The notes under the pieces were generated by a model. That model was not told the origin of the DNA. It did not search any database and worked only from the letters and a program-made list of their open reading frames with translations. Below, one piece after another: positions 1 to 64,000 of a DNA stretch of 64,000 bases (position 1 is the first letter of the stretch; each line of letters opens with the position of its first letter). Source of the stretch: Phoronis australis (Eukaryota; Animalia; Phoronida); assembly GCA_002633005.1 (NCBI GenBank), contig NMRA01000139.1, positions 558,001-622,000 of the forward strand, read 5' to 3'. A program made the translations under genes and the position numbers.

Positions 1-1227
1 TTATCTTAATCGAGAGCTAGTTTACAGGTAGAACGCGGGTTAGAACAAGTACGCAGGTTTTCCCGATATTCAGATCAATTAGTCACTCTTGTTAAAACAC
101 ATGAGGCACTATCTGGTCAAATCAACTCCCTTGATAGTTACTGCTGTATTTGTTTTTGAGACAATATTAAAATTCCTTGCAGAAAGATAGGAAAAATCTT
201 TGATTGGTTTGAAGGCAATTGTTTATAATAGAATGTATATTCTCGTATGAGAAAGAAACTTAAAGATACCTGGAACGTGAAAGCTCACCAAAAATCTCTT
301 TTAAACAATTCCTGACACATAACCATATCGCAACGTCTAGTACAGAGTAATTCACTTTCTCCTGAGGGAGAGTTTCCAGAAAAAAATCACAAAATTCACG
401 ATTGTTGAAATACACGCGAAGGAAAAACTCTGTGGTTGCAACAGAGTTTTTAATCTTCCTACCACTTATGATAAATGCGTGCATACGCTCACAGTCATTT
501 GCGTGAAGTCGCTTGAGGTCAAAGGTGACATTTTCCGTATTAGGGAAGTGTGCTACATCTATGTATTGTCATACCAAAAAAGGATACGTGCTTTGCCTTG
601 TGGGAGAAAAATCGACGAAGTGGCGAACAGTTGGCAGATTTTTTTGAAATTTGGAACTAAATGCTTTGATGTCAACAGAAATTAAAAATCTTTACAAACA
701 AACCTTAAAAATACCTGGTTAGCCGGTTGAATTCTGTCTCAGTAATAGAGAACCACTTTCAATATTGCAATTAGTCTGCTTTTCGCCTTCCCGGCCTCTT
801 TAATAAATGATGGGTTATTTCACTTAGGGATATCATAGAAATTACAGTCATTCAAAAGATAAGGCAAAGGACAATTTAGGTTTTTCTTGAAGTCAAAATC
901 ACCGCACGTACAGTGCATGTACGTTTACGATTACTTTTTACCGTGGGGTGATGGCGACGGTTGTGAACGACGAGTTTCTTTCTTCCACGACCGTGGCTTT
1001 AGGCTATACTTTACCATGGAGTATTTATTGCCGACAATGATAATAAAAGAATTACAATTAAAAAGTAACCGAGAAATAGCCGTTTAACCTCGTAGTATTT
1101 AAATACATTTCCAGAGGCCCGCATCTCTTCATCTTGAAAATACACAAACTAAATTCGTGACTGTTTGTGACGTCATTGAAAAACTTAGTCTTTGATCTCC
1201 ACACAGGAACTGATGTTTCGTTAAAAC

Positions 1228-1428
1228 AGTTTTAGCGCGTGCTGTTTTAGCTCTAGCTGTTTTGGCTTGTGCTGTTTTAGCGCGTGCTGTTTTAGCTCGT
1301 GCTGTTTTAGCTGGTGCTGTTTTAGATCGTGGTGTTTTGGCTTGTGCTGTTTTAGCTCGTGCTGGTTTAGATCGTGGTGTTTTGGCTTGTGCTATTTTAG
1401 CGCGTGCTGTTTTAGCTCGGGCTGGTTT
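1228..1428. repeat. 15-bp minisatellite (GCTGTTTTAGCTCGT) x about 13
   Basis: Directly visible tandem array; it accounts for ORFs 1262..1714 and 1267..1476. Confidence 0.95.
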
Positions 1429-2033
1429 AAAACTGATTCTACAATACTTTCTTTCCGCAAATGCAACAGAAAATAAATACTGTCATCTTGTAACGCCATA
1501 CACTCTTAAATATATTTTAAGTCACGCTTGTTGCGTGCCACGGTTGGAGACCCAATGTCCGTTTAAACACTCACGGTATATCGGCGAACTAAGAAAAAGA
1601 AAAAATGAATATACTTTCACTCAGTACGATATTACAGATCTATTCACTGACCGCCTCTACATTATATACAAATTCAATGTAGAAAATTGGTTATATTTAA
1701 TTTTCATTGTTTAACAAATTGCATTAATTTATTTCAAAGGCATATTTTGCAATGTTGTTCGTTTCTTTACTTTATCTCTCCATTGAGTTACTTTCACACA
1801 AAATTAATCTCTTTTGCATTTCACACACAGATAGACTTGATCGATCATTAAAATAATCCCCAAACTGGTATTATCAAAGTACTTCTGAAATCTGTGTTAG
1901 TGTCATCTTATCAGTGAAGGTACAATATCTTGACACGAAGAGAATCGATTCGTGCAAATGGATTGATCCCTCTAGTCGTTCACCCTTTTATAGTCTTACA
2001 TAGAACGCGTAATATGGATATGGAATGAAAAGA

Positions 2034-2102
2034 CCTAGTTAAGAGGCCTGCGCCTAATGCAAAGCCTAGTTAAGAGGCCTGCGCCTAATGCAAAGCCTAG
2101 TT
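2034..2102. repeat. 31-bp perfect tandem duplication (2.2 copies)
   Basis: CCTAGTTAAGAGGCCTGCGCCTAATGCAAAG twice, then CCTAGTT. Confidence 0.95.
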
Positions 2103-2709
2103 CGAGTTTGAACAATTCAACACTGTTGAAAAATAACCTTATCTTGTGCCATGAAATTATACTCTGATTTTTTATGTGAATGATCGAAAGCAATGTTTAC
2201 AAATTCAGAAACAAACGGCAGTGTAAGGCAAGGAAGGGAGTTTATACGCTGCCCTAAAAATTGACACCGTAGAACGGACACATCGTTACCACGATGTCTA
2301 AGCTGACGACTGCGCAATCTGAATTAAGAAATGAATGAAACGTGTTAATGTAACAAATTATCTACACATCTCTCGGTCTCGCATTGCTCTAGTTAAAGGA
2401 CGCTGTGCAATCCTTTTAATCTGAAGCTAATGTAGATTCTTTCTCATAAGATCACACGCTCCCTGGCTATTTAATCATGATGAACAAAAGATGACTCTTT
2501 TGCAGACATTTGTAACCGGAATTTCTTAGTTCATCATTTGATATACCCCACATGGTGTCCAAGTAACACTGAAATAACCAGAAGAGGGATTAATTATGGT
2601 ATGGTTTCTGTTTCGTATCCCTTCAGCGATATATATATGTGCTTTATATCCATTATATACAATCTGCCTGTACCCTTTCCTTTCATTTTCGTTTGAACGA
2701 TAATAGCAA

Positions 2710-2771
2710 ATGTATTGATACATGTATTGATATATGTATTGATACATGTATTGACAAACATAGGTGTATTG
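2710..2771. repeat. 12-bp minisatellite (ATGTATTGATAY) x about 5
   Basis: Directly visible. Confidence 0.85.
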
Positions 2772-5250
2772 GTAATTCGCTACTGTGTTCACTCGTCCAT
2801 ATCCGTTATAAGATTGCATATCTTGCTATACAAAATTTACAGTCAACGTTAAAATCACTGCATTCTTATATTGCTAGATATCTCGAAGCAGTAGTAGGTC
2901 TTCAAAAGCGTCTGACAGGTATACAAAAATCGTTTTAAAGGTGATGTTTGAAAGGCTTCCGTGTTGGGTATTGACTGAAAAGGTCATATAGCGTATGTGC
3001 ACGTATTTAGAGCCGTTCGCTTACACAAGAAGTCACGCGTTTTTTTTCAAACAATTTTTGCACAAATGTTTTGCACATGTGTGCATGCTACCAACTTTAA
3101 TTTTTCGGCGATGGCGACTATAGGTTGTTTTTGTACATGTCTTAAAGATGCCCCTTCCTTTATTTTCGCCAATTTAAAAACACACCAAAACTAGAAAATA
3201 AACTGAGAAAATTCATATGAAATTCAGTTAAATTTGAAATTATTTGGAGTCGTGCTGAATAAGCATCATTTTGACTTTCGTTTCGACTGAATTAACACGC
3301 GTAAAAATCCATTTTAAGAAGATTTGATCTAAATTGAGTTGGAAGGAGTATCTTTAAATTGACTGCTTTTGTTGCCATTTTGTCCATTTTTGTGTTTTCA
3401 ATTCAAGTAGTTAATGTTAAATTGGAAACTCGTCTACATCTGTAGTTTTTTAACAAATAAGTCAATATTCACCCATTCACTTTACTCACGTTTCCCATAT
3501 AAAGGGCCAAGAACTAATTCCGAATACAGGTGGTGTTCACGTGTAGGGCGGATTGGCGTAATTCGCCAATAACCTCCACCAACCAGGCAGTTACATTCGG
3601 CAATATATGATAATAGGTATATTTCATATTTTCAGGATGTATCCTGAAATCGAGAAAACATGCAGCAACTGTTTAAATTCTAATATCAGGGGCTTAACTA
3701 CCTTTTTGCATAGAATATTAAGAATAATTAAATAGTCTATACGGTCTTGACCTGCGGTCGCATAATTTTAGGCTCATGAAAAGTATTTCAGCAGAAATAC
3801 ACGGTAGATTTTGCATGCGCGTTCTTCGCTTTCCGTACAATCCATTGAAACTATCAATATGCCGTATTGTCTGTATCGATGAAGTAAATCAATTATTCAT
3901 GCGGCGGTTCACGAAATTAAACATATGGGTGTTTAACTTGGCTTCGTTTCCAGTCCAAGATCAAACAAAGTCCATTACTTTGAGACAACACGCTTGATTT
4001 TATGAAATTCTGGTCTTACTGTTTACAGACAGGAAATAATTACGAATTTCCTAGCACCTGTGCGAAATTGCCTGGGTAAGCTCGCGAACACACGAGATTT
4101 TTTTTAATTATTAACACACAACATTAACAGTATCTAATAAGCTAACTTATACATTTAGACTAATTAACTAACGTCTTAATTGGATGGCCAAAAGAAAAGA
4201 AAATCTGAGTACAAAATTCCAAGATGAGTTATTGTTTTGAGAAGTGAATGAGCCAGACTTACATCTATATTTCAATGAAACGGATAAAAAACACGAGCAT
4301 AGTCAATTGTGCCGTCTGATCGGTAACAGTACTCACCGATTTACACGGGAATCTCCATTTTTTTACTTTGGATCCCACTTCATTCTATTATCATTATCAT
4401 TATTATTATCATTTGAGATTGTGGACGGTTAGAAAGCTTTGATGCAATTTTGCTCGGTAACCGTGACTAGAACTGGAGTACCGCACTCTGTAGGCCTATG
4501 CATTTACAATACACCTTAGGCAATTCTCTGAAAACTAACGCATATATTCATCTAAGCATGACCTCAAATTGCAAAGCTCATTACTCGATAGTTTCTTAGA
4601 ATCTCCACCTCGAATTGAGAACGTTGTGACTTGAAGCGAACATTATTTAAAAATTCTCTTTATTTTTGTACGCACTCACTTAGAGATTTCGCGAAGTGCT
4701 TCAGCAGGACTTTATGCAAACTGTAGTTGTGCACACTGCATTAGGTTATGCAAACGTTTGGCAATGCGTCGTCGAGGAGAACGCACAAGCAAAATTACAA
4801 ATCTGCTCCCGTTAGGAAGTGACCTCTGACGGTGAGGATCAAAATCTTATCACACGACTTCTCCACGTGAACAATATTAACAGTGGCACCCAGATCATAT
4901 TGTGCAAATACATTTTATCAAAAAGCACACATTTTTATTTTTTTCTTATCTCGTTGTCTGCTTATCAATTTGTTGACTGTATTGTAAGAAAATAGCTCAG
5001 CTGCTGTTCATGTTTCGAATATTTAAGTTTCATGTTTGCATGCAGTGTATAGAAATGGCCAAATCTCTTGCCCAAGGTCAATTCAAAGGCAAACATGACG
5101 AAAAAACGTGCTCAATGTTTACACAATAGCATATGTCTCGACCGTCGTATAAATCCCTTCAACAATCCAAACATTTGTCTCAACCTATGTTTACGGTTGT
5201 TAATCACTGTTGTAGATTTAGCATCGTTACTGTTCATGTATTAAAAAGAT

Positions 5251-5582
5251 ATTATCGGCGAGAAAAGTGATTTTCTGATACCAGCCTCAACGCAGAATCC
5301 AAACTGCAACCGCTGCGCTCGCAGTCCAGCGCTCTGCTGACGGAACAAATGTATACCCCACTCGATAAATGGCGCAGTATCTAAGCATAGTTTGTCTGCT
5401 AGTCACCGGGTTTGATTTCAGCGAATGTCTGACAGACAACCGTGAAATTGGCGATTTGTAATAAAACTTGACATAACACAAAAGATTTTCTTGTTTTATA
5501 ACTTTGATCAGAGCTAACAACTTTAAAAAAGCTATCCAGCACAACAGCACCAGAATGCGTTTTTGACCGCAAATGAAGATGT
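5251..5582 (+). repeat. Diverged interspersed repeat, copy 1 (copy 2 at 22463-22716)
   Basis: Collinear shared blocks ATTATCGGCGAGAAAAGT, TCAGCG.ATGTCTG.CAGACAAC, GCGATTTGTAA, TGTTTTATAACT.TG.TCA.AGCT and AATGCGTTT. Confidence 0.7.
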
Positions 5583-6905
5583 CCCTGTAATAGCTGTAAT
5601 CATGCAAGCCTAAACACGTTTCATTAATGTTATTATCAACGCTGCTGACCATTTCCTTTCAATAATAGGTAAAGAACGTTTAGAAGATGAATCTAAACCT
5701 GCTTTCATATTTTTAAAATCTGCGTTACCATTGCAGATTCCACTTAAAGTTCCGTTTTAACATTGCCCTCTTCCGGTAATTGCACAATTTAATGTTGTTG
5801 TTCAGGTACCAAACACTCGTGATTACCAAAGCGGCTTCCCAGCATATTTATGAGATTGTTCACTCTGAACACCAAAGCACGTTTGTATCACACACTAGCT
5901 TAAAATATTACTGGAATTATTCATTCAACTTGATGTTTGCGTTTGCCTTAACAAGACGCCTTATCCCGGATGATAGTTTTGAGTAAACACCTCCGGCAAG
6001 AGCGCCTGTTTCTTGCATAAATATTTTCGTCCGAACATCCCTGAATTGAAAAGAAGCATCGAAGCCCAGTTGCTAAAAGAACTTTGGAATTCTACAATAA
6101 ACTGTGAAGCATTTCACGCGATGTTAGAGAAAATTTTAGCTGCCTTGTCACAAACTTTTAATATTGTCTAAGCAAATTTGAATTCCTCGGAACTTCCCTA
6201 ACCGACAATCCCGGACTGCAAAATTTCGGCGGTCATAACAAAAGCATGTCAGTTACATATAGTTGTTTCACACAAAATATATTAACGCACACTGTGGTTG
6301 GCGACTCTATTGTAAAATTTTGACATTTACGTGAAAGTGGGATGAAACGCAAAGGGAATAGTTATCGTAGAACTCTCAAACCCCAAAATGCCTTTTATGA
6401 AACGCCGAGGGCGTAGCGAAAAAAATGTAAATATGAAATTGTTGAAGAGTTGCGAAGTTCAAAATTTCCTTTATAATAGGTACTTTAAATATATGTGCTT
6501 ATATAACAAATCGACCGCAGAGGATCAAATATAGTTGTTGTATCAGGAGCTAGTAACTATTACTTTTCAGTGCATCATTGTGCACCACTTGTTTAGCCAA
6601 AATAACATATCGCACTTTTCCCTGGTCCAAGCAAAAGCAGACGTCGCTTCACACATGCGCGCTCTATAACGAGTCATATGATTGGTTGATCAGCTCACAA
6701 CACTCACACACGCATGGATGTAAAGAAAGTTAATGCCTCTGATGCTCTATTGACATTGGTTTCAACTCTGAGATGTTGGCTGTAAATAGACCACAATTTA
6801 TCTTTCCTTGAGTGGGCTCAACATTCACCGTCCTCAAGGTAGCACGTGCGATCAGAATCGCGAACACGCAGGTGATAACATGTTGGAACTGTAAACGCTA
6901 AGAAA

Positions 6906-6975
6906 ATGTTGCATAACAGGACAGAGATTGGAGTTCTAGTCGGATTTTTTGTCGTCGCCTTTTTTGCCGGGCTGG
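6906..6975 (+). CDS. Alternative first exon 1a of nAChR: signal peptide MLHNRTEIGVLVGFFVVAFFAGL(G)
   Basis: ATG with A at -3, 23 codons + G, then donor GTAAGT at 6976. Phase 1 joins GA at 39283 to give GGA-CTG-GGT-AGC-GAT (GLGSD) in frame. Hydrophobic core present. Confidence 0.75.
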
Positions 6976-9900
6976 GTAAGTTACAATGTCGCTTCAGATT
7001 GTGTTTATAAGTTCAGATATCGTAGGCAAGGCAAACAATTTAAACATCTTTCATCTTTCAAGCTATGCATGCACAAAACGCATTCTTCGTGAATTTTTAT
7101 GGAGTGTATTTTGATTAGGTCTAAAGGTTTGCCTAAGATTCCCTACAGATGCAATTAGCAATGATATGATTAACAGGAATATGAATGCATCATGTTTACA
7201 GTTAATATCGTGTAGGAGTGCAATTGGTGATTAAAAACGGGCTTTCATGTATGATCTTATATTCTATTGCTGTTTTGCATTAAGTGTGGGAGAGTTTGCT
7301 TGTTTATTACAAACAGCGCTACTCCTAACATCCAACGCTAAGTACAATTAGCGATCCCAGTACACTGCCGTTGTTGAACTCTTCATAAATCCCAATGTCG
7401 TTTTGGCGAAAACGACAACATCTAAAAGACAACCTTAGGGTCTTACTCAATTACGTACAGTTATTCTAGAAGAATACACACACTACTAATTTGTAAATTA
7501 ACTATGTAACTCTTCAAATTCGATTGCTATGACGAGTCATTAGTCGTAGGGCCTTCGAGCTTGCTAGAGGTGGTAACTAGCCAATTTGGCCGGCGCATTT
7601 AACTTACGTTTGCGGTAAAGATATGTCTATAGAAGATTGCATTTAAACCTGCATCGTCGGTGGACATTCTCAGCGGTTTAATCCCTGGTGATGTCACCTG
7701 AACGGACTGACACGCTCGTGTAAAGACGACACATTGCGGCCAGGGGATGGTTACTACGTTGTGGCGGATAGGTCGGATTACCTACGACCATCGGAAGATT
7801 ATTGCTGAGAACGTAAACAACCAATTAACCTCACTTTCAACCACAGCACTTGTATATGGAGTTACCCGTAGAAAGACAATTATATTTCAAATACTGATCT
7901 TATTAAAAATCGATTAAACCATCAAATTTATTGTGTCAATTGCAATGCAATAAAACACTACCTTCGTGATTAATTAATCAACTTTACCCATTTTCAAAGA
8001 AATGTAGGGCCCACATCTCAACTGTCCTACCTTTCTTGTATGACACGGTCATATAGACTGACAAATCGAGATTAGCCTAATTATTTACACTAATATTTTT
8101 ACACCTGAAAATGATATGGATAGCCATTGATTCTTGCCATCCCCACTCATCCACGTGAGCCGAGCGTTCGGGCAACTAAGTACATTCAGTGAATTCGACC
8201 CTTCGACTGCAGCGCCCGAAGACGCTTTGCCAACCAAATAACACTCGTGTCAGAAAAGACACAGTGAGATGCATAGATTTTGATATCTTTTCCGACATTG
8301 ACGTATTACCAGTATCGCATACATTTGGCTTGCACAGACATCTTAACTGAGCTGCTTGGTGCTCTTACGCCGTTGCAAGTTTTACGGTTAATCAATTGGG
8401 TTAGTCACGAAGGTTGGCTATGAATCGAACACGTCATTGTTTAGCACTGTTTGAGGAAAAGTGAGTACACATTATGAAAACAGCGAAGACAAACATTTAT
8501 ATCGTCCAGTGCCACTGTACTTCGCACTAGAGAACAGGTTCCATATGCGTATAAGAACAACTCCAGAATAAAGGAGTATTCTGTGGTTGACTCTCTCAAC
8601 GAGCTTTGTTGATCATGCGAGTTTTCGATCACAGTGTTCGTTTTGCGCGATGTGATAACACGTCATGGGTGTTGCCATTTTTGAAGGTGACATAGTAAAG
8701 GCGTATTTAAACAATGAATGGAAGTCAAGTGTCATGCTAAATAATGACGTTACTCTCACAAGACAACCTCGCTCGAAAGATCGACCCCATTCTCCCCGAT
8801 TCAGAGATTTATTGCCGTTTGTATGCACGTGTAGTCACTTACACTTCACATTCACGGCCTACGGAGCGATTATCGCATGACACTTTTCTAGTTTGAATAA
8901 AACTTCACGACCTCCCACGAGAAATGACTTTACTACTGTCCCTTAGTTCGCTCACGTCAATACAGAGTACAGTTTTCTACTATGATGTATCGACTTTGAG
9001 ATGTCATAATACAGTTCTCATATGATATTGTGATATTTCGAAAATCATACGTGTTGACAGGTAGACATACAGGTGACGTTTCGCCTAACTTATGTCAGTC
9101 AGACTATCGCGTTGGCGATAATTAATGTCCATTCACCCACCACCGTCCGGTGCTGTACAGTAGTTCCGTGCTAAGTCTAATTACTAATTAAGAGAAAGAC
9201 AAACAGCGTGATGCAATAAAATCCTGCTATCTAAACGTTTACAGTATCGACAACTGCTTATAATTTGCCTTATTAGTGATAATGAAATCAATCGTATATT
9301 TAGTTGAAATAGGCAGTGATACACTATTAATCCGTCTAATACTTAAACGCATTGTGTGCGTGGTTTGGACTGCAGTTGGATTGACTGATCCACAACGCAT
9401 TGTTTGGATCCCTCGGGATATTTAATGTAGATGTATCACGGTCATTCATTGACAGCAATCTCGACAGCGAGAGGGATTGTGGATTTTAGCGAGTCACGTA
9501 CACGTTTATAGTAAAGTCTAATTACCCTGGATGGACTTTGAGATTGGGCGACTCCTTTGCTGCCAAAATTAATCTAGACAGCTTGGCTCCGATTATTAAA
9601 AAATGTCACCCGCAATAATACCGTTGTACATACGTATTCAAATATTACCGTGAATCCGAAAGTTGAGAGCAATTAAAGGCGACTGGAATAAAAGGAACAA
9701 CACGCGGGACGACAAAGCAGGTACGCGAGATTGATAAGCGAATAGTCTGCGTTCGGGAAAAACATGGTACTTCTTCCGGATTCTCTTACCATTCGCAGCT
9801 GTCTTGAATGACTCAAAGTCATAAACTGGTTAGTTTGTTTGAGGTAATTGAGATATTGACGGTCTAGAAATCTCCTTCTGCTTGGCGAAGTAAGTTATCG

Positions 9901-12900
9901 ACCGCTTAAACTCGATCACCTCATTTGGTAGAATTCTGAACAATAATAGAATCATAAAATCTGGAATAGGTAATTGAAGTTAATTTAATTAACGGCTTCA
10001 CCTGCTTAAGGGCTGCTGAGGTCGCTTGGCTTTTACTAATCCATGTGAAATTATCTTACGTTGTTACCACCTTTACCGACGTTAATATAAGTATTATTAG
10101 AATAAATACTTGGTAGCTGGCGTAATTTAACGGATTTTTGATTTCAAAAGTCACCCAGAGATTTGCGTGCTCATATGTTCGTTCACATGTGCGATGCACG
10201 TTTTGCGTTTCACTAGTTACCCAGCTATTCTGCACAATATCTCGAGTACACTGAGGTATTTGCGACCATTTGAATCAATAAAGAAAACATACAATGGGTT
10301 TTATGCGTACTAATATGTCTTAAAATTCAATCAGAACTTAACTAGGCGGATAATAAGCTTTTCATCACCTACCACACACTGTGGGTGTCCGCACAGGAAT
10401 TTGTTAGAACCGGCGTGAGTATATGTACAGGCCTACAAGGCGACATCTGCCCCAAACGATGAGTGCGGTATCCTGTGATGAAGACGATAGGGACTTGTTG
10501 ACAAGTCGGTGTATTAGACCAAATGTTAACAAAACTGTAGATTTTAACCCAGTACAAATGCATTTATTCTCTGAATGAAGAAAGCCTGTAGAACTTGATT
10601 TTAGACTCAATATCAATCTGCCAGTCATTGGATCACATGGCCTCGTATTTTTGAAGTTAGTAAAGTTTAGCACAAACAAAAGGTACATTGATCGCAAAAC
10701 AACTCTACCAACCACGCGACTAAATTTCATTTGATATAAAAATAGTTTCAGGAACGCTGCTAAATTATCACTTCGTTTTCGTTTTTGCAGCTTCGAGATG
10801 TTTCATGGAAATCATAAAAAAATATTTTTATAGCTCCTCATGAAAAGTGGAAGAAGTTAAAAACCATTCCGTAAAGTAAAGTGCATAAAGAATCCGAAGT
10901 TAATCGTTGGACATTTTCTAGGGTCCCACATAACAACACGAGACCACTTAATCATATGTACGGTCTTACACAGGGTGTTCCATCGAAACAGGAAACCCCG
11001 GTGAAAACAGACATCTCGGTTCGAAAACAGACTCCGCACTTTCAAAAAAGCTAACCATCCCGAAAAACACGAAGCCCAACCTTTGCAACAGTAATCCTGG
11101 GGATCGGACAGGACACTCCACCCGGTGACCGAAACACCACTTCCGCATTTCATGTCAAACTTTGATTGATGGAAAATAAATCGTCCTGTTTTAAATAGTT
11201 GTTGTGATATGTTGTTTTACTATATGTTGTTTTACTTATGACGGATTGGCGCTCTACGTTATTGTGCTGCTAAAGTTGTGGTGGGATCTCTTGCGTCGAC
11301 TTGCGGCGCCATGAAATATTGCGTCACCTATTGGCCAATTTCTTTTTTTTGTTTTTGAAAACATTTTTGGAGAAACTACTGAATAATCTGGAATTAACTA
11401 AATATTCACAGAGATAACAACGTGTTGAGAGTATAGGTTATGTTGAAATGCCCCCACAGACAAGTTGCAGTTTTACCGATAAAAATCAAATAACAAAGTC
11501 ATTATAATATAAGTTACGCTGTATTATTGAACATTTGTAACAAAAAGACATGAAGAAAACAACTGGAAATTACTTAAAAACCCTTTACTCAAAGCTTGAA
11601 GCTACTGACAACGGTCTCAGAAAATTGGAAAAATTTCCTGTCCAGTCATGGGGTTCTTGTTTTTAAGGTCAGGGTTTGTGTTTTTCGGGCTGGTTAGCTG
11701 TTTTGAAGGTGCGGGAGTCGGTTTTCTACTCCAAGATATCTGTTTTCACCGGGGCCCTGTTTCGATGGAGCACCCTGTATAAGACTGACCCCGCATAAGA
11801 TTAAGTGATCTCATGTTGTTATGTGGGACCCTAGAAAATGTCCAACGATTAATTTCGGAACGTTATACTTCAGAAATGAATGATCGCATTCAAACGAAAC
11901 ATACAGATACAATTCTTTGTGCACTTTACTCTAAACCGGTGAACGGAGTTGTTTTTAAATTGTTCCATTTTTCACGAGGAGTTTTATATCGGGATTCGTG
12001 TTTCGATGGATCACTTTGTTATAGAAAATTGGAAACTTGTGGATTTGGACTTTTGGATTTGCCAATCTGCCATTTATCGGGTCACGTGAGCAAACGTCTT
12101 CAGTAAAATTTATCATAAATAAAACACTTTCATGAAAACAAAACAACGGTTTCAATACGAGACCAAACTTTGTATGATATATGAAATCTCAAAAAAGCTT
12201 AAAATTTACTATTTTCTAAATGATCCTTTCATTTTCGTTTTAGGCAACTTGATTTTTTCACGAAAAATACAGAAGTTATATTTTGATTGTCCCTAATTCA
12301 AATGTGGAGCATTTTTAAACAATTCCTAACCTCTCGTTGGAGCACAATGCGGAAGGCATTGTATTAGGAGGTGTCATGTGAATTCGAAAAGCCATTTCCG
12401 AGATATGACGTTCAGAACTTATATATAAAAATTTGGACATTTTTCTAGGATCCTACATACATGTACATAACCTTAAGCTCATTATAGACATAAAACTGGA
12501 CGTGGCCGAATGCCACAGGCGTCTATGGGTCAAACGTTACTTCTGTAACGTTCACTCTGCTTGCTGTTCCTTGTCACCTGAATTTAACTGTGGTGATTTT
12601 GTCATCAGTTCAACATGTGGCAAACTTCAGAGTACTGGTGTTTGGTGCACACAAGCTTTATATTGACGGTTTATATCTATGATTCACGGTTGCGAAATCA
12701 TGAGTCCAAACCATTGGATCGAAGAATGCATGGCATATCAAGTCAGCACTGATTTATGAACAACGTTTTCTCTACTGCCTTGCTTACAACGTTTACCGTG
12801 TATCCTTTGAGACGACGTTATCAACGAAGAATTCAACAGTCGACATGTGTTTAAAAACACGGCTTTAAAATCTATCTATTTATTTCGCGGTAGTGCAGGT

Positions 12901-15900
12901 TACAAACTATCGTTTCATGCGAGATTATTTAGGATATGTAATGTTGCTGCTACAGAAGACAATTTCTAGCAGAACAAGTAGTATATTTTACAAACACATG
13001 CATATGTTGGATGACTCCCAGGCATGTGCTTAAGATCGGGTTTCATTCTTTTTAAGTGGGTCTCTGGCAATGCAAACACTGTTACTTTATCTTGTTTCAT
13101 TCCCATTCAATTAAGGTGTGTATTTATTTCAGATCAATAGATACCTTTGAAAGGTAAAAACTGAAGCTTTACTATCATTAGTATAAAGCGTTAGTCGTTA
13201 TTGTGTCAGATTGTAAGAACGTTTGTTTTTGAAGGTTCTAGAAAAGCTTTCGGCAACGACTTGGCCATTTGTGATACTGTTTTTACTGCTGAGATTTCTT
13301 GAGCGTGACTAGGCGCAAATATATAGCAGTAGTGACCAATGATTTTCCGTTTTGTTTATTGGATACGTCGAATTATACTTTTACTTATAACGCAAATATA
13401 AACCCTGACGCTGTGGTTTACTTTCATAACACTTGGAGTTTAGCAACTACACACCGCTTGTTATTATGTTTGTAGCCTACGTAAATGGAAGCGTGGCGAA
13501 TGTACGCGCAGGATGCAAAGTACTAAAAACGGAGGGGAGACATAAGTGTATTCACACTACGCCCCTCGATCGGCACGAAGTCAGGTCGCCCAGTTTCTCA
13601 CATAACTCTCCCACCTCATCGCCGCCATCATTGTCCTTTAAATCAAGTACAGGGTGCTTTACAAATGTCCTCATACTTCAGTACAGCATCGTTAGTTCAA
13701 ATTCAGTTCCCATGAATCTGACTCTGGGCTTGGGCTTGCGTAAACCGTCGCGTTCTCTGTATGCACGGGTATGGAAAACAAACGAAAATTTATCAAGCAA
13801 TTGCCACTGGAATTTCAAGAACGTGAAGAAAGTACAAGACAATTAATTTTCTTTTTCCATTACATTTATTCTGGTTTAAATACTTAATTCCAGCTTTGTT
13901 CACCTCTTTATAGATTTTAATCAGAAACCTTATTCAGAGTAAGCAACGTAGTTATGGTTGCCATTTGACATGTGAGTTCAATTTTGGGACACCCTGTATT
14001 CTCTCACCAGTCACCGATTCACTCCCCTCTCTTTAGCTCCATGCTGCTGACGTCACCACTCCCCCCATTTGCTAACAAACCAAAAGTAAGTGTTCAATCC
14101 AATAGAAAGAAATATTAAGTGAAGAGTCTTTTTCACTGATAAAATTCAAACATTTCTCTGTTTGTGACGGGCACGTGATCAATTGTTAGTCTGTCACAGA
14201 TGCTGTCTAGTAAAGTAACAATGACCCCGTCACGTCTTCTAATTAGACATCTCGTAGGAAACTTCTCATGGACATTGTGACATCTACATATCAAAAATAT
14301 ACCAGGACAACATCAGAGGGCAAGTACTGGGTAATGACTACGCGAAGAAACAAGGATGTCAGCAAAGTGTACGACCGGTCAAACATTTTGACTTCATAAT
14401 AGTGAATAACATCAAAACCGTTACAACGTGATTGATGGGAGCAGGATGCGTATTTTGGTATTTATTATGTGGGGGGGGGGGGNGGGGTAGAACATACATG
14501 TTAAACGAAACGGCTCTCGAGGATTGACAATGGTTATGATATCTGGGCTGAGTCACATATCAGAGTTCAGTAATGATTGCGCATGTGATATTCACCAGAA
14601 ATCGCATTTCTTTTAGTCACTGAAGTCAGATGGTTTGATATTAGTGCACGCTCTGACCGTTGAAATTAATCTTGTGGTCATATGAAACTACTAGAAAGAA
14701 CACGACTGCAGTCATGGTAGCGATGGCGGAAATACGGGGTTTTCATGCTGTGCTGATGAGGGCGATACAGTTTCTTTTCTTATAGGGAAACAAACAAAGA
14801 ATACGATGTTGATGCTGACATAGTTAACCAACAATGATGAAATGGTGACGATGATGACAATAGTAGCGGTAATGATGACAATATTGGCGGTGACAATGGT
14901 GAAGATGATGATAATCATCATAATGACGATAGTCATGATGACGATGACGCTTTTGTGACCACCACGGTGATTACGGTGATGGTAATGATGAGATGGTGGT
15001 GACTTTGATGACGATGATAACTGTGATGACAATGGTGACGTCATTCTAAGAAGTCATGACGATAATAGTGACAATGAAGGTGATAATGGATTGATGACGG
15101 TAATAAATGTTGTTGATGACCACGTCAATGACAAGGACTGGTTGTGTAGATGTTCAGACCAACAACCCGAAAATACGAATATCTCTGTCTTTTCCTAATC
15201 CTACCGGAGTCTGTTTGCGTTCAATCAATCTACAGTGGGTTGAAGTGGTTTTTACTTTCAGGCTTCGGAGTTTCGTGCATTCTTTTTGAAACACGTTCAT
15301 CAGAGTTACCTAAACCACGACCCACCACGAAGTGATCTTGTCAGCGTAATGTTGAACAACTACCGCACACAGACACGTTCTGTCATACGTCGCTGTCGTT
15401 TTCAATACTGGGAGTCGTTTAACGTGTTCAAAGGCGGATTTGGGTATTCTGTAGTCGCCCTCTTGCTGACAACTCGTACTGTTAGACGGTAGTGATGAAA
15501 AAAAAAATCGTCTGCTGAGATGGAGACACATCGTTGCTAAGGCAAGGGTTTGAAATGCAATCAGTGACAAATAACATGCGATTGAAAACGCTCAGGAAAA
15601 GACCGGGCCGACGCCAACACGTAATTTTTTTATACGAATTCGGCACTCAGTTACCTGTAGTCAGAGGAGACTGATGAACGCAACTTTCAAGGCGTTTCTA
15701 TTTTTGATAGCGGAATTAGCGTTTTTGTTTAGTCTACTTACAGAAGATACAAGCATCCGAATGAAGAAAACACAAAACAGACATAGAAAATAAAATGTGA
15801 GAAATTCAATTGCGCATATTTGAGTTAAAGTCTAAAATCTGTGATTTAAACTACTATAGAGGTGTTGCTAAGCCAGTCTTTAGCCCGGCGTCGGTGAAAA

Positions 15901-18900
15901 AATGTCTGAACATCTGCAAGTCATTTTTATGAATCAATATCTAGTCAAATAAGCAGGTGAAGGGTGGTTCATATATTAACCCTGTATAAACGGCCTACAA
16001 ATGAACTGCTTTCGCAAATACTGGAAATCTCACGCGCTCGCCTCAGGCGAGGAATCCACCTACTACTGACAACCAATTTGCATGCGATACTATTGATTCC
16101 GTCTTCCGTTTAACCAATTTGGAAACAGTGCAGTTTTACTTTCGCTAACGGCCTGTGTGCGTAATGTTGATGGTAGAAATTAGTGGAGATTACGTAAGGT
16201 TAACTAATAATCGGTAGACAAACTGCCACGAGCAAAAACGACTACATGGAAAATAGCAACATCCTGAAGTATCCATTGGAGGGCGCTACAATCACCGTTC
16301 ACATGTCACAAAATCCCACAAGTCGCCGGAACGACGTTTGTTTGTTATTTGTAGGCAAAATCGAAAAAAGATCGGTCATGTTCGACTCAAGGAGAGTGTA
16401 ACTATTAAGGCAACGGTGGAGAGGTTCACTAAGCTAACGGAGTCGTAAGCTTGGTTGCAATATCATTTGACACTGCGAAACTTAATGGCAACCGCGTAGC
16501 CAACGAAAATGTTCGTGTTATGTCTTAGCTGAAATCGTTGTATCCCACACTACTTTCCGGAATTTGTCAGGCCGAAAACATGAAATCACTGAAGTAGCGT
16601 ATCAACACCACATCACAGCAAGAAGAAAACCTCAACAGTCCCGGCAGTAGGGGACGGTTCTCTTTTGATGAATAATGCGTATCCATAGTTACGGTTTCTT
16701 AACGCTTTCATTGTTTTGGCTTCTACAGTTTTAAACGCGCGCCATGAAGTATGTTCCGGTGTCAAAGCGATTTCTATTTCCCTGCACAATGACGTGGAAA
16801 ACCGGCATGAAGTCTTAAAAACACCCAGCAATTCCTGTTGTGACGTAACAGATTAGCACTATGACGGCAAGGGAAGAGGGACCAAAATCCGCCTTCATTC
16901 TTGTCCCGCAAAATGTAAACTTGTTACAATAGAACGCTCGAACTTCCCCCCGACGGCCACGCTGTACAGCGACTGTCGCCAGCCCGCCGTGACAAGCAAA
17001 TTTAATGGACCTGAAGCTAAGTCGAACTGGCAGCTCTTTTTAAGCCTAAAACAGTTCTAAACTGAGTAAGGAAACACAATAAGACCAACTGTGTGTAGTT
17101 TAATGATCTAAATCAAAAGGTGGTTTATTGCTGTAACATCGGTTTCGTGTAAAGGTTAAATGAGTTGCACTCACGGCGTCCTCTGCTCCATGGAGGAATC
17201 ACCGGCCCGAAGTGAAAACGTATTCTAATGTAGTCAAAAAGCTACTTTAACCTGAGTCGTCTAGCTGCAGGGAATGTAGACTCATGCAAAATTGTCACTT
17301 ACTGTGCAACGTGTACCTGTTACAGTGAACATTACATTTTGAAGCACAGAATTAATTATAATCCTTTCTTGGTATTATCTTTCAACTAATTTTCCCCGCG
17401 AATTCTCTTGCTATGCGTGATAAACGCCTTCTGTTTTTCGTTTTCCAATCGGTCTTTCTATAAATTCCAAGTTTTCTTCATTTTTTTCCTTTACAACAAT
17501 GATTTTCTTCGTTTTCTCACACCTCTCGTTCCCCATATGCATCATCTAAAGCTGAACCTCTTCCGACACATTTTTGCACACACCAATTTGTTTTTTATTT
17601 TCTTCCATTTTCATTCTCCCTCACTACGTCACATCCGTTCTTTCGCTGACCACGCCTTCTTAGTTAATTACTCCGATTGTCTTTCCCTTTTAAAATTCTG
17701 GTTGTTTTATTAACTTTCGTTCCCAGACACCTCTCTGCTCGTCTTACAGCGGTCTGTCTAACCTCTATACATTAGATCATCAGAGCCTCGTTTTGTCCAG
17801 TCACGTGCATTGTTACTTCCTCTTCTGTGTTTCACGTTTTTTTGAAACTTCACCTACCCTTACAATTATTTCAACTCCTCTCTACCCTTTTTACCTACAT
17901 AGTTTCATCGCCGCTGTTCAGTTTTGCTAGATGATGGTTTTTGTTTAATCTGATTTTTTGGTTAACTAAAATATCTAAATTTCTTTTTTCTTTCGAAGTA
18001 GCTGGAACCATTTGTGCTAATTGCACTAAATATTCCAAGGGAGGCAATCGACCTCTCACACGTTCCGCAACACTGTTTTAGTTTTGCAAACTGCTGTCCA
18101 TGTCTCATGGCCCTCTTCTTCTGAACTCAGTCCTTCTGTCATAAACCGCAGCTTGTTTACGGTCTTCATGAGGCACGACGGTCGCGTGCTGTGCACAACG
18201 TGTCTTTGAGCTTATGCGATTTGCTGCAAAAGCGTCTAAGAAGTGCATCACATGAGAAGAACTGGAGTTCGCGTGCAAGAAAATAACTGCAAATAACGCC
18301 AACGCGGTCCGTAAGGAACTCAGATTGTCCATCAGTTGTAGAGTACCACATCATTTCTTAAAAGTGTCCCCAAGGCATCTGATAATCCTTTCTGTCTAGA
18401 CAATTTGCTCACTGAAATTGTCACAAGTTGTTAGCCTTGTTTGGCTAACATCAATAACCGTACTTTGTAAACACCTATCAATTGTGGTATCAGACCACCT
18501 ACCCTTCAGTCGCATCCAAGCCATTTGAATACGCATAAAATCTGGAATCGCGTGCATTATCGAATTTATGAGCGAAACACGTTCAGCGCGAGCATGCGTA
18601 GTTTTCATGTATGCCAACCGGATGTCAATTTGCAGTAGTACTGTATTAGAATCGCCGAGAGGCATAATACCAGATGATTAAAATTATTTAAAGGTACATC
18701 ATTGTAATACTTTAGTTGATAAGCCATGCATATTTGTATAAAACTAACGTATGTTGATGGCTATCAGTACAGCATGTAAATATATTGAAATCTACATGTA
18801 CACTTAACAACATACAAGCACAACATTACTCAGTTGCCTAGAATACTTGGGCACAGGATCTAATCTCTGAACACGGTTTCGACTAGCACATTATTGTAGC

Positions 18901-21900
18901 ACAAATTTGTAAATTTTCTCGAAGCGTATCGTGGAATTGGTCAAATTTTCGTGCAGGGTTTTCAGTTCCTGGCTTTGGACTAAAGTCTTATAGTGTTGCT
19001 ATAACAGGACATGCTCAATTCTCGTATAAGAACGACGGACATTGTTTATTGAATTATAGGTGAAAGCATTAGCTATGATTTTCTTATAAGAGAACCATTT
19101 CCAATCGCATATATTATTGTAGCACAAATCCCATCGATCATTTATAAAGGTTCCACGAACCGCCAGGGCAATAAAAATATTTGTCGGACGTTTGATTTAG
19201 AAAATATTTTGTTTTCTTCAGATATTGATTGAAATATCACGTTTGATTAATCTCTTCGAAGGTTTAAACGATGTTTACGGTTAAAGCATGTAACGTAATT
19301 AAGACACCGTTCTTTGTTTTCTTGTTTGTTTGTTGTTGTTACTATCATGCGTTGCTAAACGTCCAGCTTATCTTGTGTAGAAATCATTTGAAGAATAACA
19401 GAACTGAATGAGATCTTGAGTTAGTAAGTGCGCCTTTAGAAATATCAAACAGCATCTTAGACAAATTACACAAAAGACACGTGTCCAAGTGCAGATTCCG
19501 GACAGGAGTGTTATTTTTGTAGGGTTTCAATAATATTTTATAGACTTAAAGCAAGTCATTATGCAGGCTTCGACAATTGTTAGGAGTTGTTTTGCAATGT
19601 TGAAAATAGCCTCGCTCCGGCCGCCAAGCACGCAGTCCGCATCGGAGCTGACTATCCAGTTTGCCATTTACAATCGCATTTTAAAAACTTCTTAATTGAC
19701 CAAGCATATGATATAGGACCAGAACCCTTAAGTGTGTACATTGTCAGACGCTTTGCACTTTTGCTGATGTAAGATTTAATTATTTTCAGAAATATATGTG
19801 TGGAGCGTAAGAACAAATTTTTCACTTTTGAATTTTGAAGTAACTTTTCATGAAAAACACCCCTGGTCTGTGAAATTTCAGTTCACACAGTTTTAGAAAT
19901 ATATAACGGTAAATAGAGAACGAGAAATTATGCGTAACACGTTCCTACGTATTGGAACTTTCCACACAAGATGGCGTCGTTATATTTTGAATCTAACATT
20001 TCCGATTGAAAACACAGCCTACCACTGCGTCAGGCTTTGCTGCAGCTTGTGACCTAGGAACTGATTCCCTCAAAAATACTCAAAAGGCAGTGAACAGAAT
20101 TTACACTTTGTTTTACATTATTACCAGTTGAAGGTAATCGATATTTCCCAAGATTCGATCGCCTGTTGTAGTAAGATAACGCTCCTCCGGGACATTCCTG
20201 TTTCTTGATTATCAGCAAGCAGACGCCTGGCCATCGTCTTCGCGGTTGTTCCACTACAGAATCTGACGCATGTCAGCGTATGCACACAATGGGCTTGTAC
20301 TTTCTTACTGGTCATCGTTTTCGCGAAATCTCGTTGGAGAAACAGCCTTGAAAGGGTCATTCGGATGCAACCTCGTCCCCAAGCCTCAAGATGACGCTGA
20401 TCAGTTTAGCCATTTAAGGCTTTGTTATGGAAAGTAATATGTTAGAATTCTGACACATTTTTACGGAAATCGCCGGAATATCACGAGTAATATAAAGTTA
20501 TATCAACTTTGCAACTTTGAAAATTTCTTCAGTATATTATAAAAATGTAAACTAACGGTATATTGCAGCAATTTAGGTCTAAATTATTGCAAAAAATATG
20601 TACTTAGATTCGAAAACAGATTAATTTCTATGATACTAGTAATAAAAAAAGAATTGGAAATAAGTCCGCCAACAAAGGCCATTTCAAACAATAACAAAAC
20701 AATGCGTTATGCTTCATGAATGGCAGCAACAACGCTTGTGAAAGTAATTTGTTTTAATAACGTCAAGGCAGTGGCCAATCATTGCGAAAACAATAATTCC
20801 CATAACCAAGCCTCAAGTGGCTAAACCGATCAGCGCCATCTTGAGGCTTGGGGACGAGGCTGATTCGGAAGCTCGATTTCCGGAAGAAGTAAATGGCAAC
20901 GACGGTTTTCAGAGTCACTCGAGATTTTGGAAAGAACAGTGAGCACAATGCTAGGTGGCACACGTATGGATATCTATCTCATCCAGCACATGATAGGAAG
21001 CTATAGCAAAACAATATAAACAGTAATCGTCATCACGAGCACTTTTGCTGCTCCTCGTAATGTCTCTCACTCACTCAGCACGCGCTTTTGAGAATACCAA
21101 CTTGCGCATTGGTACAAATAGCGCAGATGAAGTCGCCTAATTTTTCGCAGATTTGGACCAAAATCTAAAACTGAAAAAGATCAACGGTAAATTGAAACTG
21201 CGTCGAATCTCCCGTGAGGGCCATGAACTCTGCAATGAACGATCACGAAAAAACAGACGGTTTAAACTTAACTGTCTTATTTCCACATCAATTCACACGC
21301 TACCTGTTGTAACCATATGCAGGTATCAAAGCGATCATTTGTAGCATATAAATAATAACTAGACATTAGCAATAATCGCTCTATGCTATAATTTGAACAC
21401 TGTTGTAATATTTTCTTTGATATTGTCGCCACGTATGTTTGGTCGGTGAACATTTTGACAGCGCGTGAGATTTCACACCACCTGTCCGTCCATTAGTCAG
21501 TATTTGCTATAGGAACAGGAGACATGATTATAAACGGAGAGTCATGTTTTACACAGGTGTCCGTAATCTGCATTATCTATTATCTCTCTCGGTGGGGGTT
21601 TAGGCAAACACGGTACATTCATCGCTCCCCCTGCCATTGTCGAAAGCTGTTTTCTTTTTCACAAAGGAGAACTCGGGTATGGAGACTGAGTTGCCTGAAA
21701 AATTGACGGTGAAAATTGAAAGTTTTGATTGTGGTTGACACATAACTTTGAAAACGCGAATGTTTTCTTTGAATCAAACCACCATTGGTAAATTTGTTTT
21801 GCATGTTAATTATACAGGTGAAAGTGTGTTTGCTTTGTCATGAGAGATGTCATCAGTGGGTCAAGTGGGGGCGGTACAGTAAACGAGACTGTGGGAATTT

Positions 21901-24900
21901 CTCTAAACATTCGTTGCAACATCGCTATGGTTCTTCTGCGAGATAAGGAACAAGACTTTTTTCCGAATTCCAATGGCCTCCAATTGCTACACAGTGAGAA
22001 TTCGCTTGAGATCTTTACGATTTCCCAATGCCGATTTCCACATAAATTTATGCAACAAAATGGCGCCTTTGTTGCACTTCCACTGATCAGTTGGTAAACA
22101 CGCAAGTGGTCTCTTGGTCTGAAGACCGATTTACGTCTCCAATTTATGTAGATTTAAAACACGCAGAGAAGGTATATGCTCTCACAAAGGCAAAATTACT
22201 CCAAAATTGTCGCACCATTTTTTCAAAATTGTGAGCTTTTCTGACTCATAGGTTGTCACACAACTTGTCAATGTAAAAACGTTAGTATTAACAACGCTGT
22301 GGCGGTGTAAATCCGGCACCTACTTCTGTACCCAGTGATATGTGTCTTCATTTGAGACTTTGCAGACACCAAGCGCCAAGAGCAGCATTGGTTGTCTTTT
22401 TAATGATCATCGCTATCAATATTTGTAGTTTTGGTAAGGTCAATTTCTTTATGTGAAAAGAAATTATCGGCGAGAAAAGTAAATTTCTGAAGTCAGCCTA
22501 AACCTCCGGAAGCGACCACGCGACAGAGTATTTTAAGCGTATTTAACTGGCAAAGTCACAGACCTTGATCTCAGCGGATGTCTGGCAGACAACTGGAAGA
22601 ATTAGCGATTTGTAACAGAATCGCAAAAAATGTTTTATAACTCTGGTCAAAGCTCGTAACGCCAAGACATCTATCCTATCCGACAATAATGCGTTTCTTC
22701 GGCCGTAAAACTGATCACTCATTTTCATAATGATATTCGTGCACGTTTGTTAAACTGTGCTCGTGACTGCTCACACTTGTACAGAATGTATTTGTTGTCA
22801 GAGCATGTTCGTTTCTTAAATGAGTTAGAACACTCCATTGGGGGGGATAGAATACTATTATGGCTCTTCACCCATTTTCTTTTGGAAAGAAAAATACAAA
22901 ACTAGTTGATCGAGCCTTTTCTTCCGCCAACAGAACTGCATTTCCTGTCAATGAATTGGAGGACCAAGTAGACAGTCGTTATAGAATTAATTTGTGCCCG
23001 TGTACTTGTATATAAAGTGGAACTTCAGTGTGACCTGTTACCGAAAACGATTGGAACAGGTGCGACGTTGCGAACATGCCCCACATTCCTCGCAGCCAAC
23101 GCTACATATGTTTGTATATACTTAATCATATCTTCCAGAAGTTTCACAAACGAGTTTTGCGAAAAGTATAAGCAAAGTGGCAGCCATGGAAATATATGCG
23201 TTTTGTCTTTTGCTGCTATACGTGGAACAAGCTAAACAACAACGGTTCCAAACGTTAAGATACATTCTTCGCAATCTTGCCTGACGAGTGAACCCCCTCT
23301 CAGCTGCTATGGATTGATGAACGGAAATGCTTTGAAGTTTACCTGAAATGCAAGATGAGATTCTGTAATTGCAAGTATCATCAGTCATTAAATATTTACG
23401 GAGTGCCGGCGTGCGACGCTGAAGTACACACACACTGTATTATTAGAATTACTGTTTTTGAGTTTAAACGTTGTTGCAGTATTAAAGAAGCTCATATAGC
23501 CAAGACCAAGCCAACAGGGGGTGCGGGGGTGCGGGGGGGGGTAAACGTGATGGTCAGACTAAGTAAAGAAACGTAACAATCGTCAAATTGAGTCGCTGGA
23601 GCCGGGCCATGTAAGGCTTCGAAGCCACTGATCAATCAATGCCAGCAGAAATACAAGTTTCCTTCTAAACAATTTACGTTATTACCACGTAGTTTACTCA
23701 GTTACATGCACATTCATGTGTGGTCGCTATATCGCCAGATAATTTGAAAGAAGTCGATTCAATATCGCCATGTGCAATTCGAGCTAAATCCATGCTAAGT
23801 CAAATCGAGTTAGCCTTTCCTTAAACTAATTGGGCGATATGTAGTTAACGGTAAATGGCTAGTCTAACCTTTCTGCAATCACAACTGATGGTAATTAAAT
23901 TGATGTATATATTATCCGGGTTCCAGATGAGATATCTTTGTTTGCCTATGCTGAAGCGCCACCACGGTGCGAGATGAGACTTGATCAAATCGACCATGCT
24001 CGGAGTGATTAAACGCAAACTCAATAGATGGTGTCGTGGGTTGCGTTTTCCACCACGCTCGTGAATGATTTGATTTCTGTTCCGAGTAAACTTCAGTTGT
24101 ATACTCCAGAACACTGAGCATTCTGAAGAGTACTGCAATTGCAGCTTTATTCAAAACACCTCTGAACGGCACAGCTTATGACCTCCGGGTCGAAATACTC
24201 AACTGTACATATCTATTTAAGTTCTTGAAATTAATTTCTTCACCATAACCTCAACTTTAAAACAATCGCAGCCTGACTAGTTTAAAGTCAAGTTAGAACG
24301 AGCCGTGAATGACCTGATCCAGGAAAAATACACATTGCCCAGAACAGTGTGCTCCGCCCGACAGTGGGTCACTGCTGCCCATCGATTTTGTATGGGCTTT
24401 GTGATTTTTAGATTTCGTGATGATCCTAAATGCACGACACCACGGTTTTGTCCACTATTGTGAATATTTAAGTAGGTGGAGTAGGCAAACCAATTGTTTG
24501 TTTCCAATATAAGTGGCCAGAAGAGTATGACCTTTTAATATCACTATTTTGTCAAAAGATTTCGTTTGGATTGTTGGAAGGTTTGAATTATGCTACTCCC
24601 GAAAAAATGATGATTGACAAGCACTCGCTTTTATTTCTGGCAACAAGTACCCTCAATTTTTGAGCACATTGAAATTGCCCACGGTGTCGGAAAATCATGA
24701 AGTCCACCCCAGGGCCAGTATATATATTTTTGTTAGCCTCGTTGCGAATAAAAAGGAGATAGCTTATCACGATTGATCCTATCGTCGATCACCAGGAATA
24801 TCAGCCGAAAATCCAGGCATAAAAGCCAATTCCATGATGAACAAAGCGAAAGTTCCTCTGTCCAAACAACGCAGCAGCAGTAAAATTTCGAAGGCGAAAA

Positions 24901-27900
24901 ATATCACGAGCTGTTTGCGACATTAACTTAATATTTAAAGAGAAATGTGTATTATGTTGTCTGGTCCCACAGAGCCCAATGTAAAAATCGGGTGTTTGCT
25001 CCAACTAGTTCACAACCACGCTTGCGCATGCCTTACGCATGGCCACGTCGAAACAGCGGACACGCCGCGTGTTTATACGAGCAACGAGTATGTGGTATCC
25101 ACTTGGACGCCAAATTCCACCAAGAGAGAATGCCGTCAACTTTGCGACATTTCGTGACTACAGAAACAGAACGAACCAGACGGTCGCGAGGATGCTTCAA
25201 AAAGTTTGAGACCATGAACTTGTAAAATATGATATAAGCTCCCAACTGCAGCATCCCATCAATACACAAATTATATTTTTGTGCGGATTGTTTAAGAAAG
25301 TCATGCGTCAACATTCCTGCTTAGCCCCTAACCACCCCACGTACTGTGAACACCGATTGTGTGGTAGGTCTTTCATGAGGTTACGGTTGGCAATGCTTGA
25401 CTGAGAAATCCGTAGGAAACCTCATCAGCTACTTATTTTTGTATGAACGTTGTCGGAATCAACATTCGCATGTTTTTGCTCAACATTCAAGTAAACATGA
25501 CCGAAGTTCTACCATTACGTAGAACGGTATTGCGAACGCTACAACTCGATACGGCAGTGTAGGCAAACGCCAAGAGGAGATAACATACCCCTTGTCTGCT
25601 ACAAACGATTACGTTAGTGTCTCTGTAAGGCTACGTGGATACCGGAGATTTCCGAAAGAGTCTCCACCCACATGAAACCCCCACGAGGCTCTTTTGGTAA
25701 TAAGAATCGAAAAAGCCTCCACGAGGACTCTTTCGTTATCGTATTGCATTTCAGGCAATAGAAAAATTATAGAAAAAGTGGCAAAACGTTACTATTTACT
25801 CAATTATATTTCTTAAGAGGTCTGTTGGAATATTTTAAGTTAAACACTGACTCGCCAGCGGAGGTGCCACCTGCCTAATCGTTTAGTATCTAAACTACCG
25901 ACGACATGAAACCTGGCTGGTAAACGCCAGGTCCATTCTTATCAATTAAGTGATTGTCAGATAGAAACGAGTCACCGCTTCCGATGCCAAAATCACTGAG
26001 CTGAATGTTCTCAGTTCAAGAGCACTCGCTACTTCGTGCAGCCGTGACTTTTAAAGCAATTCGGCTGTTTAGTGATGACGTGCAAGGCAGTTGATGACGC
26101 AGTTTGGACCTGGTGTGACTACACATGCGTCACACTGGATCCAAAACGTCATAATGCTAATTTTCCGAACGACTCCCAAAACGATTTCCCGAAAGCGGTT
26201 TCCTGTGGTTTTTTGTGGACGCAAAATCACACCGGGAAATGGACGTTTCCGAAAGAGCCAGGTACACGTGCGCTTGTGCGAACTAACCAGCGACACCTCC
26301 CAGTGATTCTGTTTGGAGCCACTGAAACACGGCGGGTATGTGTTGATGTGGCGTGTGTGATTGTGGCAGCTAATGGCAGATAGTTTTGATGGGATATGCC
26401 CACGGTTGTTTCCGGTTCATCCCCTAGCGGTGTACGTAACCATGCCTACGGGTCGTTAACTTTTCAACATTCTCCAACCTCAAATGGTTGATTTCTCCGA
26501 ATGACTGTATGCTGTTGGGATCACATTTCAACATGTAACGTACTGGTATGCATAGTAATGCTCGTTTCATGGCATATTACTCAACTCAATTGGAGGTATC
26601 ATGTATGACTTACTCGGTTTAGAGAACTTTAACTGTTGACGTACTCTTAAATTCCTTCTAAATCATTAAAACAGTCATTGAGGTGCAACTGAACATACAT
26701 AACGATCAGTTTGGAATAACAAAGCAATTAGGAAATTAGATTTAGCGTATCGATACTGGCTGGTACTCATATTGGTAAAATACACTACATTGTTTGTTAA
26801 TTGCAACTTATTGGATCATGTGGAATTTCCATACAGTTCGGTTGTACTTTGTGATTTAATAAGGTATACCGGGTACAGCGGGTACATATGACTAATTTCC
26901 TTTTTGGTCGTAAAGTATATTTTGAGGAATCTGGTTTCAATGAGACGGGAAGGGCCGCTTTTGCCCTGTTTATTCCCAAGCAAATTTGACATTGTGCATA
27001 ATCGAGCAACAGGAGACATCACCTATACCCCACACAGTTTTTAGGGGTAATGTATGCGGCTAACCTTTTCCCTCAATTTAGTCTGAATCCGAGCACATTT
27101 ATTAGAGAAATTAGCTTGCTTGCTCAGAAAGTGTCAATTGTTTAGCGTTACGTTTCTAATTGTCATGTTAGTGTGAATAAGTGCACGAATCAGGGATTCA
27201 AGCTGAACAGCTTCAACAAAAAAAAAAAAAACGCTGGTCGAAGCAACACCTCAATTGAACTAGCCTAGAAAAACTTGTCATTTTACCCTCAGACGTTTCT
27301 CGCTTAATTTCTGAGCGGGAATCCAATTTTTCGGTAAACTGTCGATCTAATTGAGTATAATTTACTAAAATTTGTCCCATCGTCGGAGACTTCTAGTTGC
27401 ATGTCTATCGATCAACTGAACGCGGTCAATACTGTTACTTTGCATGCTTGATTTTCTAACTATGGCGTTCAGAATGTTGATTCTATGTGAAATCACGAGA
27501 AACATTCAGTGACTTTTCACAATTTTACATTTGTTAGCGAATTTACTGCAGTTGTGCGTGCGAAGAAAACACATTTGTGTCTACCCATCAAGGGAATTTT
27601 AGCCGTTCGTGAAGTTTGTTCACGCTTCAATAATTAACTTTTAAAGATGGCCTTTACTTCACATTCCCCAATTAAGAACACAGTCTCAGTTTCGCCAATC
27701 GAATGATATCACTAAAATACAAAATATTTCGCAACTTTCAGCCCCATTTGTATTTGCGTTATTTTACTATCAATTGCTCAAGGATTTTTAAAAACTGGTT
27801 GGGATTTCCGCAGAAAACTCATTTCGCATGGCGGGAGTTGAACGAGTACCCATAATGCACGAGTCAGCGGTCACTCACTCCGGCGGCCATTGTAGGTAGT

Positions 27901-30900
27901 AGTGCACCACCATTAATAAAACATTAAAGTAAGAAATCATATTAAATTCAATTCGAAAATACTTGGAGTTGTTTCGAATGAGCATTATTTTGACTTAAGT
28001 TTTGACTGGAGTAACTTGCTTTATATCCGTTTAGTGAAATTTTTAACTAAAAAGAAGCGAAAATAGTACGTTTAAACTGTATGTTCTCCACACATCACTG
28101 TATACATTTTCTGAAACCTCTATGATTAAAACATCATAGCGCATGCATTAAGATGTCACACAATTATTTGCAATCATGCGACTGCCATTTTCACTGAAAG
28201 TAACTAATTTTGCTTTGAACATGAATTTCTAAAAAATCATAAGTACATGCGCTATCGTGTTTATGTATTCTTTCTGACAATTCGCATGGGTTAATGACTC
28301 AAAAGTGATGTCAGCCTACAAATCATCCCGTAACAAGTCTTCTTTTTCTCGACGTTGCATCCATTGCTGGATATGAAATCTAATACACAATCCCCTCGTA
28401 CAGTCAAGTGCAATTTCAAGCGATTCGACCCATGCACTAATGAGAAATCGATGTTCGAAATTACAAAAAACGTCGAAAATAAAAAGGGCTGTAAATTGGC
28501 GATAAATGCTGGATTGAAATCAAGAGCTGACGTCAGTTGAAATCGTCCCAAATTGAATAATATAAACAGAATTTGATGGAGTATGTGGAATTTGAATTGC
28601 TTGGGAACACTAGACTTTAAAAGATTAGAAGAAATGTAGATTTTGTGGATTTTTGTCGCACATCTCTTGGAGCCATGGGAGACTCTCTCGCTATCATGTC
28701 AGTCGGTAAAGGCGCTCATTGGGACACTCTCTCGGTATCATGTCAATGAAGACGCTCCCTGAATCTCAAGAAGAAATCCCAAGCTTTTATTTTCGGATGT
28801 CTGCGATATGACATGCAGACATCGAGTAAACTGTGTAGTTTACATCTTCATACAGTAATCAAAACTAAACTACCCGGGGCGCATTTTGATGTCTTTTCAA
28901 CCCCCTGTTTTCTACGAGCAAATATCTTGAAATAAGGTTACATGCGCGTACTTTGGCTTTACTTGTTTTGTATCTAATTTAGTAACAGTAATTACACGTC
29001 AGAAACATTTCTTATTAACCTAAATGTCAATTCTTGTAATGTTTCGCTTCAATTGCTTCCATGATGAAACACAAAATTAATTTTTGTACACCACTCCTGC
29101 AAAAGTGCGCTCATATCTAGGTCCCGTGTGAACTAAAGTAGTTATATAAAAGCAACGGATGGACAAATGAACACCTATTTTAACCGAGAATATTATTTTC
29201 AACAAGGCGAGTTTCTCGCACTTACGAAAAGACCTACAAGAAGTTCGTGCGACCCCACAATTCCGCCTTCCGTCTTTTAGAGGGGGCTTATCAGGGACCC
29301 GGCGTTTATTACATACAACGTACCTGGATAGAGGCTTCTGTTAGAGGGAGGTGGCCATTAGAGATCCTGCTCCTATTCAAATCTCTGTGGTACGCAGTTT
29401 GATTGTGATCTACGATTTCGCTCAAGCCTAGGCTGCGACATTTTAATTCAAAATGTCGCACATGTATCTTACACCTGTTTACACTTTTCGATTAGTCGTA
29501 TACGATATACACAGTCGCATACGAGAACCTGCATGAAGAGCAGGACTCGATCAATGTATAGTATATGGCGACTGAGTGCCATCTGCTGGTTCCGGAACAA
29601 CTTGGGAGTGAAAAAGCAGAGGAAACACAGCGTAGTGTTCAAGAAGACAGACCGACTGGCTGAACGCGTCAAAACCACAATCGGGAACAACAAGACTGTT
29701 TCACGAAATATCATAATTATGCTTCGAATATTACCAAACCAGCATCTCAGTTCTTGTCCCTTCACGCAATGGGAGATGTAGATTCGTCCCCCACAGCCCG
29801 GCAAATATACGAGCGGAGTGTCTATGTAACAAAGGACTTCTGCGAAAGTCTGTACTGAGCTACATGTGATATCAAGACTGTAATCTTGAACGAATTCTTG
29901 TCTGGGAAATTATTGCAAATGTAAGCGTTCTCCTAAATTTAATCATTCTTTAGCTCAACAAGACGCGATCAAGTAGTTATAAAACGACTATTTCAAAGCA
30001 GCATCTACATTACGTAACGCGATGGTGCTTCGCAACCAGAAGAATCACGCCACGGTGGCATTGACTTGTCTTGCTCTAGTACAAACAATCATCAAGGAAA
30101 CGGTAATTAAATAGCTCAGCACAGTGAACACCCTCACAAATCGATAGTACCAAACCAAAACATTGCCCTGGTCAACTAACACGTTAATGACATTATGTAG
30201 AAGACATCACCTTCAATCTGTATCGGATTGTTCGCGTTAATCGAGCTGTCTTTTCTGTGCAGCGTCTGCAACTTTCCACGAACGTCGATAGTACCCACAA
30301 CTTACGATTGTTCGTCACTGTACATTTTTTCCCGAGAATCAATATAAATTTAGAAAAGTCTTTACTTGTATAATTCCCGGGGATTTGCACGTGCTCGGGT
30401 ACCCTAGAGAAACTGGGCGATATGTTATCCAGAACTGGGTCCAGTCTCGCAATTACCTTGGGACATCATGTGATGTAGCTATTGCTGTAGCACATAACAT
30501 TCCTTATGGCGAAACTCGTCTGCTTGCAAATGCATGCAATGTCACAATTTGTTGCAGAATTTGATACTTAAACCTGCGAAAGATGTACCTACAGGTATAT
30601 CAGTATCGCAACACTTCTGACAACAATTCCACGTCTGTAATTCCGTCGGCCCGGTGTGGACATCCATTAATCCCTAGTCAGTGTTGTGCCATCGTATTGT
30701 ATGTTTTGATTAGTCTATCGATATTACAGGATACAACGTGGTCGTGAGCAGTGCACGTGTAGTGCGAAAACTTAGTGTGCGGGCACATCCAGTTGTAGCC
30801 ATGCAGGATAATTATGTTGAGTTTTAGAAATGATTTTTTCAGATCTAACGGTAAACAAATAAAAAATTATTGCCGCTGCTTCCCTTACACCTAATGATCT

Positions 30901-33900
30901 ATTTAAATTTGTGGTAATCCACTGTTACTTTAAGATATTATCTACTTTCATGTCACTACCTTGATGACTCACTTTTGATTATCCACAGTGACAAGATGTG
31001 ATCATTGAATCTCTGTGTAGAAGAGTAAAATATCTAATTGGTTAAAAAACGTGTGCAAACTGGCAAGTTGATCGCTTCAAACACACATACCGATGGCATG
31101 CTCTATTCGTAGTCTATGAATCCCATGCTTCGCGTAATCAAGGTATCTGCACGTCAAATCAATACCTGTTGGGTCACAGGCCCGTGATTTTTTGTCTAAA
31201 AGTTATCGATTTTGACAGAAACACAGTTCCTTATTCATCGACGTTACTGTGGCTAGTTTTCAATGCGTTTCCTATGTGCTTTATTCAGTAGCGTGTAAAG
31301 ACATGAATACGCGTATTCAGTTGACTTTGTGATTGTTGTTGGCAAATTGCGCATGCGCGACTGGATCATCGATGAATGAGTGCCTTACGCGATCTAGTGA
31401 TTTCTAACAGTCATGGATGTTAGATTGATAATACGTATACTGTGAAACCATGAGACATGCGTTGTCGTTTGGAGTGTACAGGTTTGTCGTTGCTACTGCT
31501 GTTTTTAGGAGAACTGGTCATATCGTTTGCTAGTCTGCAACGTGGTAAGTAGACTCAAATTTCTGAGTTAATTTTCAATGCTTCCAATGAATGCTCTATT
31601 GAGTCTCTGCTGTTGTAACACATGAAAACACGTTGATACATATGACGTTGATGTATGCATACCTCATTAAAAATCGTTTGACAATCATTTTGACCTGAAG
31701 TTATTTTACGTGTTTAATGTCACATAGCAGTGGCAACAAACGCTGTATAATGACAACTTGTCTAGACCGTAATGTCCGTAAATGTTTCCTATGTCAAGTC
31801 AACTAAACGTTCAAAGAACTTCGATCCATTTATGGAATAGTAATTTAATGAGATGGCAGAGGTGTAGTACTAACTTCATGCCGTTGCTGTGTGCGTGACA
31901 CATCCTAAGTGGTCGGCGTTCTGTTGTGCAAAAACACCGTGCACCAGTGGGAAGCGCTCCATAGTAAACGGATCATATTTCTCTAATGTCTTCGTCGCTC
32001 AGTGGATTTTTCTCCGCGGTAGCTGCCGTAGAATTGGCGAGGACGGGGTGACGAGCAACTAGGCATAGTCGGGGAGAGGTTGGCATTCCAAAATCAAAAA
32101 CTTAATACCCCTTGGGCGTAAATAAATTTGACACGAATCACATTTCACCCAGTCTGGCGATTTAGTTCTAATATTTGCGAAAACAACTGCATTTTCTATC
32201 AATTCGGCAGTATAATCATGGATAGCAGATTGGCATAACATTTGGATAGACGTCAGTAAACTGAGCAACTCACCACTCATCAGGCGATTCCATCCATTTA
32301 ATAACATGAAACTTGACCGTAAGCATTAAAAATAAAAAAAAACAATGTTTTCCGTACGCAATCAACGTGACTCGTCTACTAGCCTTAATGAAGCAAACGG
32401 CGTCATTCGGCCGGGAATTGCTTTGCGAAGGGATAAGCCAATGACGTCTATTTTTTGTACGTGATTTCAATAGCCAGGAATAAAATCAAAAACAAAGCTG
32501 TTTAGACTGACGAATTCTTACTTAATTGACCTGAATTGGTGTGTCTGTCACTTGACTAATTGCGAACTACTTAAAGGAACTTTTCTGGCACTCAAACACC
32601 TCAGGTCGCTTGGAATCTTTCTTCTAAACATTTTGAATGTCAAAAGGATAGTACTCAGTCAAATAACGTGAACGTGGAGCCACTGCTGTTACGAGGCTCA
32701 CAACTCGATATTAACAAGCTTAGTGGCAATCAAATTAGGGATGATCGATCATAGAGCATACTTCCAAGCGAGCACTTGCTCGCACATACGTGGCCCCTAG
32801 CTCCAAAGGGCTTTAACCTGTCTTACTACATCATAGATTGCTTCGATTTATTGAGCAAACAAATTATAGACGATTTTTCAACTCAAATGTCTTCGTACGT
32901 CTCTTCCCCGTGATTACTACAGTGAAAACACCATACTCGGCTCAGCGGCGGAGAACGCGTGCACAGATCCGTGATTCAAAATTGCTCACCTATCTTCCAC
33001 GTTTTTATACTGTTCGTCCTGGGTCATTTGATTCACCGAGATTATATGATGATGGAAGATAAAACTTTATTTGCTGTTTTGATCTCTGGCGTTTGCAAAA
33101 GACTACACACAGGAATGCACACATTTTCAATCAAGTTCACCATGTGTAATCGGCTTAATACCATTACTACATTTTCTTGCGTGGTCGCCATCAGACGAAT
33201 CTACATGTAAGAAGGCGTGTATGCAAATTGCTCGCTTAATACTCTGGACGCTCAGCCACTGATTCCATCAACGACTCGCGATTCCTCATTTTACCTCCGT
33301 ACTTAAGAATATGCGATGTCGCAGTAATAACAATTTTATAGGGCCAGTAATTTCCGACACGCGATGTCGAGTTTAGCTGATATTAGGCGGACGAAGCACG
33401 TCCTACACATTGTGTTCTTCTGTCAAGGGCAGGAATGCGCTGCTTCATTACAAATAACTTCTGCACCGCTTAGTAACTCGCATGCTGTTCACAGTATGTT
33501 GATGTCAAACAAAAAACTCGCGTGTAAAATAAACACGGGTTTTTATTATTCAATGGCATTTTGTGCACAGTCGGACCACTGATCTGTTTGGGAATGCGGC
33601 TTCAACAAATAACATTCAGGTTAATACTGAAGTGTACCGCAGGTCATTCATATAAATATTTTCTTTATTTTGTAAGTTCTCGGTTCGTATTTCCAGTTTT
33701 GCACACTATAAGCGAGTGTTGGTTGGGGACGTTTGCGTTGGGAACTGGCAAAACTTTAACGCTCGCTGAAAATTATCGATGTTTACACTCGGGACTCCCG
33801 GATTTTCGTGACTTAAATTCAATATGACTGGAGGCACAGGCACCATTTTGTTTTGGATGTGACTAAAATTGGGATTTTGGGAGGTTTAACAATAGATCAA

Positions 33901-36900
33901 TCACCAATGATTTTGAAACCATTAGCATTAGATGAGCAAATTGAAATACACCAGTAAAATTTCGAGACCAAAACATGGTTTATTGAGGCTCTGTATGTAC
34001 CATCTTGTGAAATAGTCTGAAATTACTTTCAACTGCCTATGTCTGCCAGCCTCTGGTATCGCGGTCTATGGTTTCTGTTTTTTCGTCTTACCGTGTGTTT
34101 TTCCGGTGGTATTTCGCTGTGTGTTTATTCAACGAGGATATCCTCAGTTAATGAATTTTGCTAGAACCCACCGTCTTGTGAATACAAACAAGACGAACAT
34201 GTTACACGAGTTAAGGATAGACAGCTCAAAATAAGCAATCACGTTTTATATCTATATCTGTCGGTGTTTTTCTAACAATGACAAAGTCTGAACATGGCTT
34301 GCACCATTATAAGCGAGGCATCTGCAAGTTTTTTTGAAACTAAATCAACCTTGTAAGAACTTCGGGGCTCCCTATGTAGAATTTGATAAAAATACGAGTA
34401 TGCGTGTTCAATAAAGCGAACGAAATCTACAGTGGGTGTGACAGACTACACGTATGTCAGCACCATGATACACACGACAGCACGACGACCGTCCATCAGC
34501 GCGCAAATTACCACGTCACGATACGCCACGTATTACTAGTCTGCAAATGAACGTAACAGCAAAAACACTACAATGTGCGCCAAAAAAGAGGAAAATCGCA
34601 GTACTTAATCGGTCTGTGAATATTTGCTCACGTAGTGTTCTAGTTTCAATTAGTAATAATCCATACAAACACTTGCAACAGCCGATGGGCACATGAACAC
34701 GATGTACAGGTAATGCAACAAACCTCGATAATTATGCCACCGAAATTCTATTACCATTTGCAGGCATAAGTCGCGCGCTCAAAATTAGACTAAATCGTCA
34801 CTGAAATCCTATGCAACTGTATTTACGTGTTACGTAAGGACAGTTCTCGTAATTCCATTTGTCTGTTACCCAACGTTATTTATTGGATGCGTGAGATGTA
34901 ACACCGGCGATGAGTGTACTAGTATTGGTGGCTTTACGTTCGATAAACTCTAACCTTTGTCTATTATTTCGTAGATGTTCTATTATTTAATGTAAATCGC
35001 TTATACTGTCAAACTGTTGTTAAATGCAGTTCCAATACACTGAATATAAACTGGGCAGTACTCATACAGCCTTGTATTTCTCCTATTGCCCATATCTATT
35101 ATGTGACAGTTGTATGAATTGAGGCTCGTTAAAACAAACTCCTTGAGATTACGTTAGAGCTGTTTAACCAACGGTTCTATCAAACACCAAGTGGATAGTC
35201 ACGGATTTACGTGCATTACAATGTAAGAATCTTTTCATATTAAGAAAATGAAGTTTTTGAAGAGGAATTTAATTTTTAACAGAATTGTTTGACCGTGTTG
35301 GTGCTTATAAAGTAGCCAAACACGAATGGGATGTAACATTGATAACGATTTATTTTTTTGTGATCCGTTGTTTGAACGTACTTTCTCATGTCCATTAAAT
35401 TGGTGATTCTGCGCATATCGATTGGTGATACATATTATTGACGATTGAGTGCTTGGGTGATTTCATGCGAAAAGTCATGTGTACGATATTTCGTTAAATT
35501 GAACTCACGACTAGAGGTGGCGTTATTGTCGATTATAGAGCGCCATGACGAACAGTTATTACTCTGCGATGATACTCCAAACGATCATTATCATATCTAC
35601 TGACAATTTCTCTTATTGCCGGATACGATCACCACCAAGTGCCAATGCTTTAGAAAAAAACCAGAGAAGTTCAAATCGTACTGGTGGAAGCGCCATCGTT
35701 AGGGAAGAAGGAGTCGAGTCGTTGAACCTTCAACCCAGACGCAGGTCCTCGATCATGACCTGGGCTATATTTCTCAAAGAATCTATAACCAAAAATTGAT
35801 TTTTTGCCTCCTGGCTTAGGCTTTAGTCTCCTACCGAGCAGGCTACGGATGTCTACGGTTTGTAGACAGACTTTCTGACTTTTAGTCCTAGCCTGGTTTC
35901 ATGAAACACGATAATAATCTGAAGACTGATTTTAGTCAAACGACAAAAGACAATAGACTCTTTGAAAGGCAGTACCAGAGGTGACCGACTGCCAAACTCA
36001 ATGGTGAAGACGTTTTAAATTTGACGAGGAAATTTTGAATCTATTATTATTTTTTTAATAGTTATGTGTATTACACTCATGCGCGCTCCCAGGGGGGTGG
36101 GGGCTCGGGGGCTTTGAACGAGCCCCCATTTGGTGAAGTGGGCAAAAAGGTCCTCCCCCGAAAGACAAAAAGTCCGAGAAAATGGGACTAAGCCCACTAA
36201 ATAAGCGCAAACGCGCAATTCACAGTCCTTTTTCGTTTTTTTATTTTTTAGTCCGCCGGCTCTTTTGTTAGCAAAAGGTCCACAACATCAAAGATTCGAT
36301 ATTGAAGGCTGGGTGCACGGCGCCGCCAAACACATTTCCAGTATATTAACCCCAAGCACTGGAACTTACGATGCCATTGCATCTCTCATTCACATTATTG
36401 ACTTAAAATGTTTCCGGTACTCACAACACTTTATCATAAAACGAAAATGAAATACATTAAAGAAATGCATAACCAATTGAAATTTAGACCACTATGATCG
36501 CCTCGAACATTAGTAGCAAAACTGCCGCCGCTGCCGCCGTCACGCCGACTACCATCACCAACAACACAACCGTTAGTATCATCACACCCACCACCGCCTC
36601 ATGAATACCTCTATCACCACCAACTCCTCCACCACCACCGTCATACGTTATTTCTCACCACCTTCATCATCGCACCTTTGCAATCCTCCAAAACCGTTTT
36701 GTCTCCAAGGGATTATGAAAACGGCCAAGTGCTCTGAGGGAGTTATTCACGAAGCTACAAAATAAGAGGGGTTGTGATTCTGTCCTCTAACTCGTGACGA
36801 GGACCTGGGGTACCTAAACTGGATTTTCACACATTAAAAATGTTAAAAAAATGTTGGATACTGCAGGGATATATCAATTTCCGAGATCCGTCTACTTAAA

Positions 36901-39900
36901 GAGGCAACAGACGTCATCATCCGATTTCATAAAGATGTTTTAACAAAACCAGGTTAAACACGTAAACCTGGTCGTCCTAACCTGGTTTACAATGTAATTT
37001 TAGGCGTAACATGATTTCACCAACCTGGCTTAAAAGTCTGAAAGCCTGGATTTTCTACAGCAACCCAGGTTGAAATTATTCAAAGCACCCTTCTGCGTCG
37101 AGCTGGATTGATTGACGTTAAAAAAGAAACGCTTGGAGTGCTTCATTGGAACCGTGATCACATGGGTTTCAATGACAGCGTACAGTTGGTAGAACCAGTG
37201 CAGACGTACATTTTCTGGTGTCTTTGATATCAACAAAATGAGTAGAAAAAGTACGGAAAACTTTTCTCATAAAGAAAAAGGTTTCCTCGCAGAACTGATT
37301 ACAGAAAAATCGATGTCATAGGGAACAAGATTATGATTCTCTGTTATTGTCTGTTATGTCTTTCGGAGTCAGTTTTTGAGGACTGTGTTGTCGTAAAATT
37401 AAAGTTTGCGTCGGCGACACACGCCACGACGTCTTTCAGCTGCACTGTTGAGCACATGTATATCGCGCAAGTAAGCCACCTAAGTTCAACAGTGTTAAAG
37501 CTGGGTCTGACAAGATCTAAAGTTAAACCTGGTTTAAGGTCTTAGTGCATGCTTAAGAAACTTAGATCACGGTGGTGAAATGAAAAGAGTCTTCGACCAG
37601 GTTTAAACTGGAGTTAGGCCTAAACCAGGTTTTACTAATCCACTGGTCTAAAAGTTAAACCACCTTTATGAAATGAGGATTGTCTTTAAACCTGGTCTAA
37701 GTCCACTTTAAACCGGGCTTAACTTTAAAACCACCTTTATGAAATCGGCTGCATGTGTCCAGTGTTAACTTTCGTCATTGGTGTGCGGAAGTCTATTCGT
37801 ACGCATGCTCAATCATGTGCATACAACCTCGTAGAGTACACAAAAACGTCAGCATGTATGTGTATTTTGTGGATCGCCATGACTGTGACGGCGGACAACG
37901 ATGAGTTTTCTTTAATGCTTTTCAAATGTCGGTGCTACTGAAGAAAGGTCCGTCTTTTTAATATCTGAATAGATTGAGATTCAAAAAGTTCACCATCAAG
38001 CAAGGAGGCTTTTGTTGAATAGGGGTAGTGTTCATTTCACACGAGCACCACCTAGTGGTTTTCGGGACGCCCATTGTGAATACAAACAACCTATTACTGC
38101 AACACATTGATCTCCGACAAGAGAAATGCTTCAGTTCAAAGAGGCACCCTCGCACCCAAATGAGCTTATCAAAAAGAGCATTTTTTATGATAAAGTTACA
38201 ACATTAAAAATCCTCGATGTTTTAACTACAACATAGTTAACATGGCAGTTTACCGTCACGTGATATTACATTCTCGGTTTTTTAGAGACGAGTGACATTT
38301 AACAATAAGTAGATGACATTTTTTGCTCTGAACTTGAACGGTCTTGGTTATCTTTGGCTTAGCGACTCCTCCCCCAGTCGCGTTATTTCTGCGTCACGCA
38401 CAGCTATACGTTTATCCAGTGCAGATCGTCATCACATCGAATTGTAATTGATTAATTGTCATGTTCTATTTATTTGGAAAAGTGCCAGCTATCCATTTCA
38501 CTCACCGTGCACACCTGGCTGGACCATTAAGTCCTCGTCATTTCTGTTAAACTTTAATTATAACCTAAACTAACGCATTATGACGTAATCATTTTGGCCA
38601 CCGTCTTGTCAAAGGTGCACAGTCTTGTCTTACGACTTAACAAGAAACCACCCTCTGCAATAGCTAGGCCACCTAACAAAATGTTTTCAGCAGCTATTTG
38701 AATAATTGATTTCATAACCCATTTAGTAGACAATGGTGCATCTTAGACATGTTGTGGTCGAACGCCATGATCATTGATCGAGAAGATCGATTCCATGACG
38801 TTTTCGAATGTTAAGGATATTTGGCGGGGCAAAGTCATATTGAGATACTAACTACTGAAGATAGCAAGGTCTTCACCGCTTCTAGATTCGCTTTATGGAG
38901 TTTTAGAGCTCGAAAATCGCGTTTGAGTAAATCCTCCAACGATAAAATCGAGCGAAGACTAGATGACTTTGGAGAATTATTCACGACAGATTGAGGACAC
39001 TGCGTGAATTACGCGGAGTGATATAGAAGAAAAGCAATCAAACATGGCTGAGCTCGCTGACCATATGTTGCTAGTTCGCGCATAATCCCTATTAACATTT
39101 CTGGGTTTATCAACATCTGAGAATGGATCACATGTTTTACGCTGGAACACAGTCCGAATAATGTATTTTACCATCCATCGATTATGTTATCGAGGACGAA
39201 AGGAGGCCTATAACGATGGGGACTGGGATGGGGTATCTGTCGCTTTGTCTTGGCTTATGCCTCTGTGTTCTCTCCGCTTCAGGACTGGGTAGCGATGACG
39301 AAAGACGCCTACTCGAATACCTCTTTACGTCTCAAGGATACAATCCCCTGATCAGGCCAGTGAGGAACCTCAACGAGACAATCAAAGTGGATTTTGGACT
39401 CGCCCTCGTGGTGCTAATCAGCTTGGTAAGTCGCATTGTTTTTGCACTAGAGCTGAAATAGTTCCATTAAAACATGCATTCGTCCCACTTAAGTAATACA
39501 CGGAGCTTTTAAAAGGTGCATCAAATTGTATTTGTAAACCATTAACTCGTGGTGCTTAATAAGACAAACTAGTCGATAGCAGGTGCCTTCAAATGTGCTT
39601 CAAACGTAATTTTACCACACTGCTGTTGTCAAAAGTAATTTGAAATCGTGCGTGTAGATTTCATAGGATTTACTGTAGGAACTAACCACCACTTTAGCTC
39701 GTAAAGGAAAAGTAACTATTGGTTTCATGATTGAAACGTACACGCCCTTTCGTATTGCAAGATTTGTTGTATAAGCAATGATAGCTTTCTGGTGTGATGT
39801 TCTTTTAAAGGGCATTTAAGCCTGGCGATTTCACATGTTGTACCTCTTTGAGGCACATAAGATAATACTCATTGAAATCACTTCGCCAATGTACTAAAAA

Positions 39901-42900
39901 TAGATTGTTTCCTTAGATATGAAGCTCTTTCACCGAAGTGGCCAACTCAGTTGCCAAAAGTGTTAGTAACGCTTGTCGATTTTAAAGTTTGATTGTTGTC
40001 GAATATCAATCAAGGATTGTTGTTGTATTCACATCTGTGGATATGCTTAAACCGGGACCAGCAGCCTTTTAACCAAGCTATTTCGAGAAAAAGGAAAAAG
40101 CCGCCTCGATCAAACAATCACAAACGTCAAACCTCGATCGAGATGTCGCTCTTCTGTATCTTTGCTTCGTGCCTCAGGAAAAAAAATATCGCCGGTTCAG
40201 TTGTCGGTGTTAAGCGCGGAATTGCACTATTGATTTTAGTGATATTGCCTGCATGAAGTATACTGTATACAAGGAAGCACGTGTTTGAGAGTTGTAGAGT
40301 TCGAAGTAAGCTGAAGAATAGATGCGACAATAATTCGGAAGGCAAAGTGTCAACTTTAGAGACAATTTTCGTGTAATCTTTGATATCCAATGAAAATACC
40401 AGACTACGTTTTTTCGTCATCACTTGGAAGCAGGTCTCGGCGATCTGTGGTATTTCGGTCAATAGTGGAGTTGACCAGCAAGCCCATATTAAATGTTTCG
40501 CTGCAAAATATTGTTTCATGGTCAGTGTATCCTGGGGTTTATATCATGAAAATGACTTGACATCTAAGTCTGAGGTTTTGTCTTCACAATCACTGTATAA
40601 AGGTTTATCCATATTGTTAATAGCCTAGAAATGATTTCAATAAATCACCTCAGTTACTGCTAGTCTGTATATTCTCATAGGTTTTGTACTTTTACTGAAG
40701 GTGATTAAACCCCTTTAAATGCATGCTTGAGTGGAACTTAGAAGCATTTTTGACGTAAGTATTAAGTCACTTTTCAAAAGAAACGCCAGGCCTTCTGACT
40801 TCTTACTGCTCGTGCTGTGATGCACTCTCCAACGAGAGATGGGTCGGTTCAAATTATGTCGTCATGTCTTAAAGAGGAAGGCAACCTTTTTGCTTGTCAT
40901 TTTTAGTAAAAATACGGTTTGTTTATTATCCCAGACATATGCTACAGTTATTTACGACTCCCCGTAATTTTATTAATTAGTCTTGCACTACTCCGGAAGT
41001 GACGTTTAGGGGGTTAAGGATTTCCCGCCTTTTCGTTTCTAGTGCGTTCCAGTTACTGTGAGGATCTGTTCTACTGTTGTTTTTGTGCTGGTCTCCTAAA
41101 ATTGTCGTCACCACTTATGCCGACCTCAGTGGAATGCCTGTGCTGTTCCCACTGGATGGTGACCTGAGCACCCAAACCGCTTAGACACAGCCGTGTTACT
41201 CCGTCGTCAAACACCTGGTAATAGCTCCAATACTTTAATTAAGTCCACAATAAGCTTATCAAAGTTTGGCTCACCGGCCTGACCACTGGACGACGACCTG
41301 TCTCCCCACTGGGTGTCGAACTTGGCCTGTATTCCCTCCCTCTACTCAATATTGCTGCAGGGCTGCTTACAGACTCTGGGCTGGAGACAACACCAGCACA
41401 GGGCGAATCACTGGTAGTTCCCGGAATTGCACGCTCTGGTGTGCGTTCAGGGGCACTGGTGGCGGTAGATGAAGCGCCTCCAGTCACTGTAGAGGCCACA
41501 GCTCGCGAGGCTACTCGCTTCAAAAATGTACTTCTCGAGCGTGGCGACGGGACACTACCGGGAATAAACAGCGACAGTATGGCATCCTCCTTAAGGTGCT
41601 GTTTTGCAGGAACCTTCATCAATTCCGCGTAATCCAACGGCAGAAAATGCTTGCCATGCACTCGGTTATTCTCCACTGCTTTGTGCATTGCGTGGACGGT
41701 AACGCTGCGTTCTTCACACGAATGGACCAAGTACGGCGGAGCGTGTCAACTTTCGGAAAGCGGTGTAATGGCATACCCAAAATGACGATAACGCAGCAAC
41801 AGTGCAGCATGTTTACTGACTCGTAAACAAACACACACGACAACCGAACTTATCACAACCGAGGTAAAACAATGGCTGACTCGACATGTCACACAGTCAG
41901 ACTATATGAAAACAAAATGTTTGGAAATTCTTAACCCCTTAAAGTGTACACAACATGACTCTAGAACCTCAAAATAAATTTCATTATTATATCTTACTTG
42001 ATTTCAGTGCCTTTAGTGCGCAGCTCATAAAGAAACACGCAAAAATTGAAAAAATAATAATTATGTACAACGTCATGGGTTGAACCCAAGTCGTTCACCA
42101 TACTGTTCGGATCAGAGACAAAGTGTATAGAGTGAAGAGAAAGCAAAGTAAATTTAGCGTCGAGAAGGTTCGTAGAGGGATCAAAAAATGTGTTTCCGGA
42201 GACTGCAGGCTGAGAACGTCTCGGTGTTCCGAAGGACACCAAAGTTGCGCAGAAGTGGCATCGCTTCGTGCGCCGAACGAAAGTGTGGGACGTCATCGTG
42301 GAACAAGCGATTCGGTCCGGGGCCACTCTGTGTTCTGCCCACTTTGAGGACTCGTGTTTCGACTCCAGTCACAGGAGACGTTACGATGAAGGCCTGGTTC
42401 AATAAAGGACAATATTTATCATTCATAAACATCAGCTCTTAGTTCAGGATCGTCTGTTGGATGACTGGGTTGACTCGCCGAGCCCGAGGCCGGTTCACTC
42501 GCGGGAGGATCCCGTTCGTAAGGCTCAAAGTAGAAAAAGTACGCAGCCGGAAGCACATTAAACTTGTTCTCGCTTTCGTGCAACCCCATTTCGTCATCCT
42601 GGCCACCATTCCCGTACGTTTCTTCATAGTATTCGTTCAATTCTTGCTCATAATCGTCGTCGCTTTCAAATTCCCTGCTCTCCGCCATTGTTCAATGCCA
42701 GTCACTGATCTCTTGTCTTCAACCCATGACGTCACATGACGGGAAATGTGAAAATTGGCAAAATTAAAAGAAAAATCAAAATTTCGAGCTTATTACACAA
42801 AATAAACATGGGTTTAGCTAAATTTTACGTCATGCATTTAGTATGTGGCCACCGGTAATTCAAAATGTGCAAAAATCCATGGTGTGTACTGTTTAAACGT

Positions 42901-45900
42901 CACTTCCGAAGTAAGGCACGACTAATTAATAAAATTACAGGAAGCCGTTATTAACCGAAAAATTTGCCTGGGATAATAAACGAACCGTATTTGTACTAAA
43001 AATGACAAAAAGGGTTGCCTGTTCCTTTAACATGCGTTGCTTCATTCAGCTCAGCGCTACATGCAACGGCCGGAGTTTGTAAACGACCGAAACGAATCTG
43101 ACAACTTGTGAACTTTTTAAATGTTTGACTTTACCCGACCACAACTATCGTGATTTCAGCAAAATTATGCAAATTCAGGAGAAATGTAAAACTATTTTGA
43201 GCATACCAACACGTGTGTTTGCCTATAACATTTGGCTTGGGTAATTAGTTCTGGATTGCCTAATTCTTTGTCTAGGAATGATGTCAACGGCTTCTTCTCA
43301 GTCTGGACACTATAGGTCACCGTAGTATAGTTTTAGGGGGCGACACGTGCTTTTAATCTTATTCAAAGCAATAGGTGCAATAAACGTAGAATGTTGATGA
43401 AGGGTATAATTCAAATTTAGACACAGCCGTCGTGCTGTCATATCTGACTTGTTTAGACCGCATGACCGCAATGCTTAGGTCAAGCCCTTTGCAAACACGA
43501 CTATTGATTGTCGCCAGTGTTAGCAACATGACTGACGATAGATATTTGGATCTGATGGAGTCCAACTGACGCCTAAACAAACTGGCCCCTAGATCCAGAG
43601 TAATCAATTGGAGTATTAATTAGTAAAATAATCCATTGTGTAAGTCTCCAAATTGTGGGTGTCACTGTGAAAAAGAACTTAAGCGTATCACCTGCAGCGA
43701 CGGATGTCTACTGTCTAGGCCTACTCAATATCACTGAAGTTTCTAATTCTTATTAATTAACCATTCTATGCAGAAAGTTAGAGCGAGTCAGAAAATCGCG
43801 TGATACCTCCACAACTCAAACTTTCACCAAATGTATATTTAGCATGGTGCTAAAAACACCTTTCTTTACAGGCATATTTGTTCTTCCAAAGTCTTCTTGT
43901 ACTTTGTTTGAATTGAAGTTGGTTACAATGAAATTGCCTTCCACTGGCCTGGCAGTTGTTCCCACGCCTAGAAATCATTTCTATTTGAGTGACGAATACG
44001 GAGAGACTGTTGTTATTATAGTACATGATCTGAACTGAGTTATTTTGACATATAGCGTCGAGTTATTGCGCTTTAAGTATTTTAACACTGCTTGCTCACA
44101 TGCAACATTTACGTCGGTATTTACTACCCAACCGAAGGCTAGACATTGACCAGTACTGTTAGAAGGAAATTGTTCTGATGCCCAAAAAGAATACAAGGTC
44201 AGCACTGACCTGGGGTTGCCCATAGCAAACGGTAAAATCTCGTGCCCACGAGATTACGAGAGAAATGAATTCTAATGAACGTATTGCGTCATCGTTAAAA
44301 GCATCCTTCGGTGAACGAAGATCTCTATGGTCTACATATAGGCCCGGTTTCATAAAAATTATAGGCTGTATTACAAGAATGGCGTTTTTAACGTGTTGCA
44401 TTGGTACTGTTGAACAACGTGCCTGGTTTGAAGTGCCCTGCACTATTGCAACAAAATTGTGTGAATATGATGAACTGCTCTCAATTCTAACCAAGCATGT
44501 GCATCTCACAGTCAAAACGTTCATTGGACATTGGAGTTTTCTTAGCGCACGAAACTTTGACTGCACGTGATTGCCTTCTGCGCTCCTTAAAACATCTGAA
44601 TGGTTCACGATGGATGGCGACTTCCGGATTACAAACCAATCAGGAGTCAATTTCAAGAAAAGTGACTTATGAAAGTTTTAAGTCAGAGATTTGGTCTGGC
44701 GTTCCTAATTTAGAATTGCTGAATAAAGGTTTAACCATGTAATCATTAACAAATCACAATATAGACTGAATTTATATAAATTATCTCAGAAACTAGATGT
44801 AATGGGAATATTTTCAGAGAATTTTGCTTAAGGGAGATTTAATTATTTTTCAGAAATAGTTGTGTGGAGCGTAAGATCAATTTTCTGATTAAAGTACACG
44901 TATAGTCAGTTTTCATGAAACAGACCCCAGATATTGTAACCGGCTCACCCAGCGCAACCGGCCAAGTCAATCAAACGCAGCATTTGTACTCATCAAAATG
45001 CGCATTTGCTGAGCATTTGAGTCAATTCATGGCGAAATGGGAACATGCATGAAAGAATACGAATCGATGACTGCGTCCCCCATTATCTTCTTACGCTGTA
45101 ACTGCAACACACAAAATGTGTGCAAGCTTTCATCTTCCCGGTTGCGCGTTACAAACCTTAGTCCAATGACTGTTATTTGGCTTTTACCTGTTAAAGGAAG
45201 GACGTGAATCTGAGTGAGGACAGGCTATATCCGTTAATTCTCGTCGATACCGTTACTTGTGCAATCAATTAATCACCTGACGTTACATAACAACAAACAC
45301 AGACTGTTCATGTGTATTTCCAGCTACTAAACACGGGTCATCGAACCAATATACAGTGCTTAATCGATCCTTGTTCAAATGTTGGAATTAGACGTTCATG
45401 TAACTATATATCACAAGATGGGTTTTTATTTATGAATTTTTACATCTACATGTAAGTACGGTAACTATATATTCCAACACGTGTATTTTAGATAGGTTTT
45501 CACGTGAACTTGTAACCGCATGTGAACTGCCTTCATCCATGGAAGTCAAATAAAACGCAATTCCGTAATTTAAAAAAGCAGAACTTAATAACGGCCACAA
45601 ATGTGAACGGGTGCAAAACAGTAGGCAATTTAGAATTGAATTTCTCTCTGCCAGTCACCAATCAGACGTTGCATATTAAGTATAAACTTGATAGCTACTT
45701 GCTGAAAATCTAAATAATTTAATTTACATTTCAGGATGAGAGAAACCAAATTATGAAGACAAACGTATGGTTACGTATGGTAAGTTATTCACCATTTTAA
45801 TTTTACATTGGTTCTAAGTCGTTAATATTCTAATGTCAGTTTTAATTTTTCGTGTTTGGATTAGCGTGTACTGAGTTCCTGACGAACGTAATATTTGAAG

Positions 45901-48900
45901 TCGTCAAATATGTTCCTATTGCAGTAACGACGAAACCTTCCTGATTTTGGAAGGATATGACATAATCTGCCTTCCCTAGTGGCCATTTTTTATACTCTAG
46001 TCTGTTTTTGTCGTCGGTCTCTATCGGCCGAATTGCTCCTTATGAAATTTGCTGATGTTTTTATATTGGAAATGTCACGACCCATGCTGATTTTCGGGTG
46101 GGTCCGGCCGACTTGGTGCCCCAAGTGGCAGTTTTGTTTTTTCGTAACCAGCTTCATTGAAGGAGCTTCATAAAGTTTAGTTCATACGGTACAACATGTA
46201 TGTTACTGTCGAGGAGAGTTCGAGGGCTGCTGGTTTCGGGACGAGTTCAGTGACTCTGGTTTACCTCAGTGGCTAGGTTTTCTTTTCAAATGCCTCAACA
46301 TCTACGAAGTTGAGTGGTAGGCTTTCGTAATATTTAAAAACTTCTTTCTATGTAAGACAAGGTAAGATGACAGTTTTAGATGGATTCTATTATGCGCCTC
46401 GTCCTAGTGGCCAATTTAAAATGAAATTCGTGCCTTTTTGTCGTCATCATCCCTGTTCCGCAGACCACTTGTAGGATCATCACGAAGTCTGAAGGACGTG
46501 TTCGGAGTACGCTGACAGTAATTTTCGAACAGATTCTCTGTAACGTCCCCTAGTGGCCATTCAAGCTTCCTTTGGGGTTTACAAGTTATCGTTCAAGTGC
46601 TTTGACGGTACTATTGCAATGTATGTTCATGTTGTAACTGATTCTCGGACAGTTCTAATTACTGGGACACACCATAAATGAGCGCATTTTTATGTCTGCC
46701 AAGTTCCTACTAAGTTCCTGCCAAGTTCTTGGCTGGGTCCACATGAAGAGAGGGCACGAGTGCTGTTGCTTTTGTTTAAGTATTGTTGCTTTTTAGGCAG
46801 ATCTGACTATCTGGGTGCTCACTTTTGGCACTTCGTATTTTCTATGGCTATGCCTCAATACCTGTGCAATTATTTGACGATTCTTCAAGACATGTGACAT
46901 ATGAATATGTTTTGAGGAGCGTGCACGGGTGGTTTTGGTTTTTGTACTTATGTGAAAGCACTGTGTTGCCTCTTAGTGATAAATTGTGTTTGTTTCTTCG
47001 ATGGAATTTGATGTGCTCATAATGAGGAGGGGGCAACAAAACTGATGATGATTTTAAAATTGATCTGACTACCGTAGACGTATTTGAACGCTGTGTGTTC
47101 TTTATATTTATGGATTGCGATGCACAGGGCGGGCGTATATCTACACCAATCTGACGACCTGCTCGTGACAGTAACGTACAAAAAACATAAATTAAATAAG
47201 TCGAGTTTCTAAGTATTTCCGTTGATTGAAAACAAAGGTTAGCCGTGTTTTCTAAAATACTGTGGTGCAAAGCACATTAATTCGCTATCTCTAGAAACTC
47301 TTGACATGTCAAAACAAACTGGCAATGCTTTTTTTCAAATTACCCACTGTGTTTTGATTAACTTCCTGCATTTTTTGTTTAAGCGTTGAGATGAGGTACC
47401 ATTGCCAAACGCGTATGTATTATTCTGTTAAACGCACTTCTAAGAATAGCCAAACTGTTTCAGTTATACATGTAGATAGATTCCTACCTACTGTTCACGT
47501 GAGCGATGAAAGTGAAGTGCCGTTATTTCCGTCGTGCCTCCTGTTGCACTTCTCTCGCTGTTTTGGGCGAAGGATTGAAGGGGGTGAGGACGAAAAAGAA
47601 ACTCATCAAATTTAGGGACCTAGTCTTATTTCGATTAGTTAGTAATACCTGCCAACCACGTCCACATTAAATAATAAAACGGACGCCGTGACAGAAGTGG
47701 CGCCGGTGCAATCGTCTCAGAGACAAAACTCTCTCTGTTGGCGGTAAAATGTCCTTGCCCGGCACTAGCAGACTAGAAGTATCAGATTTATTGTGGTTCG
47801 TGATTGGTAGTTAAAAAGGCGTAATGGCGTAGAGTAACTTAGCAACGAAGGAAGACCTTCATGAATAGGCACAAAATAGTCACTCGTTATCCAACATGTA
47901 ACCAGTTGTGGATCCAGAATTTAGAGTTGGGGAGAGGGAGAGTATTACCCAGGATTTTGCCCGTCAGTTATTCGCACCCCCGAACTGCCAAATGGAATCT
48001 GGGAAAATTTTTGGAGGGCCATGACCCCTTGCCCCCCTAAATCAGCCACTGATAACGATAACACCTGGATAAGCTCATTTTATGTGTATACTGCGCTGGT
48101 GATAGTTCAAAGTCAACGTGCAGCACTGATGCAAACCTTTCCCAACAGACCGTACTCTTGTCTTGCTATTATACTGTTTATAGGGTGCTTGGAATAATTC
48201 ATTATAGACAGAATAATAACAAAGTAAACAAACGAACGATGTTTTATATACGGCTCCCAGCAGCCATTTTAAATGCGATAATATTGCAACACTTATCAGG
48301 ATAGTGAGCTCACGTGCCTTTTACAAATAAAGAAGTCAAAGGAGTCACAAACTTGATCATATTCCCGACCAACACAAAGCTGACTGGGCGTTGGGGATCG
48401 GGACGAGGCTTAGGCGCTAACCTCAGAAACGAACGATGATTTCAAAACCCCAAATTAATCTTATTCCGTGGCGTGCTTGCAGTCTGCAGGAGTAGCGCTG
48501 TCGTAGACCAAGAGATGTTAATGGTTGCGAATTCAGGGCATCTGGTGTTCTGAAATTCGTCATCAATATCTGTTTTCTGAGGGCAATCGCCTTTTTGCGG
48601 TGTCGTCTGCAGTCATTTTCTTTAGTCAATGTTTTGTTTATGTACAAACACGCGGTTGATTCATTTTCTATATCCGGCTGTCGCTGGTCTTACGGATTGC
48701 CTTTGATGTTTTGTTGCGATGATGCGTGCTGATACAGCGTAGCTCTTCTGTACACTGTGTGGATCAAGGTTGTTAGTTCTAAGGTCTTGGTTGCTTGTCC
48801 TGATGATGGTGTTTGAAACATCGAAACATGTTAAAAATGAAAAATCTCGTTGTTTCTATGAACAAAATTATGAAATTGTTTGAAATTGTTCTTGAAATGT

Positions 48901-51900
48901 AATAAGCCTGCTGGTTAAACCGCAAAACTGCTTCGCCAGTGATCGACCTAGAGAGCCACTGACAGGCACGACTGTAAAAGTGACAATAACATTGTTGACA
49001 ATCGCGTGAAAGGATAATGTATTTTGGATGATTAATTTTATTTACACGATTACCTTCTTGAGAATGGCCAAAGGTTGTTTGCATGTATTTTTCAGTGTCG
49101 GGGCCAAACCATAGAGCCTTGGTTGCCATAATTACTGTGCGTCAGTGCTAGAATTCTGTGCTGGCAATTGTTTTATCGTTCATTGCTAAATGAATTGTGG
49201 GGTTAATCGACTCAGCTGAGTTGAAAGCCATTTCTTCTATATAATCTTAGCAAAATAAAGAATTACAAAATATCGCGTTCGCCATGTAGCTGTGAAAGTC
49301 TCGCATTGATTGTCCAACTAATTATGGGAAAACATCAGCTGATAGAAGGCTGTCGACGAGTCATCATGGTTAAGCTGGTAAATTCTCGTCTCTCGAAAGC
49401 TGCTTTCAGCTGACCAACGCGTACTCGAGAGAACTGTCTGGCAAATTTCCAACGGCATTTTAATTAGATAGGCAATGTCAAGCTGTCTCGTGAAATCTGT
49501 ACATCTTTCCATGGATTCAATGATAAAGTTGCCTGTTTCATGTCTTTATCTTTCTAATTAAGAAACGCCATTGTCTCTAATGAATCTACGAAGTCAGTAC
49601 TTTGACATACACACTGAGAGACTGGTGAGAATTTGGCTAGGTTTGGACACGAGACAGCGACCCCTATGTAAAAACATAAATCCCCATTTAATAATATGCA
49701 CTACATGCTACACTCCTGAAGAAAATTGTTTCAGAAATTTAATTGATGTGAGGAATTCCAATGGATTGGTTCCAAAGGAAAAAGTGTTGCCTGACATTGT
49801 CGGGAGAACTATTCCACTAATGTTTTCCATTTCAATATCACACTTACCCTGTCATAGTGCAGTACATTGCAACTGGAAATTAAACAACAAGGAGGTCTAC
49901 TATGTGTGATCAAACATGGACTGTTAAAGCAGCTATAACCCCGCCGTGTGTCAATTTGTGATTCATCCAACTTACGGTTACGATGTAGGTCTCAACATGT
50001 TCTTGACCTAACACAAAACACAATTTCTGGGCTATTGCTTCAGAACAAGATGGACAAGTTGACATGTCACGGCAGCTGGTGATTTTATGCACCCAGCACG
50101 GTGTCATGTAACATTTCTCATCAAAGCATTGATAAATTCAAGGCTATAGTTTTATAGGTGTAAGTGAGCAAAATCAAAAGTTCATCTTATTGCGACAAAG
50201 CTAGCTTTTGGCTGCTTTAAGAGTAACAAACGAAAGAGAGTGACAGCCAGCTGTATTCAGTATTAAATCTTTTCAGCTATGGACAGATTACCAGCTAAAA
50301 TGGGACCCTAATGAGTACGGAGGTATTACAGTCGTGCGGGTCAAACCCGAAGAAGTATGGACACCGGATATAGTACTCTTCAACAAGTAAGTTAAAGTTT
50401 ATGCTCTGTAAACATTTTATTGTTAATTATTTATGGCGACTGTATTGACTGGCAAGCATTAGCATCTTCACTGGTTTATAGAATTGTTATACAAAATTAC
50501 GTAAATCTCTTGGCAAAAATTAGATGTTCTTCGAGGAAACTGGAGCTCCCAATGTTTAGGACGTTTCTGGTAGTACCTTGTAACGTCCGTTAATTGTTCA
50601 GCAAATAGTTTCAAAACACATGTTGTTGGAGCTGGACAATGATTTGTGACCTTAACTTGGCCTCTTTTGTACACTGGAATATAACTCCTTCCTTGTTCTG
50701 CAGATATTTTGTTTAACCAGGCAAAGCACTTGCTTTGACGCCAAACGGATCCGAACTTGAATTTTTCAATCAGAACACAGTGTCCTAAATGGATCATTAT
50801 GGGATTGGGCATGCTTCACAAGTTTGAAACAATAAAGAAACTGCCTATTAAGTCCTAGCAGAACATGGCGTCTAGTCATATCATCTGCTAAATGATTTGA
50901 AGAGTACTTCCAACGCAGATTACATAGCCATGTTTTAAGTATTTGCATGGCACGAAGGCTGTTATTGACCGACTGACTATCATCCTTTTCAGTGCCGATG
51001 GTAACTATGAAGTAACGTACAAGTCAAATGTGCTGATATACAGTAATGGGGACTTGACTCAGATCCCACCTGCGATTTACAAAAGTTCGTGTACCATTGA
51101 CGTCAAGTATTTCCCGTTCGACGAACAGCAATGCCAAATGAAATTTGGTTCTTGGACATTTAATGGAGACCAACTAGATCTAGGATGGTATGAGAAACTA
51201 GAAAGGGTTGATTTGAAGAACTACTTTTTGAGTGGCACATGGGACGTAATTGATGTTCCAGCCAAGAGAAATCGTCGTCCTGCCGAGAAGGGAATTCCTG
51301 CGAAAACTGAGATCATATACACAGTTAAAATACGCCGGAAGACGTTATTTTACACGGTGAATTTGTTAACGCCGTGCGTATTGATATCCTTCCTTAGTGT
51401 ACTGACATTTTACTTACCGGCCGATGCGCAGGAAAAGATTACGTTGTGTATATCTATTTTACTTGCTCTGGTTGTGTTTCTGCTGCTGGTGTCCAAGTTA
51501 CTGCCGCCTACGTCAATAACAATACCGCTCATATCTAAATACTTATTTTTCACATTCATCATGAACATTGTGACTGTTATTGTGACCGTGGCGGTAATAA
51601 ATATTAACTACCGTTCACCTCGAACACATAAAATGCCCAAAGTTATTCGTTCCGTGTTCCTCAATTGGCTTCCAAGAATTCTGTTAATGAAGAGACCAGA
51701 TCATATGACAAAGTACTCAAAGTGGCGGAAACGAAAAATGGAGAAACTCTCAAAAGAGAACGGCAAGGGTCAGTCACATCATGGAATAGGAATTCCCAAC
51801 GACAAAACTGAGATTTTTGAACTATCTGATGTACGTCATCACGACTTAAGAACGGAGCATGATGATATTAATTCAAATGACAATCACAACAAGCTGTCAC

Positions 51901-52725
51901 CCGCAGCTCAAGCTACAGCAGAGGCCGTGGACTACATTGCAAGTCACATGAAAGCAGACGACGAGTATTTCTCGGTAAGTGTCTTCTCAACTTTGCTCCA
52001 TTTGCCTAAAAGAGCATTTTCGGTAATAAGGTAAACGTAGTTTGGTTACAGTTTTATAAAAACACTTCTACAAGCCGAAAATCAACACTAACGGTATTTA
52101 GCGCTCTGCGAAGCACTGAACTACGTGTCTATTGGACGTCAAAGTCAAAACGTATGTATGAGTTTGCTCGAAAGGTCTTCTAATGAGCGCTCGAAGGTAT
52201 TGGGAAGAGCTGTGTGAAGCAGAGTTCGGAGCACCGGTCTCATTTGTAGGAGACCCGAGTTCAAATTCTGGCTTTTCTAGCAAACAACGAAGTATGGCAC
52301 ACAAGTTTCTCCTAATCCACTGATCTTGGTCTTGGTAGTTGATGAGTACAAGTGAGTGCACGGAAACTTAGATATGAGTTCAGCGCTACTAGAGGTCACG
52401 TGCCTTGTGAAATGTTTTTGAACAACCTACAGTGTAGCCTCACATCACGCTGCTTTTGTTCCGTTAAGAAGCAGTTTTGGGTCAGGTTGTGAATTAGCAC
52501 AGAGCACAACATGACATGTAGAAACCTCACTGCTTTCTATTGGTTTTCCCGCAGGATTGCGAGGACTGGAAGTATGTAGCGGCTGTGATTGATCGTCTCC
52601 TCCTTTTGGTGTTCCTCGGTATCACCATTGGTGGAACAGTAGGGATAATCATCGATGCTCCAACCATTTTCGAATACATCGACCAGCAAGCACGCCTGAA
52701 TCAACTGAACGGCGTCGAAAACTGA
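6906..52725 (+). CDS. nAChRbeta1: Nicotinic acetylcholine receptor non-alpha (beta1-like) subunit, whole spliced gene span with alternative first exons (505-514 aa depending on exon 1)
   Basis: Spliced ORF: exon 1 + 39283-39425 + 45735-45779 + 50277-50386 + 50993-51974 + 52555-52725, all GT-AG introns and in frame. It has a Cys-loop (CTIDVKYFPFDEQQC), four TM segments and no vicinal CC in loop C. ADGNYEVTYKSNVLIY and KFGSWTFNGDQ closely resemble the insect beta1 subunit as I recall it. Orthology is inferred, not computed. Confidence 0.9.
10830..11985. repeat. Long inverted repeat extending outward beyond the Tc1-type MITE
   Basis: 10830-10968 is the gapped reverse complement of 11780-11985, e.g. 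TAATCGTTGGACATTTTCTAGGGTCCCACATAACAACA vs TGTTGTTATGTGGGACCCTAGAAAATGTCCAACGATTA. Confidence 0.85.
10971..11777. mobile_element. Tc1/mariner-type MITE (CAGGGTG termini, about 110-120-bp TIRs)
   Basis: CAGGGTGTTCCATCGAAACAGG ... CCTGTTTCGATGGAGCACCCTG|TA. The left flank is CA, probably a mutated TA. Confidence 0.75.
11820..12459. mobile_element. Unclassified TIR element (MITE)
   Basis: TATGTGGGACCCTAGAAAATGTCCAA ... TTGGACATTTTTCTAGGATCCTACATA. Confidence 0.55.
13650..13996. mobile_element. Tc1/mariner-type MITE
   Basis: TA|CAGGGTG ... GGGACACCCTG|TA, with TA target-site duplication. Confidence 0.65.
14832..15132. repeat. Degenerate (GAT/GAC/GGT/AAT)n trinucleotide low-complexity tract
   Basis: Triplet-periodic ATGATG/GTGACA tract. 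Confidence 0.85.
19772..19863 (+). mobile_element. 3' part of the same Harbinger-type MITE family as 44644-44927
   Basis: AGATTTAATTATTTT.CAGAAATA..TGTGTGGAGCGTAAGA...TTTTCATGAAA.A.ACCCC is shared with 44835-44928. Confidence 0.55.
20368..20862. mobile_element. MITE with about 70-bp TIRs and a 9-bp TSD (possibly AcademH- or MULE-type)
   Basis: CAACCTCGTCCCCAAGCCTCAAGATG ... CATCTTGAGGCTTGGGGACGAGGCTG. Flanks ATTCGGATG (20359-20367) and ATTCGGAAG (20863-20871). Confidence 0.85.
22340..22433 (+). CDS. Alternative first exon 1b of nAChR: signal peptide MCLHLRLCRHQAPRAALVVFLMIIAINICSF(G)
   Basis: ATG at 22340, 31 codons + G, donor GTAAGG at 22434. Basic n-region and hydrophobic h-region. Phase 1 is compatible with the acceptor at 39283. 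Confidence 0.65.
22463..22716 (+). repeat. Diverged interspersed repeat, copy 2
   Basis: Collinear similarity to 5251-5582. Begins 30 bp after the exon 1b donor. Confidence 0.7.
31348..31359. promoter_or_regulatory. NRF1/Ewg-like palindromic site upstream of exon 1c
   Basis: TGCGCATGCGCG matches 11 of 12 bases of the consensus TGCGCATGCGCA, about 100 bp 5' of ATG 31457. Confidence 0.4.
31457..31544 (+). CDS. Alternative first exon 1c of nAChR: signal peptide MRCRLECTGLSLLLLFLGELVISFASLQR(G)
   Basis: ATG at 31457, 29 codons + G, donor GTAAGT at 31545, phase 1. An NRF1-like palindrome lies about 100 bp upstream. Confidence 0.72.
36078..36322. mobile_element. Small hAT-like MITE (degenerate)
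   Basis: CATGCGCGCTCCCAGGGGGG ... CTGGGTGCACGGCG, with internal hairpin GGGGGCTCG/CGAGCCCCC. Confidence 0.4.
36522..36672. repeat. Degenerate (CAC/CGC/CAT)n trinucleotide tract
   Basis: Directly visible. Confidence 0.75.
36921..37748. mobile_element. Degenerate PIF/Harbinger element with Myb/SANT and transposase remnants
   Basis: TIRs CCGATTTCATAAAGATG and CACCTTTATGAAATCGG, with many subterminal AAACC(A/T)GG copies. Plus strand from 37238 reads MSRKSTENFSHKEKGFLAELITEK..DVIGNK (Myb/SANT-like). Minus strand reads AVIETHVITVPMKHSKRFFFN (decayed IDGTH motif). Confidence 0.7.
39216..39425 (+). CDS. nAChR exon 2 (39283-39425) with optional in-frame 5' extension from ATG 39216 (signal peptide MGTGMGYLSLCLGLCLCVLSASG)
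   Basis: Encodes GLGSDDERRLLEYLFTSQGYNPLIRPVRNLNETIKVDFGLALVVLISL, the nAChR N-terminal helix and YNxxIRP motif. Internal acceptor ctctccgcttcAG at 39281-39282; donor GTAAGT at 39426. ATG 39216 has A at -3 and G at +4. Confidence 0.93.
40535..40786. mobile_element. Related Harbinger-type MITE, opposite orientation
   Basis: GGGTTTATATCATGAAAATGAC ... TAAGTCACTTTTCAAAAGAAACGC ends resemble those of 44644-44927. Flanks are CTG and CAG. Confidence 0.45.
41010..41938. mobile_element. Nested Kolobok-like deletion derivative A (THAP remnant on -, KolX-like remnant on +)
   Basis: TIRs GGGGTTAAGGATTTCC and GGAAATTCTTAACCCC, flanked by TTAG and TTAA. Minus strand carries a frameshifted THAP (LHRFPK...RRTW...HF...LKEDAILSLF). 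Plus strand carries MPTSVECLCC at 41117-41146. Confidence 0.72.
41565..41811 (-). pseudogene. Frameshifted THAP zinc-finger remnant (transposase N-terminus)
   Basis: MLHCCC...PLHRFPKVDTLRRTW (ORF 41619..41843) continues in another frame as RVHGKHFLPLDY...HLKEDAILSLF (ORF 41239..41730), the THAP F.FP, W, HF and AVPTIF-box pattern. Confidence 0.7.
42183..42405 (+). pseudogene. Frameshifted THAP domain remnant
   Basis: KKCVSGDC (one frame), then PKDTKVAQKWHRFVRRTKVWD...ATLCSAHFEDSCF (another frame): C2CH THAP signature. Confidence 0.72.
42419..42688 (-). pseudogene. Truncated acidic ORF resembling the N-terminus of Kolobok accessory protein KolX
   Basis: MAESREFESDDDYEQEL...AYFFYFEPYERD: acidic N-terminus with a Y.FEP motif, convergent with the THAP remnant. 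Family assignment is from recalled motifs only. Confidence 0.45.
44644..44927. mobile_element. Harbinger-type MITE with CAG target-site duplication
   Basis: CAG|GAGTCAATTTCAAGAAAAGTGAC ... GTCAGTTTTCATGAAACAGACCC|CAG. Its 3' part is similar to 19772-19863. Confidence 0.6.
45735..45779 (+). CDS. nAChR exon 3 (45 nt; DERNQIMKTNVWLRM, loop D)
   Basis: tttcAG acceptor and GTAAGT donor. The 45-nt size and DE.NQI..TNVWL motif are canonical. Confidence 0.95.
47903..48051. mobile_element. Small hAT-like MITE
   Basis: CAGTTGTGGATCCAG ... CCCCCCTAAATCAGCCACTG, with G- and C-rich subtermini. No clean 8-bp TSD. Confidence 0.45.
50277..50386 (+). CDS. nAChR exon 4 (110 nt; LWTDYQLKWDPNEYGGITVVRVKPEEVWTPDIVLFNN, loop A)
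   Basis: ttttcAG acceptor, AA|GTAAGT phase-2 donor, W.D..L.W.P..YGG and W.PDIVL.NN motifs. Confidence 0.96.
50993..51974 (+). CDS. nAChR exon 5 (Cys-loop, loops B/C/E/F, TM1-TM3, intracellular loop)
   Basis: Lies within ORF 50943..52034. ttttcAG acceptor at 50991-50992; donor TCG|GTAAGT at 51975. TM2 reads AQEKITLCISILLALVVFLLLVSK. Confidence 0.97.
52208..52273 (+). mobile_element. tRNA-like SINE head fragment in the last intron
   Basis: Degenerate A box (TGAAGCAGAGTT) and B box (GAGTTCAAATTC) at tRNA-like spacing. No valid cloverleaf. Confidence 0.3.
52555..52725 (+). CDS. nAChR exon 6 (end of MA helix, TM4, stop)
   Basis: ttttcccgcAG acceptor; DCEDWKYVAAVIDRLLLLVFLGITIGGTVGIIIDAP...; TGA at 52723-52725. 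Confidence 0.96.
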   Translation, partial: DCEDWKYVAAVIDRLLLLVFLGITIGGTVGIIIDAPTIFEYIDQQARLNQLNGVEN

Positions 52726-54255
52726 TTCGCCACACGTCCGCCTCGTCTTCCACGTGTTCGACTTCTTCAGGTCTCTGACTAAAGGGTCTGCGGCGAGATT
52801 CAACGAGAATTTCGACAGATCGAAAATGTCAACAATTTGAGAGTGGCTCAGTGCATACCGGGCAATGATGTTGGTGATGGTCGGATTGACACCTGACGCC
52901 TGACAACAGTGTTTCACCCGGATGTACATCTAAGAACTGGGAACTGGGGGAGTTCTGTTTGAGGTGGTTGGTCATTTCAGGATTCTCATTCGAACAGTTT
53001 GTTGGTTCGTTTGCCTGTTTGACTGCTTAGATTAAACTTTCACGCGGATGTGCTAATACCGCATTTTTACTATATTTGTAGCTGGACTACCTTGTGTCGT
53101 CTTAATTTTTACTGGTGAACATGATTTTTGTTAGCGGAAGCGTATAGTCTTGTTTCTATGGGTAATTTGTTGTGTACCAAGTTAGTTTGATACAATGGTG
53201 CTTCAGTACCCTCTTGTAGAATTTAGGTTGAAACGAATTTCTCGTTGTAGAAATTCGCGATCGTCTTACAATGTCATTTTACTAGAAAAAAAATGTTATT
53301 GTTTATCACTTTTGTATATGCAGATTAGTTTAACGGACACGCGTGTAAGTCACTTTCTTGTATTTTGACGAAGCAATTCTTTTGTGTATGTATGCGGCTT
53401 GTTGCAGTGTGCGCCGTTCCGGTTTCAAACAACTGAATTTACACTCACCAAACACTTTCATAGTAAAGGTGTGCCTCTGTTGACTTTTTTACAAGTGTTG
53501 AATTGAAACTGTAAATTCACAATATTGAGATTAATCCATTTTCCCTTTGGTTCCGGAAGTAAGCGACGTTGTGACTATGCCGCGTTTACATTTGTTTTTG
53601 GTTGTTGATTACTTCTAACCAGTCGAGCAACTTCAATACAGCACCCGTGTTGAAGATGTTTTATTGGGAATGCCCCACGCGCTACATGCGCGTGCGGGAA
53701 AATGGTCTCGACTTTGGGTGTGCCTTACTGCGGCTATTTTTGCGCATACCTAGACTTTTTGGAAGCATCAACGGAAATCGATAATGGTGTTTACAAATTG
53801 CGTGAGAAGAACTTTAAAATAATCGACACTATACTGGTGGCTATCTAACCTCACCATCCAGGCGGAAAACAGTAGTAAATGGTGATTTTCAGAGGGCAAG
53901 TCGACCTATGTGTACTTCCGTAATGGAATGGAGCAATTTGCAGAGGTCAAACAGTAGGGGTCCATATTGGTTATAGGCTCCTAATACACGGAGAACATTG
54001 TTAGTGCTTGGTGTTTTACAACACAAACTTGGGATCTGTTACAAGCTGCGGTCCCTTAAAATGCTTGTCAGCTCCATTTACATTAAAGAGAGTTAAGATC
54101 AATTGTTTTTGAAACGGTTATCAACCCGCCTTTCGTCACAATGATCAAGTCATAACGTAGAGAGTTACGATATTGGTCTCGTATTGCTCCATAGTCAAAT
54201 GAAATGTGATTCCAGGGCTATGAAAGAACTGGCAGTTGTTGTTGTTAAAGGTTAT

Positions 54256-54381
54256 GTAGGACCTTATGTGCCAATAGGACCTTACGGATCAGTAGGACCT
54301 TATGGACCAGAAGGACCTTATGGACCAGAAGGACCTTATGGACCAATAGGACCTTATGGACCAGTAGGACCTTATGGACCA
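54256..54381. repeat. 18-bp minisatellite (GGACCTTATGGACCAGWA) x about 7
   Basis: Directly visible; built from two 9-bp GGACCN4 subunits. Confidence 0.95.
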
Positions 54382-57300
54382 GGCTGGGTATTTAGCCAGC
54401 TATATCTACAAAATTATGGATTTTAAAAATATATAGTTTTGTAGATAAATGTATTTCGCTAAAATAATTTCAGTAAAAGTATAAAATTTCTTAAAGAAGA
54501 AAACTTGTAGATTGGGATTTTTGACATTTTTGCCACTCTGTTATTGATTGCTTCACGTGACGATGCATTTTTACAAAACTTATCAAAAAGGAAAGGTACA
54601 GCACGTTCATAACTGACGGTTTCAATAACATGTCCTATTTTTTGATATACCCTCATACAAAAGTGGAACATTTTAAAAATAACCAGTAACTACATTTTGG
54701 AAACCAATGTATAAAGCGTAGTGTCGACATATTTCATCTGAATGCGATCAGTCATTTCTGAGACACGATGTTCCGGAGTTCCAAAGCTACAATTTGAACA
54801 TTTTTCTCGGGTTCTACATAACCTTCAGACGTGACTTGTCACGTTGTCTCCGTTTATTCGCCCAGTATGATCTCGCGCTTTAATCAACGTACATGCACTG
54901 CCTGGTCACTGTAATTAAAAATCAACTCTCATCTGAGTAAAGAGCAAGTTGAGATCAATTTTATAGCGATAAGTGGTTAGTTTCTTCGACGGAACCCGGG
55001 TTTGGAGTCGTTTAAAAAAAGTAAAGATTTTTTGACCTGTCGATCGTTTTTCGTTTTTGCGATCATATTATTGTTTAATGATATTATTTTGCACATATAC
55101 TTGTTTTTGAAACATGGGACATGTTTTCCACTATTGTCCGTATGATGTCAGATAGTTTCTTTTAGAAATAAGAGGCTAGTATAGGATGATTTTATTGCCG
55201 AAGAAATATGTTTTTCGACATGTCGGTAACTCGATTTTTTTCATTTGAACTTATGTTCATGTTGCTATTGGTAACGCAATATTGACAATAAATGTACCTT
55301 TTAGAACATTTCTTGAAACAGGTTTTTATTTTTCATCTCTAGCGCCCATACATGAAGTAAACCAATCCTGTGTACGTAGCATTCAATTATTATTATTTCT
55401 GTTATTTGCCTCGTCCCGGTTGTCACTTGAATGGGAAATCGGGATTTTTCTCCTGATCATACGTTGAGTGCACATGTTTTCACTATATCCACCGTGGTGC
55501 GGCCATGGCTCAGTTCTGTAGACTTAAAAATCTCGAGAAGGAAGCTGCGTGATCACGTACTTTGTAGTACATTGCGATGCACGCCTAATCACGGTATTCT
55601 TCTTTACTCGTGTTATGAGCCGCACAGATAGATTAGTTTCATGGTTTTTCCATTTTATGCAATTACTTTTCGATGTCAAAATTGGCCAAGTGTTTTGCAA
55701 CAAAACGCACGGACTTGCTCGTTGTTGAAGCCGATACATGTAGTGGGCTTGCTGCTGAGTTCATCAACTTAATAATTACAGAACAATTAAACTGCGTTAT
55801 CGAAAACGAAGCAAACATGTAAAGTGTTTCTCGGGTACTTATGCAGATGTTGATTATGTAGACCTTATAACTATAAAACAGGATGTAGGCATAGATAAAA
55901 GAAATAAAACACCTGCACGTGATCAAACGATTACAGGTTGGACAAGACTTCTTCAAATGTCATCAGAGCCGACATTGTAACCGACGAGTCTTGCTATCTC
56001 TTGAATAGTTGCTGCATTTCTATTTGTATCAGGTGTTATCGACATCGTCAGTCGGTAAACGTTAGTTTCAGAGCCTGGAAGATAAACAAAACATACGGAG
56101 TAACGGGAACACGGAAACGTTCAATGGCGTTCGGTGTAAACAATAAAGCGTAGAAAGCTTTCAAATTATCTTAAACTGCAACTTTTGTGCAAACATTTTC
56201 AAGCTGGTTAAAATTTTATGAATAACTTAAGTCACACCTATAATGTGATGTGTGTATGCAAACTCTACTTTGGAATTGTAGAATTCAAGTAATTGAACCT
56301 CTTCTCAACTAGCGAATACACTCATGGTTTAGTGAACCAGGTAAACGAATTTCAGTTCAGTTCAGTTTGAACACATTAATTATCTTTTTGCGTAACTAAC
56401 CCGTTAATTAAGTTCACCAAAGCAATGTTTAAAAACAAAAATGTCCTTTAGTGAAATTGCCACCTCGACATTTTTATAGGTAACGCTTGTGCAACCCTAG
56501 CAAGATGTCGAAATTTAGCTAAGTATGAAACATCATTCTCCGATGGCGAAACAGATTCAAGTGAAACTTGCAGGTATTATGCTTTATTTATTGTTCTCCA
56601 AGATGGTGTTATGAACTTATTTGAAATGTTCAAGTATGCCACGAGGCATTACAAAATTAGGATTAAATTCTTATGAAATGTCAAAAGTTGCATAAAACTA
56701 AAACTAAACGATAACTGAGGAAACTGTAACATCATCTTTTAAAATTTCATCTTGAACATTTACGTCATCAAATAATTTGTCATTTTATCGATGCCGAGGT
56801 TTCAATAGGAACGATTCCATCTATTTGATGAATTTTACTATAAAACATGGTCACAGGGCACCATTAACAACAAACCGGCATAAGGGAGAAGAAATCACAT
56901 TCACAGGGCAAGATTTTTACAGACTGTATGCCATTGCCCATTTATACTCGTGAGGGAACACTTCCAGTAGACTGCAAACCACAGTCGAATGCGACTGATA
57001 CCTCCCTAATGACAGGCGACTTTTGAGATCACTTGGGCTGCAACCATGACCTTGACCCTCTGTTGACCAAAACCGTTTGCGGCTGAAATGAGTTGAATTC
57101 CGCACTCAACTGAACATCTGAAACCTCACGTAGATATACTCTGAAAATGTGAATATGTCCGAAGTGTTCCTCGGGTATTTTATTTTTTTCAGGTATCTAT
57201 TGTCATTAATAAACAAGTACAAAAACAAGTAAGTACATGCATTCATTCACTCATGCACACCTCAAGAGAGACCATTATCGTATCTCGTATAAAGTAAACA

Positions 57301-57737
57301 ATTTCTGCTACATGGAGTTAACATGAACAGTAACATTTTCCCATTTCGCAGAGAAGTTAACATATATGAAAGTTTTTATATGCAATTAATTTTTCAGTAT
57401 TATAGTACTCATAAGTATATGTAACAAACTTGTATATTTTTGGGACATCCTCGGGTATTTTATTAGCACGTGCGAACTACACTTCAATTTTAGTCTACGC
57501 TTTATTATGGCAGTTTTATAAGTCGCCAGCAGACAAAACCTAATGTGTTTGTTTCAAAATCTATGGATTTGCAACGAACACATTTTATATAAAGCATGAA
57601 TTGGGTTTTCAGTCGTGAATTTTATCTAGTATGTCATGACTGTCAGCATACAATGATGTTACATCAATTTGTACAAACACAATAAACGTAATGGTTTCGT
57701 TTCCGTTTTATACGAACTCATTGGCAAACTGATCATA

Positions 57738-58737
57738 CAGGGTATCCCGAAAGCATTGACACTCTAGTTTAAATGCACACGCGTTGTAATTGAGAACATG
57801 AATAGTAATGAGAATCTCTTAAGAAAGACAAATGATTTTTCCTGTGCCATTTCTGACCCTTGAAATTATCCTGGAAAATGCAATTTCCATAAGTTTTTGC
57901 CGGTTTCTCTCAAACCCGCAAGGGATATTTCTTCATTTGTTTATGAAAAAATGTAAAGAAGTATGAGAGGACAGGAATGACGGTTTTATCATAACTGATT
58001 CATTAAAGCTAAAACGAAATTTTGTTACGAAATTCCACACGACATGTCCTCTCCATGGCATTCTAATCCTTGCATTCCTCACACGTCGTATTTTTTAGAG
58101 AAATGACCATTCTGTGAATTGGTCCTCTAGTCGTTCAGGCTGAAAACAGTTTTAATTCGAGTTTGGTGCTTTAATAATCCGGTATACTATCATAGTAGCT
58201 CGGATGTTCTTTACAATAGACCTGGCACTGGTCCAATAAACGTCTTATTCTTTTTCCAGGGTATTGCACTCCGACAACATTGACAAGAGGAGCGACTTCT
58301 GACACCAAAGGGGATGCCATTAAATCGTTTTAGCTCATTTGAATGACGAGGTTTATTACCCACTTGCATGATAGACAATCACGATCATTTACCATGGCCT
58401 ACAATGCGATTTCTTCCAATCACTAAATCGACCTTCTTTGCAGTAACAATAAGTTCTTTTTAGATTGCACTCACCTTTCTCGCGGAGGTAGAAAACTGCG
58501 TTGCATGATTGACCTACTTTTCAAAATGTCAGTAACTCCTGAGTTAATAAGAGAAACATACCCTGCACTGATATTTGTGGACTCCAGATCGGAACAAATT
58601 GTAAAATCATTTTGATGTGTGTGCGCTCTACTGACGGAAATTACACCTATATAGATATGAGGTATAAATTCTACGTGTTGTCAACAACTTTTACGAAAGT
58701 CTGCCTCCCTATTTTGATGGAATTTTGGGACACCCTG
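57738..58737. mobile_element. Tc1/mariner-type non-autonomous element (1.0 kb)
   Basis: TA|CAGGGTATCCCGAAA ... TTTTGGGACACCCTG|TA. The right end AATTTTGGGACACCCTGTA is identical to that of the 13650-13996 element. No intact ORF. Confidence 0.7.
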
Positions 58738-61700
58738 TAGAGTCATCAGCTGGAAGCAACTGCGAAAACGATTTCCTTTGAACGCGCATCAAAATGAACA
58801 ATGTAATCCCCAATAACTTCCGGTTGAGTGAAATTATCGACGTTTGTGTTCGTATACAAGACGATGCAATAACATTGAACGGGCATGCACATCAAGTGAG
58901 ACAATTTACAGCATAATTTCAGCGGAGGCTAAAATCAAGTTTATCAAGCCATTGTTTTGTCTATGGTAGTAAATCTCCTGCTTGCGCAATCATTGAATTT
59001 GTTGGAAGACTCATTTTTGTTAATATTCAGTTCCTTTTTAAAAAATGTGTCATATGAGGAACTGATACATTTCGTTTGCAAAGATGAACTGTGTGAAGAG
59101 CCTGTCAAAAAGCCATAATCTGTGGACCGATCAGTATATAACGATCGACCAGTATCATTCGCCATGTACGTAAGCGTAATCATGGAGGCTACTCTCCGGC
59201 CGTGACCAAAAAGACATATAAGAATAAAATGGCAACATTTGGTTATGGGCTTTCACGAATGTGTGTCCTTTGAACATTGTGTTCTGCCAGCTTGGTCACC
59301 TCTCTTGAAGTCCTATTGTCGCCACTTCAGTGAGGGGTCTTCATTCCCCGTGGTATTTTACTGAGAGAAGGAGCCGGATACCGAAAACTGCAGAACACAT
59401 TTCGGTGTTCCACTAAACGCCAATCATTTCCAACCCAATGCATTCCAATACATAATAATACAGGTAATGGCTGCACCTGGGGTTCTATTGCTCATTTGTC
59501 TCCATTATTTAAGTCTCTATGTTTTGTTTACCAAGCTGTAGACTATTTTTTCATCGATTGGCTGTGGAGAGGCGTAACAAAGGCCTCCCGCTGTGTGATT
59601 TTTGGTGACATACCTTTGTCCCAAGTGTGCCACCCAACTTAATCTTCTGTACCATGACTTCTCGTCCACTTTACACTTGTTAAATATTTGTCAAGGAGAT
59701 TTGAACGCGCGTTTTCAAGAGGTCAATTGGAGATCGAATTTGTTAGAATTATAAGTAGTTATAACACGCATTAACCTTGGTGGGCATTTTCGACATCGGA
59801 TTTCAAGGCTTGGAGTATTCACTTTCACAAATACAAGAAAGTCTAATCCTGACACGAGACGAATACGACATCACATTTAATCCTGTAAGGATCATCGCGC
59901 ATTTCCACGTGGTGCTTACAGAACTGGAGTTCTTTGGCCTATCGAGAACAAGTGAGCAGCCGTGGTTGTGAAGGGTCATCACGTAAAACTGTTAAGTGCG
60001 TGAAATATGAGTTCAGGATTTTAACGTTTCCGTCATCCAACAAGACACTTCAGTTAGCAAAAATTTGCTGAGGACTTAGCGTAACTAAGTATCGTGTCTG
60101 TATGCTCTCTGGAATATTTAAAACGGTTACTTCAAGCAGGGCTTGAGAAACTCTATAAACTCACTGTAATTCGCTCGCGTACAAGCAACAAAGGTCATTG
60201 GATTACACTAAAAGGTAATGGTTCGCTTTAAATATGAAACCTCATCTAACAGGTGTTTAATAGGGATGAGCTTTACGCGTTGATCGCTACACCTAAGGCT
60301 CTTAGGCTTAAGTCAACCATCGATGTCCCTGAGTTTGATCGCGGGTTGTGGAGGGGGGATTATATGATATATGTGGCTTTGATGCTGGGCGTGGAAATTA
60401 GGCACCCTATCATAGAGTGGACTCGAAAAAAGGGTCATTTTTGGTAGCTTCCTTGCAAAACTCGCACTTTCATAGTTTTGTGAGTTCAGCCCACCTTCTG
60501 GAGATTAACTCAATAGAAGGATTCTTGGATCCGACAGCTGAATTTGTGGCTGGTTAAACCTCGTGCAGCACAAGCGTTGTCAAACGTGAGTTCATCTTAT
60601 GCAACCACTGATTACAACATATAGAAAATACTCAAAACCCTTCTGCTGTGTATTTTCCTCGAAAGGAACACTTTTCAACTTTTCATATATTCTCCCGAAG
60701 TGCAACTTTTAGGAATTGAATCGACACCACTTCGACAGGAAATTGATTGAAAAAAAAGACTCCATTTGAGCAATGCCCTGAGAGTATCCCAGGATTCAAG
60801 GTCATTGATGACCAAAGACAGGCTGGCATTGGACAGACATAGGGGCATGTTGCAGTTAAGTAAGCGACGAGTTGTTGAGGGGAATACGCACAGGGGGATC
60901 TGTGAAGTGGGAGAGTTCCCGGAAGAGTAACCTGCGAAGCAGGATGGAACTCATGTGGCACAAGGGGGCTCGATTTCAAATTCTATTCTAACAGTACAAA
61001 AGCCCATTCAGTACAGTATGCGCCCTCCTGAAGTTAGAGCTCGCTACTGAAATATGGCGCTTGCTACTGAAATATAGTGCAGGCTCATCATCAATTCCAA
61101 AATGGCGTCCATGAAAGCAGTTGTCAACAAATCAGTGCAAGAACTGTCATTTCGACTGGGGACAAGTTTTTGGAAATCGAAGTTATGAAACTTCATTAAG
61201 TCTTGGAAAAAACACTCGTAGCAAAGACAATCCCCTGTAACTTGACGTCACTGAATTCAATTATTTGTTTTTGTAACAAATGTTACACTCTTGTCGTACG
61301 TATCATGGTGTACTTCCAACGTGTATCGCTTAGAATCATTATCATTGCTCAATGTAGTCGCCTTGAAACTAAGTCACGTCTGACGCCATCTTGAACTTCT
61401 AAGGAACTGTAGCTATGTGATTGCGTGCGCTCGCGTACGCCCGTAAACGCTCGATTCTAAAAGCTGTTCAAGAAGCGAAAGTTGCGGCGTTCGCATGCGC
61501 CCTCCTCATTGAACAAACTTCGCATTTTCGCCACCCGTAAACATGGCTACGGGTGTCACTAGTGTTCCCAGGCTCTAAATTCATGTAGATTTACTGTGCG
61601 CGTGCATATACCAATACCAACTTCAGAAATCTTAGGGGCAGCGTACTGAGGTTGTGTTCACCGGTTAGTTTTACTTTGTTTTTGGGCTTGTCAAAAGAAA

Positions 61701-63436
61701 CAGTACACGTTCTGACTCAGGTGAATTAACATTTCAAATTTACACGCATGTCTGCGGTGTAGCTTAATCATAGGTCCGTGCCGTAAAAACACCTACTTAC
61801 TTCGCAGACATAATGTCGACTCTTTCGAAGCGTCTTTGATGGAATTGAATTGTTTACACTAAATCACCTGGAATTCTCTTGACCGCCACTCTGGCTTGCC
61901 GGTAGAAACTAATGCGCCGTGACAACCAGCTAACGTCTCCGACCTGAAGCTATGACCAGTCAGATCTTCTTAAGGCTAGACGTCATTTCTAACTCCAGTT
62001 AAAACTGACTTTATAGCAATAAAGTTATAGGAGCTCGCCCCGTGCTATTGGCGCAAAAATAATTTCTTTGTCGGACTATGATTGCTTAACTCGGACCAAC
62101 AGGCGCATTAAAATTGGAAACGAAAAATGACAAAAAATTAACATGACCTATAGATCCTCCAAATTAACCCGTAGACTTGAGGCCATGTAGGTCAATTCCC
62201 CTATAATCAGGTTTTTTTCTGAAATGATCCCTGCAATAAGTAACATAAGCTGGAACTTGGCAAAACACGCGTGTTTATTTGCCGTAATGTAAAACCGGTT
62301 CACTTAGTTAAGTTTTTGATTTTTGGACCTCGGAAAAGCGAGTTCAATTTTACTTAAAAAGATACATATTCATCATATCCTGCACAAAAGCTTCAAATTG
62401 GCAAGTCCTTTCTTCTATTCTTCGGTTACCGGTACCGATTAAAAAAATAAAACATAATACAACAGCTTTGGAATCTGACTTTTAGCAGACCCACGTGCAA
62501 TGCGTTTGGGCCGTGTTAAGAAGTGCATTCGACTCGTCGGATGTAACGTCTACGATCTGTAAGCACATGTTTTACACAAACTTTCTAGCCGTGTTAGTGA
62601 ATTAGTCATAGCAAATGTCAGAAGGTACTTTACGTACCTTCAGTGGTTATGCCAAGACTTATCGCTTACTTACAAGAAGCTGCAGAAAATCAATGCCTCC
62701 GTTCATCGAAGTTACATTCTTATAGCAAATATTTTCAAGTCTAGATCCAGCTAGCATACTGCAATTAGTCAGAAAAAGTAATTGGCGTGTTTTTATTTGA
62801 CTTGCCTATTTTACTCGAAAGTCATGAAATATCGGATAAGTTTTGAAGAAGAGGGTACTTAGAATCGCTGAGAGATTTCACGCAACACCGCCTGCGTGTT
62901 ACCATAATCATCAATGCCTCAGTAATTAACTTTTGCGAGTGTAATTGATTCGCCTTGTCATTCCTAATCCCACTGTTGTTGTTTTAAGCTATGCGGGTTA
63001 ACGAATAAGGTGAACAGGTCATCGAATGTGTCACCCCTCATTCACCGACACTCGTCTCATGCGCATTTTCACGTGTTAGAGACGTCTTGCGATGTCAAAT
63101 AACTTGTAAGTTGTTTTTCACCTAATGCGGTTTTACCCAACCATGTAACCGATAGCACTTTTCTAAACCTGAATAAAACAACTGCAACCGGATTCAGCTT
63201 CGAAAGAGTAAGGAAAGTAAGAGATTTTTCCAATTCCTATAATTATGAATCGACTTGTTAATTTCGTTGACAAACTATATCCACATACCCAGCAAGTGAT
63301 CAAGTAGAGATAGTATTAGATGGAGTTAAGGTCTAGATGGTAAACTTACTAACTCTGTCGAGTTAAGAAAAACTCTATCGATGGAGATGTTAAGTTTATC
63401 GATTGAAAAAATATCTCTGGTGATAAGGATAGTACC

Positions 63437-63502
63437 TCTATCGAGTAGATAATGAATCTATCGGTAGTTTATAAGTCTATCGAGTAGATAATGAATCTAT
63501 CG
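63437..63502. repeat. Short direct duplication TCTATCGAGTAGATAATGAATCTATCG in a TATCGA-rich region
   Basis: Two identical 27-bp copies with a 39-bp period. Confidence 0.8.
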
Positions 63503-64000
63503 ACAAAATTCCAAAGCGTTAGTGCAGGGGAAAATTCTCGCGTTAACCTTTAGTAACCACTAAAATGGTTTTGAAATTAAAACAGCACAAAAAACTAATT
63601 ATTGGATTCTTGCACTCTGCGAACACGATGTTTTAATTTACATGTTTGCTTTCGGTTATAAAAACCCTCTGTGTTTCAATTAATACTCGACAGTGCGCCA
63701 TTTGCTGGCCATTTTGTCAAACTGGGTTTGTGCATTTAAATAAAACAGATTTCTGGCAATTGCTGAGCGCGCATTAGCGTTCGTGAGCCTGAAAGCGATA
63801 CAACAAAAACGATCACAATTCGATTTGATCCACGTGAAACGTTTTAGTTAAACTTAATCTGACCAGGCGAACGGCAGGCGCTTGGTGGCACCGGGCGAGA
63901 GTTGTAGATTTTTATACACAATCAACGGTCAGTGCCTCCTATACAAATTAAATTCTCTACGCTATAAATATTGCGTGTCTTGCGGCCAGGTTGAAAAGAC

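Follow-up and report, generated by a model that had tools for sequence, protein, structure and literature searches.

The window, by which we mean the whole 64-kb stretch of DNA analysed, holds a complete non-alpha (beta1/type J) nicotinic acetylcholine receptor (nAChR) gene encoding 505–514 aa, with shared exons 2 to 6 and a set of candidate first exons upstream (Table 1). Exon 5 matches the Pfam families PF02931 (Neur_chan_LBD, E 2.6e-33) and PF02932 (Neur_chan_memb, E 4.7e-53), its translation contains the 13-residue Cys-loop, and inspection of the printed loop C stretch revealed no vicinal cysteines; exon 2 matches PF02931 weakly (E 2e-4, below the curated cut-off). Exon 5 is 46–68% identical to its best 120 matches, nearly all the named ones of which are beta-like 1. 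In a tree obtained by a quick IQ-TREE search only, the body groups with protostome beta1 subunits, inside a 52-row beta1 clade (SH-aLRT 100), on its spiralian side (support 84) and as sister to five proteins (support 99). The gene belongs to a spiralian animal and encodes a nicotinic acetylcholine receptor subunit of the beta1 (non-alpha) type. No second nAChR body able to receive the leader exons was found in the window, and 11 other ORFs tested gave no Pfam match better than E 0.02.

Table 1. Features of the beta1-type nAChR locus, in positions of the window
Feature	Position	Strand	Description
E1, variable leader exon, coding part	6906..6975	+	70 nt; 23 aa signal peptide + G; phase 1
E2, candidate variable leader exon	22340..22433	+	94 nt; 31 aa + G; phase 1; sequence only
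Out-of-frame upstream ORF	31450..31533	+	27 aa; starts 7 nt 5' of E3 start codon
E3, variable leader exon	31457..31544	+	88 nt; 29 aa + G; phase 1
Sense-strand read cluster	~32800..33206 (approximate)	+	ends near strong donor; ATG frame out of phase with exon 2
L4, possible fourth leader	39216..39282	+	22 aa + G; contiguous with exon 2; also the intron's acceptor region
Shared exon 2	39283..39425	+	end of signal peptide (GLG), helix alpha1, start of ligand-binding domain
Shared exon 3	45735..45779	+	loose ends behind 39426 match exon 3; homology
Shared exon 4	50277..50386	+	AG/GT ends, open frame, homology
Shared exon 5	50993..51974	+	982 nt; Cys-loop, loop C, TM1–TM3, intracellular loop; Pfam
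Shared exon 6, coding part	52555..52725	+	TM4 and stop; AG acceptor, open frame, homology

The original prediction had placed three mutually unrelated phase-1 mini-exons ahead of exon 2, each ending before GTAAG and fitting the acceptor at 39283, and the sequence bears this out. In E1, E2 and E3 the start codon has a purine at -3, a hydrophobic core follows, and the last G stands directly before GTAAG; joined in frame to 39283, these exons give proteins of 506, 514 and 512 aa, respectively, in which the sole stop is terminal. The core of E2 is the strongest of the leader set, and that of E3 is followed by a short polar tail. The L4 frame is open and its start codon is flanked by A (-3) and G (+4); L4 is 54% GC, compared with 24–43% in the terminal 67 nt of the gene's remaining four introns. 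Comparison of the six pairs among E1, E2, E3 and L4 gave a best shuffle p of 0.04 and no DNA match better than E 0.2. Translation of E3 may be affected by the upstream ORF.

With untuned criteria (GT[AG]AG donor, phase 1, hydropathy at least 2.0), three leader look-alikes were found in positions 1–39282, against 0.43 expected by chance, and none on the opposite strand; Markov simulations reached three in 4 of 300 cases, or in 30 of 300 with looser donors. Under strict criteria, which were fitted post hoc, the expectation falls to 0.01. Under relaxed criteria, more phase-1 candidates came up whose donors are weak (11648–11708 and 15150–15234 among them), but these are unsupported by reads, because the X3 and X4 loose ends entering exon 2 from beyond 31183–40182 are all E1. 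Metagenome matches at two 66% GC loci were dropped, as the match lies inside an unrelated long ORF and is due to chance, and a search of longer proteins with the translation of 39216–39425 gave no match in 169 candidates and hence no close relative in which to look for conserved E2 or L4, which is weak evidence.

Read counts come from three RNA runs of one study (X2, X3 and X4), each read at 18–19%; contigs of X1 do not cover the exons, and read mapping was confined to parts of the window 3' of position 20000. Exon 2 has read depth in all three runs and is spliced to 45735 by 8, 9 and 33 reads; exons 4 and 6 were defined from sequence and homology rather than from read mapping. The E1 junction, 6975^39283, was seen in 30 reads of X4 and 5 of X3, as loose ends before 39282 that equal the 3' end of E1 (agreement 1.0). 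The E3 junction, 31544^39283, is a GT..AG joint seen in 4–5 reads of X3, one of X2 and none of X4; in X3 there are five reads with five starts, and stricter likeness leaves four there and one in X2. The E1:E3 ratio is 30:0 in X4 and 5:4 in X3 (Fisher p 0.0015, with E1 counted via loose ends and E3 via joints, so that the two may be detected unequally), and we therefore conclude that leader use differs by sample. The junction reads also rule out, for E1 and E3, that the mini-exons are part of another gene.

Of the three junctions put forward in the original prediction, the remaining one, 22433^39283, was absent among the joints listed in X2–X4, and sense depth in the bin holding E2 (22002–22668) was 0.05, 0 and 0 in the three runs. 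Sense depth just 5' of the acceptor, within L4, was 4.05 in X3, 0.11 in X4 and 0 in X2. This signal is ambiguous. In X3 it stands 4-fold above neighbouring intron bins, and in X4 it is near nil despite a 3-fold deeper exon 2. X3 has scattered intronic reads. It alone also shows the cluster near 33 kb, with a depth of 3.02 in bin 32983–33282 and no joint listed; the L4 coverage in X3 resembles this unexplained cluster. No pile-up of read starts that would mark a transcription start was seen in X2–X4 at this depth. The proposed count of at least four leaders therefore holds in part, with E1 and E3 shown by reads, E2 likely and L4 uncertain.

The same arrangement is found in gene models of orthologues. 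Different isoforms carry unrelated leaders on a body that is 100% identical in the models of Lineus longissimus (three; XP_064648336/343/352), Pecten maximus (three; XP_033749952-954), Mizuhopecten (two; XP_021371674/675), Argopecten (two; XP_069138103/104), Lingula (two; XP_013406813/814) and Octopus bimaculoides (two; XP_014767961, XP_052828180), and in Logan assemblies of another cephalopod two leaders are likewise found on an identical body. As at our locus, two or three unrelated signal peptides are joined to an identical body at the GLG-S point. At the same time, none of the four leaders of our gene has detectable homology to a relative's leader (96 comparisons, best p 0.006), and a likeness of E3 to the Owenia or Lingula X1 leader, seen by eye, was rejected by shuffling. 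The models are automatic annotations, known as proteins rather than as exon layouts, and a full-text literature search found no paper describing their leaders. The view that nAChR genes normally have one leader exon, from which the original prediction had started, fails for the spiralian orthologue group, while its central proposal of a variable-leader, constant-body locus is upheld by two junctions in reads, sample-dependent use and the shared layout.

Cleavage sites were scored with a rough weight matrix, which in 2 of 10 arthropod controls failed to find the canonical site. Top scores were 6.3 for E1, 3.0 for E2, 7.0 for E3 and 9.1 for L4, and the best predicted cut, relative to the canonical site, fell at 0 for E1, -2 for E2, -9 for E3 (0 second) and -5 for L4 (0 close); for E3 the site nine residues earlier scores 7.0 against 5.1 at the canonical site. 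By the same rough score, the best site lies at least five residues earlier in 14 of 23 leaders of relatives. Cephalopod isoforms, in addition, insert 9 or 33 residues before GLG. A cut after the shared GLG, as originally proposed, agrees with the top-scoring site of E1 and with solved mature vertebrate beta chains, whose residue 1 corresponds to it, but for all leaders alike such a cut is not supported. All isoforms have the same ligand-binding loops and pore. That all leaders yield an identical mature receptor is doubtful, since the score places the cut inside the variable exon for E3 and many relatives' leaders.

Taken together, we consider it highly probable that at least two unrelated signal-peptide exons, E1 and E3, are spliced to one body at 39283, with sample-dependent use and likely from their own promoters, E2 being a likely third leader and L4 a possible fourth. 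The variable exon contributes a start codon, a hydrophobic core and the opening G of a Gly codon, and a phase-1 intron joins it to exon 2, the source of GLG and of everything downstream. Each leader would have its own promoter or start site: transcription would start just 5' of one variable exon, whose donor would splice to the only acceptor in use, with downstream leaders being skipped, and a single-copy structural subunit could thereby come under several cell- or stage-specific expression programmes and, as originally proposed, might be co-expressed with different alpha subunits. Where the core lies directly against GLG (E1, E2), the cut is predicted at the canonical site or at most two residues off; leaders that carry a polar tail (E3 and many of those in relatives) may be cleaved within the variable exon, leaving about 10 extra residues at most before helix alpha1.

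It is quite conceivable, although we lean against it, that the leaders are neutral by-products of promoter turnover, in which a new upstream promoter needs a hydrophobic phase-1 exon for the protein to be made and leader choice has no effect of its own. The lack of matches between leaders of the window and of relatives fits such turnover, as does the single leader in the entries seen for Owenia, Hirudo, Lymnaea, Aplysia, Priapulus and unionid mussels. On the other hand, leader types are kept between related species, with two parallel lineages in cephalopods (z 8.6 and 6.7 between the octopus and the second cephalopod) and two types recurring in three scallops; a tailed leader can be aligned between a cephalopod and Priapulus, in one of 276 comparisons made (z 5.6, 0 of 300 shuffles); and N-terminal insertions are reported to alter surface expression of vertebrate nicotinic receptors (PMC4786271).

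We think it somewhat unlikely that E1 and E3 are the sole real leaders, with E2 a chance or decayed exon and L4 an acceptor tract whose translation is hydrophobic by accident. The absence of E2 reads and the 0.43 look-alikes expected per 39 kb under untuned criteria agree with this, and in X3 the spliced reads entering exon 2 (9–10) already balance those leaving it (9). Moreover, as the isoform-B models of Drosophila demonstrate, an acceptor region that is open in frame can pass for a leader; read-through-like N-termini occur in four Drosophila models. Yet E2 has the strongest core and passes the strict (post hoc) criteria of E1 and E3, Lineus and Pecten have three leaders each, and L4 combines high GC for an intron end, favourable start context and a good signal-peptide score with its raised coverage in X3, near nil in the deeper X4. 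A two-leader locus would be compatible with the core of our explanation, lowering the leader count only.

Very improbable, finally, is a single promoter whose transcripts all begin with one non-coding exon further upstream, the leaders being mutually exclusive internal exons chosen by splicing: no start site appears in the reads, each loose end is seen over 30 letters only, and positions 1–20000 and the region upstream lie outside the mapping, but X2 reads extend well 5' of the E3 start codon (depth 1.0 in 31183–31482), no listed joint or loose end enters E3 from upstream, at low depth, and unrelated ATG-bearing exons over 25 kb are the form that alternative promoters usually take (PMC1885805).

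Building on alternative leaders with their own promoters, a more far-reaching and rather unlikely scenario may be sketched. The switchable leader array of the spiralian beta1 nAChR would predate the mollusc/brachiopod/nemertean split and comprise 'flush' leaders, cut at GLG, and an old 'tailed' class, traceable to a priapulid and cut early, leaving 5–10 residues ahead of helix alpha1. The promoter chosen would in that case determine the mature N-terminus, and hence pentamer assembly or the choice of alpha partner, and the near-invariant GLG would reflect the constraint of serving several leaders.

In the literature searched, invertebrate nAChR diversity is ascribed to gene-family expansion, internal exon switching and RNA editing. 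What is new here is a 5' layer on a beta1-type subunit, one gene with several leaders, apparently common to several spiralian phyla; multi-leader beta1 nAChRs are present in automatic annotations, but a full-text search found no description of them. In this way a single structural subunit may be put to use in different cell types. The locus also makes it possible to ask directly if the assembly of Cys-loop receptors is tuned by natural N-terminal extensions, a question studied to date through artificial tags and deletions, and cloning or expressing a beta1 subunit from molluscs or worms requires choosing a leader.

Alternative signal-peptide exons are already known as a principle, and in the same superfamily. 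Like our locus, human GABA-A beta3 (GABRB3) is a Cys-loop subunit with alternative first exons (1 and 1A) encoding dissimilar signal peptides, which are reported to be used differently by stage and brain region (PMC1934366; PMC4082499); it differs in being a vertebrate anion channel with two such exons, compared with two to four over 32 kb in a nicotinic subunit whose layout recurs in several phyla. Arthropod nAChR beta1 and Lymnaea nAChR type J belong to the same orthologue group as our gene, as judged from a loop C of the non-alpha kind, an identity of about 52% across exon 5, the quick-tree placement and the Lymnaea J label. Outside Drosophila, arthropod beta1 has the same leader in 6 of 6 multi-isoform sets with full N-termini, and in the consulted sections of a report on the silkworm nAChR family, alternative exons are described only within the body (PMC2045683). 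UGT1A, GCNT2 and the clustered protocadherins resemble the locus in that variable 5' exons lie in tandem and are individually spliced to one constant set of exons (PMC1885805), but those variable exons are duplicated paralogues encoding whole domains. A cluster of the UGT1A/protocadherin type was considered and set aside: our leaders are not tandem duplicates with a functional domain but mutually unrelated exons of 70–94 nt (E1–E3) that encode a leader only (22–31 aa, including L4).

Raw RNA reads show that alternative leader exons, small exons encoding candidate signal peptides, are joined to one nicotinic acetylcholine receptor (nAChR) body, and that their use varies between samples. The switchable-leader locus is real, and two of its four leaders are RNA-supported. 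Any of the four leaders placed before the body gives a single unbroken protein of 505-514 aa.

Leader and body exons of the nAChR locus
Feature	Position	Strand	Basis
E1 leader exon	6906-6975	+	sequence; purine at -3 of ATG, hydrophobic core
E2 leader exon	22340-22433	+	sequence; purine at -3 of ATG, hydrophobic core
E3 leader exon	31457-31544	+	sequence; purine at -3 of ATG, hydrophobic core
L4 candidate leader	in-frame ATG 39216, contiguous with exon at 39283	+	sequence
body exon	39283-39425	+	one of five
body exon	45735-45779	+	one of five
body exon	50277-50386	+	one of five
body exon	50993-51974	+	one of five
body exon	52555-52725	+	one of five

The sequence bears out the original prediction for E1, E2 and E3 in coordinates, purine at -3 and phase: all three stop one G beyond a codon boundary, with GTAAG next. 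The start codon of E3 is preceded at 7 nt by another ATG, which is out of frame. Untuned criteria found three leader-like candidates in 1-39282 and none on the opposite strand, with 0.43 expected; at least three arose in 4 of 300 simulations, and in 30 of 300 once donors were loosened, and therefore the sequence by itself is suggestive, short of decisive.

The RNA comprised three raw-read runs (X2, X3 and X4) from one study, carrying the same species label, with 18-19% of each used. Both 6975^39283 and 31544^39283, two of the three predicted junctions into exon 2 (the first shared exon), are present in these reads. The E3 junction (31544^39283, GT..AG) was found on five reads with five starts in X3 and one read in X2 (four and one at 97% likeness), with none in X4. 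The exact 3' end of E1 lay on reads entering exon 2 from outside in X4 (30) and X3 (5), with agreement of 1.0, and was absent among the rows listed for X2, where fewer than 3 reads would not show. Splicing from exon 2 to 45735 was seen on 8, 9 and 33 reads. The E1:E3 ratio was 30:0 in X4 versus 5:4 in X3 (Fisher p 0.0015, the two leaders being counted by different tables).

For E2, the third junction, 22433^39283, was absent among the joints listed for X2-X4, and sense depth was 0.05, 0 and 0; we consider E2 probably a real exon. Sense depth over 38983-39282, where L4 lies, was 4.05 in X3, 0.11 in X4 and 0 in X2, with 0.2-1.0 in the four X3 bins upstream. A further sense cluster at 32800-33206 (depth 3.02, X3 only) ends near a strong donor, with no joint from it among those listed; it may be a non-coding first exon spliced to an acceptor 5' of ATG 39216, or may consist of nascent intron reads. 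Because of this cluster, and because spliced reads into exon 2 in X3 already match those leaving it, L4 remains a candidate whose chances of being a real leader are about even. Of the at least four predicted leaders, E1 and E3 are thus confirmed by reads, E2 is probable and L4 is uncertain. No transcription start sites were seen in X2-X4 reads in the window beyond base 20000. Each leader exon would have its own promoter, and the donor of the chosen leader would splice to 39283.

The window holds one nAChR body only, with both nAChR Pfam domains and the Cys-loop, and with a loop C without vicinal cysteines. Its named best matches are nearly all 'beta-like 1' subunits, and in a quick-search tree of 55 proteins it groups with spiralian beta1 subunits, as sister to five proteins and apart from the named groups of annelids, molluscs, Lingula, Lineus and flatworms. 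The 982-nt exon 50993-51974 alone spans the Cys-loop to TM3 plus the intracellular loop, and gene-fragment matches in many other assemblies start at the same point as this exon. In intron 2, inverted repeat arms (40879-41008 and 42894-43020, 84% over 130 nt) surround broken minus-strand ORFs in what looks like a decayed DNA transposon, with no Pfam match in three tested ORFs. Two further inverted-repeat pairs lie at 10834-11981 and 20360-20870; the 20.4-20.9 kb and 36.1-37.7 kb regions attract many partial RNA reads from elsewhere and are therefore dispersed repeats.

Judging from protein sequences, the leader arrangement is common to orthologues in three named phyla. Cluster look-ups of 20 entries, non-arthropod and mixed, revealed taxa in which unrelated leaders attach at GLG-S to a body 100% identical between isoforms: three leaders each in Lineus and Pecten, and two each in Mizuhopecten, Argopecten, Lingula, Octopus bimaculoides and a further cephalopod (Logan assemblies). 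All of these are annotated models. In cephalopod forms P0120, P0124 and P0130, a stretch of 9 or 33 residues is optionally inserted after the leader and ahead of GLG; the shorter insert, present on 9 Logan contigs, would make the mature N-terminus longer. The entries show just one full-length leader in Owenia, Hirudo, Ylistrum, O. vulgaris, Argonauta, Priapulus, Lymnaea, Aplysia, unionids and most Mytilus models, and for many of these taxa there is a single entry. Dreissena and Elysia each have two differing N-termini in which the motif is not kept; those of Dreissena P0189 and P0219 differ into the start of helix alpha1. Leader types are kept between octopus and another cephalopod (z 8.6, 6.7) and recur across three scallops, and one tailed leader, with a polar stretch after its core, aligns between a cephalopod and Priapulus (z 5.6 among 276 comparisons); the window's leaders had no significant match to relatives' leaders in 96 comparisons.

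Among arthropods (ten clusters, at most 15 listed members each; 42 proteins inspected), every multi-isoform set outside Drosophila whose N-termini were full (6 of 6) used one common leader. A second, Phe-rich N-terminus resembling intron read-through occurs in four Drosophila models, and some other arthropod models begin at an internal Met. Of 60 spiralian-type entries, 50 have GLG and 10 have GLN as the triplet before the mature start, against 36 different triplets among 117 arthropod-type entries, in redundant sets selected by pattern with gastropods and some bivalves excluded.

In solved mature human beta2 and muscle beta chains, residue 2 aligns to the Asp after GLG-S, which places the canonical cut within the shared exon. 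A rough weight matrix, which recovered the canonical site for 8 of the 10 arthropod control sequences, gave best-scoring cuts relative to that site of 0 (E1), -2 (E2), -9 (E3, where 0 ranked second) and -5 (L4, where 0 was close); with the same matrix, 14 of 23 relatives' leaders were cut best at -5 or earlier. The predicted identical mature receptor is therefore likely for E1 and less sure for E3. A leader-dependent mature N-terminus could matter, because residues inserted near the N-terminus alter surface expression of alpha4, beta2 and beta4 receptors (PMC4786271, in excerpt).

Full-text searches, covering few subscription journals and no supplements, turned up no account of an nAChR with alternative signal-peptide exons; in the main text of a lophotrochozoan nAChR survey (PMC6896357), 'alternative', 'signal peptide', 'isoform' and 'promoter' occur 0 times. 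In those searches no published nicotinic receptor showed this arrangement, and alternative signal-peptide exons are already known in kind. In the Lingula orthologue (P0123, P0022, P0165, P0092, P0164 and P0166; isoforms X1-X6), the front, corresponding to exons 2-4, is identical, and five differing 3' bodies, mutually 50-71% identical, span the Cys-loop, loop C and all four TM helices. Should these models be correct, the Lingula gene carries a variable-3'-cassette array, which would alter pharmacology; there is just one such cassette in the window's gene. Alternative exons in silkworm nAChRs are internal, as excerpted from PMC2045683. A precedent in kind for the window's leaders comes from GABRB3, whose exons 1 and 1A encode dissimilar signal peptides, with alternative first exons also in GABRA2 and GABRA5 (excerpts of PMC1934366 and PMC4082499), and the UGT1 and protocadherin clusters offer a precedent for the locus (PMC1885805, in part).
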